NCBI GenBank assembly: GCA_963422645.2
Contig: CAXXVO010000006.1
Location: 96,001 to 160,000, forward strand
Direction: 5' to 3'
Length of the DNA: 64,000 nucleotides
DNA from: Alphaproteobacteria bacterium
GTDB taxonomy: Bacteria > Pseudomonadota > Alphaproteobacteria > UBA828
Part shown: piece by piece, positions 1-64,000 of the stretch
Position numbering within the stretch: position 1 is the first letter of the stretch
Layout of the letters: each line of letters opens with the position of its first letter
Position numbers and translations under genes: made by a program
Notes under the pieces: model-generated
Database searches by the model: none
Told to the model about the DNA's origin: nothing
What the model saw: the letters and a program-made list of their open reading frames with translations, nothing else

Positions 1-218
1 TCGACGTCGGCGGCGCTTCGCTCATGTACCCCCGCGATCCCGCCGGACCCGCCGCCGAGACGATCAACTGCGGATGCCAGTCGCTGCCATGGATGGAAAG
101 CTGGGAGGTCGAGAACCCCGGGCGAAAGCCGTTCTCCGACGAGGAGATCGCACGCGACCCGCGGCGCGCCGATCTCGAAGGGAAGGAGGCCGGCGCGGGG
201 ACAACGCCGGCATCGTAG
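1..218 (+). CDS. Phage head morphogenesis protein (Mu gpF/SPP1 gp7-like), 3' end only
   Basis: C-terminal motif LMYPRDPAGPAAETINCGC resembles the NCxC motif of gpF-family proteins; ORF enters from the window edge. Confidence 0.65.
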   Translation, partial: DVGGASLMYPRDPAGPAAETINCGCQSLPWMESWEVENPGRKPFSDEEIARDPRRADLEGKEAGAGTTPAS

Positions 219-339
219 ACCGGGCGAGGCGAAGCCCCGCGCCGCACCCCGATTTACCGGCGAATCCGCACCCCCGGAACCGCCCCGATTTACAGGCCTT
301 TCAGCACCCCTGAAACGCCCCGAAAATCACCGTTTCCAG

Positions 340-488
340 CCAATTCACGGCCCTTTCCGGGCCGGATTCGCAAAGACTTTCGTCCGGCCCGCCAGACCCC
401 GGAAACGCCGCCAACCCCTTGACCGTCCGCCATCTTCCGCCTTCTTCCCGGCATCTTCCGGATTCGCAATGACTTTCGTCCCCCTACA
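340..488. mobile_element. Mu-like/Tn7-style transposable element end
   Basis: CCGGATTCGCAA(A/T)GACTTTCGTCC at 362-385 and 458-481; terminal CTACA at 484-488; IS sequence begins abruptly at 489. Confidence 0.7.
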
Positions 489-2867
489 CCAATTGCACGG
501 GGTCTCAACCATGCCCAGTACCCTCCCAATGTGCCCTCCAGAGGCGGTCTCGATCGGCAACAGCTGCTTCGCCGTCCTGATCTCGGACGACACCTTCACC
601 TACTTTTCCAACCTCATTCCCTTTGACAGCCACGCCGCCGATGACCGCACGGCCATGCTCTTGCGGATCGGCCGCCTCGCGGCGATCAGCGCGGTCTCGC
701 CGCAGGAACTGGCTGACGCTTTCGCTGTCTCGCGCGCGACGGTGCAGCGCGCACGACGGCGCTACCTGGCCGAGGGCGAAGCGGGGTTCATGAAGCCCCG
801 GCGCGGTCGCGGGCCGTCGGTGTTCACTCCGGAGTTGGCGGAGAAGGCGACGGCGTTGCTGGCATCGGGCCTGAGCGGCTCTGCGGCGGCCCGGGTTCTC
901 GGCGTGTCAGCGCCATCGGTCAACAAGTGGCGCCGTCAGGGACTGATCGGCAACACGGAGGCGGATGGGGAGCCCGGACGCTCAGCGCTGGCTGCGCCGC
1001 CTGACGCGGGTGCGGCTCCTGAAGGCCGTGTCGATGAAGAGAGTACCGGTGCCCCGGGGCCGGAGACGGCGCCGGGGCTGGAAGCGCAGCCGCAAACGGA
1101 TCGCAGCGCGCGCGATCGGCGGGACCGGCAGGCGCCGATGGGGCGTGCGACTTGCGATGTTCCGGCTCGGGTTCTGGCCAGTTGTGGACAGGCGGGGCCG
1201 GTCGAACCGCAGTTCGCCGCCGCCGCCCGCGGTGTCCGCTTCGGCGGCGTGCTCGCCGCCCTGCCGGCCCTGCTGAAGGAAGGTCTTCTCTCCGAGACCG
1301 GTCTCCTGCCATTGCTGCCGAAGGGCTATTACGGCTTGCCTACGATCCTGCTCTTCCTGGCCTTCATGACCTTGGCGCGGGTGCGCAACCCCGAGAGCCT
1401 GCGCTACCAGGCGCCGGGCGAATGGGGCGCCATTCTCGGCCTCGATCGCTGCCCCGAGGTCAAGACGCTGCGCCGCAAGATCGCTCTCATCGCCGACGAC
1501 GAGGCCGGCGTGCGGGCGTGGCAGCTCGCCCTTGCCAGGCGCTGGCAGGCCGACGAGCCGGAGCTCTGGGCGACGCTGGCCATCGACGGGCACGTCAAGG
1601 TCTACTCCGGCCGCAAGGGGCGCTTGCCCAAGCACTTCGTCTCGCGCGAGAAGCTGTGCCTGCCGGCGAGCGCCAGCTACTGGATCAACGCTCTGGGCGG
1701 CAAGCCGCTGCTCTGTCTGCACAAGCCGCTGGACCCGAAGATGGTCGCGGCCATCGAAGCCGACGTGGTGCCGGCGCTGCAGGAGCTTGGGATCGTTGGC
1801 GCCGGGGCGCCGGACCTGACCGCCGAGCATCCCGGCCAGCCGGCGCTCACCCTGGTCTTCGACCGCGAGGGCTGGAGCCCGGATCTGTTCCGCCGGCTGG
1901 CGAGGCGCGGCGTCGCCTGCCTGACCTGGCACAAGAACTTCAGGGGCGAGGACTGGCCGGCCGAGGACTTCGGCGCGATGACCGTTCCCATTCACGGACC
2001 GGCGGCGGACGGCAGCGCCACCATGCGGCTGGCTGAGAAGCCGGTGACGTTGCCGAACGGCTTCAGGGTGCGCCAGATCCGCCGCCTGCTCGACAACGGC
2101 CGTCAGGTGCCGCTGATCACCACCGATCCGCACAAGCCGATGGCTGAGGTTGCGGGCGCCATGTTCTCGCGCTGGTCGCAGGAGAACTTCTTCAAGTACA
2201 TGCGTGACGAGTTCAATCTCGACGCCCTGCCGACCCACGAGCTCGAGCCTCTCGATCCCGCCGCCATGGTCGTCAACCCGCTGCGGCGGGCCTATGACAA
2301 GGCAATCCATCGCCTCGACCGCCAGCTTGGCCGCCTGCGCAACCGCATCGCCGACACGGCCCGGAAGAAGCAGCCGACGGCGGAACTCAGGAGGGAAGTC
2401 AGGGACCTCCAGGATGTCCGCGACATCGTCAGGGCCAGCCGCAGGGAGACGCCCAAGCACTGCCGGGCCGGCGACCTCGACGAAGCCGAGCAGCTCGATG
2501 CCTTGCCCGCGCGCGAGCGCCTCCTCCTCGACGTCATCCGGATGATCGCCTACCGCGCCGAAACCCGCATGATGCTTCCCGTCATGCAGGCGCAGGGCCA
2601 CAAGCCCCATCCCCGGAAACTGCTTCAAGCGCTGCTCACCGCCGATGCCGACATCCTGCCGGATCCTGGCAATGGCCTCCTGCGGGTCCACATTCTTGGC
2701 CTCGCAAACGACGCCTGCGACCGTTGGATCGATGCGGTTCTGAGCGACCTGAACGCCACCGAAACGGTCTTCCCCGGCACCCGTCTGCGCATAGTCTACG
2801 ACATCGACGGGGCCTCGGAATCCGCGCGGCTCGTGTCACCTAAAATCAGCAGAGGTCAGGAAGTCTG
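489..2867 (+). mobile_element. Unclassified IS (ISNCY-like) copy 1, left end removed at the Mu-like junction
   Basis: Matches copy 2 from CCAATTGCACGG onward; right IR GAGGTCAGGAAGTCTG ends at 2867. Confidence 0.8.
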
Positions 2868-2868
2868 A
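511..2868 (+). CDS. Large putative DDE transposase with N-terminal HTH motifs
   Basis: HTH-like segments; motifs IDGHVKVY, LVFDREGW, RWSQENFFKY; duplicated at 18465-20469 between terminal IRs. Confidence 0.8.
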   Translation: MPSTLPMCPPEAVSIGNSCFAVLISDDTFTYFSNLIPFDSHAADDRTAMLLRIGRLAAISAVSPQELADAFAVSRATVQRARRRYLAEGEAGFMKPRRGRGPSVFTPELAEKATALLASGLSGSAAARVLGVSAPSVNKWRRQGLIGNTEADGEPGRSALAAPPDAGAAPEGRVDEESTGAPGPETAPGLEAQPQTDRSARDRRDRQAPMGRATCDVPARVLASCGQAGPVEPQFAAAARGVRFGGVLAALPALLKEGLLSETGLLPLLPKGYYGLPTILLFLAFMTLARVRNPESLRYQAPGEWGAILGLDRCPEVKTLRRKIALIADDEAGVRAWQLALARRWQADEPELWATLAIDGHVKVYSGRKGRLPKHFVSREKLCLPASASYWINALGGKPLLCLHKPLDPKMVAAIEADVVPALQELGIVGAGAPDLTAEHPGQPALTLVFDREGWSPDLFRRLARRGVACLTWHKNFRGEDWPAEDFGAMTVPIHGPAADGSATMRLAEKPVTLPNGFRVRQIRRLLDNGRQVPLITTDPHKPMAEVAGAMFSRWSQENFFKYMRDEFNLDALPTHELEPLDPAAMVVNPLRRAYDKAIHRLDRQLGRLRNRIADTARKKQPTAELRREVRDLQDVRDIVRASRRETPKHCRAGDLDEAEQLDALPARERLLLDVIRMIAYRAETRMMLPVMQAQGHKPHPRKLLQALLTADADILPDPGNGLLRVHILGLANDACDRWIDAVLSDLNATETVFPGTRLRIVYDIDGASESARLVSPKISRGQEV

Positions 2869-3362
2869 ACATATTGATCGAGCTCGACGGGCGGCCGGCA
2901 CTGGACGTCTTCAAGGGGGAGATCGGCGAGGAGCTCGCCAGCGATCTCCGCCGGGTCGGCGGCCTCATCTTCGCTTCGCTCCCGGTCTCGGGCAGCGACA
3001 CCGGCGACTACCTGGTGCGCAACATCGTGGGCTTCGACGTCGACCGCGGTCTGATCGGCATCGGCGAGCTGGTGGAGCGCGGCACCCAGCTGCAGTTCTG
3101 CCGCCGCGATGCGGCTGCCGCAGAGCACGACCTCGGCCGCATGGTGGAGTCGGTGAAGCGCCGGGCCGGCGCCGAGCCGCGCGGCGCCCTCTATTTCACC
3201 TGCCTCGCCCGCGGCCCCAACATGTTCGGCGAAGCCTCCGAGGAGCTGCGGCTGATCGAACGCACTCTCGGTGACGTGCCCTTGGTGGGCTTCTTCTGCA
3301 ACGGCGAGATTTCGCACAACCGGCTCTACGGCTACACAGGCGTCCTGACCCTCTTCCCATAG
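2868..3362 (+). pseudogene. FIST C-terminal domain protein, 5'-truncated at the IS boundary
   Basis: NILIELDGRPAL...CLARG...GFFCNGEI motifs; no N-terminal FIST domain; abuts the IS right end. Confidence 0.75.
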
Positions 3363-3371
3363 GTCGGCCGG

Positions 3372-4391
3372 CTACGCCCTGAGATACGCCTCCGCCAGCC
3401 TGCACGCGAGTTGGGCAACTTCGGGCGCGAGGGCCTGCGCGCTGGCGGTCTCGGACCGCGTATGAACCCAGCCCAGATAGCTGAAGGCGCGCGCGAGCTC
3501 GAAGAGCGGCATATGGGCGAGCTCTTCGTCCGGCAGGTCGCGCTCGCTGAGGTAGCCTTCGACGACGCCGGCACGGATCTCCTCAGCGATCTCGCTGCCG
3601 TGATAGATCGTCCAGACCGTCGCCAGGTCGAAGAGATGCCAGCCGAAACCGCAATCGTCGAAGTCGAGGGGGATCACCCGGTCGCCGTCGAGCAGCATGT
3701 TGTCGAGGTTGAAGTCGGCGTGGATCAGCCCGTATTGCCGCGGTGAGCGGCCGTAGGCCGTCAGCGCCTCGTCGACGCTGGCGCGCGCGCGATCGATCAG
3801 GCGGCGCTCCTCGGTGTCGAGCACGGCGGCTTCCCAGAACCGACCCCAGAGAGGTTCCGGGCCTACGAGCCCCTCGCGGTCCCAGGCATGGCGGGTGAAA
3901 GCGGCGGGCAGGGTCCACGCCTCGGTCTGGTTGTGAAGACGGGCGCAAAGCCGGCCGACCCCGACGAAGACCGCGTGCACGTCATGGATTGCCGGGTTCA
4001 GGCCTTCCTCCAGGGTACCGATGGGGATACCCGGCATCCAGGTCAGCATGTCCACCTGGCGCGGTTCCGGCACGCCTGCGCTCTGCACTGTCTCGAAGCG
4101 CTCGCCGGCGGCGCTCAGGATCACCGCCGCCACGTCGATGCCCTCGGCGTGCAGCGCCTCCATCCAGGCAAGCTCGGAGCGGAGCGCCGCATCGCTATGG
4201 TAGCCGTGGCGGTGAATGCGGAGCACCGCGGGGCTTCCGTCCGCTGCGACCACCCGGAAGACCGCATTCTCGCGATACTTGACGATCTCGGGCTCGTAAT
4301 CCTCCACGCCCCAGCGCAGCAGCGCGTCTCTTGCAAGCGCGCGCAGGCGCTCGGCCCGCTCATGGAGCGGCAGGCGATAGAAATCGGTCAT
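3372..4391 (-). CDS. APH-family phosphotransferase (homoserine kinase type II / hydroxylysine kinase-like)
   Basis: RENAVF, LIHADFNLDN, LDFDDCG motifs. Confidence 0.8.
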   Translation of the reverse strand: MTDFYRLPLHERAERLRALARDALLRWGVEDYEPEIVKYRENAVFRVVAADGSPAVLRIHRHGYHSDAALRSELAWMEALHAEGIDVAAVILSAAGERFETVQSAGVPEPRQVDMLTWMPGIPIGTLEEGLNPAIHDVHAVFVGVGRLCARLHNQTEAWTLPAAFTRHAWDREGLVGPEPLWGRFWEAAVLDTEERRLIDRARASVDEALTAYGRSPRQYGLIHADFNLDNMLLDGDRVIPLDFDDCGFGWHLFDLATVWTIYHGSEIAEEIRAGVVEGYLSERDLPDEELAHMPLFELARAFSYLGWVHTRSETASAQALAPEVAQLACRLAEAYLRA

Positions 4392-4401
4392 GGGCGCCCT
4401 G

Positions 4402-5658
4402 TTACGCGAGCGAATCGAGGGTCTCGTCAAGGGCTGCGAGAAGCTGATCCGCATCCGCCGCGGAGAAGGGCATGGGCGGGCGTATCTTGAGCACATGGTC
4501 GTGCCGCCCGGTGCGGCTGATCAGCACGCCCCGCTCGCGCATCTCGTTCACGGCGGCCTTGGTCAGCTCCGGCGCCGGCGTTTCTCGATCTCCGTCGGCG
4601 AAGAAGGGAACGCCTGTGAAGAAGCCCCGCCCGCGCGGTGCGCCGATCACGGCGTGCTTGTTGCCGAGAGCGAGCAGCCCCTCCTGTAGATGCTGGCCGA
4701 CCTTGCGCGCATTCTCCATCAGGCCTTCCTGCTCGATCACTTCAAGCACCGCGTGCCCCACCGCGCAGGAAACTGGATTGCCGCCGAAAGTGTTGAAATA
4801 CATTGCTTTCTCCGCAAAACCGTCGATCAACGCCGGCTGGGCGACGACGGCGGCCAAGGGATGGCCGTTGCCGAGCGGCTTGCCCAGGGTCACGAGGTCC
4901 GGCACGGCGTCGTAGAGCTGATGCCCCCACATGCCCGCTCCGGTACGACCGAGGCCCGGCTGGACCTCGTCCGCGATGTAGAGCCCGCCGGCTTCGCGGG
5001 TAAGGGCGACAGCCTGCTCCACGTAACCCTCGGGCACCGCCGGCATACCCTCGGTCGCGAATATCGTGTCGAAGAAGATCGCTGCAGGCTTCATGCCGGC
5101 CTCGGCCATCGAGGCGATGGCGGCCTCCACCTCGGCCGCCGCCTCGGCCGGGTCATCATCGGCCTCAGGCACCCTGATCGTGCGCACCCTGGGGTCGATC
5201 CCCTCGGGCATCTCGAACGCGGTGCAAAGCCCGGCAACCACGGCGGAGTTCCCGTGGTAGCAGAAGTCGGTGACGATGACGCCTTCGTTGCCCGTGCAGG
5301 CGCGGGCGATTCTGAGCGCGAGCTCGCTGGCCTCGGTGCCCGCGCAGACCAGCGAGACGCGGGAGAGCTCGTCCGCAAAGGTTGCCGTCAGGGCCTCGCC
5401 GTAGTCGAGGATGCGCTCGTCCAGATAGCGGGTGGAGAGATTGAGCCGACCGGCCTGGTCCGCCAGTGCCTGCACCACATGGGGATGGCAATGGCCGACG
5501 TGGGGCACGTTGTTGTAGGCGTCGAGATAGACGCGCCCGTCGCTGTCCCAGACCCGGGCCCCCTCCCCCTTCACCAGGTGCAGCGGCCGGTCGTAGAAGA
5601 GCGGCGCGCCGGCACCGAGCAGCCGATGCCGGCGTTCAAGTAGCGTGTCGTCAGACAT
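4402..5658 (-). CDS. Class III PLP aminotransferase (phospho-lyase-like)
   Basis: YLDAYNNVPHVGH, DEVQPGLGRTG, TLGKPLGNG, YFNTFGGNP motifs. Confidence 0.85.
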   Translation of the reverse strand: MSDDTLLERRHRLLGAGAPLFYDRPLHLVKGEGARVWDSDGRVYLDAYNNVPHVGHCHPHVVQALADQAGRLNLSTRYLDERILDYGEALTATFADELSRVSLVCAGTEASELALRIARACTGNEGVIVTDFCYHGNSAVVAGLCTAFEMPEGIDPRVRTIRVPEADDDPAEAAAEVEAAIASMAEAGMKPAAIFFDTIFATEGMPAVPEGYVEQAVALTREAGGLYIADEVQPGLGRTGAGMWGHQLYDAVPDLVTLGKPLGNGHPLAAVVAQPALIDGFAEKAMYFNTFGGNPVSCAVGHAVLEVIEQEGLMENARKVGQHLQEGLLALGNKHAVIGAPRGRGFFTGVPFFADGDRETPAPELTKAAVNEMRERGVLISRTGRHDHVLKIRPPMPFSAADADQLLAALDETLDSLA

Positions 5659-5756
5659 GGTCGGGATCCTCACGTGACGGCCGGTGGAGCCTCGGCCGCT
5701 CTTCGATGGGACGGTTCACCTTTACCCGCGGGCACGGGCCGGGCTAGAGACATGCG

Positions 5757-6524
5757 ATGAGCATTACGGTCACGGCGCGCGGCGTGGTCAAGGCGTTCGA
5801 CGGCAGGCCGGTGCTGCGCGGGGTCGATCTCGACGTTCCGGAAGGGCGCTCGACCGTGCTGGTCGGTGCCTCGTCGAGCGGCAAGTCTGTGTTGCTGAAG
5901 TGCCTGCTCGGGCTGATGCCGATGGATGGCGGCTCCGTGCGCTACGGCGACACCGATCTCGCGACTCTCGACAAGAGTGAGCTGGAGCGCCTGATGCGCG
6001 ACGTGGGCGTTCTGTTTCAGCAGAACGCCCTCTTCGACAGCCTCACCGTGTGGGAGAACGTGGCCTTCACCCTGATACACGGCCAGGGGATGGCCCGCCG
6101 GGCCGCCAGGCAGCGGGCGCTGGAGACCATCGCTTCGGTAGGCCTGAAGCCGGAGGTCGCCGAGCTTTCGCCGGCCGAGCTTTCCGGCGGCATGCAGAAG
6201 CGCGTCGCGGTGGGCCGCGCGATCGCCGCCGAACCCCGCTTCCTCGTGCTCGACGATCCGACCGCCGGTCTCGACCCGATCCTGACCGGAACGATCGTCT
6301 CGCTCATTCGGGGCGCCATCGAACGAAGCGGCGCGACCGCGCTCACGGTCACGAGCGACATGAGCGTCGCGCGGGAGAGCTTCGACCGGCTCGCCATGCT
6401 GCATAACGGCGCCATCGTCTGGCAGGGCGAGGCCGCCGAGAGCGACGAGAGCGGCAGCGCCCACCTGGATCAACTGATCAACCAGCGCGCGGACGGCCCG
6501 ATCCGGATGCGCATCACCGCCTGA
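5757..6524 (+). CDS. ABC transporter ATP-binding protein (MlaF-like)
   Basis: GASSSGKS Walker A, LFQQNALFDSL, LSGGMQKRVA; Walker B/H-loop atypical (LDDP, VTSD). Confidence 0.8.
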   Translation: MSITVTARGVVKAFDGRPVLRGVDLDVPEGRSTVLVGASSSGKSVLLKCLLGLMPMDGGSVRYGDTDLATLDKSELERLMRDVGVLFQQNALFDSLTVWENVAFTLIHGQGMARRAARQRALETIASVGLKPEVAELSPAELSGGMQKRVAVGRAIAAEPRFLVLDDPTAGLDPILTGTIVSLIRGAIERSGATALTVTSDMSVARESFDRLAMLHNGAIVWQGEAAESDESGSAHLDQLINQRADGPIRMRITA

Positions 6525-6569
6525 GCGCGCGGCACCTGCGGTCAAGCGGCCAGGGGATGGCCCGCCGCG

Positions 6570-7970
6570 TCAGCGGATCAGCAGGAAGAGCGCCCCCTCG
6601 CCTCGCCTGACGTTCAGCAGGATGGGAAGGCCGGTCTCCTCCACCACCGCCACGATCTCGTCGGGCTCGCGCACTTCGCGCCGGTTGACCTGGACGATGA
6701 CATCGTCCGCACGCAGGCCGGCCTCCCAGGCCGGCGTGCCTTCCTCGACCTCGATGACCAGCACCCCCTCCACCTCTTCGTAGAGCGGCGACGAGGGGTC
6801 GATCGGACCGAGCACGACGCCCTTCAACTCCGGTACTTGGCTGCCAGGGCCGAGGGCGACCTTTCCAGCCTCGCCGACCGCAAGATCGATGGTCATGGAT
6901 TCGCCGTCTCGCACGAGGGTCAGCTGAACCGCATCGCCCACCCGCAGCATGCCGACCTTGTTGCGCAGATCGGCAGAGCCCGTGACGGGATCGCCGTTCA
7001 TCTCGACGACCACGTCACCACGCTGAATCCCGGCCGTCTCCGCCGGCGTGTCGGGTAACACCTGGGCGACCAGAGCGCCCTTCTGATAGGTGGTCCCGAG
7101 CGCCTCGGCGATTTCGGGAGTGAGGTCCTGAATCTGCACGCCGATGCGGCCGCGCTGGATCTCGCCGTGGGTCAGCAGCTGGTCCATGACCTGACGCGCC
7201 ATATTGATCGGGATGGCGAAGCCGATACCGATATTGCCGCCGCCCCCGGTGAAAATTGCGGTGTTGATGCCGACGAGCTCGCCCTTGAGGTTGATGAGCG
7301 CACCGCCCGAGTTGCCGACATTGATGGCAGCGTCGGTCTGAATGAAGTCCTGGTAGGAATCGGGGCCGAGGCGAAGGCCGGAGCGGCCGATGGCGCTCAC
7401 GATTCCGGCGGTGACGGTCTGGCCGAGGCCGAAGGGGTTGCCGATGGCGACGACGTAGTCGCCGACCTGCAAGCCGTCCGAGTTCGCAAGCGGCATGGCA
7501 GAAAGCAAATCGGCATCGATCTTGAGCAACGCGACATCCGTCTCCGGGTCGGCGCCCACCAGCTCGGCCTTGAACACGCGGCGGTCGGTCAGCGTGACGG
7601 TAATCTCATCCCCGACTTCGACGACGTGATTGTTGGTGAGCAGGTAGCCGTTCTCCGAATCCACGATCACGCCGGAGCCCAGTGCGCTGGGCCGCCGCAT
7701 CTGCGGGCGCCGGCGCTCGAATTCGCGATCGCCGAAGAATTCCTTGAAGAAGGGATGATCGAAGAAGGGATGCGGCTGCTGCGGCTGCGACTCTGTCTGC
7801 TTCGGCGTGCCCGTGACCTGGATATTGACCACCGCGGGCCCGATCTCCTTCACCAGCGGCGCGAGCGAGGGCATCTCTTCAGCCGCCACGTGCGCGTGTG
7901 CCGGCGGGGCCGCGATGACAAGGGTCAGCGCGAGCAGAAAGGGCGTGAGCAAGGGCAGCAGGAAGCGCAT
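6570..7970 (-). CDS. degQ: HtrA/DegQ-family periplasmic serine protease with two PDZ domains
   Basis: Signal peptide; TNNHV, DVALL, GNSGGAL catalytic motifs; GGAGG RBS upstream of the ATG at 7970. Confidence 0.85.
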
Positions 7971-8069
7971 CGATTCCTCCCTTGAATCGTTAGACCCCAA
8001 TGTGGCGATTATCTGGCGCAGGTCCAGCCCCAAAGAGCCGCAAAATTCGCGCCGAAGCGAAATCGCCGA

Positions 8070-9120
8070 ACCGCTTATGCACATGGCTCCGGTCGCGAGA
8101 GTTTGCCACCAGATGTTGAGGTTGAGGTTAGGGCGGGAGAACGGGTAGAATGTTGCCTATACGTTCCTGCCGACGGAGCCACCACATGAAACAGGTCGCC
8201 GACAGCCTCCTCGCCTTCCAGCACATGTTCCCGGACGATGACGCCTGCGCCGCCTGGCTGATCGAAATGCGCTGGCCGGACGGCTTCGTCTGTCCCGCGT
8301 GCGGCCATGAAAAGGGATGGGCGCTGCGCAGAAAAGCACACACCTTCGAGTGCGCCGGCTGCCGCCGGCAGACCTCGGTGACGGCCGGGACGATCCTGCA
8401 CGCCAGCAAGCTGCCGCTCACCGTCTGGTTCTGGGCCGCCTACCTGATGGCGACCCACTCCAACGGCATCTCTGCCCTGCAGCTCCAGAAACAGCTCGGT
8501 ATCGGCTCTTACCGCAGCGCTTGGCTGCTCGCCCACAAGCTGCGCGCCAGCATGGTCGACCCCGAGCGCAACCCGTTGTCGGGCCTGGTGGAAATCGACG
8601 AGGCCAGCCTTCCATTCCGGACCAAAGACGATCCTCCCACCGGAGGGCAAGGACGCAGCCACGACGGCAAGATGCTCATCGTCGGCGCCATCGAACTGGG
8701 GGATGGAACCATCCCGGGCCGCCTGCGGCTGGCCGAAATCTCCTCCTACGGCGCCGCCGACCTCGGACACTTCGTCGAAACCGCCGCCGATCCCGACGCC
8801 ATCGCGAAAACCGACGGCTGGTCCGGCTACGCTGCGGTCCCCGCCGATCGCCACAATGTCCATGTCGTCGGGAAGACCGCCGCTCACCTCGTCCTGCCGT
8901 GGATCCACCAAGTCTTCTCCAACCTCAAAGGATGGGCGCGAGGCGTCTACCACGGGCTGCGCCGCAAGCATCTGCAGGCCTATCTCGATGAGTTCGCCTT
9001 TCGCTTCAACCGCCGCAAAACCCGCCACGCTGCTTTCCGCTCGCTCTTCCGCATCGCCACCAATGCAAAACCCCTTACCTACAGCATGTTGATCGAACCG
9101 GAGCCATGTGCATAAGCGGT
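8070..9120 (+). mobile_element. IS1595-family element
   Basis: 24-bp perfect IRs ACCGCTTATGCACATGGCTCCGGT; 8-bp TSD ATCGCCGA at 8062-8069 and 9121-9128. Confidence 0.92.
8150..9115 (+). CDS. IS1595 transposase
   Basis: Zn ribbon CPAC/CAGC; [22 protein letters not shown] motifs; start may be 8186. Confidence 0.92.
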
Positions 9121-9184
9121 ATCGCCGATAACGCCGCGCCCCGCGCGGAGCCGTGCTACGTTCGGGGCAACAGGAGGTCAGGCC

Positions 9185-10117
9185 GTGGCGAAGACGATTT
9201 ACTTCAGCCATCCCGTGTGCGCGGACCACGACCCCGGCGCGCGGCACCCGGAGTCGGGCGCGCGGTTGGGGGCGATCGAGGAGGCGCTCGCCGCCGACGA
9301 ATTCGCGGCGCTCGATCGCCGCGAAGCGCCGGTGGGCGAACCCGAGATCCTCGCCTGGGCGCACGACCAGCAGCTGGTGGACGCCATTCTCGCCAATGTG
9401 CCCGATGAAGGACGCGTCGCCATCGACGCCGACACGGTGATGTCGCCGGCCTCGGGCGAGGCGGCGCGGCGGGCGGCGGGCGCAGTCGCGGCTGCGGTGG
9501 ACGCGGTATTCGCCGGCGAGGCGGATAACGCATTCTGCGCGGTGCGCCCACCGGGCCACCATGCCGAGCCCCGCCGGCCGATGGGATTCTGCCTCTTCAA
9601 CAATGTCGTGATCGGGGCCGAGCGGGCGCGGCGCACCCACGGGCTGACACGCATCGCCGTGGTCGACTTCGACGTCCACCACGGCAACGGCACGCAAGTC
9701 GCGTTCGAGCAGGACGGCGACCTCTTCTTCGGCTCCACCCATCAATCGCCGCTCTATCCGGGCACAGGCGCGGCGAGCGAGACCGGCGTCGGCAACATCG
9801 TCAACGCGCCGCTCTCGGCGGGCACGGGCTCCGCTGGCTTCCGCGACGCGATGGAAAGCCGCCTGCTCCCGGCACTCCGCGATCACCGGCCGGAGTTGAT
9901 CCTGATTTCGGCCGGCTTCGATGCGCACCGCGACGATCCGCTGGCGAACCTGGAACTCGTCGAAGACGACTATCGCTGGATCACCACGGAATTGACCCGG
10001 CTTGCGGGAGAGGTGTGCGACGGGCGCGTGGTCTCGACCCTCGAAGGCGGCTACGACTTGCGCGCCCTCGGTGCCAGCGCAGCAGCCCACGTCGAGACGC
10101 TGATGGCCGCGGACTAA
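9185..10117 (+). CDS. Histone deacetylase family protein
   Basis: HPE, RPPGHHA, DFDVHHGNG, SAGFDAH, LEGGY motifs. Confidence 0.92.
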   Translation: MAKTIYFSHPVCADHDPGARHPESGARLGAIEEALAADEFAALDRREAPVGEPEILAWAHDQQLVDAILANVPDEGRVAIDADTVMSPASGEAARRAAGAVAAAVDAVFAGEADNAFCAVRPPGHHAEPRRPMGFCLFNNVVIGAERARRTHGLTRIAVVDFDVHHGNGTQVAFEQDGDLFFGSTHQSPLYPGTGAASETGVGNIVNAPLSAGTGSAGFRDAMESRLLPALRDHRPELILISAGFDAHRDDPLANLELVEDDYRWITTELTRLAGEVCDGRVVSTLEGGYDLRALGASAAAHVETLMAAD

Positions 10118-10129
10118 GCCTGGCTGGCC

Positions 10130-10429
10130 TCAGCCTGCGGCGTCCTCGTCCGGCGTGACGGTCTTGAGCGCCAGCGCGTGCACGTCGGTGCGCAACTCGT
10201 CTTCGAGCACCCTGTAGACCAGGCGCTGGCGAGCGACCCGGGAAAGACCCGCGAAGCGCCCCGAGGCGATCTCGACGGTGAAGTGGCTTTCGCCCTCGGG
10301 CCGCGCACCGACATGGCCGGCGTGTCGCGCGGAATCGTCCACGATGTCGAGGCGGCTCGGCGTGAGCGCCTCGCTCAGCTTTTGGCGGATCGCGGCCTGG
10401 ACCCGCCCGCCCTCACCCTCAATCGTCAT
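10130..10429 (-). CDS. bolA: BolA family protein
   Basis: DDSARHAGH, ESHF, RVARQRLVY, VHALAL motifs. Confidence 0.85.
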   Translation of the reverse strand: MTIEGEGGRVQAAIRQKLSEALTPSRLDIVDDSARHAGHVGARPEGESHFTVEIASGRFAGLSRVARQRLVYRVLEDELRTDVHALALKTVTPDEDAAG

Positions 10430-10465
10430 GCCTCGATCCGACTCCGATCCAGTCACCCCACACAT

Positions 10466-10560
10466 CGTCATGCCCGGATTTGTTCCGGGCATCCATCTCG
10501 GCCATATCCCTTGGAGGGTAGGCGGCTGCATGGATGGCCGGAACTAGTCCGGCCATGACG
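10466..10560. repeat. REP-like palindromic element
   Basis: CGTCATGCCCGGATTTGTTCCGGGCATCCA ... TGGATGGCCGGAACTAGTCCGGCCATGACG; inverted pair of internally palindromic units. Confidence 0.75.
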
Positions 10561-10606
10561 TGGTAAGGGCGCAGCGCAAAACCGTACGATCGTCTCGAGC
10601 GAGCCA

Positions 10607-10912
10607 CTACAGCCTCTTCTCGAAGTAGAAGCGCATGGTGTCGTCGGTAGTCTCGATCCGGCCCGAGAACGAGGTGAGGTTGACCTCCAGCTCCGCGATC
10701 CGGAACGGCCGGCCGAGCACCCGCGCCACGGTTTTGGCCCGCACCACGCACTCGCCCTCGGTCTCCGCCCTGACGTAGGCGACGCGGTCTTCGACCGTGA
10801 ACTCCTTGCCTGGATTGTCTTCCTGCAGGGCCTCGACCACGGCGTCGGCGACCTCGCCCGCGCGCAGCACCGGCCCCACCGAATTCTTGCGGGCTACGTC
10901 GTCACCGCTCAT
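10607..10912 (-). CDS. tmoD: Diiron monooxygenase effector/coupling protein (TmoD-like)
   Basis: NSVGPVLRAG...LEVNLTSFSGRI (MmoB/DmpM family); gene order. Confidence 0.85.
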   Translation of the reverse strand: MSGDDVARKNSVGPVLRAGEVADAVVEALQEDNPGKEFTVEDRVAYVRAETEGECVVRAKTVARVLGRPFRIAELEVNLTSFSGRIETTDDTMRFYFEKRL

Positions 10913-10939
10913 CGCCGCTCCTTCCCCTTACCCGCGCCG

Positions 10940-11275
10940 TCAGGGCTTGGCATGTTTGGGCTCGATGCCTTCGACGTCCACCAGGACGTCCTCGCCCTCG
11001 ATCTTGACCGGGTATTGGGCGATCTCGGCGTGCCCGGGGTTCACCCCCTTGCCCGCCACCACGTCGAACTCCCAGAGGTGCATCATGCAGGTCAGCACCC
11101 GGCCTTCGAGATCGCCGTCCACGAGATCGACCTCCTGATGCGGGCACTGCGCCTGGATCGCGTGAATGCCTTCGCCTTCGACATGGACGAGCAGCACCTC
11201 GGTGCCGCCCACGTCGAAGGTCTCCATGTCGCCTTCCCAGATGTCGTCCAGCGTGCAGGCCTTCTTGAACGCCAT
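10940..11275 (-). CDS. tmoC: Rieske ferredoxin (TmoC-like)
   Basis: CPHQ...CMMHLWEF Rieske motif. Confidence 0.88.
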   Translation of the reverse strand: MAFKKACTLDDIWEGDMETFDVGGTEVLLVHVEGEGIHAIQAQCPHQEVDLVDGDLEGRVLTCMMHLWEFDVVAGKGVNPGHAEIAQYPVKIEGEDVLVDVEGIEPKHAKP

Positions 11276-11310
11276 GCGTCGGTCACTCCATCCCCGGTGC
11301 GCGCAGGCGC

Positions 11311-11580
11311 CTAGGGCTCTTCAAAGTAGATGTCGATGCAGTCGTAGAAGCGGATGCCCGCCTTCTCGACGGTGAGATCGCGCGGCCAGGCCGGCGCGGA
11401 GTCGTCCTCGGTGGTGGGCCGTACGCGAAGGGTCCGGCCGGGCTTGTCCGCCACGTGCAGGTCGATCGAGTGGAAGGCGCAGGTCGCCGCCACCTCGTCC
11501 ATGGTCTGGCCAGGCTGGATTTCCACGGTCTTGATGTGCGCATCCTGCTGGAAGCGCGAGAGGATCGGGAACGCGCTCAT
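11311..11580 (-). CDS. tmoB: Monooxygenase hydroxylase gamma subunit (TmoB-like)
   Basis: MSAFPI..., TMDEVA...AFHS; size and position between alpha subunit and ferredoxin. Confidence 0.8.
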   Translation of the reverse strand: MSAFPILSRFQQDAHIKTVEIQPGQTMDEVAATCAFHSIDLHVADKPGRTLRVRPTTEDDSAPAWPRDLTVEKAGIRFYDCIDIYFEEP

Positions 11581-11613
11581 GCCGCTCTAATTAACGCTAC
11601 AGATGCCGCTTGG

Positions 11614-13104
11614 CTATTCCGCAGCCTGGGCCCGAAAACCCTCGACCCAGCCGTAGTCGTGGCCGTCGCGGCCGCCCTCGCTGATGACGCCGATGCCCAT
11701 GTATTTAAGCACGTTCTCCAGCGTCGGCGGATCGATCTCGCCGGAATACATGCGGTCCACGATGGACTCGTGATCCTTGTAGCGCTCCGGGTCGGTATCG
11801 AAAATCCAGCGGCACACCTCGGTGCAGAAGTTGTAGCGCCGCTCGCCGTACTCGCGCTGATAGGCGCGGGCGCCCCACTCCGGGCCTGGCCGGTGCGAGA
11901 TCGGGATCTGGCACATGTTGCAGATGATCGGGATGCACTGGGGATGGGTCTTCTCCTCGTGCCCCTGGAGCAGGTTGTCGGTGATCACGTCCCAATAGCT
12001 GCCGTAGCTCTTGTTCCAGCCGGGGTATTTCTCCTCCAGCCACGCGCGCTCCTTGGGCCCCACCGCACCCGGCGGGTTCCACCAGACCGTCGGCCGCCAC
12101 GACCAGATGCCGCCCTGCTGGCAGTGGTGGTGGTTGTCGATGTCCAGGAGGAAGACGTCCCAGTACCACGGCCGCTCCAGGCCGAGGTCCTGCACCTGCC
12201 GCTCCCACTGGTTGATCACCCACTCGTGCATGAACTCCTTGAAGGACATGTGCCGCTGCTCGAGCGGGATGTAGTAGTCCATCGGGATGCCGACAGTGAT
12301 CGAGAAGAGCCGCCAGACCCGCCAGAGCGCGATGTCCATCGCCTGCTGCGCTTCCTTCTTGCGGCCGTTGCGGATCATTATCTCGATGGTGGGCGTGCCG
12401 AGCTGGGCGTGACGGGCCTCGTCCGACTGGATGCTGGTAATCAGATTGGCGAAGGTGTGATCGCCCATGTTGGCGGCGTCGGTGGAGAGGCCGATCATCT
12501 GCAGGTTGGTGAGCGCGGTCTCGAACGCGAAGGAGACCATCACCGAGGACGTGACGGCGTCCCGCGTCATCATGATGTCGTCAAACGCATGGCGGCCGCC
12601 GAGCACCGCCCAGTTCTTGGAATGCTGGGCTTCGTGAGCCCAGTCGTACTGGCGGTCCAGGTGCACCAGCTCATGCGGGAAGAAGAGCTGCAGCTGGGTG
12701 TGCCGCAGCTCGTCGAGCATGCCGTAGACTGACATGTTGCGCATCGCCGGAGACGGGCCGAAGCGCGACATCCGCGCCTGGAACTGGCAGGCCTGATACT
12801 CGGTGAGCGCCACCGCGCCATAGTGCAGCTTGAGCACGCTCGCCCAGCCCTCGTCGGCCTGGTCGTAGAACTTCGAGCGCGCCAGCGCCGCCTTCACCGA
12901 GTAGGCGGCCGAATCCTTCTCGCGCTGAATGTTCACGTATTCGCGGTAGGAGACCTTGTAGGGCTCGTCGAAGGTCTCCCACTCCTCGGTGGGGATGCCG
13001 TAGGGATCGCCCATCTCGGGCGGAAAAAGCTCCTCCTGCGAGACGTAGGAGGGCGTCCAGTTGGTATCCCGCGCGATATCGTACCACTCGGAGCGTTCGA
13101 GCAT
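11614..13104 (-). CDS. tmoA: Toluene/aromatic monooxygenase hydroxylase alpha subunit (TmoA-like)
   Basis: Diiron ligand motifs DELRH and DEARH; WLEEKYPGW; C-terminal YHS-like segment; GGAGG 6 nt before the ATG. Confidence 0.9.
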   Translation of the reverse strand: MLERSEWYDIARDTNWTPSYVSQEELFPPEMGDPYGIPTEEWETFDEPYKVSYREYVNIQREKDSAAYSVKAALARSKFYDQADEGWASVLKLHYGAVALTEYQACQFQARMSRFGPSPAMRNMSVYGMLDELRHTQLQLFFPHELVHLDRQYDWAHEAQHSKNWAVLGGRHAFDDIMMTRDAVTSSVMVSFAFETALTNLQMIGLSTDAANMGDHTFANLITSIQSDEARHAQLGTPTIEIMIRNGRKKEAQQAMDIALWRVWRLFSITVGIPMDYYIPLEQRHMSFKEFMHEWVINQWERQVQDLGLERPWYWDVFLLDIDNHHHCQQGGIWSWRPTVWWNPPGAVGPKERAWLEEKYPGWNKSYGSYWDVITDNLLQGHEEKTHPQCIPIICNMCQIPISHRPGPEWGARAYQREYGERRYNFCTEVCRWIFDTDPERYKDHESIVDRMYSGEIDPPTLENVLKYMGIGVISEGGRDGHDYGWVEGFRAQAAE

Positions 13105-13291
13105 CGCCAACCTCCCACACGCCAACGGTCCCGGGGCGCCGCAGCCGAGCGCCGCTGCCGCCGCAACGTCCGTCATTGTCTTGTCATCGCCCAGCCGACG
13201 CAAGCGCGGGCACGGGGGCAGTCCGAGCCAAGGACGCGAGAGCCGGGCTCTTCGCCACAGCCGCGCGCGTGCATGCAATCGAAGCCAGAGG

Positions 13292-14339
13292 TCATTGGCC
13301 GTCCGTGCCGAGATAGATGCCGGAGCCGATGACGCCCCACTGGTCACTGTTGGGCACCGGGAAGCTCACCGCGTAACCGAACTTCGGGGAACCGGTTTCC
13401 TCGTCTCCCTCGATGGCCGGGTTGTCGTAGTGATATCGCAGGAACTTGTGCCCCTCGCGCCGCGCACCTCCGATCAACTCCTCGGCGATCTTCACCCCTT
13501 TGGAGTCCGTCCTCACCATGTCCGTGGGCTTTCCTTCGCGATAGGGCTCCGATCCGTGAAACAGGGTGACGCCCCCGCCACTCACGACCCATAGGTATAT
13601 GGACCCTGATTTCCAGTCCCCTCCTTCCTCCCGGAAGGCGTTTCTGACAGCGGTGAGGCCGCTGTAGCCTTCGGACATAACGGCTTCGCGGTAGGTCTCG
13701 GCTGCTTCCTCGACGAAGGCGATGAGTGTCTCGGGGTCCACGACCTGCGATGCGGTAACGGCGGGCTTCGGCAGATCCACGATCTGGATTGGGACATCCG
13801 AGACGTCCTGCGAATAGCCGCCGACCAGCACGAATTGTCTAGCGGTGATCCCGGAGGTGTACTCGACAGCGTAGGCCGTCTTCGGCCCGCCGTCGTGGTA
13901 TTCGACGAAACCGCCGCCCCCGGCAGCGGCCGCGAAGAGCTCCTCGACGACCCTGGTTCCGCGTTCGTCCTCGACGCCGAGCAGATTCTTGCCCTCCGCC
14001 GTGCGATCGTTCCCGTGGATGAAGGGCTCCCCGCTCTTGAGGAAGATGACGAGGAAGATCGATCCGGACTTCCAGTCGCCCTCCGTTCTCAGCCCCTCCC
14101 TGAGCTTTGCTCCTTCGTTCATGTCCGTGATCGCCTCGATATGCTCCTTTGCACCTTCAACAAAGGACTTCAGGCTTTCAGGGTCCGTCACTTCCCCGGC
14201 AACAGCTTCTCGCGCGAGACGAAGTGCTTGGGCAAGCGCCCCTTGCGGCCGGAGTAGACGTCGTTTGAGCTTGTGAGGCAGAGCTCGCGAAGATGCCCAG
14301 AGCCAGAACCGCAGCCGCGATCCGCGTTCTCGTCATCAT
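13292..14339 (-). pseudogene. Secreted double Cache-domain-like protein frameshifted by a 58-bp insertion
   Basis: Signal peptide MMTRTRIAAAVLALG; two repeats containing DWKSGSI; frame is restored by removing 14202-14259. Confidence 0.7.
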
Positions 14340-14480
14340 GGATTTCTCCCCTTGTCTGCTCAGAAGTGAAGTTCTCGATGTCGCGCTGAGCGAGCGACGC
14401 AACTTACCATGGGAAGCGCTCGCCGTGCCGTTCGCCAATCGGCTGCCCGCGCCGCCGAGCCCTCTCCTGCCGCTGTGCCG

Positions 14481-15467
14481 TCATCGGCGGCGGCGGTGAT
14501 GTCGCCGGCCTCGATCGTGTCGCGGCCTGCTGCCTGCGCCACCATCCAGGCGCGGCCCGGAGTTCGGCGCTTTACGGCGCCAGGGCCCCAGCGCCTTCAG
14601 GGCGCGGTTCGGATAATCCGTCACGATGCCATCGACGCCGAGCCGGGCCAGCGCCTCCATGTCGGGTGCCTCGTTCACCGTCCAGACGATGACCTTGAGG
14701 CCGAGCGTCCGGGCTTCGGCGAGCGACTCTGCCCTCAGGTCGGCGTGGAAGGGCATCCATAGCGGGGTCCCGAATCGATGGACCAGCCTCGGCACCGAGC
14801 CGCCTTCCGCGTCGACACTCAGGCCCGCGGTCCAGGGCGAGGGCTCGGCCCGGCCGCGCAGTAGGGTGTCGCGCCAGCCTCGTTCGGAGGTCAGGCAGGC
14901 GATGGAGATTTCCGGCGCAATCGCGCGCAACTCCCGAAGCACGCGCCAGTCGAAGGACTGGACGGTCGCCCGGCCGCTCATCCCTTCCGCCCGCAGCACC
15001 GCTACAACCGCCAGCGCGAGCGCCTCGGGCTCCGCCGATTCGTGCGCTTCGAGCGGTGACGACTTGATTTCGACATTGAAGCGGACCGCGCCGGCTGCCG
15101 GCCGCCGCCCCAGCGCCAGAACGTCCGCCAGGGTAGGGATCCGAGCGCCGTCGCGCGGCTCCTGGTGCGGAAAGCGCATGGCTGTCCGGCTACCCGGCCT
15201 GGCTCTGCCGACATCGAGGCCCGGCAGTTCCGCCAAGTCCAGGTCCTTGAGCAAGGGCCCCGGTCCTTCGAGCCACACCCCGCTGGCGCCGCGCGTATGG
15301 TCCGGGTTGAGCGCCGTGTCGTGATGGACCACGGGAACGCCGTCCCGGGTCATGCCGATGTCCAGCTCCAGCGCATCGACGCCGAGAGCGATTGCGCGCT
15401 CGAACCCGGGCAGCGTGTTTTCCGGCAGCAAACCGCGCGCGCCGCGATGGCCATGTATCTCCAACAT
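14481..15467 (-). CDS. Glycerophosphodiester phosphodiesterase
   Basis: HGHRGARGLLPENT, ELD, HHD, NVEIK, WTVN, IVTDYP motifs. Confidence 0.9.
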   Translation of the reverse strand: MLEIHGHRGARGLLPENTLPGFERAIALGVDALELDIGMTRDGVPVVHHDTALNPDHTRGASGVWLEGPGPLLKDLDLAELPGLDVGRARPGSRTAMRFPHQEPRDGARIPTLADVLALGRRPAAGAVRFNVEIKSSPLEAHESAEPEALALAVVAVLRAEGMSGRATVQSFDWRVLRELRAIAPEISIACLTSERGWRDTLLRGRAEPSPWTAGLSVDAEGGSVPRLVHRFGTPLWMPFHADLRAESLAEARTLGLKVIVWTVNEAPDMEALARLGVDGIVTDYPNRALKALGPWRRKAPNSGPRLDGGAGSRPRHDRGRRHHRRRR

Positions 15468-15773
15468 CCGTGCGCTTCCCGTAGTGCGGTCTATTTGCGC
15501 CTCCTGGTCATGGGGCTCGTCCTCCTTCTCGTCATGCGTGTCAGCCCGCACGCCATCATAGCGGAACGGCGCGGGCGCCGAGGCGGCCCCCGCCAACGGC
15601 CCCGGACGCGCAACAAATTTTGTAACTACCCAGGTACCCCGCCGCCAGTTCTGAGTGCGTGCTGATGTTGCTTGCCGTCGGTGCCGTTTCGCCGTCGGCG
15701 CGTCGTTGATCCCCGCTTGACTGTATAGGTTCTCTCGCCTATGGGTTGCACTCTCGCATGAGAGGAGCAGCCG

Positions 15774-16442
15774 GTGGGGTATTTCGGGTCGAAGGCGACG
15801 ACCGGTCTGAGCCAGGCGCTGATTGCGCTGATGCCGCGGCACTCTGTCTATATCGAGAGCCATCTTGGGGGCGGGGCGCTGATGAAGCGCAAGCCTGCGG
15901 CCATGCGCTCGATCGGGATCGACCGCGACGAGCGGGCGCTTGAGGCCTTTGGCTGCGACTACCCGGTGGAGTTGGTGCACGGCTGCGCCCATTCCTTCCT
16001 GGCCTCGTTCCCGTTTCTGGGCCCGGAGCTGGTCTACAGCGATCCGCCCTATCTGCACGCGACCCGGCGTTCGTCGCAGCGCTACCGCTTCGAGTACGAG
16101 GAGGCCGACCACGTCGCGCTCCTCGAACTGCTCAAGGGTCTGCCCTGCCAGGTGATGGTCTCGGGCCACCCGTCTGCGCTCTATGACGAGCTGCTGGCGG
16201 GCTGGCGCCGGCTGGCGCTGCAGGTGACGACCCAGGCCCAGGTGCGGACCGAGGTCGTGTGGTTCAACTTCGCGCCTGACCGGGTGCACTGGGCGAGCTT
16301 CGCCGGCCGGAACTTCACCGAGCGCCAGTGCATCAAGCGCAAGGCGGCCAACTGGGGCCGGCGCTACGAGGCCATGCCGGCGGGCGAACGCCTGGCGGTG
16401 CTGGCCGCGATCATGGCCGTCGAGGCCGACGAGGGTTCGTGA
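15774..16442 (+). CDS. Compact Dam-like (D12 class) DNA adenine methyltransferase
   Basis: YFGSK, YIESHLGGG (motif I) and DPPY (motif IV); AGGAG RBS. Confidence 0.85.
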   Translation: MGYFGSKATTGLSQALIALMPRHSVYIESHLGGGALMKRKPAAMRSIGIDRDERALEAFGCDYPVELVHGCAHSFLASFPFLGPELVYSDPPYLHATRRSSQRYRFEYEEADHVALLELLKGLPCQVMVSGHPSALYDELLAGWRRLALQVTTQAQVRTEVVWFNFAPDRVHWASFAGRNFTERQCIKRKAANWGRRYEAMPAGERLAVLAAIMAVEADEGS

Positions 16443-17980
16443 CAGTGTCGCGCTGGCACGAGGACCTCGCTGCCCACGACGAGGCCTTCGCGTGCCTGCA
16501 GGACCTTTTCACCCCACAATCCTTCGCAATGACCGCCGTCAAGGCCATTCGGGAATGGGGCCAGGGGTTGCTGCGCCTGAGCGCGGCCCTGGTCAAGGAG
16601 AACGACGCGCTGGAGCGGGAGAACGCCCGCTTGCGCGAGCGGATCGCCGAACTCGAGCGCAGCGCCGCGCTCGACAGCACCACCAGCTCCAAGCCGCCGG
16701 CCAGCGACGGTCTGAAGAAGAAGAGCGGTGACCGGGAGAAGCGCACCCGGAGCCAGCGCGGCAAGTCCGACAGGCCCAGTGGCGGCCAGCCGGGCCACAA
16801 GGGAACTACCCTGGAGCGGACCGCGACGCCCGACCATGTCGTCGATCATGATCCGTCCGCCTGTGAGGGCTGCGGCGCGCCGCTGTCGGACGCTGACCGT
16901 CACGGAGCCCCCGTCTGCCGGCAGGTCTTCGATGTGCCCGAGCCGCAGCCCCTCGAGGTCACCGAACATCGCGGCCATCGTTGCCTCTGCGCTGCCTGCG
17001 GCACCGTGACGACAGCCGTCTTCCCGAACGGCGTGAGCGCACCGGTCCAATACGGGCCGCGCATCACCGCGTGGGTGACCTACCTGCTGCACGCTCAGTT
17101 CATTCCCGAGAAGCGGGTCGCCGAGGTCATGAGCGACCGCTTCGCGGTCAAGCTCTCAACAGCCACCATCGTCGCCATGGGAAGGCGCACCGCCCGGCGC
17201 TTCGAGGGCTTCCTCGATCGCCTCGCGGAGATCATCCGCACCGCAGCCCCAGTCAAACACCTCGACGAGACCGGCATCCGCATCGCCGCCCGGACCCATT
17301 GGCTCCATGTGCTGTGCACCCCGTTGCTCACCATCCTGCGCGTCGCCACCGGGCGCAGCCACATCGACGAGAAGCTCAACGGCATCGTCATCCATGACGA
17401 CTACGCCACCTACTTCGCTCTCGAGGGCGTGCGCCACGGGGCCTGCAACGCCCATCACCTGCGCGAGCTCCAAGCCCTCATCGAGATCGAGAAGGAAGAC
17501 TGGGCAACGAGCACGCACCGGCTCCTCATCCGTGCCAACAGAGCCGCCCGCTTCGCCCACAAGAACGACCGCGACGTGCCCGCCTCACTGGTGGCCCGCA
17601 TCTCGCGAGCCTGGGACCGCATCCTCGAACGTGCCATCGCCTCTCACGAAGAAATGCCACCGCTCCAGACCGGAAAGCGCGGACGACAAAAGCGCCGCAT
17701 CGGTCACAACCTCGCCCTCCGACTCCAGAAGTACAAGGAGGGGTGCCTGCGCTTCCTCACCGATCCGCGAACCCCCTTCTCCAACAACGAGGCCGAGCGC
17801 GACCTCCGAATGGGCAAGCTGCGCCAGAAAATCTCAGGCGGCTTCCGCTCGATACAAGGCGCCCGCGACTTCGCAAACCTGCGATCCGTCATCGCCACCG
17901 CTCGAAAACAGCGCTGGAATGTCCTCGAAACCCTGGCGCACCCCGATCCAATCCAGCTGATCCCCGTATTGCGCTTCTGA
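16439..17980 (+). CDS. IS66 transposase (single-ORF type)
   Basis: Coiled coil, SSKPPASD, Zn finger, HLDETG, CNAHHLREL, NNEAERDLR; GTG start overlaps the MTase TGA (alternative ATG at 16529). Confidence 0.9.
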   Translation: MTVSRWHEDLAAHDEAFACLQDLFTPQSFAMTAVKAIREWGQGLLRLSAALVKENDALERENARLRERIAELERSAALDSTTSSKPPASDGLKKKSGDREKRTRSQRGKSDRPSGGQPGHKGTTLERTATPDHVVDHDPSACEGCGAPLSDADRHGAPVCRQVFDVPEPQPLEVTEHRGHRCLCAACGTVTTAVFPNGVSAPVQYGPRITAWVTYLLHAQFIPEKRVAEVMSDRFAVKLSTATIVAMGRRTARRFEGFLDRLAEIIRTAAPVKHLDETGIRIAARTHWLHVLCTPLLTILRVATGRSHIDEKLNGIVIHDDYATYFALEGVRHGACNAHHLRELQALIEIEKEDWATSTHRLLIRANRAARFAHKNDRDVPASLVARISRAWDRILERAIASHEEMPPLQTGKRGRQKRRIGHNLALRLQKYKEGCLRFLTDPRTPFSNNEAERDLRMGKLRQKISGGFRSIQGARDFANLRSVIATARKQRWNVLETLAHPDPIQLIPVLRF

Positions 17981-18082
17981 AATCCTGCGCTGCTCCGGGA
18001 AAGCGCCGCCTGACCCCTGGCTGGTCAGAACCATCAATCCATCACGTCCGAGTGCTCGGCAGAATCAGACCTGGGCAGTTAC

Positions 18083-18160
18083 CAAATTTTGTCCAGGATT
18101 CGCCGGGACAAGTGGGATGTAAGTGGGATAAGTGGGACAAGTGGGATAAGTGGGACAGGC
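18083..18160. repeat. AAGTGGGAY 9-mer array (5 copies)
   Basis: Copies start at 18110, 18121, 18130, 18139 and 18148. Confidence 0.8.
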
Positions 18161-18310
18161 GGGATGCTGCGAGACGAGCGGTGGCCGGTGCGAGCGGCAC
18201 CCCCTCGGCCGGGAGGCACCCTCTTGCCGCAACTGTCGCGCTCTGTCCGCCCTCGATCCACATGGCGCGACCATGACGCGCACGCCACGCGCCGTGCACC
18301 GCACTATGTT

Positions 18311-20468
18311 CAGACTTCCTGACCTCGTGATGCTGGCTGTTCTGGGCAGCGTGCCGGGAACTCCTTGAATTCTGATACATTTCGGTTGTTTCAGGCGGTT
18401 TTTCGCTGGGTGTCGCGCCCGAGGTCTGATATTATAATTTGATACCAATTGCACGGTCTCAACCATGCCCAGTACCCTCCCAATGTGCCCTCCAGAGGCG
18501 GTCTCGATCGGCAACAGCTGCTTCGCCGTCCTGATCTCGGACGACACCTTCACCTACTTTTCCAACCTCATTCCCTTTGACAGCCACGCCGCCGATGACC
18601 GCACGGCCATGCTCTTGCGGATCGGCCGCCTCGCGGCGATCAGCGCGGTCTCGCCGCAGGAACTGGCTGACGCTTTCGCTGTCTCGCGCGCGACGGTGCA
18701 GCGCGCACGACGGCGCTACCTGGCCGAGGGCGAAGCGGGGTTCATGAAGCCCCGGCGCGGTCGCGGGCCGTCGGTGTTCACTCCGGAGTTGGCGGAGAAG
18801 GCGACGGCGTTGCTGGCATCGGGCCTGAGCGGCTCTGCGGCGGCCCGGGTTCTCGGCGTGTCAGCGCCATCGGTCAACAAGTGGCGCCGTCAGGGACTGA
18901 TCGGCAACACGGAGGCGGATGGGGAGCCCGGACGCTCAGCGCTGGCTGCGCCGCCTGACGCGGGTGCGGCTCCTGAAGGCCGTGTCGATGAAGAGAGTAC
19001 CGGTGCCCCGGGGCCGGAGACGGCGCCGGGGCTGGAAGCGCAGCCGCAAACGGATCGCAGCGCGCGCGATCGGCGGGACCGGCAGGCGCCGATGGGGCGT
19101 GCGACTTGCGATGTTCCGGCTCGGGTTCTGGCCAGTTGTGGACAGGCGGGGCCGGTCGAACCGCAGTTCGCCGCCGCCGCCCGCGGTGTCCGCTTCGGCG
19201 GCGTGCTCGCCGCCCTGCCGGCCCTGCTGAAGGAAGGTCTTCTCTCCGAGACCGGTCTCCTGCCATTGCTGCCGAAGGGCTATTACGGCTTGCCTACGAT
19301 CCTGCTCTTCCTGGCCTTCATGACCTTGGCGCGGGTGCGCAACCCCGAGAGCCTGCGCTACCAGGCGCCGGGCGAATGGGGCGCCATTCTCGGCCTCGAT
19401 CGCTGCCCCGAGGTCAAGACGCTGCGCCGCAAGATCGCTCTCATCGCCGACGACGAGGCCGGCGTGCGGGCGTGGCAGCTCGCCCTTGCCAGGCGCTGGC
19501 AAGGCCGACGAGCCGGAGCTCTGGGCGACGCTGGCCATCGACGGGCACGTCAAGGTCTACTCCGGCCGCAAGGGGCGCTTGCCCAAGCACTTCGTCTCGC
19601 GCGAGAAGCTGTGCCTGCCGGCGAGCGCCAGCTACTGGATCAACGCTCTGGGCGGCAAGCCGCTGCTCTGTCTGCACAAGCCGCTGGACCCGAAGATGGT
19701 CGCGGCCATCGAAGCCGACGTGGTGCCGGCGCTGCAGGAGCTTGGGATCGTTGGCGCCGGGGCGCCGGACCTGACCGCCGAGCATCCCGGCCAGCCGGCG
19801 CTCACCCTGGTCTTCAATCTCGACGCCCTGCCGACCCACGAGCTCGAGCCTCTCGATCCCGCCGCCATGGTCGTCAACCCGCTGCGGCGGGCCTATGACA
19901 AGGCAATCCATCGCCTCGACCGCCAGCTTGGCCGCCTGCGCAACCGCATCGCCGACACGGCCCGGAAGAAGCAGCCGACGGCGGAACTCAGGAGGGAAGT
20001 CAGGGACCTCCAGGATGTCCGCGACATCGTCAGGGCCAGCCGCAGGGAGACGCCCAAGCACTGCCGGGCCGGCGACCTCGACGAAGCCGAGCAGCTCGAT
20101 GCCTTGCCCGCGCGCGAGCGCCTCCTCCTCGACGTCATCCGGATGATCGCCTACCGCGCCGAAACCCGCATGATGCTTCCCGTCATGCAGGCGCAGGGCC
20201 ACAAGCCCCATCCCCGGAAACTGCTTCAAGCGCTGCTCACCGCCGATGCCGACATCCTGCCGGATCCTGGCAATGGCCTCCTGCGGGTCCACATTCTTGG
20301 CCTCGCAAACGACGCCTGCGACCGTTGGATCGATGCGGTTCTGAGCGACCTGAACGCCACCGAAACGGTCTTCCCCGGCACCCGTCTGCGCATAGTCTAC
20401 GACATCGACGGGGCCTCGGAATCCGCGCGGCTCGTGTCACCTAAAATCAGCAGAGGTCAGGAAGTCTG
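18311..20468 (+). mobile_element. Unclassified IS (ISNCY-like) copy 2, both ends present
   Basis: IRL CAGACTTCCTGACCTC and IRR GAGGTCAGGAAGTCTG; no TSD evident. Confidence 0.82.
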
Positions 20469-20469
20469 A
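18465..20469 (+). pseudogene. Inactivated transposase
   Basis: +1 A near 19501, plus a 354-bp deletion (copy-1 positions 1861-2214) at a TTC microhomology. Confidence 0.85.
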
Positions 20470-20605
20470 GACTGTGACAGCTCATTCTATCCCCCTCATC
20501 CACCATTGATCGAAACGCCTTCTATCGCTATTGGATAGCCTCGATTTGGGAGAGGACCCTGTGCGGCGCCGGGGCGCGGTTGCGCGGGGCAAGGGAGTCT
20601 GCGCA

Positions 20606-21325
20606 ATGTCGAAGCCGCCCGCAGGCGCGGGGACGGGCCAAAAACCCGATCTTGAGGCCATCGCGCGCATCCGCGCGGACCACGCTCGCTGGCTCGAAAG
20701 CGAGGGCGCGGCGGGTACGCGCGCCGACTTCTCCGGCATGGAGCTTTCGGACGTGCGCTTCCCCGGCGCGGACCTGCGGCGCGCGCGCTTCGCCGACGCC
20801 AACCTCTTCCGCGCCGACTTCGCGGGCGCCGAGCTCTCCGAGGCGGATTTCACCGGCGCCAACATGAACCGCGCCGACCTCGCGGGCTCCACGCTCCAGC
20901 GCGCGGTGCTGGACAGGACCGATCTCTCCGACGCCGCCCTCGGCGATGCCCGCATGGAGCACGCCTCGCTGGTCGAGGCCAGCCTGCAGCGCGCCTGGCT
21001 CGGCCGCGCGCACCTGGAGCACGCCAACCTCACCCGCGCCGACCTGCACGGCGCCTGGCTCGGCCGCGCCAGCCTGGATCGGGCGAACCTGGAAGGCGCC
21101 ATGCTGGTGGGCGCAGAGTTCCCCGGCTCCAGCTTTCGCAATGCGTCGCTGAGGAGCGCCTACTTCGGCGGCGTGGCCCTGGCCGACGCCGATCTCTCCG
21201 GCGCCGACCTGGGCGAGGTGCGCAACCTCACGCTGGCACAGCTCGAGGCGGCGACGCTCGACGAGCGCACCATCCTGCCCCCGGAGCTCGACCTTCGCGC
21301 GGGCAAGGCGTCTGCGGCGGGCTAA
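20606..21325 (+). CDS. Pentapeptide repeat protein
   Basis: Long run of A(D/N)Lxx repeats. Confidence 0.9.
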   Translation: MSKPPAGAGTGQKPDLEAIARIRADHARWLESEGAAGTRADFSGMELSDVRFPGADLRRARFADANLFRADFAGAELSEADFTGANMNRADLAGSTLQRAVLDRTDLSDAALGDARMEHASLVEASLQRAWLGRAHLEHANLTRADLHGAWLGRASLDRANLEGAMLVGAEFPGSSFRNASLRSAYFGGVALADADLSGADLGEVRNLTLAQLEAATLDERTILPPELDLRAGKASAAG

Positions 21326-21404
21326 GGCCGGGGCCGAGGGAGATTTCAACGACGCGGCGACGCTGGCGCGGCGGCGACCGACAGAGCGCGGGAGGGAGGA
21401 CTTC

Positions 21405-23441
21405 GTGACGAATCTCAGGGTAGCGGTCGATATCGGCGGCACGTTCACCGACATCTGCATTCTCGACGAGGACTCAGGGGCCCTCAGGGTCGCGAAGACG
21501 GCATCGACGCCCGACGATCCTCTGATTGGCGCCATGCGCGGGCTCGAAGAGGCGAGCGTCGCGCTCAAGGACGTGACCCTCTTCTCCCACGGCACCACCG
21601 TCGCCACCAACGCGCTGATCACGCGCCGGCTGCCGCCCGCCGCGATGATCTGCACCGAGGGCTACCGCGACGTCATCGAGATCAGGCGCTCCAACAAGGA
21701 AGACCTCTGGGACACCTACAAGGACGTCGCCCAGCCCTATATCAGGCGCCGCGACCGGCTGACCGTGCGCGAGCGCATCGACCACGGCGGCAAGGTGACG
21801 ACCCCCCTGGACGAAGCGGACGCGCGCGAGAAGGCCCGCATCCTGCGCAAGCGCGGCGTCGACGCGGTCGCCGTCTGCTTCATGAACTCCTTCATCAACC
21901 CCACGCATGAGACCCGGGTGAAGGAGATTCTGGAGGAGGAGCTGCCGGGCGTGGAGATCACCACGTCGTCGGAAACCCTGCCCGAGATCTTCGAGCACGA
22001 GCGCTTCTCCACCACGGTGGTGAACGCGATCCTGAGCCCGGTCGTGGGCGGCTACGTCTCGCGCATGAACGACGCGCTGCAGCAGGGCGGCTACGCCAGC
22101 GACCTCCTGATGCTGCACTCCGGCGGCGGCGTGATGACGCCGGCCACCGCCGGCCAGTTCGCCGGCCGCCTCGCCGGCTCCGGCATCGCCGCCGGCGCCA
22201 TCGCGAGCCGCCACATCGCCATGCTCTGCGGCTACGAGAACTCCATCGGCCTCGACATGGGCGGCACCAGCTGCGACGTCTCGCTGGTGTTCGGCGGCGA
22301 ATCCCGCGTCACCAAGGACTGGCACATCGAGTTCGGCTACCCCATCCGCTTCCCCAGCATCGAGGTGCTGACCATCGGCGCGGGCGGCGGCTCGCTCGCC
22401 TGGATCGACGATGCCGGCTCGCTCCACAACGGGCCGCAGTCGGCAGGCGCGGATCCGGGGCCGGCCTGCTACGGCCGCGGCAACACCACGCCCACCAACA
22501 CCGATGCGAACCTGGCGCTCGGCCGGCTCGGCACCTCGCTCGCCGGCGGGCAGATCGAGCTCGACAAGGCGGCCTCCGAGACCGCCGTCCGCACCGGCGT
22601 CGCCGAGCCCCTCGGCATGGATGCCACCGCCGCCGCCAAGGCCATCGTCAGCGTCGCCAACGCCAACATGGCGGATGCCGTCAGGCTCATCTCCATCAGC
22701 CGGGGCTACGATCCGCGCGACTTCGCGCTCGTCGCCTTCGGCGGCGCGGGCGCGTTGCACGGCGTGGCGCTGGCCAAGGAGCTTTCGATCCCCACCGTGA
22801 TCGTGCCGCCCAATCCTGGGGTGACGTCTGCTCTCGGCTGCCTGCTCGTGGACGTGCGCCACGACCTCTCGCAGACCTACCTCGCGCTCGCGGCGGAGGC
22901 CGACCCCGCCGATATCGAGACCCAATTCGGCGAGATGGAGGCGGAGGCGCACAGCCGGCTGGTGAAGGAGGGCGTGGCGGAGGCCGACATGCTCCTGCAG
23001 CGCACGATCGACATGATGTACATGGGCCAGTGGCGCTCGCTCCAGGTGCCGGTGGCCTCGCCTTTCACCTCGGTGCCGGATGCGGTCGCCGCCTTCCACG
23101 CCGACCACGACCGGGAATACGCCTTCCGCCGGGACGAAACACCGGTCGAGCTTTTCCGCCTCAATCTCGCGGCCATCGGCACGGTGTCCAAGGCCGAGCT
23201 GATGCGTCATGCGGCGAAGGGCGCCAAGGCGGTGGCAGCGGCGTCGCGCCCGGTCGACTTCGACGAGGTTGAGGGCGCGGTCGAGACCCCGATATACTCC
23301 CACGAGGAGCTTCCGGCGGGTGTGACGATCGAGGGCCCGGCCATTGTCGAGCAGCTCGATTCGACGACAGTCATTCCGCCCGGCGTACGCGCAGAAGTGG
23401 ACGAGTGGCTCAATATCCGGATCCACGTAGCGGAGTCATAG
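21405..23441 (+). CDS. Hydantoinase A/oxoprolinase family ATP-binding subunit
   Basis: DIGGTFTD, DMGGTS, GPQSAGADPGPACY, FGGAG motifs. Confidence 0.92.
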   Translation: MTNLRVAVDIGGTFTDICILDEDSGALRVAKTASTPDDPLIGAMRGLEEASVALKDVTLFSHGTTVATNALITRRLPPAAMICTEGYRDVIEIRRSNKEDLWDTYKDVAQPYIRRRDRLTVRERIDHGGKVTTPLDEADAREKARILRKRGVDAVAVCFMNSFINPTHETRVKEILEEELPGVEITTSSETLPEIFEHERFSTTVVNAILSPVVGGYVSRMNDALQQGGYASDLLMLHSGGGVMTPATAGQFAGRLAGSGIAAGAIASRHIAMLCGYENSIGLDMGGTSCDVSLVFGGESRVTKDWHIEFGYPIRFPSIEVLTIGAGGGSLAWIDDAGSLHNGPQSAGADPGPACYGRGNTTPTNTDANLALGRLGTSLAGGQIELDKAASETAVRTGVAEPLGMDATAAAKAIVSVANANMADAVRLISISRGYDPRDFALVAFGGAGALHGVALAKELSIPTVIVPPNPGVTSALGCLLVDVRHDLSQTYLALAAEADPADIETQFGEMEAEAHSRLVKEGVAEADMLLQRTIDMMYMGQWRSLQVPVASPFTSVPDAVAAFHADHDREYAFRRDETPVELFRLNLAAIGTVSKAELMRHAAKGAKAVAAASRPVDFDEVEGAVETPIYSHEELPAGVTIEGPAIVEQLDSTTVIPPGVRAEVDEWLNIRIHVAES

Positions 23442-23443
23442 AG

Positions 23444-25441
23444 ATGAGCACGAACGGCACTGGCATCACGCTCGATCCGGTCACCTTCGAGGTCCTGAAG
23501 AATTCCTTCATCACGACCGTCGATCAGATGGCCGAGCAGATCCTCCGGACCTGCTACTCCTTCGTCATCTACAACCGCGACTTCTCCTCCGCCCTGAACG
23601 ACGCCAACGGCGATTCCATCGCCCAGGGCAACATGGACATCGCGGTCCACGTCGGCACGCTGCACTACACCTGCAAGGCGGTCATCGACACCTTCAAGGA
23701 CGACATGCGTCCCGGCGACGTGTTCATGACCAACGACCCCTACGCCGGCGGCACCCACTTCAACGACGTGCGCATCATCCGCCCGGTGTTCGTGGGCGAC
23801 GAGATCATCGCCTTCGCCCAGTCCAACGGCCACTGGTCCGATGTCGGCGGCTCAACGCCCGGCTCCTTCGACGTGCTCGCCAAGGAGATGTTCCGCGAGG
23901 GCATCCGCATCACGCCGACCCGGCTGATCGACGAGGGCAAGTGGCGCCACGACTTCGCCCAGATGATCGCCGCCAACACCCGCGATCCGGAATCGATCAT
24001 CGGCGACATGAACGCGCAGGCCGAGGCCACCCGCGTCGCCGAGCGCGAGATGCTCAGGCTGGTCGAGAAGTACGGCAAGGACACCGTCGTCACCGGCTGC
24101 AAGGAGGTGCAGGACTACGTCGAGCTCGCCACCCGCCAGCGCATCGCGGAGCTCCCCGACGGCACCTGGGAGAACGTCGACTACATCGACCGCGACCCGG
24201 CGTGCGGCGAGGGCATGATCCCGATCAAGGTGAAGCTCACCATCGAGGGCGACGAGGTCACCTACGACTTCACCGGCAGCCACGGCACCATTAGCACGCT
24301 CTACAACTCCGCCTTCGGCGGCACCTTCTCGGCCGTGGTTGCGGGCATGAAGACCTACTTCCCGGATCTGCCGCTCAACTCCGGCTTCTACCGGCCGATC
24401 AACGTGATCGCGCCCGAGAACTCCATCGTGGACGCCCAGTGGCCGGTGGCGGTAACGGGCTTCCTGATGCCCTTCGAGAAGATCATGAACTCGATCTACG
24501 AGATGTGGTCGGACATCGTGCCCGAGCGCGCGATCGCCTGCGCCTTCAACCTGGAGTACCTGCTCACCGGCGGGCGCGACCTGCGCACCGAGGACCGCAA
24601 CATCTTCATGTTCTACGACTGGCTGCCCGGCGGCTGGGGCGGGCGCAACGGCAAGGACGGCTGCAACGTCACCACCGCCTGCTTCGGCACCGGCCTGATG
24701 ACCCAGCCGGTGGAAGGCCAGGAGCGGCTCTGCCCGATCATCGCCAACGAGTACCAGATCGGCACCGATTCGCCCGGCCCCGGCAAGTGGCGGGGCGGCG
24801 CGGGCGTGGTCAAGACCAGCACCCTGCAGGAGGCGGAGAGCACCGTCATCTCCTACATCTGCGACCGCGAGCGCGCGATCGTCTGGGGCATCAAGGGCGG
24901 GCTGCCCTCCATGCCCCACGGGCTCTACATCCAGCGCAAGGGCAAGAACGAGCGCGAGTGGCTCGGCTCGATCTTCTCCGACGTGCCCATCGAGTCCGGC
25001 GACATCTTCTCGCGGCCGACCGCCGGCGGCGGCGGCCTGGGCGATCCGCTCGAGCGCGACCCCGCGGCGGTGGTGCGGGACGTGGAGGACGACTACGTCT
25101 CGATCGAGCGTGCGCGCAAGGATTACGGCGTGGTTCTCAAGGTGATCGATCAGGACCTCGCGAGCTACGAGGTCGACGTCGAGGCCACCCGTGCCGCGCG
25201 TGCCGCCATCGCCAAGGCGCGGCGCGGCTGGCTTGAGGAGGACGGCGCCGCCGTCGCCGAGCGCTACCGCAAGGGCGAGCTCAACGAGCTCGACATGGTG
25301 CGCCGCTACGGCGTCATCGTGGACTGGGGCACCGGCGAGTACTTCCCCAAGACCACCGCCGAGTTCCGCACGATGATGAAGAAGCGCTCCGCCGCCCACT
25401 GGAACGACGCCATCGGAGAGCTCGACCAGGCCGCCGAATAG
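23444..25441 (+). CDS. Hydantoinase B/oxoprolinase family subunit
   Basis: NDPYAGGTHFND, HWSDVGG, GKWRGG, GGGGLGDP motifs. Confidence 0.92.
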   Translation: MSTNGTGITLDPVTFEVLKNSFITTVDQMAEQILRTCYSFVIYNRDFSSALNDANGDSIAQGNMDIAVHVGTLHYTCKAVIDTFKDDMRPGDVFMTNDPYAGGTHFNDVRIIRPVFVGDEIIAFAQSNGHWSDVGGSTPGSFDVLAKEMFREGIRITPTRLIDEGKWRHDFAQMIAANTRDPESIIGDMNAQAEATRVAEREMLRLVEKYGKDTVVTGCKEVQDYVELATRQRIAELPDGTWENVDYIDRDPACGEGMIPIKVKLTIEGDEVTYDFTGSHGTISTLYNSAFGGTFSAVVAGMKTYFPDLPLNSGFYRPINVIAPENSIVDAQWPVAVTGFLMPFEKIMNSIYEMWSDIVPERAIACAFNLEYLLTGGRDLRTEDRNIFMFYDWLPGGWGGRNGKDGCNVTTACFGTGLMTQPVEGQERLCPIIANEYQIGTDSPGPGKWRGGAGVVKTSTLQEAESTVISYICDRERAIVWGIKGGLPSMPHGLYIQRKGKNEREWLGSIFSDVPIESGDIFSRPTAGGGGLGDPLERDPAAVVRDVEDDYVSIERARKDYGVVLKVIDQDLASYEVDVEATRAARAAIAKARRGWLEEDGAAVAERYRKGELNELDMVRRYGVIVDWGTGEYFPKTTAEFRTMMKKRSAAHWNDAIGELDQAAE

Positions 25442-25785
25442 GCAGCGCGCGAGCGCCCTCCCCTGCCCTGCCGGCACTCCTCAAACGCCGGTGAAGGGCA
25501 CTTCCGGCTAGCGCGTCTTGAGGTGGCCTCGCCGCGCCAATCGAAGGCAGTCGGGGCGAAGCCAACATAATCGGGTATCCCCGGGTCCGACCGCGCAGGG
25601 CCGGCCAGTTCGGGCGCGGTGCGCGAGGGACGAGTGCGCCGCGGCCCCTGCTCGGCTCCATCCTGCCGCGCGACGCCGCGATCGCATTCAGCCACGCGCG
25701 CAGCAGCCGAAACGAGCCCTGTGTGTTTTCGCGCCCACGGCTTGCGCTTCCCCGGATCGTCACCCTCGTGGCAGAGTCCCGTCCC

Positions 25786-26464
25786 GTGCGTGAAGCTTGT
25801 CTCTATTCCCCCGTAAAGGCGTTCCTCGAAGCCCAGGGGTATGCCGTCAAGGGCGAGGTCGAAGGCTGTGACCTGGTCCGCAGTCCGAGGCGACGAGGCA
25901 CCCGTCATCGTCGAGCTCAAGACGAGCTTCACCCTGCGGCTCGTCTTCCAGGGGATCGCACGGCAGCGCGTCACCGAAAACGTGTACCTTGCGGTACCGC
26001 CCTTCTCAACGCGCACCACCCGGCGAAGGGATGCACTCGCGCTTTGCCGCCGCTTGGGACTTGGCCTCCTCGCAGTACGGCTCAAGCCCGAGCCGCTCGT
26101 CGAGGCATTGCTGGACCCGGCGGAATTCCGACCGCGTCGACGGACGGAGCGCCTCGGCAGGCTGCTCAGGGAGTTTCAGCGTCGGGTCGGCGATCCGAAC
26201 GAAGGCGGGACAAACCGGCGCAAGGTGATGACCGCCTACCGCCAGGATGCCCTTCGCTGCGCCCTCTACCTCAACCTCCACGGTCCGACGAAGGCATCGG
26301 CGGTCGCCCACGACACCGGCGTCGCGCGGGCTCGGGCAATGATGTACGCCGACCACTACGGGTGGTTCGAACGACGGGTCGAGACACCCCGCGGAACCTA
26401 CGGGCTGACGCCGAAGGGTCGAGCCGCGCTCGACGAATACGGCGACGAAGTGTCGGACCTTTAG
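25786..26464 (+). pseudogene. DUF2161-like putative PD-(D/E)XK protein, frameshifted near 25879
   Basis: LYSPVKAFLEAQGYAVKGEV in one frame continues as VIVELK...MTAYRQDAL...YGWFER in another. Confidence 0.7.
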
Positions 26465-26540
26465 AGAATATCCGGCCAGACGGGATCGTATCCGGTTGGC
26501 GCAAGGTGCCCAAATTCATACACGTTGGGGTCCGGAACCC

Positions 26541-26612
26541 CCCCACCTCACCCCGGCGCATTCTTCGTCCCCCCTCCGCCCTTGAGGGGGGAGGGGGACA
26601 GGGGGAGGTGGG
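26541..26612. repeat. C/G-rich palindromic intergenic repeat or terminator
   Basis: CCCACCTC...TCCCCCCTCC...GGAGGGGGA...GAGGTGGG, between convergent genes. Confidence 0.5.
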
Positions 26613-26654
26613 TGTCGTTCGGGTCGAGGTGATCCGGTGTGGTCGGATAACGCG

Positions 26655-27062
26655 CTAAATTTCCGGCTCGCCTTCGGTCCTCGGCAGCCCGTCCGCGAAA
26701 TGCAGCCAGGGGACGCTGTCGGCCACGAATATGTGGCGCTGCGGCGTCAATGCCTCCGGCTGGTCGAGCGTGCCTACCGTGATCCACACTGCCGGGGTCT
26801 GCCCTTCGGTGTAATTGTAGAAGAGCTGCCCGCCGCAGCGTCCGCAGAATTTCCGGATCGCAAACGACGAGGACGCGTAGCTCTCCGTCCTTCCCTGCGT
26901 CACCGTGAGGGCGTCGCCCTCAAAACCCGCCCAGGTCTGGAACGCGGTGCCGCCCGCCCGGCGGCACATCGAGCAATGGCAGTGGAAGACGTACACCGGC
27001 TCCCCGCGGATCTCGTAGCGCAGGTCGCCGCAGAGGCAGCCGCCGGAAAGAGTCTCGGACAT
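26655..27062 (-). CDS. GFA/CENP-V family protein
   Basis: GGCLCG, CHCSMCRR, FCGRCG motifs. Confidence 0.88.
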   Translation of the reverse strand: MSETLSGGCLCGDLRYEIRGEPVYVFHCHCSMCRRAGGTAFQTWAGFEGDALTVTQGRTESYASSSFAIRKFCGRCGGQLFYNYTEGQTPAVWITVGTLDQPEALTPQRHIFVADSVPWLHFADGLPRTEGEPEI

Positions 27063-27171
27063 GGGTTCCGACCTCGGTCATGGAGTTCCTTCGTCCCCTA
27101 GTAGGGAAGGTCGGAAGGGCGTGCAAGGGAGCCTGTTCGTGCCGTAAGGAAAAGGGCGCCAGGGCGTGCGC

Positions 27172-27963
27172 CTATTCGAGGATCAGCTCCTCGATCATCA
27201 CCGGCAGCCCTGCCGTGAGCCCGCCGTCGACCACCAGGTTGGCGCCGTTGACGAAGCCCGCTTCGTCGGCTGCGACGAAGGCGACGGCGGCGGCGATATC
27301 CTCCGGTTGGCCGACGCGCCCGACGGGATACCAACGGGCCAGCTGCTCGAATATCTTGGGGTTCTTCTGCCGCCGGATTCGCCAGTTCTCGATATCCGTC
27401 TCCACCGTGCCGGGCGAGACCATGTTGGTGCGGATGCCCTTGGGTCCGTATTCGATCGCAAGCGATTGAGTGAGGCTCAGCAGCCCCGCCTTGGCCGCGC
27501 TGTAGGCCGGGTTGCCGAGCGCCATCAGGCCGTTCACCGAGCCAATGTTGACGATGGCGCCGGCCCCGCGCGCGACCATCCCCGGCAGCACCGCCTTGGC
27601 GCAGACGAACTGGCCGTTCAGGTCGACCTCCAGCTCCGCCTGCCAGTCGGCAAGCCCGGTGCTCTCCAGATCGCCCTTGGTGGCCCAGGCCGCGTTGTTG
27701 ACCAGCACGTCCGGCGCACCGATGGCGTCGGTCATCTGCTTCAGGGCCGCCGCGACGGAGTTCGGGTCGGTAATCTCGGCCACGAGCGCCAGCGCGCGCC
27801 CTCCCGCCGCCTCGACACGCGCCGCCACCCCCGCCGCCGCGTCCGGCTTCCGGTCGAGCACGCCGATGGCGCCGCCCTCCTTCGCCAGCCTGAGCGCGAT
27901 GGCGCTGCCGATGCCGCCGCCCCCGCCGGTGACCAGCGCGGCCTTCCCCTCAAAGCGCATCAT
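27172..27963 (-). CDS. Short-chain dehydrogenase/reductase
   Basis: TGGGGGIG, NNA, YSAAK motifs. Confidence 0.9.
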   Translation of the reverse strand: MMRFEGKAALVTGGGGGIGSAIALRLAKEGGAIGVLDRKPDAAAGVAARVEAAGGRALALVAEITDPNSVAAALKQMTDAIGAPDVLVNNAAWATKGDLESTGLADWQAELEVDLNGQFVCAKAVLPGMVARGAGAIVNIGSVNGLMALGNPAYSAAKAGLLSLTQSLAIEYGPKGIRTNMVSPGTVETDIENWRIRRQKNPKIFEQLARWYPVGRVGQPEDIAAAVAFVAADEAGFVNGANLVVDGGLTAGLPVMIEELILE

Positions 27964-29135
27964 GGCGTCTCCTCCAGCACGGCTAGCGCCTCGCGCACCC
28001 GCTCGAACGCGCTGAGAGCGACGTGGCCGTAGTTGTAGAACGCGAGCCCTTGCAGCCCACTCGACTTGAGCGCACGCACGGCAGCAACCGTCTCCGCCCC
28101 GTTGCCAAGGTCGGGATGAGCCGGTCGCAGGACGTAGCTGATCCGCGCGTCCGCACCCGCCCGCCGGCGCACGTCGCCGGCGTCCAGAGCGACGGCCGCC
28201 GCGCTCGCCTCGTAGGCCGGAACCTCCAGCGTATCCGCCGCCTCGGCCAGCAGGCGCAGATCGCTTCCTTCCGACCAGGCCGCAGCCGTCGGCCGCTGCA
28301 CCGTCGGGATCACTGCGAGCGAAGTTTCCTTCGGCAGCGCCGCGCGGACCTCGGCCACCAGATCGGTCACGAGCTGGCAGCGCCAGCTCAGGAACAGCGC
28401 CCATTCGGGATCCGCGATCAGGTCCGCAATCCACCACTCGGCGGCAACGTGGTCCGGCACCGGCTCGGGCCGGGCGAAGAACGAATCCAGCGCCGCGCAG
28501 GCCTGCCAGCGCAGCCGCTCGGAATCGATGCCGCGCGCTTCCGCCGCGGCGATGGTGCCCTCTGAAAAGCAGAGCCCGAGCAGCCAGCCGGCCCAGCGGT
28601 TCATCGGCAGCATGAAGAACTCGTGGTGGAAGCCGTGATCGAAGGGCAGGAACCCGGGGGTCTCCAGCGCGAGCCCGTCGAGCGCGTAGCGCTCCGCCAT
28701 GTCGACGCAGAGCGTCACCACGTAGCGGCGCACCTCCTCGTAGGCCGGGCACAGGCTGTAGACGTAGGAATCGCCGTAGCAGTTGCGCACCGTGAACTCG
28801 GGATGGCGCATGCCGAGCGGCGTGTTGTGCAGGCACACCGTCCAGGCGACCCGCGCCATGTCGGGCGCCTCCGCCTTGAGCTCGGCGAAGACGTCGCGCT
28901 CACCCGCCAGCTTGCTCTGGATCGGCTTGATGGCGCCGTAACGGCCCGGGCGCGGGCGCACGTAGACCGTGCCGTCCTCGGGAAAGTAGACCTTCCCCGC
29001 CGGTGAGTGGGGCCGCAGGAACTTGCCGGCATGGTAGCTCGCGGCGAGGGTGAGCGTGTTGATGCCGCAGTCGCGCATTCGGCCCGTTGCGGTGCCGATC
29101 CCCTCGTCCACCAGGTCCCAGGGGTACGTGTACAT
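27960..29135 (-). CDS. Hypothetical protein, possible glycoside hydrolase-like TIM barrel
   Basis: 391-aa ORF overlapping the SDR start; YPWD...YH...LCP pattern. Confidence 0.6.
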   Translation of the reverse strand: MYTYPWDLVDEGIGTATGRMRDCGINTLTLAASYHAGKFLRPHSPAGKVYFPEDGTVYVRPRPGRYGAIKPIQSKLAGERDVFAELKAEAPDMARVAWTVCLHNTPLGMRHPEFTVRNCYGDSYVYSLCPAYEEVRRYVVTLCVDMAERYALDGLALETPGFLPFDHGFHHEFFMLPMNRWAGWLLGLCFSEGTIAAAEARGIDSERLRWQACAALDSFFARPEPVPDHVAAEWWIADLIADPEWALFLSWRCQLVTDLVAEVRAALPKETSLAVIPTVQRPTAAAWSEGSDLRLLAEAADTLEVPAYEASAAAVALDAGDVRRRAGADARISYVLRPAHPDLGNGAETVAAVRALKSSGLQGLAFYNYGHVALSAFERVREALAVLEETP

Positions 29136-29221
29136 GCCCTTGTACAGAGTCGCGCCTCCCGCGCCACGCCGCCGGCGCGGCCATTGTGACAGATGCGGGC
29201 GAACGCTGCCCGGCGCGTGGG

Positions 29222-29779
29222 TCAGTTGAGCCGGTCGCGAACCTCTTGGATCGAGTCCTCGATCATGCGGTTGGCGCGGTCTTCGTCGATCGCCTCGCTC
29301 ATGAGACGGCGCGCGGCCTCAATCGCCAGCACCGCTGCGGTCTGGCGCACCTCCCGCATGGCCTCTTCCTCAGCGCGGGCGATGCGCTGCTCGGCGAGCG
29401 TGGCGCGGCGCTTCATGGTCTCCTCGAGCGCTGCGCGCGCTTCCGCCGCGTGGCGCTCGGCCTCCGCCTTGGCGTGCTCGACCATCTGGCGCGCCTCCTC
29501 CTCGGCCTCCTGGCGCTTGCGCTCATGCTCTGCCAGCAGCGCCTGGGCCTCGGCGCGGAGCGCCGCCGCCTCGTCGAGCTCGTTCTTGATCCTCTCCGCC
29601 CGCTTGTCGAGGATCTCGGTCACCTTCTTGTAGGCCGCGCGGCCGAAGGCGCCGAAGAAGGTGATGAAGGCGATGAGGATCCAGAAGTTGGCCGACTCGG
29701 TGATCTGGCTGCCGACGACGACGAAGACGCAGGCTGCGACGATGACCCAGAACTCGGGCTTGCGGATCATCTTCTTCAT
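29222..29779 (-). CDS. atpF: F0F1 ATP synthase subunit b
   Basis: TM segment plus LDKRAERIKNEL coiled coil; operon context. Confidence 0.88.
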   Translation of the reverse strand: MKKMIRKPEFWVIVAACVFVVVGSQITESANFWILIAFITFFGAFGRAAYKKVTEILDKRAERIKNELDEAAALRAEAQALLAEHERKRQEAEEEARQMVEHAKAEAERHAAEARAALEETMKRRATLAEQRIARAEEEAMREVRQTAAVLAIEAARRLMSEAIDEDRANRMIEDSIQEVRDRLN

Positions 29780-29782
29780 GGC

Positions 29783-30274
29783 TCAGCGCCCCTCGCCCAT
29801 GCTGGCTTCCACCGCCGCACGGGCCGCGGCCTCGGAGGGCGCGGTGCCGACCAGCCGCTCGGTCGCGGCGCGCGCCACGTCGCCCGCCACGTCGCGCAGG
29901 CTGGCGAGCGCCTGGGCGCGCGTCTCCTGGATGCGCTCTTCGGCCTTCGCCGCCCTGGCCGCGAGATCGGCGTCGAGCTCCGCGCGCAGCGCGTCCGCCT
30001 CCGCCGTAAGCTTCGCCTGGGTCTCGGCGAGCACGCCGTGGGCCTTGGAGCGCGCGTCTGCCAGCGCCTCCTCATAGGCCTTGAGCGCGGCTTCCGCCCT
30101 GCCCTTCGCGCTTTCGGCCTCGGTCAGGTCGTCGCTGATCTTGTTCTCGCGCGCCTCGATCACGCGGCGGACCCGCGGCAGGCCCACGGACCACATGATC
30201 ACCATCAGCGCGACGAAGGTGACGACCAGCCAGAAGATCTGGGGCGCGTAGTCCCCCATCTCGAGTTGTGGCAT
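29783..30274 (-). CDS. atpF2: F0F1 ATP synthase subunit b'
   Basis: MPQL...QIFWLVVTF N-terminus; operon context. Confidence 0.88.
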   Translation of the reverse strand: MPQLEMGDYAPQIFWLVVTFVALMVIMWSVGLPRVRRVIEARENKISDDLTEAESAKGRAEAALKAYEEALADARSKAHGVLAETQAKLTAEADALRAELDADLAARAAKAEERIQETRAQALASLRDVAGDVARAATERLVGTAPSEAAARAAVEASMGEGR

Positions 30275-30318
30275 CGGGCGTCTCCTGCCTCGGTCTCAGG
30301 CAGCCGGGCTGCCGTCGA

Positions 30319-30558
30319 TCAGGAGCCGAAGAGGATGATGAAGGCCATGACGAGCGCGAAGAGCGCGATCGCCTCGGTCAGCGCGAAGCCCAGCAGCACG
30401 TTGCCGAAGAGCTTCGGCGCCGCCGCCGGGTTGCGTCCCGCCGCCGAGACGTAGTTGCCGAAGATGATGCCGATACCGACACCGGAGCCCGCCACGCCGA
30501 TCGTGGCGAGACCGCCGCCGATGAGCTGACCGAGCAGTTTCGCTGCATCTGCTTCCAT
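30319..30558 (-). CDS. atpE: F0F1 ATP synthase subunit c
   Basis: GVGIG...RNP...FALTEA. Confidence 0.95.
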
Positions 30559-30615
30559 GATCCTGGTTCCCTCGGTTTGTTCGGAGTTTGTGGCTTGCGA
30601 CCCGCGTCTTGCCGC

Positions 30616-31389
30616 TTAGTGATGCAACTCGATTGCGTCGCGGATGTAGAGGCAGGTCAGAATGGTGAAGACGTAGGCCTGGAGCACGGCGACCAGCAGT
30701 TCCAGCCCGTAGAGCGCCACGATGAACGCGAAGGGCAGAACGCCGGCGAAGCCCAGGACGAAGACGAAGGCGCCGAACACGTGCAGGATCGAGTGTCCCG
30801 CCATCATGTTGGCGAAGAGCCGCACGGAGAGGCTGATCGGCCGCGCCATGTAGGAGACGACCTCGATCGGCACCAGCAGCGGCGCCATCCACATCGGCAC
30901 GCCGGGCGGCAGGAAGAAGGTCAGGAAGCGGTGCTTGTGGATGACGATGGCGAGGATCGTCACGCCGACGAAGACCACCAGCGCGAATGCGAGCGTCACG
31001 ATGATGTGGCTGGTGAAGGTGAAGGAAAAGGGGACCAGCCCGAGCACGTTGCCGAGCAGCAAGAACATGAAGAGGCTGAACACGAAGGGGAAGAACTTCT
31101 GCGCGCCGCGGCCGCCCACGATGTCGCCCAGCATTCGGGCGATCATCTCGTAGCTCATTTCCACAATGGACTGCATGCGCCCCGGCACCAGCCGCCCGCG
31201 GCCCATGCCCACCGTGGTGAGCAGCGTGATGGCGATCACGGTCACGCACATCATCAGCGCTGAGTTGGTGAACGACGCGTCGAAACCGCCGAGGTCGATC
31301 TCGACGTAGCGGTTGATCGCGAACTGATCGAGCGGGCCGTGTTGCGCGTCGCCGTTATGTCCGGCGGCGCCGTTGTCCGTCGTTGCCAT
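30616..31389 (-). CDS. atpB: F0F1 ATP synthase subunit a
   Basis: RPISLSVRLFANMMAGH, LQAYVF motifs. Confidence 0.95.
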   Translation of the reverse strand: MATTDNGAAGHNGDAQHGPLDQFAINRYVEIDLGGFDASFTNSALMMCVTVIAITLLTTVGMGRGRLVPGRMQSIVEMSYEMIARMLGDIVGGRGAQKFFPFVFSLFMFLLLGNVLGLVPFSFTFTSHIIVTLAFALVVFVGVTILAIVIHKHRFLTFFLPPGVPMWMAPLLVPIEVVSYMARPISLSVRLFANMMAGHSILHVFGAFVFVLGFAGVLPFAFIVALYGLELLVAVLQAYVFTILTCLYIRDAIELHH

Positions 31390-31397
31390 TGGCCGTC

Positions 31398-31748
31398 CTA
31401 CCTCTGGCTTCGCTCGTCCTGCTCTTCACTCCGCTCGTCCGCGCTTTCGCGGGACAAGGGCGTGGCACCCAATTTCTGTGCCGCCCGAAACGCGTTCAGG
31501 ATGCCGGCCGCGATCCCCACAAAAATAAAGACCACGAACAGCCACGGCCTGGTACCGAGCCATTCGTCGAGCAGCCAGCCGAGGCCGCCGCCGACGGCCA
31601 GCGCGGCCGCCATTTCGATCGCGAGATGCAACGCTTGCCCAAGACGCGTGCCGGGCAACCGACCACGGTTGCCCGACTCGTTCCCGCCTCGGGCCTTGCG
31701 CAGCCGGGAGTCCAGATCCTCCAGGGGTGGCCGTGGTTTGTCGTCCAT
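31398..31748 (-). CDS. atpI: AtpZ/AtpI family protein
   Basis: GWLLDEWLGTRPW; first gene of the F0 operon. Confidence 0.85.
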   Translation of the reverse strand: MDDKPRPPLEDLDSRLRKARGGNESGNRGRLPGTRLGQALHLAIEMAAALAVGGGLGWLLDEWLGTRPWLFVVFIFVGIAAGILNAFRAAQKLGATPLSRESADERSEEQDERSQR

Positions 31749-31912
31749 GCAAACCCGCTCGGCCATGGCGCGCACGTGCACCTCAGTCGAAAAGCGCCCG
31801 CACCATAGGGGCTGACCTGCCCCCTGTCAAGCCGGAGAAGCGCCGCCGGGCGGAGCCTTAGAGCATTGATTTAGCGCAAGAAATCGTGTCACCGGAATTT
31901 GCATGCGTGGGG

Positions 31913-34900
31913 TTAGGCAGTCTCGCGCAACTGCACGGCGCGCTCCAGATCGACCGAGACGAGCTCGGAGACCCCCTGCTCCACCATCGTGACCCCGAAG
32001 AGCCGGTCGACACGGGCCATGGTGATGCGATGGTGGGTGACGACGATGAAGCGGGTGTCGGTCTCGGCGGCCAGCTTCGCGATGAGCATGCAGAAGCGCC
32101 CCACGTTGCTGTCGTCGAGGGGCGCGTCCACCTCGTCGAGCACGCAGACCGGCGCCGGGTTGGTGAGAAACGCGGCGAAGAGCAGCGCGATGGCGGTCAG
32201 CGCCTTCTCGCCGCCGGAAAGCAGCGAGAGCGATTGCGGCCGCTTGCCGGGCGGGCTCGCCACCACCTCAAGCCCGGCCTCCAGGGGGTCGTCCGAATCG
32301 ACCAGCGCCAGATGCGCATTGCCGCCGGCGAAGAGCTCCGTGAAGAGCTTTCGGAAGTGCCCGTCGATCGTGCTGAACGCAGCCAGCATCCGCTCCCGTC
32401 CCTCGCGGTTGAGGCCGGCGATGCCCCGGCGCAGGCGCCCGATCGCCTCCAGCAGGTCGGCGTGGGATTCCTGCATCTCCCGAATGCGCTCGTCGAGCTC
32501 CCTCGCCTCCTCCTCCGCCCGCAGGTTGACGGCGCCGATGTTCTCGCGCTCGCGGATCAGCCGCTGCAGCTTGATCTCCACGGCCTCTGCATCGGGCAGT
32601 TCGGCATCGGGATCGATTTCGGCAATCTCCTGCGCCTGCTCCGGTGCGACACCGAGACGCTCCGTGATCTGGGCGCCGGCAACCGTCTCCGCCTGCCTGG
32701 CCTCGGTCAGCAGGCCGTCCAGCCGGGCCGCAGCCTCGCGCGCCTCCCCCAGTGTCGCCTCGGCCCGCTTGAGCGCGGCGGCCGTCTCCTTCGCCTCCCG
32801 CTCGGCGCTCGCCAAGGCATCGACGGCGCTGCGGTGCTCGCCCTGCGCCTGCTCGATCGTGCTCAGAAGCCCGGCGCGCCGCGCCTCGAGTTCGGCCGGC
32901 CGCGCGTCGAGGTCGGCACCCGCCGCCTCGGCCTCGTCCTGCCGTTCGGCGAGTTCCTGCAGGCGCCGCCGCGCGCTGGCCGCGCGCGAGGTCCAGCCCT
33001 CGCTTTCACGCGCCAGCTCGGCGATCCGGACGCCGCGCCCGTCCGCCGCCTGCGCCACCTGGTGGTGGCGCCGCGCCGTCTCCTCATGTTGCGCGCGCAG
33101 GTCCACGAGGGCGGTGCGCAGCCGATCGCTCTCGTCCTCGCCCCCGGCGCCTGCTGCGGGCAGCGCGTCCAGCGCAGCGCGGGCGGCACGCTCCGCCTCC
33201 GCGCTCTCGGCGATCTCGTGTTCGAGTCGCGCCGCGCTCTCGTCGAGCGCGGCGAGCCGTGACCGCGCCGCCGCAACCTCGGCCGAGGCGGCCGCGCGTG
33301 TCTCTCGTGCGACCCGCAAGGCCTCGGCCGCGTCGTCGACCGCCGTCCGGGCGCGATCGCACGCGCCTTCCGCGTCCGTCCTGGCCGTGGCTGCCGCGGC
33401 GGCGGCGTGCTCGGCCCTGCGTTTCTCGCTCTCGGCCCTGGCGCAGGTCTCGGCCAGCGCCGCGACCCGGTTGCGCGCTTCCAGCCGGCGGGCTGCGGCC
33501 GTCGGCGCCTCGGCGGCCACCGAGAAGCCGTCCCAGCGCCAGAGCGAGCCTTCCCGGCTCACCAGGCGTTGGCCGGTGCGAAGCTTCGCCTGCAGCCGGG
33601 CCCCCTCCGCCTCCGCCACCACCCCGATCTGGGCGAGGCGCGCGGCCAGCGCTTCCGGCGCACGCACCATATCCGCCACCAGCGGCGCGGCGCCTTCGGG
33701 CAGCGGCGCAGCCTCGCCCGCCCGCTCGAGCGTGCGCCAGTGGACCGGTGCGTCGGTGTCCGTGCTGGCCTGAAGGTCGTCGCCGAACGCGGCACCCACG
33801 GCCGCCTCGAATCCGGGTTTGACCGTGACCCGATCCCAGAGCGCCCGGCCGGGGCCCGCGGCCGGGTCGTCGAGCAGCGCGGTGAGGGCCGCGCGTTCGG
33901 CCTCGTTCCCTGCAAGCGCGGCATCGGCCTCCCGCAGCGTCTCGCGCAGCGCACGTTCGCGGTCCACGGCCTCGGCCCGCGCCGCCTCCGCCTCCCGCAG
34001 CGCGGCGCGCGCGGCCTCGAAGCGTGCGACCTCGGCCTGCTCCGCCGCCTCGGCCTCCCTCATGCGGCCGTCGGCTGGCGCACCCTGCTCCAGCGCGGCG
34101 CGCTCGTCCCTTGCGTGGGAGAGGTCGTGCTCGAGCCGCTCCCTGCGTTGCCGGGTCTCGTCGATCCGCCTGCCGAGCGCCTCGCGCTCGGCCTCCGCCC
34201 GCGCCCGCGCCCCGGCCAGCGCCGCAAGGCGCTGCTCCACCGCCTCGACCTCGGCGCGCGCTGCCTCCCGCGCGGTGCGCGCCGCAGCCTCGGCTGCGGC
34301 ATCGCCTTCGGCCGCCCGGGCGAGCCTTTCGTGGGCCTCTCCCACACGCTGCTGCGCCGCTTCGGCATCCTGGGCGAGCGCCTGCTCGCGTTCGATATCG
34401 GCGGCAATCTGCGCGCGCCTGCCCGCATTCTCCTCACGCGCACGGGTGACGCGCTCCTCCTCCTCCGCCAGCCGCTCGTGCTCGATGCGCAGCCGGTGCA
34501 GGGCGGCGGCGCGCTGGGCCTCCTGCTGCCGCCCTTCCGGCAGAAGCGCGGCAGCGTCCGCCTGGCGGCTCGCGGCCCTGGCGGCGGTCTCGGTCGCCTC
34601 CGTGACCCGGCGGGCGGCGTCATCCGCCTCTTGCGTCACCGCCTCGACGCGGCTGCGGGCCGCCATCCAGCGCACCAGCAGCAGCGCCGCCTCGGTCTCG
34701 CGAATTCGCTCGGAGAGGCGCTTGTAGCGCTTGGCATGGCGCGCCTGACGCTCAAGGTCGCGCAGCTGGGTCTCCAGCGTGCCGATCACGTCCTGGAGGC
34801 GCTCCAGGTTGGTCTCCGCCGCCCTGAGCTTGAGCTCGGCCTCGTGCCGCCTGGCGTGCAGGCCGGTGATGCCGGCCGCCTCTTCGAGCAGGGCCCGGCG

Positions 34901-35377
34901 CTGGGTCGGCTTCGCGCCGATGATGTCGCCGATGCGCCCCTGGCCCACCAGCGCAGCGCTGTGCGCGCCGGTGGCGGCGTCGGCGAAGAGAAGCTGGACG
35001 TCGCGCGCACGCACGTCCCTGCCGTTGACCGTGTAGGCCGAGCCTTCGCCGCGCTCGATGCACCGCGTCACCTCGATCTCGGCTGCGTCTCCGAGCCCGG
35101 GCAGCGCTCTCCGGTCCGGGTTATCGAGGCTGAGCGTGACCGCGGCGAGGTCGTACGCCGGACGGCGAACAGTGCCGCCGAAGATCACGTCCTCCATGCC
35201 GCCGCTGCGCATCTGGCGGGGCGCAGTCTCGCCCATGACCCAGCGCATCGCCTCGACGAGGTTCGACTTGCCGCAGCCGTTGGGGCCGACGATTCCGGTC
35301 AAGCCGGGCTCGATGTGCAGCTCCGTCGGCTCGACGAAGGACTTGAAGCCCGCGACCTTGAGCTTCGTTACGTGCAC
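31913..35377 (-). CDS. smc: Chromosome segregation protein SMC
   Basis: GFKSF, GPNGCGKSN, coiled coils, LSGGE, LDEVDAPLD. Confidence 0.95.
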   Translation of the reverse strand: MHVTKLKVAGFKSFVEPTELHIEPGLTGIVGPNGCGKSNLVEAMRWVMGETAPRQMRSGGMEDVIFGGTVRRPAYDLAAVTLSLDNPDRRALPGLGDAAEIEVTRCIERGEGSAYTVNGRDVRARDVQLLFADAATGAHSAALVGQGRIGDIIGAKPTQRRALLEEAAGITGLHARRHEAELKLRAAETNLERLQDVIGTLETQLRDLERQARHAKRYKRLSERIRETEAALLLVRWMAARSRVEAVTQEADDAARRVTEATETAARAASRQADAAALLPEGRQQEAQRAAALHRLRIEHERLAEEEERVTRAREENAGRRAQIAADIEREQALAQDAEAAQQRVGEAHERLARAAEGDAAAEAAARTAREAARAEVEAVEQRLAALAGARARAEAEREALGRRIDETRQRRERLEHDLSHARDERAALEQGAPADGRMREAEAAEQAEVARFEAARAALREAEAARAEAVDRERALRETLREADAALAGNEAERAALTALLDDPAAGPGRALWDRVTVKPGFEAAVGAAFGDDLQASTDTDAPVHWRTLERAGEAAPLPEGAAPLVADMVRAPEALAARLAQIGVVAEAEGARLQAKLRTGQRLVSREGSLWRWDGFSVAAEAPTAAARRLEARNRVAALAETCARAESEKRRAEHAAAAAATARTDAEGACDRARTAVDDAAEALRVARETRAAASAEVAAARSRLAALDESAARLEHEIAESAEAERAARAALDALPAAGAGGEDESDRLRTALVDLRAQHEETARRHHQVAQAADGRGVRIAELARESEGWTSRAASARRRLQELAERQDEAEAAGADLDARPAELEARRAGLLSTIEQAQGEHRSAVDALASAEREAKETAAALKRAEATLGEAREAAARLDGLLTEARQAETVAGAQITERLGVAPEQAQEIAEIDPDAELPDAEAVEIKLQRLIRERENIGAVNLRAEEEARELDERIREMQESHADLLEAIGRLRRGIAGLNREGRERMLAAFSTIDGHFRKLFTELFAGGNAHLALVDSDDPLEAGLEVVASPPGKRPQSLSLLSGGEKALTAIALLFAAFLTNPAPVCVLDEVDAPLDDSNVGRFCMLIAKLAAETDTRFIVVTHHRITMARVDRLFGVTMVEQGVSELVSVDLERAVQLRETA

Positions 35378-35392
35378 GGCCCTGCGCTCCGT

Positions 35393-36013
35393 CTACGACC
35401 CCGCGAGGAGACGGTCGATGTGCTCGGAAAGCGCATCGAAGGACATCTGGCCGTCGTACGTCTCGCCGTTGACGACGAGCGTCGGTGTCCCGCTCACGTC
35501 GTATTCGGCCTGGCCGTCGGCGATCGATTGGAAAATCGCGCTATCGAGGTCCTGGTCCGCGAGGCAATCCGCGAACCGATCCCGGCTCACGCCGCCCAGC
35601 TCGCCGATCTGCGCGAGCTTCTCACTGTAGTCGTACGAGCTCGCCCAGTCGTCGAAGGTCTGAAAGAGCACGTCGATGAAGGTGAAGTAGCGCTCCCGAC
35701 CGGCGCAGTGGGCTAGCACCGCCGCCTGGAAGGCGGGCGCGTTGAGCGGGAAGTCGCGCGCCACGAAGCGCACCTTGCCGGCATCCACGTACTCCGGCTT
35801 CAGCCGGTTGTAGACCTGCTTGTGGAACCGCTCGCAGCTTGGGCAAGTCAGCGAAAAGAACTCGATCACGGTGACCGGTGCGTCGGGGGCGCCGACCGCC
35901 ATGTCGCCGGGCTTCTCGCCGATGCCGGCGGCGCGGGCGGGCGCGAGCGGCGCCAGCATCGCTGCGGCTGGAAGCGCCGCCATCGCTCCAACCAGGAAAC
36001 GTCTCGATATCAT
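35393..36013 (-). CDS. DsbA-family thioredoxin with Tat signal
   Basis: SRRFL Tat motif; CPSC; GTPT. Confidence 0.88.
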   Translation of the reverse strand: MISRRFLVGAMAALPAAAMLAPLAPARAAGIGEKPGDMAVGAPDAPVTVIEFFSLTCPSCERFHKQVYNRLKPEYVDAGKVRFVARDFPLNAPAFQAAVLAHCAGRERYFTFIDVLFQTFDDWASSYDYSEKLAQIGELGGVSRDRFADCLADQDLDSAIFQSIADGQAEYDVSGTPTLVVNGETYDGQMSFDALSEHIDRLLAGS

Positions 36014-36023
36014 GGAGATATCC

Positions 36024-36767
36024 TCATCCGTTGATGTCGCATCCGAGGAAGGTCCGCCCCTTCTGCCGGCACGCCTCCATGACCGAGAACGAGCCGGCCG
36101 CAGGATCGATGACCACGTCGCCCGGATTGCTGACAGCCTCGATCAGGGCGCTCTGGAGCCCCACCGGCTTCGGATGGACGCGGTCGCGCTTGCCGACGGC
36201 CTCGCTCCACACGTCCGGGATGGTATGGACCTTCCACACGCCCTTGGCCTTGCGCGGCGCCTTCTGCAGCACGATCAGGTGCTCGCTCGCGCGCCTGGTG
36301 CGGTAGCCCATGCCGATCCGCTTCTTGTGCCACGTCACCATGTCCACGATCTCGAGCGACGTGCCTTCGAGCCAGCCGCCGATCCCGGTGCAGAGGTGAT
36401 ACTTGTCGGTCCAGAGGAAGAGATGGCCGCTCGGCATCAGGCAGCGGTCGATTTCGCGGATGAACGACGGGATTTCGTCGGTCATCTGCGGCAGGGAGGA
36501 TCGGCCGGCGCCCCGGAGCACGCCCTCGTTGCCGTAGGCGAGATGGTCGAGCACGCCGCGATACTGCGGGTCCAGGAACGCCACGGGAACGGAACCGGCG
36601 GGCAACAGGCCGAGGAAGCGCAGCCCTTCCATCTCCAGCCGGCAATCGAAAGCGAGGCCCGGCGGCAGCGCCAGTGGCGGCTGGTCAACCTGCCGCACGG
36701 AAGAGAACACCGAGACGCTTCCCGTGCTCGGCGGCTCGTGCAGCGGTGTGGCGACTTCCTCCACCAT
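36024..36767 (-). CDS. Orphan beta-class N4C/N6A DNA methyltransferase
   Basis: FLDPQY catalytic-type motif precedes HPKP and VIDPAAGS SAM-binding motif. Confidence 0.75.
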   Translation of the reverse strand: MVEEVATPLHEPPSTGSVSVFSSVRQVDQPPLALPPGLAFDCRLEMEGLRFLGLLPAGSVPVAFLDPQYRGVLDHLAYGNEGVLRGAGRSSLPQMTDEIPSFIREIDRCLMPSGHLFLWTDKYHLCTGIGGWLEGTSLEIVDMVTWHKKRIGMGYRTRRASEHLIVLQKAPRKAKGVWKVHTIPDVWSEAVGKRDRVHPKPVGLQSALIEAVSNPGDVVIDPAAGSFSVMEACRQKGRTFLGCDING

Positions 36768-36894
36768 TCGGGCCGGACTGTACGCCCGCCCGCAACGAAA
36801 AGTATAGTTCTGCAAGTCGCAGCCCCCGCCCGACGCGCAATTGCTCGGCGGAACGCTGCGATATCATTCGATTTATGCGTGCCTTATCAATAGA

Positions 36895-37362
36895 TTACCT
36901 TCCATGCGGGCGGGCGAGGACCGCCCGGCCCAGAGCCGCGAGGGCCGACTTCAGACGATGGTCCCGGGTGGAATCGACGGCACTTTCGACACGCGCGGCC
37001 GACTCCGAGTCGATTTTCGGCGGCGTCCGGCGCTCCGAAACCCTTGCTGGCTGTGGCGATGGCGCGCGGTTTACATAGGCGATCCGCGTCACCGCGCGGT
37101 AGCCGTAGAAGGCGGCGATCCGCTCCAGAATCTGGGGTTCGAGATGCTGAAGCTCGACCGCGACCGGCCCGGAGACGCAAACCCTGAGCGTGCCGTCCCG
37201 CCCCAGGCGCTCGGGCCACGAAGAGGCGGCGACCGCCTCGCCCACGATCGCCGGCCATTCGGTGGCGATCCCCGCCGCCACCAGCCCGCGCGCCTCGAAG
37301 GACTTGGCGGTGATCTTGCCGATCAGCGAGGAGAGCGGCTTGGTCTGGCGGGGTACGCGCAT
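36895..37362 (-). CDS. DUF721/DciA family protein
   Basis: WPAIVG...ELQH...ERI..FYG; divergent from mutY. Confidence 0.8.
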   Translation of the reverse strand: MRVPRQTKPLSSLIGKITAKSFEARGLVAAGIATEWPAIVGEAVAASSWPERLGRDGTLRVCVSGPVAVELQHLEPQILERIAAFYGYRAVTRIAYVNRAPSPQPARVSERRTPPKIDSESAARVESAVDSTRDHRLKSALAALGRAVLARPHGR

Positions 37363-37437
37363 GGCTGATGCGATGAGTCGCAGGGTCCGAACCAGGGGTG
37401 TACGCCCTCCGGCGCCGGCTGTGAAGCGCCGCCGGCC

Positions 37438-38550
37438 ATGAGCGCCGCCGGGCCCACCTCGCCCGCCTCCCTGGCCCGGACGCTGCTCGACTGGTACGAC
37501 CGCCATCGCCGCCGGCTGCCCTGGCGCGCCGCTCCCGGCGTGCGGCCGGACCCCTATCGGGTCTGGCTCAGCGAGATCATGCTGCAGCAGACCACCGTTC
37601 CGGTTGTCGCAGGCTATTTCCAGCGTTTCCTGGAGCGCTGGCCGACCCTCGAATCGCTCGCGCATGCCGAGCTCGACGATGTGCTCCATGCCTGGCAGGG
37701 GCTCGGCTACTACGCCCGCGCGCGCAACCTGCACGCCTGCGCGCGGCTCTTGCTGGCCGACCACGGCGGGCGCTTCCCGGCCGAGGAGAAGGCCCTGCAG
37801 GCCCTGCCGGGGATCGGGCGCTACACCGCTGCGGCGATCGCCGCGATTGCCTTCGACCGGCCGGCGACCGTGGTCGACGGCAATGTCGAGCGGGTGATCG
37901 CCCGCCTGCGCGCGCTCGAGACCCCCTTACCGGCGGCCAAGCCCAGGCTCTACGCCCTCGCCGCCGAGCTCACGCCCCCCGGCAGGCCCGGCGACTACGC
38001 GCAAGCCCTGATGGACCTCGGCGCGGGCGTCTGCACGCCGCGCAATCCAGGCTGCCTCGCCTGCCCCTGGCAGAACGCCTGCGAGGGCCGCGCGCAAGGC
38101 ATGGCGAAGAGCCTGCCGCGCCGCGCGCCCAAGCCAGAGCGCCCGCTGCGCCACGGCGTCTCCTTCTGGCTCATGCGCGCCGACGGCGCCGTGCTGCTCC
38201 GCCGCCGGCCGGACGAGGGCCTGCTCGGCGGGATGATCGAGCTGCCGACCACGCCCTGGCGGAACGAGCCCTGGGACCTGGCCGAAGCCTCGGCCCATGC
38301 GCCGCAGCCGCTGACGTGGCAGGCGCTGCCGGAGCCGGTCCGCCACGGCTTCACCCATTTCGAGATCGAGCTGCTGGTGGCCGCCGCCGAGACCGAGGAA
38401 ACGCCCGCCAACGCGGACGAGGGCGCAATCTGGTGCCCGCCCGCGCGCTTCTCGGAACACGCGCTCCCGACGCTCACGCGAAAGCTCGTCCGTTACGCGG
38501 CGCAGCACCGGCCGGGCCCCGCGAAGAAACCGCAGGGCGGGTCCGGCTGA
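37438..38550 (+). CDS. mutY: A/G-specific adenine glycosylase
   Basis: SEIMLQQT, GLGYYARARN, LPGIGRYTA, CTPRNPGCLACP. Confidence 0.95.
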   Translation: MSAAGPTSPASLARTLLDWYDRHRRRLPWRAAPGVRPDPYRVWLSEIMLQQTTVPVVAGYFQRFLERWPTLESLAHAELDDVLHAWQGLGYYARARNLHACARLLLADHGGRFPAEEKALQALPGIGRYTAAAIAAIAFDRPATVVDGNVERVIARLRALETPLPAAKPRLYALAAELTPPGRPGDYAQALMDLGAGVCTPRNPGCLACPWQNACEGRAQGMAKSLPRRAPKPERPLRHGVSFWLMRADGAVLLRRRPDEGLLGGMIELPTTPWRNEPWDLAEASAHAPQPLTWQALPEPVRHGFTHFEIELLVAAAETEETPANADEGAIWCPPARFSEHALPTLTRKLVRYAAQHRPGPAKKPQGGSG

Positions 38551-38611
38551 GAGCATCCGCGTCCGTGGTAGCATCGCCGCGCATTTCACGGTCGGCGAAG
38601 GAGCCGCACGG

Positions 38612-40081
38612 GTGGCGGCAAGCGGACGCAGAGCGGAAAGAGAAAAGGGAGCACGGCTCTCGCCGACTCGCATCCGCGAGGCGATGCGCCGCGCCGCGCG
38701 CCACGCCCGGACGGGGCGGCTGGCGGAGGCGCACGAGCTCTACCGCAGGGTGCTCGCCGCCCGGCCCGACCACGCGGAGGCGCTGAAGGCCTGCGCGCTC
38801 GTCGCTTTCCGGCTCGATGCCGTGGACGAGGCGGCGATGCTCCTGCATCGGGCTGTCGCCCTCGACGACGCCGACGCCGGCGCCCACAACGATCTCGGCA
38901 ACGTGCTCCAGGCCGCCGGCCGGCTCGACGCCGCGCTCGCCGCCTACCGCCGCGCGGTCGCGCTCGACCCGGAGCGGGCCGAGACCCGCGGCAATCTCGG
39001 CCAGGCGTTGCGCGTCAAGGGGGACCTCGACGGCGCCGCCGAGGCACTGGGCCGGGCTGCCGAGCTCCGCCCCGACCACGCCGGCACCTGGCTCCGCATC
39101 GGGCTCGTCCGTCACGCCAAGGGCGATCTCGACGAGGCCGCGCACGCCTTCCGTAAGGCGATCGCCATCGAGCCCGAGCTTGCCGAGGCCTGTTTCGCGC
39201 TCGCTAACGTGCTCTATGCCCAGGGCCGGCTCGACGAGGCTCTCGATTCCTACGCGCAGGCCGCAGCGCTCAGGGCGGATATCCTCGACGCCTCGTTCGA
39301 GGTGGGGAAGCCCCGCCACGTCCACGCCCATCTCGATCGCGGAGACCCCGGAGCCGCCGTCGCCGCGTGCGACGACCTGCTGGCACGGCATCCCGGCCAG
39401 AGCGGTGCGCTCGCGATGAAGGCGGCCGCGCTCTGGGAGGCGGGCGAGAAAGGCGCGGCGCAAGCGCTACTCGATTTCGACCGCCTGCTCCGCCCCCAGC
39501 GCTGCGCACCGCCCGCCGGCTACCCCGGCATGGCGGCCTTCAACGCGGCATTATCCGGGATAGTCCGGGATCATCCGACCTTGCGGGCGGCGCCGGAGAG
39601 CTACTCCATGGAGCGCGGACAAAGCACCGGCGAGCTGCTGCCGGGTCGCGGCGCTACGGCCGCCTTCGGCGCGCTGGTGGCGGACGCGGTGGACCGCTAT
39701 CGCGATGCGCTGCCGCAGGATCCCGGCCATCCCTTCCTCGCCGACTTCCCGGACCGCGTCAGAATCACGGCCTGGGGTGTCATCCTCGACGAAGGCGCCT
39801 ATCAGGTGCCCCACATCCACCCCTCGGCGTGGCTCAGCGGGGTCTACTACGTGGCCCTCCCCCCTGCCCTCGGCGCCGACGACGACGGGACAGCCGGGTG
39901 GATCGAGTTCGGCCGGCCCTACTGGGACTTCCAGATTCGGGCGGAGCCCGAGACCCGCCTGATCGAGCCCGAAGAGGGGCTGATGCTGCTCTTCCCCTCC
40001 TACATGTTTCACCGCACCCTCCCCTTCGCAGGCTCCGGCGAGCGCATCAGCATCGCCTTCGACGTGCTCAGGGGAGAGTGA
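38612..40081 (+). CDS. TPR-repeat protein with C-terminal putative 2OG-Fe(II) oxygenase domain
   Basis: TPR repeats; HIHPSAWLSGVYY, FPSYMFH, RISIAFD. Confidence 0.8.
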   Translation: MAASGRRAEREKGARLSPTRIREAMRRAARHARTGRLAEAHELYRRVLAARPDHAEALKACALVAFRLDAVDEAAMLLHRAVALDDADAGAHNDLGNVLQAAGRLDAALAAYRRAVALDPERAETRGNLGQALRVKGDLDGAAEALGRAAELRPDHAGTWLRIGLVRHAKGDLDEAAHAFRKAIAIEPELAEACFALANVLYAQGRLDEALDSYAQAAALRADILDASFEVGKPRHVHAHLDRGDPGAAVAACDDLLARHPGQSGALAMKAAALWEAGEKGAAQALLDFDRLLRPQRCAPPAGYPGMAAFNAALSGIVRDHPTLRAAPESYSMERGQSTGELLPGRGATAAFGALVADAVDRYRDALPQDPGHPFLADFPDRVRITAWGVILDEGAYQVPHIHPSAWLSGVYYVALPPALGADDDGTAGWIEFGRPYWDFQIRAEPETRLIEPEEGLMLLFPSYMFHRTLPFAGSGERISIAFDVLRGE

Positions 40082-40110
40082 GGGCAGCGACGAGCCACGG
40101 GAGCGACACC

Positions 40111-40956
40111 ATGAACGAGCAAGGGCATCTCCCCCAGGAGGCCGGCTACAATTTGCGCCTGCGTCACCCGGAATTCGAAGACTACTTCGTGGTGTGGGAG
40201 GCCGAGAGCGTGCGGGTGCGCGAGGCCCTCCCCTGCACCCTCGATGTCCGCTACGGCGCGGGCCCCAACATGACCGCCGACCTCTTCCCGGCGCCGGCGG
40301 TTGGCGCGCCGATCCAGGTCTTCATCCACGGCGGATACTGGCGCGCCATGGACAAGGACGTGCACTCCTTTCCCGCCGAGGGCTTCGTGAAGGCAGGCGG
40401 CGCGGCGGTCTCGCTCAACTACGCGCTGGCACCGGCGGTGACCCTCGACACCATCGTCGAGCAATGCCGCACCGCAATAGAGTGGATCGCCGACAACGCC
40501 GGCCGGCTCAACGGCGATCCGGACCGCATCTTCGTCTCCGGCCACTCCGCCGGCGGCCACCTCACCGCCATGATGCTCTGTACCGACTGGGCGGCGCGCG
40601 GGCGTCCCGCCGGCCTGGTGAAAGGCGGCACCGCGATCTCCGGCATCTTCGACTTGGCGCCGATCATGGAGACCAGCATCAACGACGACGTCCGGCTGGA
40701 TGCCGAAGCGGCCGCGCGCAACAGCCCGATCCATCATCTGCCGCAGACCGGCGCGCCGCTGATCGCGGCAGTCGGCGCGGCCGAAACGCCCGCGTTCGTC
40801 GCCCAGAACCGGGCCTTCGCCGAGGCCTGGCGGGCGCGCGGGTTCGAGGCCACGGTCATGGAGATCGAGGGCCTCCACCACTACAACGTGGTGAGCGAGA
40901 TGGGCCGCCCCGGCAGCGCCCTCTCGCAGGCGGCGCTCGCCCAGATGGGGCTGTAG
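40111..40956 (+). CDS. Alpha/beta hydrolase (arylformamidase-like)
   Basis: HGGYW and GHSAGG motifs. Confidence 0.85.
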   Translation: MNEQGHLPQEAGYNLRLRHPEFEDYFVVWEAESVRVREALPCTLDVRYGAGPNMTADLFPAPAVGAPIQVFIHGGYWRAMDKDVHSFPAEGFVKAGGAAVSLNYALAPAVTLDTIVEQCRTAIEWIADNAGRLNGDPDRIFVSGHSAGGHLTAMMLCTDWAARGRPAGLVKGGTAISGIFDLAPIMETSINDDVRLDAEAAARNSPIHHLPQTGAPLIAAVGAAETPAFVAQNRAFAEAWRARGFEATVMEIEGLHHYNVVSEMGRPGSALSQAALAQMGL

Positions 40957-41086
40957 AGGAAGGGACTTCGTCCGCGAAGCGCCCGATGCCGCCGGGCGTG
41001 CGAACGACGGGCTTGCCGAAGCGATGCGGGAGCGGTAGGGCAAGGCCCGGCGGCCCGATTGGCCGCCGAATTTCACGAGGTGCGCC

Positions 41087-42274
41087 ATGACCCTAAGCCG
41101 CGGCCGCGATTTTCTGGCCCTTCCCGGACCCACCACCGTGCCCCACGAAGTGCTCCAGGCCATGCAGCGGCCGGCCGTCGACATCTACGGCGAGGAGCTG
41201 ACCGCCGTCACCGACAGCTGCCTCGACGATCTGCGCCGCGTCTTTCGCACGGAACAAGGCCGCACCTACATCTACATCGCCAACGGCCACGGCGCCTGGG
41301 AGGCTGCGCTCTGCAACGTCCTCTCGCGCGGCGACAAGGTGCTGGTGCTGGAGAGCGGGCGCTTCGCAATCGGCTGGGGCGAGATGGCCGAGCCGCTTGG
41401 CGTCGAGGTCGAGGTGCTCGAGTCGGAGCCCCGGCGGGCGGTATCGCCCGAGGCGCTGGAGCAGCGCCTCCGCGCCGATAGCGCGGGCGAGATCAAGGCC
41501 ATCCTGGTGGTCCAGGTGGACACCGCCTCCGGCATCGTGAACGACATCCCCGCGCTGGGGGCTGCCATCGAGGCGAGCGGCCACGATGCGCTCTTCATGG
41601 TCGATGCCATCGCCTCGCTCGGCTCGATGCCCTTCGAGATGGACGACTGGGGCGTCGATGTCGCCGTCGCCGGCGCGCAGAAGGGGCTGATGATGACGCC
41701 CGGCCTGAGCTTCATCGCGGCACGGGAACGGGCGCTGGCCGCCCACGCCAATGCCGGGCTCCGCACCCGCTATTGGGACTGGACCGTGCGCGAGGGCGAT
41801 CTCCACTACATGAAGTACTGCGGCACGCCGCCGGTGCACTTGCTCTTTGGTCTGCGCAAGTCCCTCGACATGCTCTTCGAGGAAGGACTGGAAAACGCCT
41901 TCCACCGCCACGAGCTCCTGGCCGGCGCGACCCAGGCGGCGGTCGAGCGCTGGTCGCAAGGCGGGGTGCTCGCCTTCAACGTCCCGGAGCGTGCCGAACG
42001 CTCTCCCACCGTGACCACGATCCTCATGGACGAGCCCGCGCTCAGCCGCCTGCTCGACTGGTGCTATGAGGTCTGCAACGTGAGCCTCGGCATCGGGCTC
42101 GGGCCGCTCGGGGGCCACGCCTTCCGCATCGCCCACATGGGCCACGTAAACGCACCCATGACGCTCGGCACGCTCGGCGCCATCGAGACCGGCCTCGCCG
42201 CGCTCGACATCCCCCACGGCAAAGGCGGCGTCTCAGCCGCCGTCGACTATCTCAGCAGCCGCCTGAAAGCATAA
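41087..42274 (+). CDS. Class V aminotransferase (serine/alanine-glyoxylate type)
   Basis: PGPT, DAIAS, AQKG, FRIAHMG motifs. Confidence 0.88.
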   Translation: MTLSRGRDFLALPGPTTVPHEVLQAMQRPAVDIYGEELTAVTDSCLDDLRRVFRTEQGRTYIYIANGHGAWEAALCNVLSRGDKVLVLESGRFAIGWGEMAEPLGVEVEVLESEPRRAVSPEALEQRLRADSAGEIKAILVVQVDTASGIVNDIPALGAAIEASGHDALFMVDAIASLGSMPFEMDDWGVDVAVAGAQKGLMMTPGLSFIAARERALAAHANAGLRTRYWDWTVREGDLHYMKYCGTPPVHLLFGLRKSLDMLFEEGLENAFHRHELLAGATQAAVERWSQGGVLAFNVPERAERSPTVTTILMDEPALSRLLDWCYEVCNVSLGIGLGPLGGHAFRIAHMGHVNAPMTLGTLGAIETGLAALDIPHGKGGVSAAVDYLSSRLKA

Positions 42275-42286
42275 GCCTGGAGTGTC

Positions 42287-42430
42287 CTACTGCGTCGACG
42301 ATTCTTGGGTCGGCGCGGGGCCGGTGCCCGAGGGGTCGTCGTCGGCCGGCTGCCTGAGGAACATAGCCAGCGCAATGAGGACCGCGCCGACGAAGAGCGC
42401 GACGGCGGCGTCCCTCAGGAAGCGCTTCAT
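42287..42430 (-). CDS. Small hypothetical membrane protein
   Basis: MKRFLRDAAVALFVGAVLIALAMF hydrophobic segment; GGAG RBS. Confidence 0.4.
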   Translation of the reverse strand: MKRFLRDAAVALFVGAVLIALAMFLRQPADDDPSGTGPAPTQESSTQ

Positions 42431-42431
42431 G

Positions 42432-42692
42432 CTACGCGCTCCCCTCCTCCGATGAGTCTGGACTGACACCCGAGGCGCGCTCCCGCGCCGCCGCGAGCGC
42501 TGCCTCCAGCGCCTCCTCGAAGTGGCCGCCCACGATGGGTCCGTTGTACCGGCGGTATTCGCGCACGATCTCCGCCTTCACCTCGGCCCTGATGTCGCGC
42601 ACGAGGTCCAGACGGCTCTCGCAGACATCGCAAACCAGAGCCTCGTCGCCCACCACCGGTGTGCGCCACGCGTGCGGGCTGCATCGCTCCAT
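42432..42692 (-). CDS. Hypothetical protein
   Basis: 86-aa ORF with CxxH and CxxC. Confidence 0.4.
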   Translation of the reverse strand: MERCSPHAWRTPVVGDEALVCDVCESRLDLVRDIRAEVKAEIVREYRRYNGPIVGGHFEEALEAALAAARERASGVSPDSSEEGSA

Positions 42693-42802
42693 CGGACTGC
42701 CCTCGCCGCCTCGTCAGGCCGCTCGCAGCATACGCCCTTCGCCGCCCGCGGCGAACGCTCCGCAGGACGTCGTGGTCAGGGACAATGTTGCGGATGGAGC
42801 CT

Positions 42803-42934
42803 TAGAGCGCGTCCGACTTTGACGGACGCGCGACAGGCCGCGACCGCGGCGCGCCCGCGCAGGCGCCGGCCACAGGCCGGCTGCCGTGAGCGACAAAGAC
42901 TCAGAGTGTTTCCGTATGAAACGGAAACGCTCTA
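42803..42934. repeat. TAGAGCG...CGCTCTA MITE/RIME-like repeat, complete copy
   Basis: Terminal inverted TAGAGCG/CGCTCTA; internal hairpins; second copy at 45937. Confidence 0.75.
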
Positions 42935-44235
42935 ACCCCGATCGGCGCAATCGACGTCGCGAATCTCGTGTTCCGGAAACGCCTTCTTCCAGGCTTCGTC
43001 GAAGGCGGCGCGCTCGCCGCCAGCCTGCGCGTCCACGGCGTACTCGGTGGCGGTCCCCATGTTCGCCCTGGTCATGACGACGTAGCCCAGTTTCTCCACC
43101 TCGGCGACCCGGCGGCTCATGTAACGCTTGTTGCGGAACACGCCGAGAGAAATCCCGTTGATCTGCTCGCCCCGGTCGATGATCCAGAGGTCTTCCATGC
43201 CCTTGTCGCCAAGCGCGCGCACCGTCGCAACTGCCGCCTCGCGGCTCGCAGCCGGCGGCAAATACACCTGATAGTTCTTGATGATCTGCTGCTCTTCGGA
43301 GCGCACAGCCACCGCCTCCGCACCCTGCTTGCGCAGCCACGCAGCCGCCTCGTCGGCGACCTTGCGATCATCGAACCAGCCGGTCTGAATGCAGTTCTCA
43401 CGAGCCGCCAGTGCGACCGCCTCCTCAGGCTCCTCGGGGCTTTCCGGTTCCTCGACGACCTCAGGCTCCTCGGGACTTTCGGGTCCCATGACGACCTCAG
43501 GTTCCTCGACGACCTCAGGCTCCTCGGGGCTTTCCGGTTCCTCGACGACTTCAGGCTCCTCGGGACTTTCGGGTGCCTCGGCACTCTCGGGCTCCTCGAC
43601 GACCTCAGGCTCCACGGGGCTTTCTGCTTCCTCGACGACCTTGGGCTCCTCCGGCACAGCGGCCAGAGCTTCGATTTCTGTTTCCTCCTCTGCCGGCTCG
43701 GCCGTAGGAGGCTCGGCAGGCGCCGCCTCGGGCTGTGACGCGGCGTCGGTCTCTCCGCTCTCGACCGCCGTGCTTTCTGTTCGCTGCGAAGCTCATGGGC
43801 GCGCTGGTAGGCCCGTTCAGCGAGCTTCATGTAGACATCACCGAGATTGGCGTAGATGACCGAATCGGGCCTCAGCTCCAGCGCGGCGATCAGCGCCTTG
43901 CGCGCGTCGTCGAGCCGGCCGAGCTTGGCGTAGAGCACGGCGAGGTTGTTGTGCGCCTCGAACATCGTGGGATGGTCGTTGCGAAGGCCCTCGAAGATGG
44001 TAACTGCCTCGACGAGGTTTCCTTCCCGGGCGTGCAGCACGCCCTGCAGCAGTCGCACGCCGGGCGCGTCGGGATTGCGCGCGAGCATGTCCTCGATCGC
44101 CTTGCGCGCTTCCGCGTGGCGTTCCTGCGCAACCAGGGAGAGAGCGTCGTCGACGGGATCGTCGGCGAGCGCGCCGGTACACACCATCGGCCCCAGCACG
44201 CCGCATGCGATCGCCGCCCGCCTGAGCCATGTCAT
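42932..44235 (-). pseudogene. TPR + acidic repeat linker + SPOR-like domain protein, frameshifted near 43780
   Basis: TPR frame (AHNNLAVLYAKLG) switches to the PEVVEEPESPEE/GISLGVF frame. Confidence 0.6.
43420..43650 (-). repeat. Coding tandem repeat (18/36-bp units; PEVVEEPESPEE)
   Basis: Repeated CTCGACGACCTCAGGCTCCTCGGG. Confidence 0.8.
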
Positions 44236-44369
44236 GGCTGGCACTTTTGGCCGGGCAAGTGCCGTGCTATCCACGACCGCGACCCTTTTGATTTCCGTGA
44301 GGGTTCACCATAGGTGGCAGCCGCACCGCAGTCCATCGTATCGCCGACGCTCGTGCCGATGAGCCACTC

Positions 44370-45914
44370 ATGACCGAGCAGATCCTGATTCTCGACTTCG
44401 GCTCCCAGGTGACCCAGCTCATCGCCCGCCGGGTGCGCGAGGCCGGGGTCTACTGCGAGATCCGGCCCTTCACGACTCCCGCCGCCGAGATCGAGCGCCT
44501 GGCGCCGCAAGGCGTCATCCTCTCCGGTGGCCCGGCATCGGTCACCGAGGCGGAAGCGCCGTGCCCCGACGAGGCGATCTACGCGCTCGGCATCCCGCTT
44601 CTCGGCATCTGCTACGGCCAGCAGACGATGTGCGCCGCGCTGGGCGGCGCCGTGGAATCCACGTCACAGCGCGAGTTCGGCCGGGCGCACCTCGACATCG
44701 TCGAGCCCTGCGCGCTCTTCGACGGGGTCTGGCAGGTGGGCGCGCGCGAGCAGGTCTGGATGAGCCACGGCGACGCGGTGGCGGCGCTGCCGCAAGGCTT
44801 TCGGGTGGTGGCCCGCACCGAGTCAGCCCCCTTCGCCGCCATCGCCGACGACGAGCGTCACTTCTACGGCATTCAGTTCCATCCCGAAGTGATGCACACG
44901 CCCCACGGCGCGGCGCTCCTGCAGAGCTTTGCGCGCCGGATCGCGGGCTGCCACGGCACCTGGACCATGGCCTCGTTCCGCGCCAGCGCCATCGAGGCGG
45001 TCCGGGCGCAGGTGGGTGACGGAGGGGTGATTTGCGGGCTCTCCGGCGGCGTCGATTCCTCGGTGGTGGCGGTGCTCCTGCACGAGGCGATCGGAGACCA
45101 GCTCACCTGCGTGTTCGTCGACACCGGCCTGATGCGCCAGGGCGAGGCCGCTGAGGTCACGGGCCTCTTTCGCGGCAGTTACAACATCCCCCTCGTCCAC
45201 GAGGATGCGCAGGCCGTGTTCCTTGAACGGCTCGCCGGCGTCACCGAGCCCGAGGAGAAGCGCAAGATCATCGGCGCCACCTTCATCGACGTGTTCGACG
45301 AGGCCGCGCGCAGTGCCGGCGACGCCGACTTCCTGGCCCAGGGAACGCTCTACCCGGACGTGATCGAATCGGTCTCCGTCAGCGGGCCGAGCGTCGTCAT
45401 CAAGTCGCACCACAACGTCGGCGGCCTGCCCGAGCGGATGAACCTCAGTCTGGTCGAGCCGCTGCGCATGCTCTTCAAGGACGAGGTGCGCGCCCTCGGC
45501 CGCGCCCTCGGGATGCCGGAGGCGCTGACCGGGCGCCACCCCTTCCCCGGCCCCGGCCTCGCGATCCGCATTCCGGGCGAGGTGACGGCCGAGAAGGTCG
45601 CGGTCCTGCAGCAGGCCGACGCCATCTTCATCGAGGAAATCCGGAGCGCCGGCCTCTACGACGCCATCTGGCAGGCCTTCGCGGTCCTGCTGCCGGTCCA
45701 GACGGTGGGCGTGATGGGCGACGCGCGCACCTACGAGCATGTCTGCGCGCTCCGCGCCGTCACGTCGGCAGACGGCATGACCGCCGACTTCTACCACTTC
45801 GACATGAGCTTCCTGGGCGGTGCCGCGAACCGCATCGTCAACGAAGTGAAGGGCATCAACCGCGTGGTCTACGACGTGACCTCCAAACCGCCGGGAACGA
45901 TCGAATGGGAGTGA
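44370..45914 (+). CDS. guaA: GMP synthase (glutamine-hydrolysing)
   Basis: [35 protein letters not shown]. Confidence 0.97.
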
Positions 45915-45936
45915 ACGCACGGACGCGCCGGCGCAC

Positions 45937-46069
45937 TAGAGCGCGTCCGTCTTTGACGGACGCGCGACAGGCCGCGACCGCGGCCCGCCGCTTATGCGGC
46001 GCGCCCGCGCAGGCGCCGGCCGCCGGCCGGCTGCCGTGAGCGACAAAGATTCAGAGCGTTTCCGTGTGA
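45937..46069. repeat. TAGAGCG repeat, second copy, right end truncated
   Basis: Similar to 42803-42920, then diverges into an A-rich tract. Confidence 0.7.
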
Positions 46070-46080
46070 GAAAAAAAGAG

Positions 46081-47968
46081 GTAACTGCCCAGGTTCTTGC
46101 TGTGAAAATTCTCTGGGATTCGGCACAACGCTACCCACGCGACGCCCGTGTGCTCCTCTGTGGTCGCCGGGTTTCACAGCTCACGATGCCCCTCTTGCGG
46201 ACTGCGACCGGTAAGCTACCCCGATGTGGCCCGAAGTCCGCCCGCGCGACGGGCACCGATTTTCATTCTATGGGGTGGTCCAGCACGGCGTCGACCATGA
46301 TCGTTTATGAGAATGGCTCCGCTGTTGGAGAACCCGTGCCAGGTGAGCTTACGCGCACTTGACGGTGGCGATGAGCCGATCCGATGGGCTGGTCAGGGCT
46401 TCGATGATATTCCAGCCCTGCTTTCTGGCGGTGGTGATGACGCTGCGCAGGATGGCGAAGTTCTCGGCCCCCTGCGCGGACCGGAAGCCCCCGGAGATCT
46501 TCTGGCGCAGCTTCATCATCCGAAGGTCGCGCTCGGCCTCGTTGTTCGTGAACCCGACCTCGAGGTCGATCAGGAACCGGAGCACCGCGCATTTGTGGTC
46601 GCGCAGCCTCAAGGCCAGATTGTGACCGATCCTTCGCTTCCGGCGCTTCTTCCTCTTGCCAGGCGAGAACGGTGGTTGGCTCTCGTGAAAGGCCAGCGCA
46701 TCGGCGATGATCTCGTCGTATCGGCGCTCGATCAGCGCCACAAGCCTCGCCGGAACGGCGATATCCTTGTCCAGCGCGATGCGGGCGGCGCGATTGGCTC
46801 GGCGCAGGAGCTGCTGCATCCGCCGGGCCCAAGCCTCCCCTTCGATGTCCACCAGCGCCTGCAACTCCCGCAGGTGATGGGCGTTGCACAGGCCGTGCTC
46901 CACCCCTTCCATCGCGAAGTACGGCTTCCAGTGATCGTGCACGACGATGCCGGAGACACCCGAGAGCAGGGCGCCGCGCTTGCCGCTGACCCGGTACGCC
47001 GCCAGCAGCGGCGTGCAGATCACATGAAGCCACTGCGTCTGACCGCCGATCCGCAAGCCGGTCTCGTCCATGTGTTTCACCCGCGCCGTGCCCGCCGCCA
47101 GGTCCTGTATGTGCAAGGCCGCGTCCCGCAGCCGCTCGGCCGCCCTCTCGCTCATCGTCGCCAACGTCGCAGCCGTCACCGGCGCGCCGAAGAGCTCGGC
47201 CATCACCTGCGACAGCCGATCCTCCGGCAGGAAGTGAGCGTGCTGAAGGTAGACCGCCACCCCGGCAATGCGCGGGCCGTACTGCACCGGCGCCGACACC
47301 CCGTCGGGGAACGCCGCCCGGGTCACCGTCCCGCAATGCCCGCAGCACTTGGCATGCGCCCGGTGCTCGGTCACCTCCAGGGGGCTCGGCTCGGGCAGAT
47401 CGAACACCTGGCGGGCGACGGGCGTTCCCGCCCTGGCCGCGTCCGAAAGCGGCGAACCGCATCCCTTGCAGGAAGCCGGGACGTGATCCTTCACCCGATC
47501 CGGGTGATCGGCGCGGCGCAGCGTCTTGCCCTTGTGGCCGGGCTGGCCACCGGGCTTGCGGCCCGATTTGCCGCGCAGGCTTCGGGTTCGCCGCTTCGAA
47601 TTCGGCTTCCTCAGCCCATCGCTCGAAGGCGGCTTGCCGCTGTTGCCGCTGTTGAGGCCGAGACGGCGCTCCAACTCCTCGATGCGCTCGACGAGACGCG
47701 CGACTTGCTCTTCCAGCCGCGCGTTCTGCTGCCGAAGCCAGGCATTTTCCTCCCGAAGCCGGGCGTTCTCCTCCTCCAGGCGGGCGATCTTCTGCGCGGG
47801 CGTTTCGGGCGCTGCTCCCGTCGAAGGGCCGCGCGGCGACTCGGGATTGCTCATGTCGTTGTTGAGTCATTTCCCGAAATTCCCGTCAAGCCCTTTCCAC
47901 CAACTCCGAACGAGAAACGCCTCAATCCACTGGCCCAAAATGACAAATCAGACGACCTGGGCAGTTAC
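46081..47968 (-). mobile_element. IS66 family element, copy A
   Basis: GTAACTGCCCAGG IRs; TSD AAAAAGAG at 46073-46080 and 47969-47976. Confidence 0.93.
46349..47854 (-). CDS. IS66 transposase
   Basis: HMDETG, CNAHHLREL, NNEAERDLR. Confidence 0.93.
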   Translation of the reverse strand: MSNPESPRGPSTGAAPETPAQKIARLEEENARLREENAWLRQQNARLEEQVARLVERIEELERRLGLNSGNSGKPPSSDGLRKPNSKRRTRSLRGKSGRKPGGQPGHKGKTLRRADHPDRVKDHVPASCKGCGSPLSDAARAGTPVARQVFDLPEPSPLEVTEHRAHAKCCGHCGTVTRAAFPDGVSAPVQYGPRIAGVAVYLQHAHFLPEDRLSQVMAELFGAPVTAATLATMSERAAERLRDAALHIQDLAAGTARVKHMDETGLRIGGQTQWLHVICTPLLAAYRVSGKRGALLSGVSGIVVHDHWKPYFAMEGVEHGLCNAHHLRELQALVDIEGEAWARRMQQLLRRANRAARIALDKDIAVPARLVALIERRYDEIIADALAFHESQPPFSPGKRKKRRKRRIGHNLALRLRDHKCAVLRFLIDLEVGFTNNEAERDLRMMKLRQKISGGFRSAQGAENFAILRSVITTARKQGWNIIEALTSPSDRLIATVKCA

Positions 47969-48269
47969 AAAAAGAGATAGAAGATGGTGGTTAGGTAGGT
48001 GATTGGGATATGCGATGGTAGTCCATTTAATGGTTTTATATCAGGGGGATAATTAGTAGTCAACTATGGAATTGAGAATTGAGTGAGCTATGGTATGAAG
48101 GGTGAGTGTTGTTGTGATAGTGACATTTGGGTGTTGAGTGGTAAGAGAAAAGGCGTTGTAGGATGGGGGTTGTGGGATGAAATCTAATAAGAGATATGAG
48201 GACAATATGGTTGTGACGGTTTGGCCATGGTAGATATAGGGTGTCTTCCATAGGGGCGCGGGCAGGCTG

Positions 48270-48602
48270 GTGGCGGCGAGACAAAAGGGCGAAAAGCGGA
48301 AGCAACGCTGGGTCGGTGCAACGGATGCCGAATGGACTGAAATCAGCGAAGGCGCGCAAGCGGCAGGATTGTCAAACTCCGACTACGTCATCCGGTGCTG
48401 CCTCGATGGCAAGGCGCGTGCCGACCCGACCGACGTAGGTCTGCCCCCGCCGGTGCTGCGCCGCGCGGTGGAGGCCGTATTGATTCTCGAGGAACTGCAA
48501 AGGCAACGTCTCGTGAACGATGGCGAGACGGGCGAGCTGATTTGGCAGAAGTCGATTGCCAAGGTGGAGGCCTGGATGAAGGGCGAGGGCGGTCTGGGGT
48601 GA
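48270..48602 (+). CDS. Ribbon-helix-helix/MobC-like protein 1
   Basis: VGATDAEWTEISEGAQAAGLSNSDYVIRC resembles the MobC/RHH pattern. Confidence 0.55.
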   Translation: MAARQKGEKRKQRWVGATDAEWTEISEGAQAAGLSNSDYVIRCCLDGKARADPTDVGLPPPVLRRAVEAVLILEELQRQRLVNDGETGELIWQKSIAKVEAWMKGEGGLG

Positions 48603-48615
48603 AACGGAAGAGGCC

Positions 48616-48942
48616 GTGATCCTCGCGAAGAAGCGCTGCATCTACTGCTCGCCAGAGAGCCGGGAGAAGATATGGCGGCGGGCCAAGAAGGCGAAGATGC
48701 GGTTTTCGCCCTTTGTCATTCTGTGCTGCCGCCAGGCGGCGAGCGCGAACCCTCCTCCGGCACCGCCCGGTCATCCGCTGGTGCTTTCCGAGGACGCACA
48801 GCGTGGTCTTTACGAGGGAAGCCGCCTCCTCGCCCGGTCGACGAAAGTCGTTATCGATGCGCAGGAAGGTGGGAAGGTGACTCTGGCGCTGCATGAAGCG
48901 ATGCGCATTCTGCTGCTCTGCGAAGAAGAACGGGGGTCATGA
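48616..48942 (+). CDS. RHH-like protein 2
   Basis: IYCSPESREKIWRRAKKAKMRFSPFVILC; LVLSED motif similar to paralogue 3. Confidence 0.5.
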   Translation: MILAKKRCIYCSPESREKIWRRAKKAKMRFSPFVILCCRQAASANPPPAPPGHPLVLSEDAQRGLYEGSRLLARSTKVVIDAQEGGKVTLALHEAMRILLLCEEERGS

Positions 48943-49100
48943 CAAAGCCGCGCGTCCGAAAGAAGCGAACGGAACAGACGATTTCCGTAACTGCCCAGGT
49001 CGTCTGATTTGTCATTTTGGGCCAGTGGATTGAGGCGTTTCTCGTTCGGAGTTGGTGGAAAGGGCTTGACGGGAATTTCGGGAAATGACTCAACAACGAC

Positions 49101-50606
49101 ATGAGCAATCCCGAGTCGCCGCGCGGCCCTTCGACGGGAGCAGCGCCCGAAACGCCCGCGCAGAAGATCGCCCGCCTGGAGGAGGAGAACGCCCGGCTTC
49201 GGGAGGAAAATGCCTGGCTTCGGCAGCAGAACGCGCGGCTGGAAGAGCAAGTCGCGCGTCTCGTCGAGCGCATCGAGGAGTTGGAGCGCCGTCTCGGCCT
49301 CAACAGCGGCAACAGCGGCAAGCCGCCTTCGAGCGATGGGCTGAGGAAGCCGAATTCGAAGCGGCGAACCCGAAGCCTGCGCGGCAAATCGGGCCGCAAG
49401 CCCGGTGGCCAGCCCGGCCACAAGGGCAAGACGCTGCGCCGCGCCGATCACCCGGATCGGGTGAAGGATCACGTCCCGGCTTCCTGCAAGGGATGCGGTT
49501 CGCCGCTTTCGGACGCGGCCAGGGCGGGAACGCCCGTCGCCCGCCAGGTGTTCGATCTGCCCGAGCCGAGCCCCCTGGAGGTGACCGAGCACCGGGCGCA
49601 TGCCAAGTGCTGCGGGCATTGCGGGACGGTGACCCGGGCGGCGTTCCCCGACGGGGTGTCGGCGCCGGTGCAGTACGGCCCGCGCATTGCCGGGGTGGCG
49701 GTCTACCTTCAGCACGCTCACTTCCTGCCGGAGGATCGGCTGTCGCAGGTGATGGCCGAGCTCTTCGGCGCGCCGGTGACGGCTGCGACGTTGGCGACGA
49801 TGAGCGAGAGGGCGGCCGAGCGGCTGCGGGACGCGGCCTTGCACATACAGGACCTGGCGGCGGGCACGGCGCGGGTGAAACACATGGACGAGACCGGCTT
49901 GCGGATCGGCGGTCAGACGCAGTGGCTTCATGTGATCTGCACGCCGCTGCTGGCGGCGTACCGGGTCAGCGGCAAGCGCGGCGCCCTGCTCTCGGGTGTC
50001 TCCGGCATCGTCGTGCACGATCACTGGAAGCCGTACTTCGCGATGGAAGGGGTGGAGCACGGCCTGTGCAACGCCCATCACCTGCGGGAGTTGCAGGCGC
50101 TGGTGGACATCGAAGGGGAGGCTTGGGCCCGGCGGATGCAGCAGCTCCTGCGCCGAGCCAATCGCGCCGCCCGCATCGCGCTGGACAAGGATATCGCCGT
50201 TCCGGCGAGGCTTGTGGCGCTGATCGAGCGCCGATACGACGAGATCATCGCCGATGCGCTGGCCTTTCACGAGAGCCAACCACCGTTCTCGCCTGGCAAG
50301 AGGAAGAAGCGCCGGAAGCGAAGGATCGGTCACAATCCGGCCTTGAGGCTGCGCGACCACAAATGCGCGGTGCTCCGGTTCCTGATCGACCTCGAGGTCG
50401 GGTTCACGAACAACGAGGCCGAGCGCGACCTTCGGATGATGAAGCTGCGCCAGAAGATCTCCGGGGGCTTCCGGTCCGCGCAGGGGGCCGAGAACTTCGC
50501 CATCCTGCGCAGCGTCATCACCACCGCCAGAAAGCAGGGCTGGAATATCATCGAAGCCCTGACCAGCCCATCGGATCGGCTCATCGCCACCGTCAAGTGC
50601 GCGTAA
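49101..50606 (+). CDS. IS66 transposase
   Basis: Nearly identical to copy A (GHNL changed to GHNP). Confidence 0.93.
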   Translation: MSNPESPRGPSTGAAPETPAQKIARLEEENARLREENAWLRQQNARLEEQVARLVERIEELERRLGLNSGNSGKPPSSDGLRKPNSKRRTRSLRGKSGRKPGGQPGHKGKTLRRADHPDRVKDHVPASCKGCGSPLSDAARAGTPVARQVFDLPEPSPLEVTEHRAHAKCCGHCGTVTRAAFPDGVSAPVQYGPRIAGVAVYLQHAHFLPEDRLSQVMAELFGAPVTAATLATMSERAAERLRDAALHIQDLAAGTARVKHMDETGLRIGGQTQWLHVICTPLLAAYRVSGKRGALLSGVSGIVVHDHWKPYFAMEGVEHGLCNAHHLRELQALVDIEGEAWARRMQQLLRRANRAARIALDKDIAVPARLVALIERRYDEIIADALAFHESQPPFSPGKRKKRRKRRIGHNPALRLRDHKCAVLRFLIDLEVGFTNNEAERDLRMMKLRQKISGGFRSAQGAENFAILRSVITTARKQGWNIIEALTSPSDRLIATVKCA

Positions 50607-50846
50607 GCTCACCTGGCACGGGTTCTCCAACAGCGGAGCCATTCTCATAAACGATCATGGTCGACGCCGTGCTGGACCACCCCATAGAATGAAAATCGGT
50701 GCCCGTCGCGCGGGCGGACTTCGGGCCACATCGGGGTAGCTTACCGGTCGCAGTCCGCAAGAGGGGCATCGTGAGCTGTGTGAGGTGGCCCCGGAAAATC
50801 GGACAGGTGTCTAAGGTGTATTCCACCGTCTGACGGAGGAATACAG

Positions 50847-51131
50847 ATGAGCAGCAAGCGACGCAGATTTTCAGGGCAGCTGAAGGCGAAGGTAGCGCTT
50901 GAGGCGCTTCAGGGTGATCGGACACTTCAGGAGATTGCCTCGAAATACCAGGTTCACCCGAACCAGGTGGGCGCCTGGAAGCGCCAGGCGATCAAGGGGC
51001 TGGGCGAGGTGTTCTCGAAGGGCGCCGAGGGTCGGGTCCGGGACCATGAGAGCGAGGTCCGCGATCTTCACGCCAAGATCGGGGAGCTGATCGTGGAGCG
51101 GGATTTTTTGTCGCGCGGGTCCGGTCGATGA
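50847..51131 (+). CDS. IS3 OrfA
   Basis: KRRRFS..KAKVALEAL HTH; GATTTTTTG candidate slippery site near its end. Confidence 0.88.
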   Translation: MSSKRRRFSGQLKAKVALEALQGDRTLQEIASKYQVHPNQVGAWKRQAIKGLGEVFSKGAEGRVRDHESEVRDLHAKIGELIVERDFLSRGSGR

Positions 51132-52063
51132 GCCGGCCGGAGCGCCGCGCGATGGTGGAGCGCGATCACCCGGCGCTGAGCCTGAGCCGGCAATGCCGCC
51201 TGCTGTCGATCGGGCGCTCCTCGCTCTACTACGCAGCGAAGGGCGAGAGCGCGGAGACCCTGGCGCTGATGCGTCGGATCGACGAGCTGTTCCTGAAGTA
51301 TCCGTTTTATGGCGCCCGCCAGATGGTCCGGCACCTGCGCCGCGAGGGCGTGCGGATTGGGCGCGGCCGGGCCGCTCGCCTGATGCGCCTGATGGGGCTT
51401 GAGGCGATCTATCGGGCACCGCGGACCAGCGCGCCGCATCCCGAGCACCGGGTCTACCCTTATCTGCTGCGGGGTCTGGCGATCGAGCGGGCGAACCATG
51501 TCTGGTGCGCCGACATCACCTACATCCCGGTGCGGCGCGGCTTCCTTTACCTGGTGGCGATCATGGACTGGGCGAGCCGGTACGTGCTGGCCTGGCGGCT
51601 GTCGAACACGCTGGACGCGGGCTTCTGCACGGACGCGCTCGACGAGGCCCTGGCTCGGCATGGCGCGCCGGAGATCTTCAACACCGATCAGGGCAGCCAG
51701 TTCACCAGCTTCGTCTTCACCGGCCGCTTGCAGGCGGCCGGCATCCGGATCTCGATGGACGGCCGGGGCCGGTGCATGGACAACATCTTCATCGAGCGGC
51801 TGTGGCGCTCGCTCAAATACGAGGCGGTCTACCTGCACGACATCGCCGACGGTTTCCAGGCCCGGCGCCTGATCCGTGATTGGATCGGCTTTTACAACGC
51901 CGAGAGGCCTCACTCGGCGCTGGGAGGGAGAACCCCGGCCGAGGCATACCGCGGCGAGACGCCTGTGGATATGATGGACAAGCCGCTACGCGCCTTGACC
52001 ACATCTCCACAGGCGCAACAGCAGCAACAGGAAGATCGATTCAAGAGGATCATGGCGGCCTGA
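51128..52063 (+). CDS. IS3 OrfB (DDE transposase core)
   Basis: WCADITY, NTDQGSQF, DNIFIERLWRSLKYE. Confidence 0.92.
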   Translation: MSRPERRAMVERDHPALSLSRQCRLLSIGRSSLYYAAKGESAETLALMRRIDELFLKYPFYGARQMVRHLRREGVRIGRGRAARLMRLMGLEAIYRAPRTSAPHPEHRVYPYLLRGLAIERANHVWCADITYIPVRRGFLYLVAIMDWASRYVLAWRLSNTLDAGFCTDALDEALARHGAPEIFNTDQGSQFTSFVFTGRLQAAGIRISMDGRGRCMDNIFIERLWRSLKYEAVYLHDIADGFQARRLIRDWIGFYNAERPHSALGGRTPAEAYRGETPVDMMDKPLRALTTSPQAQQQQQEDRFKRIMAA

Positions 52064-53001
52064 GAAACAACCGGAATACACCTTACCTTGGCCGCTAAGC
52101 TGTCCGAATAGGCGAGGCCACCTCAGTGAAACCCGGCGACCACAGAGGAGCACACGGGCGTCGCGTGGGTAGCGTTGTGCCGAATCCCAGAGAATTTTCA
52201 CAGCAAGAACCTGGGCAGTTACCGATTTCCGCGACCGACGAGGAATGGGACGACGTCCACTCAGGCGCAAAGAAGGCCGGAATGACAGCGTCGGCCTGGG
52301 CCGTCCATTGCGCGCTCACGGTAGACCCCTTGCCGCGGAAGCATCGCCGGCTGGTCCTCGACGAGAAAGAGCAGAGGTCCATCCCGAGGGCCGTGGGCGA
52401 GCATGCCCGGAGCCTGATTGCGGACATCGACGCGCCTTCGCAGTTCGCGGACGACCTCGGCGCACTGCTGAAGGCGCGGCTCGAGACGATGGTCCGGGAA
52501 GGCCGGGGCAGCGAAGCCGAGGCGATCCTTCGACAAGTGCTCGGCGACGAGCGGGCGGCAGCCATCGCTGCCGCTCTCTCGGCGAACGCACCGGCGGAGA
52601 CCGCATCGGCGCAGAAACCGCGAAAGAAGGCGTCCCGCCGAAAGAAGGCGCCCTGCAACCCGGATCAGATCGAGCTGTTGTGATCGCTGTGAGGTCGATC
52701 GGGCGAACGCGTGCAACGGCGCGGAGAGAGGACTATCGGGTCAACCCGAGGATGCCTCTGCTCTCGTCCGGATCGGGCTCGGAATACGGGGGACGCCTCG
52801 GGTGATGACCCTTGACCGACGGGGCGAAGGCCGGGGCCGAGGCGGGCCGGCCGGCCAACGAAGGGCCGGAGCGCTCGCCGCGCTGCATCGAACGCGCCCG
52901 GGCCAGGCGCTGGAACGGCGTCCTGCCCGCCACCACGGTGGGCGGCAACGTCACGCCGCTCTTGTCGCTCAAGTGAAGCGGGGGGCGTCGGAGGGACGAT
53001 C

Positions 53002-54369
53002 ATGCTTCTCGAAGTCGTAAAGGCGTTCAGCCGGGAGCACGTCGGGTGGCTCAGCCGTCTCCAGGCATCCGTCCTGCGCGAGGTGAAGGGCGCAGCGGTA
53101 GAGGGCAGTAAGGCGGAGCAGGAGGTGAAAAGGATCTACGATCCCTTGACCGAGGACCTGCGCAAGCAGAACCGCTGGATCCTGTGCAATTGCCTGCCCG
53201 AAGGATGGGAACAGCCGGTCAACGTGCTCGTCCGGGGACGGCACGGCATCCATCTCCGCAACCGTCCCAACGCTGAGGTGCCGCATGACGTGAATTGCGT
53301 CTTCCGCCTGCGCGAAGCATCGCAAGACACCTCCAGATACTTCTTCAATCCGCTGACGCACGGCCGGCAGGGTGCGGCTTCGGGGGACCGTGACCGGCGG
53401 CGCGAACCCGGGGGCCGGGGCGGCCGGGCTGTCCCGACCGTCGCCCGCATTCTCAAATGCTTAATCCGGGAGGCGCGGCTGCACACGCTGGCGGGCGCCG
53501 AGCAGTTTCCGTCTGTGGCGGACTGGCTCGCGGAACTCGCGCGCGCCGCGGCCGCGTTCCCCGTTGCGCCGAACGTTCCGGCGTCGGAGGTGCTGTTCAC
53601 AGACCCCGCGAGCTGGCGCTCGGGTGAATTCCGGGAAAGGCTGGATGCCCGCGCGCAGAAATGGCCGAAGGGTTCCCCGCCCTGCGGCTTCCTGTGCTGG
53701 GTCGCGCACGACGTGGAGGACCACGAGATCAACGGCAAGAGCAGGGGCGCCGGCCACGTGAGGGTGACCTCTCCCGTGGATTCTCCGCTCGTCTACGGCA
53801 AGAGGGTGGTGGGGCCCTATCTCTTCCTGGGCGCGCTGGAACAATCCGCAGACCGGTCCGGGTGGGAGTGCTGCATGGCCTGTGCAATGCCCATCGCCGC
53901 GCCGGAATTGCCGATCCCGGTCGATTCGGACTACGAGCGCCAGGCGGTGCTGTCCCTTCCACAGCTGGTCCGGGACCTGCGGAGCGACACGAAGCTCGAG
54001 GAGGCGCTCGGCGGGGTCGTCGGGGTCGAGCTCCAGAGGCCGCTCTTCTACATAGGGGTGCGCGGAGGCGACTGTCTGCCGGACGGCCTTCTCACCGTCA
54101 CCCGCCCGGGCGGTCCAGCCCCCCGTGTCCCCGGCGGCCCCTTCGACGACAGCGACAAGGTGCGCTACGTCTTCGAGGTCATGGGGTCCGACGACGCGCA
54201 ATACGAGAGGAAGAAGGAAAAGACCCACCGCCGGATGAGACGGCTCGGCCGGGTGATCCGCCTGGAGGGGCGGCAGTTCGGGTCCGCTCACTCCGGCCTG
54301 GAGCGCCAGCTCGAGAGGGCCGCCTTTCGGATCGCGAACGATCTCGTCCGGCGGTGGGGAGGAAGCTGA
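53002..54369 (+). CDS. DUF1173-like protein (Zn-binding N-terminus, PD-(D/E)XK-like C-terminus)
   Basis: CNC...H..NC; LPDGLL...FEVMGSDDAQYERKK; GGAGG RBS. Confidence 0.55.
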   Translation: MLLEVVKAFSREHVGWLSRLQASVLREVKGAAVEGSKAEQEVKRIYDPLTEDLRKQNRWILCNCLPEGWEQPVNVLVRGRHGIHLRNRPNAEVPHDVNCVFRLREASQDTSRYFFNPLTHGRQGAASGDRDRRREPGGRGGRAVPTVARILKCLIREARLHTLAGAEQFPSVADWLAELARAAAAFPVAPNVPASEVLFTDPASWRSGEFRERLDARAQKWPKGSPPCGFLCWVAHDVEDHEINGKSRGAGHVRVTSPVDSPLVYGKRVVGPYLFLGALEQSADRSGWECCMACAMPIAAPELPIPVDSDYERQAVLSLPQLVRDLRSDTKLEEALGGVVGVELQRPLFYIGVRGGDCLPDGLLTVTRPGGPAPRVPGGPFDDSDKVRYVFEVMGSDDAQYERKKEKTHRRMRRLGRVIRLEGRQFGSAHSGLERQLERAAFRIANDLVRRWGGS

Positions 54370-54549
54370 CGGTTCCGGTTGCCGCGGCGGGCATCCGGCG
54401 TCCTGAAAATGCCGGACCGACACGTCGGAGGAGCCCGGCGATCGCCTGAGCCTCACCGGACTCCGCGACGGCCTGGAGCGCACGAGGTAGGGCGGACTAC
54501 CGGGCCCGATCGGTTGTGCGGGAATACGACGCCCCGTGGCATCTAACAT

Positions 54550-56870
54550 CTAAGGGGGCATCATCTTCATGCCATGGTGCGGTCCCGGCTGTTGCAGTAT
54601 GGCCCGTTTCTGGTCGAGCTCCGTATCCTGGGCGTGCTTCCTGGACCAGCGTTCATCCTCGTCCCGGAATGCGCGCCATCGCGCGAACGCGGTGAGTTGG
54701 TCGAGCAAGAGGCTGAATTTCTGACAGGGCTCGTGGTCCGAACGCCAGAGTTCGCGAAGCGTGCAGTGGTCCTCCGCTTCGGTCTTCTCCGCCGTTATAT
54801 CGAGCACCTCCAGCTCGATCTGCACGACCGTCGGGCGACCCAGGCGCGAGTTCTCCGACGCCGCAGTTTCCGATCCGCCGACCTCGCTGCACCACAACCG
54901 GTCGCCCCTGGTGAGATCCCGTGAGCAGTCGAGCGGATAGCTGGCCGGGGGTCCCGGCCACTGGCGCTCCAGTTCGGCCTGCCGGAGCCTCTCGTCGCTC
55001 CACTCCGCCCGATGGACGTCGTAGCCCGCGAGCCTCAGCCCGGACATTCGTGTCACCGGCTCTTCGGGTGTGCGCCCCGTCGCCGCCGCAACCCATTCGA
55101 GCTCCACCATGTCGTTGCGGTCGCATCCGCCGGTCCTTCCGGGCTGGAGCACCACTGCCTCGCGTTGCGGCCCATCGTCCGATAGCCCCAGCGTTATCCG
55201 CTCGCCCACGAGCAGCGGTTCCTGCCCGCCCCAGCGTTTGGTGAATGCATGAGAGGTGCCGGGATCCCGAAGCCGTGCCAGCTCCGCGCCCACCATCTCC
55301 GCGATCCGGTCCTCCTCCAGCCCTGGAATGGCTCTCCGCTCGCTTGCGTGCCGAAGTCCTTGCTCGATGCGCTCAAGCAAATCCGGGCGGCCTTGCCAGC
55401 GCTCCCGGGTGTCCTCGTCCAGTACCCACTGGGCGTCTTCCTCGAACTCGCGGTTTCGTTCCTGCCATGCCGGCCATTCCGACAGCAGGGAGCGGGGAAC
55501 GTCCTCGCGCGCCGCGCGTTCCTCAAGTCGGCGGTATTGCTCGTCTACCGCATTCGCTTCCCGGAACAGGTCTCGGAACGTCATCCATTCGGCTGACAGG
55601 TCGGCATACTCGTCGATCTCGCCCTGCAGCCGGCGCCGGGCCGCTTCTTCCAGGTCCGATTCCCTCGCCAGACGCTCCGCTCGGGCGATGGCCTGGTCGT
55701 ACCCCTCGTCACCGACGGGCGATATGCCCTGCGTCACCGGGCTGGGCTTCGTTTGCTCGATCCCGTCCATCACCGAGACGAAGCGGTCGAGCAGACGGTG
55801 TCTCTCCATCCTCTCCAGCGCGGCAGCCAGTTCTTGCCTGCCGTCCGGTATTTGGTCGAGATGGGGAGCATAGGTGTCTTCGTCCTTGTCAATCTTGCGT
55901 CCCGTGGTCAGCAGCTCCTTCGGGATTTTGGGGAGGGACCGGTAGCCGAGCAGATCGGTGACGAGGAAGTCCGGGTCCTGCCGGGCGCGCCGTTTCGCTT
56001 CTTCCTCCAGGGGGTCCCGGCGCTGCCGATGGTCCTCGGCGTCCTTGAAAAAGCCGACGACGGCGGCGCTCAGCGCGCTCCCTGCTGCGCAGGCGGTCGT
56101 ATCCCAGCACCCGTTGCGCCATTTCCCCGGCCTGGTCAGGCAAGCCCTTCCGCCGGCCAAGCTTGCGGGCCTCCTCGACGAGCTCTTTCCAGCCGGGCAG
56201 ATAAAAGGCGATGACGGTCCCGGCCTTCGCCCGCTCCGCCATCGTCTGACGCTCCTGGAACACCCGCGCCCAGGCCAGGTCGTGGTCGCCGAGTTGATCA
56301 AACCCTTTGACGGCGGCCGCGATCTTCCCCGCTTCATCTTTCAGCCGGTCGAGATGGGGTTTCCATGTATCCGTATCCTTACGCTTGGCGCGCCAGTCTT
56401 CGCCCAACTTCCCGCAACGCGCCAACCAGCCGGCATAGCCCTCCAGTTCCGTGGGCGGGGTGAACGCGGGCCCGCCAGCCCTGCGGGCGCGGTCCTCCAG
56501 CTTCGAGCGCTCGTCCAGAAGGCCGGCCGCAGAGGCATGAAGCGCGACGATTTCCGCCTTCAGTTCTTTGCACGCCTCTGCCTGGTCAAGGACCCTCATG
56601 GCCGCTGCCAGTGTCCATGCCGGCAGGTGGGGCGACTTGGCGAGTGTCGTGGCCCGCTTGACGAGATCGTCGTGGCCCTCGGCGTAGAACGAAATCGTGC
56701 CGTCCGCCGCAGCGCGCGCCGCCACCTCGCCGCGCAGCGTCTCGAAGCCGAGGACCGCATCGTCGACCGCCAGGAGGTCGGCGAGCAGCCCGAGGCGTTC
56801 GGAGATCGTGCTGCCGGCCTCGCCCGCACGCGCGCCCAGCTCGGCGAGCAGGAGCTTGCCCTTCGCCGAC
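54550..56870 (-). pseudogene. C-terminal remnant of a large helical, relaxase-type protein; frameshift near 56075; 5' end replaced by phage DNA
   Basis: Two overlapping ORFs read as one protein; tail QPGPHHGMKM resembles relaxase C-termini; no catalytic motif in the window. Confidence 0.4.
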
Positions 56871-58391
56871 AGACGCCCCGACCACCTCAGCCACGGCCTG
56901 CTCGACGGGGGCCGCACGGGCCGGCTCGTCGCCCTGCACGACGACGGGTGCACCCTCGACCGCGCCGTGCGGATCGCCGGCGCGGCGGGGACCGACTGGC
57001 TGATGCTGCGCCGGCCCGAAGGGGCGCTCGAGACCGTGCGCGCCCATGCCGGCCCGCCCGGCTCCGACGCGCGTGCGGACGGCGCCGAAACCGCCCGCGT
57101 GTGGACAGCGCCCGCGCCGGAGGACGGAATCGGCGAGCCCGTCGACACGCTCTGGCGCCTCTATCCCGCAGGCGCCGGGCCGGCGAGGGTGAAGGTCGTG
57201 GGCGTCAGCCCCAGATCCGGGGACCGGGTGCGCCTCGAGGCCGTCGACGAGGCCGGCGCCTACTACGCCGCCGCCACCGCCGACCTCTCGGTCGATCTGC
57301 CGCAGATACGGCGCAATCTGCCGCGGGTCCTGCACGCCACCGTCACCGAGACCCTGATCCGCGTCGGCGCCGCCTTCCTCGTCGAGATCGCGCTCTCCCT
57401 CACCGTCGCCGGCGACTGGCGCGGCGCCGAGGTCCGCGCGTCGTGGGAGCGCCGGCCCATGCGCACCGTCGCCAGCCTCGACGGCGGCGACACGGAGGCG
57501 CGCTGGACCAGCCCGCCCGAGGGCTGGATCGAGATCGTCGTCCTGCCCCGCGGCGGCGGCCCGCGGCACCGCATCGCATATACGATCCGCGGCCTGCGCA
57601 CGCCCCCCGGCGCCGTCGGCGAGGCCCACGTCGAGCGCCTCGGCGACGGAACCCGGCGCTTCCGCTGGGCCGAGCCGCCCGACCCCGACCTGCTCGGCGT
57701 CCGCATCAGATACGGACCCGCGCCCGGCTGGCCCGCAGATCCGGGCACGCCGTGGGAAGAGCTGCGCGCGATCCACCGGGGGTGGCTCACCGCAAGCCCG
57801 TGGGAGGCCGTCGAGCCCGCCGCCGGCGACTGGGTATTCTCCTTCCGCGCCCTCGACACCGGCGGGCGCTACGGCCCCGAGAGCCGCGTCACCGCGCGCC
57901 TCGGCGCCCAGCGCCGGGGCGAGAGCCTGTTCTGGGCCTGCCCCAGCGCCGAGGGATGGACCCGCGGCACGCTCGCCGGCGCGGCCCTCGACTTCTCCTG
58001 GGCCGATCCCGCCACCGGCGCCGCCGACTACGCCTGGCGCGGCCTCACCACCTGGGACGCCTGGACCGGATGGGCGCTCCCCGGCGCGGCCTGGGCGGCC
58101 GAGCCCACCGTCTACACCTCCATGCCGGCAGACCTCGGCCAGGACGGCGTCGTCTCGGTGCTCGCCTGGGACTCCGACGCCGCCGTCCAGCCGACGGTGC
58201 GCGTGCGCGCCGCCGACTTCCGAGACGACCTCGCCTCCGCCGCCTGGACCGGCTACGCCGCCGGGGACAGGATTGCAGGACGCATCGTCCAGGTCGAGTG
58301 GACCTGGACCTGGGAGCGCGGGCAACTCCCCACCGTCAAGTACCTCTGCTTCGGCCTCGCCCGCGCCCATATCGCCGCGCCGGCGAGCTGA
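56870..58391 (+). pseudogene. Phage tail tip/host-specificity-like protein, 5'-truncated
   Basis: GRL...TLDRAV, VRLEAVDE, FnIII-like WAEPPDPDLLGVRIRY and FRALDTGGRYG; lies upstream of fibre genes. Confidence 0.6.
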
Positions 58392-58412
58392 GTGGGCGCG
58401 AAAGGAAACCCA

Positions 58413-59180
58413 ATGACCGCATGGCCCACCCGGAAGATCGACACCACCCACCTCGACCAGGGCAGCGATTCGCCCGCCCACGCCCGCGTCGCCATAAAGG
58501 CCATGGCCGACACAATCAACGCCATGATCGACGCCTTCGGCGATCCGGGCGGCGTCGCCACCCTCGACGGCTCCGGCCTGCACCCCTTCCGCCAGATGCG
58601 GGGCGAGGTGTTCACCGCGTCCGAGCGCACGCGGCTGGCCAACCTCAGCGAGACCACGCCGCCGCCGCGTCCCGCGCCCACGCCCACGCCGCGCGGGCGG
58701 AAGACCTTCACCACGCCCGGGACATTCTACTTCAAGGTGCCCTCGGGCGTGACCCGCGTGCGCACGCAGTTGCAGGGCGGCAGCGGCGGCGACGGCAGCG
58801 ACTATAGCCGCACCGTCAGCGGCAGGGGCGACTCGAGGACCACCACCTGGCGTGGCGGCGAGGGCGGCGGCGGCGGATTCATCTACTTCGATATCGCGGT
58901 CAGGGCGGGCGGGACCTACCCCGTCATCGTTGGAGGCAACGGAGCGAACGGAGCGCGCGGCAGGGACGGCGCCGACGGCGGCGACACCACCTTCCTCTAC
59001 GGCAAGGCGTACGGCGGCAAGGGCGGCAAGAGAGCGCAATACAACCGCAACGGCGCAGACGGCGCAGACGGAAACTCCTACGCCCCCTTCATGTCGAGTG
59101 TGAGCAACTCGAGCAAGCAGGTCCAGCTCGTCGTGCCCTCCCCGGTCTCCGCCGGCTATGTCGTCGTCGAGTGGGGCTGA
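58413..59180 (+). CDS. Gly-rich phage tail fibre-like protein 1
   Basis: GVATLDGSG; FTTPGT...VP.GVTRV...GGSGG...GYVVVEW; AAAGGA RBS. Confidence 0.7.
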   Translation: MTAWPTRKIDTTHLDQGSDSPAHARVAIKAMADTINAMIDAFGDPGGVATLDGSGLHPFRQMRGEVFTASERTRLANLSETTPPPRPAPTPTPRGRKTFTTPGTFYFKVPSGVTRVRTQLQGGSGGDGSDYSRTVSGRGDSRTTTWRGGEGGGGGFIYFDIAVRAGGTYPVIVGGNGANGARGRDGADGGDTTFLYGKAYGGKGGKRAQYNRNGADGADGNSYAPFMSSVSNSSKQVQLVVPSPVSAGYVVVEWG

Positions 59181-59185
59181 TCGCG

Positions 59186-59341
59186 ATGCGCCGCACCCTC
59201 GTCCCCGCAGGCGGCGGCATCGACAGCACCGCCCTCGCCCTCCTCGTCCTGCGCGAGACCGAAGACGAGGTCGTCCTCTCCTGCAACCGCGCCCGGATCG
59301 CCGCGCCGGCGGGCCGGCGATCGCGAAAGGAAATCACATGA
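59186..59341 (+). pseudogene. Chimeric junction ORF: QueC-like N-terminus fused to tail-gene C-terminus
   Basis: First ~32 codons identical to those from 60126, then RARIAAPA (compare RAHIAAPAS ending at 58391). Confidence 0.7.
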
Positions 59342-60120
59342 CCGCATGGCCCACCCGGAAGATCGACACCACGCACCTCGACCAGGGCAGCGATTCGCCC
59401 GCCCGCGCCCGCGCTGCCATCAAGCAGATGGCGGACACGATCAACACGATGATCGATGCATTCGGCGATCCGAACGGCGTCGCCACCCTCGACAGGTCCG
59501 GCCTGCACCCCGCCGACCAGATGCGGGGCGAGGTATACACGGCTGCCGAGCGCACGCGGCTGGCCGACCTCAGCGATCGCCCCGCCCCGCCGCGTCCCGC
59601 GCCCGAGCCGGCGCCCCGGCCAACGCCGCGCGGGCGCAAGACCTTCACCACGCCCGGGTCCTTCACCTGGCGCGCGCCCGCGGGCGTGACCCGCGTGCGC
59701 GTGCAGTTGCGGGGCGGCAGCGGCGGCAGCGGCGGCAGCCATGAGGCCGACGGCGGCCGCGGGCCCCGCATCACCTACCGTGGCGGCAGCGGCGGCAGCG
59801 GCGGCTTCGTCTACTTCGAGATCGCGGTCTCGCCGGGCACCTCCTACGGCTTGGCCGCGGGAGGCAACGGAGCGGACGGAGCGGACGGCGGCAGCTGGGC
59901 TCGCACTCGCGACGGCGCAGACGGCGAGGACACCGCCGCCTTCGGCGGCACGGCGCGCGGCGGCAAGGGCGGCCGGGGAGCGCATCGCCGAGGCAACGGA
60001 GCGGACGGCGCAGCCGGAACCGCCTCCGCCCCCGCCGGCGCAAGCGGCGTCAGCCGACACACCCAGCTCACCGTGCCCTCCCCGGTCTCCGCCGGCTATA
60101 TCGTCATCGAGTGGGGCTGA
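59338..60120 (+). CDS. Gly-rich phage tail fibre-like protein 2
   Basis: Paralogue of 58413-59180 with diverged internal segments. Confidence 0.7.
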   Translation: MTAWPTRKIDTTHLDQGSDSPARARAAIKQMADTINTMIDAFGDPNGVATLDRSGLHPADQMRGEVYTAAERTRLADLSDRPAPPRPAPEPAPRPTPRGRKTFTTPGSFTWRAPAGVTRVRVQLRGGSGGSGGSHEADGGRGPRITYRGGSGGSGGFVYFEIAVSPGTSYGLAAGGNGADGADGGSWARTRDGADGEDTAAFGGTARGGKGGRGAHRRGNGADGAAGTASAPAGASGVSRHTQLTVPSPVSAGYIVIEWG

Positions 60121-60125
60121 TCGCG

Positions 60126-61007
60126 ATGCGCCGCACCCTCGTCCCCGCAGGCGGCGGCATCGACAGCACCGCCCTCGCCCTCCTCGTCCTGCGCGAGACC
60201 GAAGACGAGGTCGTCCTCTCCTACTACCGCGAGCCGGCCCGCGAACTCCCGGAGCGCATCGCCCGCGAGCAGGCCGCAAGCGAGGCCGTCGCAGACTGGC
60301 TCTCCCGCAACGTCCGGCCCGTGCGCCACGTCAGCCGCGACGCCCTGCGCCTCGACCTCGACGCCGGCGCCGAATACCCGATCAGGGGCGGGAGAGGGTG
60401 GGAGGGCGTCTGCGACCCCACATTCGGCCCCTGGGGCCTCGACCGGTACGCAACCCACGCCGACGAGGCCGAGCGCCACCGCGCCGACCGGGTGATGCTC
60501 GGCATCACCTCGTGGGACACCGCCGACGACATGCACCGCATGTACTGGTATCCCGTCTACCGCGCGCGCACCGCCGTCCCCATGGAACTCCCCTTCTTCC
60601 CCGGCTGGGAGGACGGCGCGCAGTGGCCGCCGTCGCGGGACGACCCCTTCGGACCCGTCGCCGGGCGCTTCATGCTCCAGGCCCTGCTCCCGCCCGGGCT
60701 GGAGGCGCTCACCTGGCGATGCACCGTCGCGGCAGAGCCCTGCGGACGCTGCCCCCGATGCCGCCTCAACGCCTTCTTCGAGCGCTTCTGCCGGGGACGC
60801 CCGGCGGACGGGATCGCCCGCATCGACGACGCCCTCGAACGACACCGCGGCGCAGGCCGATGGTACGCCGACGCCGACCCCGGAAGATGGACCGGTCACG
60901 ACGGATACGACGCCGCAGAACGCGCCGTCGAAGACCCCGAATGGTGGAAGGCCGAACTCGAACGCCCGTGCCGCCCCGGCGCCCGCCCCGGTCCCGACCG
61001 CGCCTGA
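60126..61007 (+). CDS. QueC-like PP-loop (adenine nucleotide alpha-hydrolase) protein
   Basis: LVPAGGGIDST PP-loop and TWRC....PCGRCPRC Zn motif. Confidence 0.65.
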   Translation: MRRTLVPAGGGIDSTALALLVLRETEDEVVLSYYREPARELPERIAREQAASEAVADWLSRNVRPVRHVSRDALRLDLDAGAEYPIRGGRGWEGVCDPTFGPWGLDRYATHADEAERHRADRVMLGITSWDTADDMHRMYWYPVYRARTAVPMELPFFPGWEDGAQWPPSRDDPFGPVAGRFMLQALLPPGLEALTWRCTVAAEPCGRCPRCRLNAFFERFCRGRPADGIARIDDALERHRGAGRWYADADPGRWTGHDGYDAAERAVEDPEWWKAELERPCRPGARPGPDRA

Positions 61008-61099
61008 AACCCCCACGCACCGCCCGTGCACGGGCCCTGAACCCCCCGCGCAGCGCTCCTTCATGGCCCATGCACAGGCCGGTTTTTCCAGCCCGGTTC

Positions 61100-61179
61100 A
61101 GCCCCGAAAACCAGCCGATTTTCCAGGCCATTCGCAAAGACTTCCGGCCGCGATTCGCAAAGACTTCCGGCCGGCTACA
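61100..61179. mobile_element. Mu-like/Tn7-style transposable element end
   Basis: ATTCGCAAAGACTTCCGGCCG at 61130-61150 and 61153-61173; terminal CTACA; IS66 sequence resumes at 61180. Confidence 0.75.
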
Positions 61180-62409
61180 CACAAGCCTCGCCGGAACGGC
61201 GATATCCTTGTCCAGCGCGATGCGGGCGGCGCGATTGGCTCGGCGCAGGAGCTGCTGCATCCGCCGGGCCCAAGCCTCCCCTTCGATGTCCACCAGCGCC
61301 TGCAACTCCCGCAGGTGATGGGCGTTGCACAGGCCGTGCTCCACCCCTTCCATCGCGAAGTACGGCTTCCAGTGATCGTGCACGACGATGCCGGAGACAC
61401 CCGAGAGCAGGGCGCCGCGCTTGCCGCTGACCCGGTACGCCGCCAGCAGCGGCGTGCAGATCACATGAAGCCACTGCGTCTGATCGCCGATCCGCAAGCC
61501 GGTCTCGTCCATGTGTTTCACCCGCGCCGTGCCCGCCGCCAGGTCCTGTATGTGCAAGGCCGCGTCCCGCAGCCGCTCGGCCGCCCTCTCGCTCATCGTC
61601 GCCAACGTCGCAGCCGTCACCGGCGCGCCGAAGAGCTCGGCCATCACCTGCGACAGCCGATCCTCCGGCAGGAAGTGAGCGTGCTGAAGGTAGACCGCCA
61701 CCCCGGCAATGCGCGGGCCGTACTGCACCGGCGCCGACACCCCGTCGGGGAACGCCGCCCGGGTCACCGTCCCGCAATGCCCGCAGCACTTGGCATGCGC
61801 CCGGTGCTCGGTCACCTCCAGGGGGCTCGGCTCGGGCAGATCGAACACCTGGCGGGCGACGGGCGTTCCCGCCCTGGCCGCGTCCGAAAGCGGCGAACCG
61901 CATCCCTTGCAGGAAGCCGGGACGTGATCCTTCACCCGATCCGGGTGATCGGCGCGGCGCAGCGTCTTGCCCTTGTGGCCGGGCTGGCCACCGGGCTTGC
62001 GGCCCGATTTGCCGCGCAGGCTTCGGGTTCGCCGCTTCGAATTCGGCTTCCTCAGCCCATCGCTCGAAGGCGGCTTGCCGCTGTTGCCGCTGTTGAGGCC
62101 GAGACGGCGCTCCAACTCCTCGATGCGCTCGACGAGACGCGCGACTTGCTCTTCCAGCCGCGCGTTCTGCTGCCGAAGCCAGGCATTTTCCTCCCGAAGC
62201 CGGGCGTTCTCCTCCTCCAGGCGGGCGATCTTCTGCGCGGGCGTTTCGGGCGCTGCTCCCGTCGAAGGGCCGCGCGGCGACTCGGGATTGCTCATGTCGT
62301 TGTTGAGTCATTTCCCGAAATTCCCGTCAAGCCCTTTCCACCAACTCCGAACGAGAAACGCCTCAATCCACTGGCCCAAAATGACAAATCAGACGACCTG
62401 GGCAGTTAC
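61180..62409 (-). mobile_element. IS66 copy C, truncated within the transposase gene at the Mu-like end
   Basis: Nearly identical to copy A from CACAAGCCTCG to CCTGGGCAGTTAC; transposase ATG at 62295. Confidence 0.9.
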
Positions 62410-62520
62410 CTAATCAGATCATTCAGTACAGCACCACCGTCAACTCACGATCACACCGCACCATGGTCCCCAGCACACGAGGGAAGAGTTCCGCGAGCCT
62501 GCCCCTGCGAGACGACCAGT

Positions 62521-62582
62521 CAACAAATTTCATGCGGGATTCGCGGGATAAGTGGGATTCAAGTGGGATAAGTGGGATTCCG
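62521..62582. repeat. CAACAAATTT...AAGTGGGAT array (3 copies)
   Basis: Copies start at 62550, 62561 and 62570; homologous to the IS-split element at 15611/18083. Confidence 0.75.
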
Positions 62583-62600
62583 GGTCGCCGCGGCCGCCCC

Positions 62601-63362
62601 TCACACCCTCTCGATGGCGCCGGTAATCAGGCCGGTGACTTCTTCGGGCGAGGTTTCGCTCGTGAGCCTGTCGGCGACCTTGACTCCCCTGCGGAGCACG
62701 ACGACCCGGTCCGCGACGGCGAACACGTCCGGCATCCGGTGCGAGACCAGAAGAATCGACACGCCCTGATCGCGCAGGCGCCTGATCAGCTTCAGCACCT
62801 GTTCCACCTGGCGCACGCTGATCGCCGCCGTCGGCTCGTCCATCAGCACGGCCCTCGAATCGTTGAGCCGGGTGCGGGCGATGGCGACGGCCTGGCGCTG
62901 CCCGCCGGACATGCTGTTCACGATCTGGCTGGCGCGCGTGTCGGATTCCAGCTCCTGGAAGAGCTCGCCGGCCCGCTTGCGCATGGCGCGGAAGTCCACC
63001 GCGACCGGCAGCGCTCCGAGCCGCCTGACGATCTCGCGCCCCAAAAACACGTTCTCGGCGGCCGTCAGGTTGTTGCAGAGCGCGAGGTCCTGGTAGACGA
63101 CCTCGATGCCGTTGCTCCTCGCGTCTGACGGGTTCGAGAAGGCCTTGACCTGACCGTCGATCAGCAGCTCTCCGCTGCTCGGGCTCAGGTTTCCGGCGAT
63201 GATCTTCACGATCGTGGACTTGCCTGCCCCGTTGTCCCCCATGAGCCCGAGCACTTCGCCTTCGTGAAGCTCGAGATCGAGATCCTTCAGCGCTTCGACC
63301 GCGCCGAAGTGCATCCCGATATTGCGCATCTGCAGGAGCGGCACGGCGGGTTCAGCAGCCAT
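62601..63362 (-). CDS. Sugar ABC transporter ATP-binding protein
   Basis: GDNGAGKST, VYQDLAL, MSGGQRQ, MDEPT. Confidence 0.92.
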   Translation of the reverse strand: MAAEPAVPLLQMRNIGMHFGAVEALKDLDLELHEGEVLGLMGDNGAGKSTIVKIIAGNLSPSSGELLIDGQVKAFSNPSDARSNGIEVVYQDLALCNNLTAAENVFLGREIVRRLGALPVAVDFRAMRKRAGELFQELESDTRASQIVNSMSGGQRQAVAIARTRLNDSRAVLMDEPTAAISVRQVEQVLKLIRRLRDQGVSILLVSHRMPDVFAVADRVVVLRRGVKVADRLTSETSPEEVTGLITGAIERV

Positions 63363-63365
63363 GAC

Positions 63366-64000
63366 TCACACCCTGCCGCCCCGCCGGGCGAGCCACGAGT
63401 TGACCAGAACCGCAACCAGGATGACCACGCCGCGCACGACCTGCTGCACGTCCGGGTCCACGCCGGTCAGCACCAGCCCGTTGGCCAGAACTGCGATGAC
63501 GATGACGCCGAGTAGCGTGCCGACCATGCGTCCGTGTCCGCCGGAGAGCAGCGTGCCGCCCACGATGACGGCGGCGATCACGTCGAACTCCATTCCCGTT
63601 GCGGCGTTGGCGTTGCCGGAGCCGAGCCGCGCGTCGATCAGCACGCCGACGAACGCGGCCATTGCTCCGGTCGTTGCCATGATCAGAACTCGTATCCGGG
63701 CGATATCGATTCCGAGCGCCGCAACCGCCGCCGGATTCGCGCCGACCGCGTAGATGTGCCGGCCGTAGCGGCTGAACTTGGCCAGGTAGGCGAAGACCAG
63801 GAAGGTGGCGATCATCATCCAGGCGACGACGGGGAGTCCCAGCAGGTCTCCGCCCAGCGCCGAGCGGAATTCCTTGCTCGGGACGATCACCGGCAAGGCG
63901 TCGGTCCACCATCGTGCCGCACCGCGCAGCGAGCTCCAGAGTGCCAGGGTGGCGATGAAGGTGGGCACGCCGTAGGCCACCCGCGCCAGTCCGGCCGCCC
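63366..64000 (-). CDS. Sugar ABC transporter permease (RbsC-like), partial
   Basis: YGRHIYAVGAN, EFDVIAAVIVGG; runs off the window edge. Confidence 0.9.
   Translation of the reverse strand, partial: AAGLARVAYGVPTFIATLALWSSLRGAARWWTDALPVIVPSKEFRSALGGDLLGLPVVAWMMIATFLVFAYLAKFSRYGRHIYAVGANPAAVAALGIDIARIRVLIMATTGAMAAFVGVLIDARLGSGNANAATGMEFDVIAAVIVGGTLLSGGHGRMVGTLLGVIVIAVLANGLVLTGVDPDVQQVVRGVVILVAVLVNSWLARRGGRV

Follow-up and report, generated by a model that had tools for sequence, protein, structure and literature searches.

Results

Two Mu-type ends near the edges of the window

Two short sequences near opposite edges of the window, the 64,000-nt stretch of an alphaproteobacterial contig analysed here, close with the same five bases and abut insertion sequences (IS). 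What kind of element do they terminate, and do they bound the same copy of it? Our answer, to which we give a probability of roughly 0.85, is that they are different termini of one Mu-like prophage family, which multiplied within this genome and then decayed. The left end, termed A, comprises the following features.

1..218, + strand: 3´ end of a Mu-F-like head-morphogenesis gene (last 70 codons, stop at 216-218), the final gene before the A end
342..363, + strand: candidate degenerate third site (L3-like) adjoining the inner site; judged by eye, it agrees with the inner B site at about 14 of 23 positions
365..386, + strand: inner 22-bp repeat of the A (spaced, attL-like) end, putatively of the transposase-binding type; 96 bp from the terminal site, likewise in the listed A-type ends
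461..488, + strand: A-end terminal repeat and CTACA terminus; 488 is the element's last base, and the sequence is common to 23 A-type termini genome-wide
489..2868, + strand: 5´-truncated IS without its first 134 bp, with Transposase_29 and HTH domains in the transposase (ATG at 511); one of about 100 copies of 2,514 bp

The 15-nt sites GATTCGCAAAGACTT (365-379) and GATTCGCAATGACTT (461-475) are spaced by 96 bp, and the final CTACA occupies 484-488. TTTCCAGSC precedes both the candidate L3-like site (342..363) and the inner B site. The product of window positions 3-215 is identical at 70 of 70 residues to a 312-aa ORF at another locus (L007:10935-11873), which matches Pfam Phage_Mu_F and phrog_2468 (head morphogenesis); a Mu-F-like ORF lies 271-1209 bp from the A terminus in all five of the A-type elements listed. 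The window A end is a solo 1.64-kb stub, composed of a portal fragment, Mu F and the end, with an IS21-family copy as its inner boundary. On the outer side, window position 489 corresponds to IS position 135; other copies of the 2,514-bp IS extend 134 bp further upstream, and the 150-bp flank matches IS positions 135-284 with 100% identity. The first-pass annotation had labelled this IS ISNCY-like. Its transposase instead matches Pfam PF21804 (Transposase_29), and an NCBIfam search gave no ISNCY match.

The right end, termed B, comprises the following features.

56697..58391, + strand: 5´-truncated central-tail-fibre (J-like) gene, phrog_31; DNA homology to other copies begins at about 56882
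58392..60120, + strand: two Gly-rich tail-fibre or tail-fibre-assembly-like genes (58392-59180 and 59158-60120; Pfam Gly_rich_2, phrog_863)
60111..61007, + strand: 298-aa ORF, the final gene before the B end, in a stretch common to 16-26 copies
61129..61150, + strand: inner repeat (R2-like) of the B (adjacent, attR-like) end, identified by its site sequence
61152..61179, + strand: B-end terminal repeat (R1-like) and CTACA terminus; 61179 is the element's last base, and 41 B-type termini occur genome-wide
61180..62409, - strand: truncated IS66-family copy (positions 659-1888 of 1,888 bp)

The 15-nt sites at this end are CATTCGCAAAGACTT (61129-61143) and GATTCGCAAAGACTT (61152-61166), followed by CTACA at 61175-61179. 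They belong to a repeat of 21 identical bases (61130-61150 and 61153-61173) with a period of 23 bp. All four sites of the window lie on the + strand; four matches at two or fewer mismatches were observed against 0.09 expected, and none of 100 shuffles of the window reached four. In an alignment with a 1,444-aa copy, residues 64-407 of the truncated J-like product pair with residues 660-996 of that copy, and the 298-aa ORF gave no clear family match in Pfam, PHROG or NCBIfam searches. This end is also solo, a 4.3-kb stub of truncated J, fibre genes and terminus. The adjoining IS66-family fragment is 99.9% identical over 1,230 bp to the full copy at 46081-47968, and full copies carry a DDE_Tnp_IS66 match in the transposase. 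The transposase gene of the fragment is cut after codon 372 of 501 and runs on the - strand into the Mu-like end as ORF 60766-62295.

Several claims of the first-pass annotation agree with these observations. The geometry is exact, in that both ends close with CTACA and the terminal 15-nt site begins 27 nt before the last base. On the inner side of each end there are phage genes (Mu-F-like at A, J-like and Gly-rich fibre-like at B), and both junctions fall inside IS elements, from position 135 at A and from position 659 of the IS66 family at B.

A genome-wide family of A and B termini

A pattern ending in C[T/C]ACA recovered 84 termini in this 5.9-Mb genome, equal to about 42 elements; one copy reads CCACA, and the other strand of CTACA reads TGTAG. 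By type there are 41 B and 23 A termini, and the other 20 belong to a variant termed A´. The sites are 96 bp apart in A and about 117 bp apart (terminal to inner) in A´, and in B they follow a 23-bp period, with three sites in one copy. The repeat motif of the termini is GATTCRCAA-GACTT. The proposal of two related ends therefore stands as to family and fails as to kind: the spaced-site A and adjacent-site B are different termini, not variants of one.

The pairing of the ends is regular. All 20 same-contig pairs consist of one A-type end (A or A´) and one B end, all 20 have perfect 5-bp duplications, and they range in size from 893 bp to 22.7 kb. Six more duplication-compatible pairs were found across contigs, compared with about 0.5 expected by chance (21 x 23 / 1024). 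The duplications fit N-Y-S-R-N, the Mu target consensus, in 11 of 20 cases against a genome frequency of 0.195 (p 4.6e-4), and the same holds for 37 of 84 flanks (p 3e-7). G or C occupies position 3 in 82 of 84 flanks; the CCAAT flank of the window A end has A at this position, which is found in just 2 of 84.

No ends with ATTGG or TTGTG flanks occur in the assembly, so that neither window end has a partner; the two junctions are independent, as had been proposed. The earlier reading of transposable prophages or satellites is borne out in that the ends are Mu-type ends of transposable prophages (5-bp duplications in 20 of 20 pairs, Mu structural genes), and needs revision in that the window ends themselves are solo internal-deletion fragments.

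Identical end haplotypes recur in 6, 5, 5 and 3 copies for A, in 11 of 20 for A´, and in 12, 10, 9 and 7 copies for B. The end pattern matches 86 times in this genome (G000). Of 20 same-genus genomes, only 3 contain it, once each, and none of 40 further relatives has any. The recurring haplotypes, together with 86 matches here against at most one per searched relative, suggest multiplication in this lineage. All copies examined are deleted or IS-ridden. Colinearity over at least 85% of the length was found between no two of the 20 paired elements, which gives no sign that the deletion derivatives themselves were copied.

Gene content and the transposase

The elements carry genes for GemA, SLT, Mu gp27, the terminase large subunit, Portal_Mu and Phage_Mu_F, and further genes for a head protease, scaffold, major head protein, J-like tail protein and Mu gp36. 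Both gene arms are present in one duplication-bounded 22.7-kb element (C8:85071-107742). In the layout of the family, the B-ward arm contains protease, scaffold, capsid, tail, J and fibres, with the J, fibre or small tail-side genes pointing toward the B terminus. The A-ward arm of that layout has the order transposase, early genes, GemA, Mor, lysis, gp27, terminase, portal and Mu F; Mor was detected solely in a relative of the same genus, G006, and not among the element genes of the present genome.

The putative G006 prophage is split over two contigs. One contig has a B-type end beside tail genes. The other encodes a 728-aa MuA (PF02914 at 6e-45, HTH_Tnp_Mu_2, Mu-transpos_C) followed by Gam, GemA, Mor, gp27, terminase, portal, Mu F and then a spaced A-type end. 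Judging from this relative, the transposase of the present ends is probably of the MuA type. MuA profiles (PF02914, PF09299 and PF09039) gave no match in the assembly of this genome, and tblastn with the G006 MuA gave no hit; the PF02914 search does recover the G006 MuA gene. A 105-aa ORF in C8:85071-107742 shows a weak Phage-MuB_C match (E 4e-4), below the Pfam cut-off. A scan of the ORF clusters within and around every end gave a single rve plus AAA_22 pair, that of a separate 5,189-bp transposon. The search for MuA/MuB or TnsB/TnsC that the first-pass annotation had proposed thus returned none belonging to these ends in this genome. With MuA missing from the assembly, we regard the copies as defective and at present non-autonomous members of the family.

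IS junctions and an IS21-family element at the termini

Seven termini adjoin IS interiors (IS66-family or Transposase_29 copies) at seven different IS positions. Their flanks are 100% identical over 150 bp to the IS families, the copies of which are 99.8-99.9% alike. Termini placed in the interiors of such near-identical families suggest that transposition activity is recent. A partner junction was found in the assembly for none of these seven, the window's two included. Simple insertion does not predict partnerless junctions of this type, so a second event or assembly gaps are needed.

An IS21-family element homes into the Mu-like termini and is enriched just inside the ends. Its insertions there take many positions and both orientations. 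The terminus of the IS21-family element, GATTGACA, is similar to one half (GATTCRCA) of the Mu-like site, a likeness that tentatively suggests cross-recognition between two DDE-transposase systems. Such cross-recognition, with IS21 homing into the putative transposase-binding region, may have helped to inactivate the phage.

A Mu-type course of events would account for the two stubs. A MuA-type DDE transposase would bind the approximately 22-bp repeats at both ends and cleave at the terminal 5´-TG...CA-3´, and both ends would be joined to target DNA with a 5-bp stagger. Each window stub would have been joined by Mu-type strand transfer to the interior of a very young IS of about 100 copies, and its opposite end would have been lost later or within the same event.

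Competing explanations

The first-pass annotation had suggested that the elements prefer IS DNA as target, and both window ends do belong to the 7 of 84 termini at distinct positions inside IS copies, as an over-representation of IS-interior junctions would have it. About a quarter of the genome is repeat, however, and the flank count falls below random expectation. With a repeat flank defined as a 150-bp site in a repeat of at least five copies, 12 of 84 outside flanks lie in repeats compared with 767 of 3000 random sites (25.6%). The flanks are hence depleted in repeats (two-sided binomial p 0.017; for an excess, one-sided 'greater', p 0.996). For repeats of at least 20 copies, the counts are 9 of 84 end flanks and 595 of 3000 random sites, and merely 2 of 40 flanks of duplication-verified ends are repeats. 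We regard an IS preference as very unlikely indeed. Its strong form, in which an active element residing in the genome would target IS DNA, does not hold, because neither partner ends nor MuA/MuB or TnsB/TnsC were found. The two window junctions, 488/489 and 61179/61180, are known from the assembly alone, and each sits between two repeat families; together with the 0 of 7 IS-interior junctions that have a partner, this would fit assembly chimeras rather than real DNA. An assembler joins through shared sequence, however, and a Mu-like end and an IS interior, which have no homology, are joined here exactly at the last base. Seven such joins at seven IS positions, every one exactly at the CTACA terminus, make chimeras very unlikely.

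The ends might instead be those of a non-phage transposon (Tn7, Tn5053 or Tn552 kind) that has phage DNA only as its neighbour. Tn7-like elements, too, have TG...CA termini, multiple approximately 22-bp sites and 5-bp duplications, and the 5,189-bp transposon, which encodes an rve transposase (536 aa) and an AAA_22 ATPase, often lies in the Mu-like elements. That transposon has its own sharp ends, however (TGAGCG...CGCTCA, unrelated to TGTAG...CTACA), and is found away from Mu-like DNA as well. Moreover, the distance between Mu head genes and the A terminus is constant at 271 bp in 5 of 5 A-type elements, tail-side genes face B, and the G006 contigs with the same end types carry canonical MuA and Mu-like head and tail genes; a non-phage origin is scarcely credible. 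The most serious contender, which we still consider unlikely, is that the copies are natural mini-Mu-like satellites, inserted small rather than shrunk in place and still moved in trans by a helper phage. In twenty elements, the smallest of 893 bp, both ends are retained and the duplications are perfect, the insertions into very young IS copies indicate recent transposase activity, and some ends at different loci have the same end-plus-IS21 structure (C14:105180 with C8:348166; C10:39703 with C19:86001). The lack of colinearity among the paired elements speaks against satellites, as does the failure to find a helper transposase gene in the assembly, and the shared end-plus-IS21 structures can be explained by independent hits, given the many IS21 entry positions in both orientations. 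A Mu-like prophage family that multiplied in this genome and then decayed remains our preferred reading.

Discussion

Transposable phages normally multiply by transposition only in the lytic cycle, which kills the cell, and genomes usually hold one or a few copies. The present family is a member of the known Mu-like transposable phages, and its copy number is what is unusual. With 84 termini here and none or one in the searched same-genus genomes, a Mu-like phage can evidently spread like an insertion sequence in a repeat-tolerant lineage. The natural series of deletion derivatives marks the small amount of end sequence that copies keep. In annotation, the window ends are to be read as solo prophage stubs, neither as the boundaries of a 60-kb element nor as evidence of IS targeting. 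The IS21-family enrichment just inside the ends provides a testable case of a transposon that targets a transposon.

At least four end haplotypes, each in 5-12 identical copies, raise a further idea that we put forward tentatively and would not bet on: the genome may preserve, as fossils, the products of one or several bursts of replicative transposition of the Mu type which the host lineage outlived, IS21 cross-recognition included. If so, it would hold the largest natural mini-Mu-like set that we found described, of which twenty members keep both ends and could move in trans.

Comparison with known systems

In phage Mu of E. coli, the att sites of one end are separated by a gap and those of the opposite end adjoin each other. 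The present family resembles it in its TG...CA termini, in approximately 22-bp sites arranged in that manner, in 5-bp duplications, in the N-Y-S-R-N-type target bias and in homologues of GemA, gp27, the Mu portal, Mu F and gp36 (Mor in G006 only); the MuA of the G006 prophage has DDE_2, I-gamma and C-terminal domains. Unlike in Mu, the early-plus-packaging block is inverted, such that Mu F adjoins the spaced end, and the transposase gene is interior rather than next to an end. The tails also differ: the copies in this genome have a J-type tail tip, which we take to be siphovirus-like, and the G006 prophage has a contractile Mu-type tail. Tn7-like transposons likewise have TG...CA ends, several approximately 22-bp TnsB-type sites arranged asymmetrically and a 5-bp duplication. 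In contrast to these, no tnsA/B/C-like genes lie between the present ends, and the cargo consists of Mu phage genes.

The closest layout is that of Burkholderia phage KS10. In the available part of its description (PMC2628397), the first 17 kb or so appear inverted relative to Mu, the head-assembly module is interrupted by integration and regulation genes, the protease and scaffold genes lie mid-genome, the tail genes lie at the right end, and the transposase sites are short direct repeats, two per end. Compared by this description rather than by sequence, the layout is matched by C8:85071-107742 and the G006 contigs. KS10 is reported in the same part as a functional phage that lysogenises Burkholderia strains (PMC2628397), whereas the present family consists of dozens of defective copies. 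In Leptospira, several copies of one transposable prophage per strain were read as transposition activity, the example in the accessible part of that report being two copies in a strain, with many prophages of full length (PMC8705779); here, in contrast, there are 84 termini, none associated with a transposase gene. The same part describes engineered mini-Mu and mini-D3112, in which two phage ends enclose little or nothing and the transposase is supplied in trans (PMC8705779). The elements of 893 bp to 2.9 kb found here share the anatomy so described, and unlike those constructs they are natural.

Anatomy of the two ends

The genome contains a family of Mu-like prophages, present in about 42 defective copies and of the layout that has been described for phage KS10; both ends in the window are solo stubs of this family. 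The first-pass annotation had reported two related Mu/Tn7-style ends, and its description of their sequences (sites, spacing and CTACA) is borne out in full. The 15-nt word GATTCGCAA(A/T)GACTT is located at window positions 365, 461 and 61152, and a copy with one mismatch is found at 61129; all four are on the + strand. With up to two mismatches allowed, the four matches in the window compare with 0.09 expected, and four were reached in 0 of 100 shuffles. CTACA closes both ends, 27 nt past the point where the last site begins. The end at 488 (an A end, spaced and attL-like) has its sites 96 bp apart, and 21 identical bases are repeated with a 23-bp period at 61179 (a B end, abutting and attR-like).

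The A end closes a 1.64-kb stub (C7:94850-96488) that runs from a C-terminal portal fragment through Mu F to the terminus and is present in 8-28 copies in the genome. An IS21-family copy bounds this stub inward (~C7:92180-94850, just left of the window); the DNA inward of that copy is single-copy, and phage structural genes were not recognised there. The B end closes a 4.3-kb stub, in which DNA homology to other copies begins at ~56882 and is common to 7-26 copies. Its J gene is without its 5' part: in a 1,444-aa J-like copy, residues 660-996 alone are matched by the 564-aa ORF. Ordinary chromosome lies between the two ends, which therefore do not delimit one element. Contig C7 has four end sites, all in the same orientation, and a partner was found for 0 of 4.

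Features of the window outside the stubs and across the junction at 61180
489 to ~46000, ordinary chromosome with atp F0 genes, smc, mutY, guaA, a toluene/phenol monooxygenase cluster and hydantoinases
18465-20469, second Transposase_29 IS copy, frameshifted or interrupted; its two ORFs (477 and 327 aa) correspond to the N- and C-terminal portions of the family
46081-47968 and ~48987-50874, two full IS66-family copies, inverted, around ~1 kb of single-copy DNA (47969-48986)
~50900-52125, IS3-family copy next after these two; the end of guaA (45914) is just upstream of the whole group
~52300-56880, single-copy DNA from the IS3-family copy to the truncated J gene, without a match in Pfam, PHROGs or NCBIfam
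53002-54369, + strand, 455-aa ORF in this single-copy DNA, no match in Pfam, PHROGs or NCBIfam
54550-56337, - strand, 595-aa ORF in the same DNA, likewise no match in these three
60766-62295, - strand, 509-aa fusion ORF, in which the frame of the cut IS66 transposase continues without a stop past the junction and into the Mu-like end

A genome-wide family of termini

In the 5.9-Mb assembly (23 contigs), of which the window is C7:96001-160000, the site word occurs 148 times, compared with 0 for the reversed control. The sequence contexts define two end types: A, with spaced sites, finishes in ...GATTCGCAATGACTTTCGTCCCCCTACA, and B, with abutting sites, finishes in ...GATTCGCAAAGACTT-N8-CTACA. 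A variant of the spaced type, A', has the terminal site GATTCACAACGACTTTCGTCCGTCTACA approximately 117 bp outside the inner site. The termini total 84 (41 of type B, 23 of type A and 20 of type A'). Outward-facing ends that share a contig form 20 pairs, giving elements 893 bp to 22.7 kb long, all of which have A or A' at one end, B at the other and a perfect 5-bp flanking direct repeat. Among the 44 unpaired ends, six further pairs have 5-mers that are compatible, the partners being on separate contigs or far apart; approximately 0.5 are expected by chance (our own arithmetic, 21 x 23 / 1024), which points to rearrangement between copies. Two outward A' ends 450 bp apart without a matching duplication, C12:72306 (-) and C12:72755 (+), and a B/B pair 7.4 kb apart (C5:244783 and C5:252171) also look like rearrangement products.

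Genes inside the paired elements
Bacteriophage Mu GemA, SLT lysozyme, Mu gp27, terminase large subunit
Portal (Portal_Mu or phrog_10963), Phage_Mu_F
Head maturation protease, scaffold protein, major head protein
Mu gp36; J-like central tail fibre, 1,412-1,990 aa

The gene order is constant across elements. The packaging genes (gp27, terminase, portal and Mu F) are directed toward the A-type end, and in 5 of the 5 A-type elements listed the distance from the Mu F stop codon to the A terminus is 271 bp. J and fibre genes are directed toward the B end; in other copies a 2OG oxygenase gene and a 146-aa ORF are so directed instead. The duplication-bounded element C8:85071-107742 holds both arms, with D12 methylase and protease genes divergent in its middle. 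A central fragment of a related prophage (C16:157874-177432) is cut on both sides by IS21-family copies and carries genes for a LexA-like S24 repressor, HNH, D12 methylase, protease, scaffold, capsid, gp36 and tail S; neither end sites nor MuA were found in it.

Transposase search and a relative in the same genus

The MuA domains DDE_2 (PF02914), Mu-transpos_C (PF09299) and HTH_Tnp_Mu_2 (PF09039) have no match in the 23-contig assembly, from which repeats may be missing. The MuA of a same-genus genome (G006) likewise has no tblastn match in the window's genome, and other G006 queries in the same search find homologues (terminase 71%, Mu F 67% and GemA 68%). The negative result is meaningful because the PF02914 search does detect the G006 gene. 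The 113 rve matches belong to elements that are IS3-like or of the IS21 family and to a separate 5.2-kb transposon. The sole trace of MuB is a weak C-terminal match below the cut-off (E 4e-4).

The end pattern has 86 matches in the window's genome, one match each in 3 of 20 same-genus genomes and none in 40 more distant ones. In G006, contig C30 carries, from a B-type end, tail fibre, gp48, baseplate J, gp46, gp45, gp44, tape measure, tube and sheath, then gp36, capsid and protease, up to a divergent methylase. A separate contig, C24, carries a 728-aa MuA (DDE_2 6e-45, HTH_Tnp_Mu_2 and Mu-transpos_C), followed by a GcrA-like gene, Gam, GemA, Mor, SLT, gp27, terminase, Portal_Mu and Mu F, beyond which lies a spaced A-type end with the terminal sequence ...GCTGCGACTTTCGTCCTTTTACA. 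Two other candidates in relatives were discarded. The single end-like match on G011:C1 is surrounded by housekeeping genes and a few unknown ORFs, with no recognisable prophage, and the portal homologues on G011:C3 and G006:C64 (52% identity, an internal stop in each), with no end sites near, were set aside as unrelated remnants.

Target choice and junctions with IS interiors

The Mu target consensus is N-Y-S-R-N. The duplicated 5-mers fit it in 11 of 20 elements, compared with a genome frequency of 0.195 (p 4.6e-4), as do 37 of the 84 flanks over all ends (p 3e-7); position 3 of the flank is G or C in 82 of 84. The first-pass annotation had also suggested a preference for IS DNA, to be judged against the IS coverage of the genome, and by that comparison the preference fails. 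Only 12 of the 84 outside flanks lie in repeats of at least 5 copies (9 at at least 20 copies), compared with 767 (25.6%) of 3000 random 150-bp sites (595 at at least 20 copies). The flanks are thus depleted in repeats (two-sided p 0.017; one-sided 'greater' p 0.996), and repeat flanks were found at 2 of 40 paired and 10 of 44 unpaired ends. Of the earlier interpretation, the Mu-like family stands and the IS preference does not.

As assembled, seven of the 84 termini adjoin IS interiors, at seven different positions. Window position 489 corresponds to position 135 of the 2,514-bp Transposase_29 IS (~100 copies, median identity 99.8%), of which other copies extend 134 bp upstream. Position 61180 corresponds to position 659 of a 1,888-bp IS66-family element (~106 copies, 99.9% identity), as assigned by DNA comparison, and the transposase gene is cut there after codon 372 of 501. 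For all seven, the adjoining 150 bp match the IS with 100% identity, and the break is exactly at the CTACA terminus. Transposition of an IS itself joins IS tips, not interiors, and a false assembly join requires shared sequence; these junctions, as assembled, therefore most likely arose from Mu-type strand transfer into the IS. Since the IS copies with Mu-like joins are nearly identical, transposase activity must have continued until recently.

The partner ends sought by the first-pass annotation did not emerge. A reciprocal junction was found in the assembly for 0 of the 7 IS-interior termini; for the window ends, neither a B end with an ATTGG flank nor an A-type end with a TTGTG flank is present in it, and 106 of 106 IS66 copies with the upstream 25-mer continue normally. 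The partners may be missing through intramolecular replicative transposition, which would yield a deletion with a single new junction, through later deletion between IS21 copies, or through assembly gaps. Deletion between IS21 copies predicts an IS21-bounded stub, as is seen at the A end.

Repeat expansion, probable copying and decay

Approximately a quarter of the genome is repeat, with the Transposase_29 IS, the IS66-family IS and an IS21-family element as the main families. Identity within families is 99.8-99.9%, which indicates very recent repeat expansions.

Two further repeats
IS21-family element, 2,552 bp, IstA 508-517 aa, IstB 242 aa, ~61 full copies among 79 matches; for example C9:570970-573521, C7:200308-202859 and C17:2252-4803
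5,189-bp transposon, ends TGAGCG...CGCTCA; full copies, for example, at C8:135589-140777 and C9:31295-36483

The 5,189-bp transposon encodes a 205-aa HTH protein, a 536-aa rve transposase, a 294-aa AAA_22 ATPase, a 434-aa AAA_25 protein and a 320-aa DUF3991/Toprim protein. It occurs in 8 full-unit copies and one cut by a contig end (99.8-99.98% identity), besides many fragments, often within Mu-like elements.

Thirteen IS21-family copies are situated 45-348 bp inward of 14 of the 84 Mu-like termini, in either orientation and at about a dozen distinct positions; approximately 0.5 are expected that near by chance (Poisson P 1e-14). Either the IS21-family element homes into Mu-like ends, the reverse of the IS preference proposed earlier, or survivor bias after IS21-adjacent deletions explains its position. 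The IS21-family terminus ...GATTGACA resembles, by eye, the GATTCRCA half of the Mu-like site.

Identical haplotypes recur among the termini: 6, 5, 5 and 3 copies among the 23 A ends and 11 among the 20 A' ends over 190 bp, and 12, 10, 9 and 7 among the 41 B ends over 60 bp. Because these recur at different loci (all 84 flanks differ) and the end pattern is nearly absent from relatives, the data favour copying inside this lineage, by at least four sublineages, over repeated infection. No two of the 20 paired elements are colinear over at least 85%, each having its own structure, and they thus lend no support to transposition of the deletion derivatives themselves. A deletion structure seemingly shared by the arms at C17:4848 and C7:202925 is only apparent and reflects chaining tolerance, with IS21 at 45 and 66 bp, respectively. 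Decay in place through IS insertion and deletion offers the simpler explanation.

Comparison with known systems

The termini of the family, the arrangement of its sites, its 5-bp duplication and target bias and its late genes are those seen in Mu-like transposable phages. In contrast to Mu, the early-plus-packaging block is inverted, and Mu F therefore adjoins the spaced end.

The exact B-type end pattern was found only 3 times, in 2 other MAG records (genome_contigs collection). Microcystis phage Mae-JY22 (PP438414.1, locus L029) is the only phage-collection record matching the A-type portal (52.5% identity). With 31 of its 61 annotated CDS used as queries, five match in the window's genome (GemA, an HNH protein, a Mu-F-like protein, a methylase and one short 46-residue match), and a transposase homologue was not found. 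This record appears arbitrarily linearised and was therefore not used for layout; a literature search returned no paper on the phage. Nor did the search turn up any account of a single genome carrying tens of defective Mu-like copies, which does not prove the absence of such an account. [quoted passage not shown]

The description of Burkholderia phage KS10 reports that the first ~17 kb are apparently inverted relative to Mu, that the head module is interrupted by integration and regulation genes, and that the genes for protease and scaffold sit mid-genome (PMC2628397). As described there, this is exactly the layout of the present family, which is thus of a kind already known. Its number of copies is unusual, and the missing transposase and the possible homing of IS21 also set it apart.
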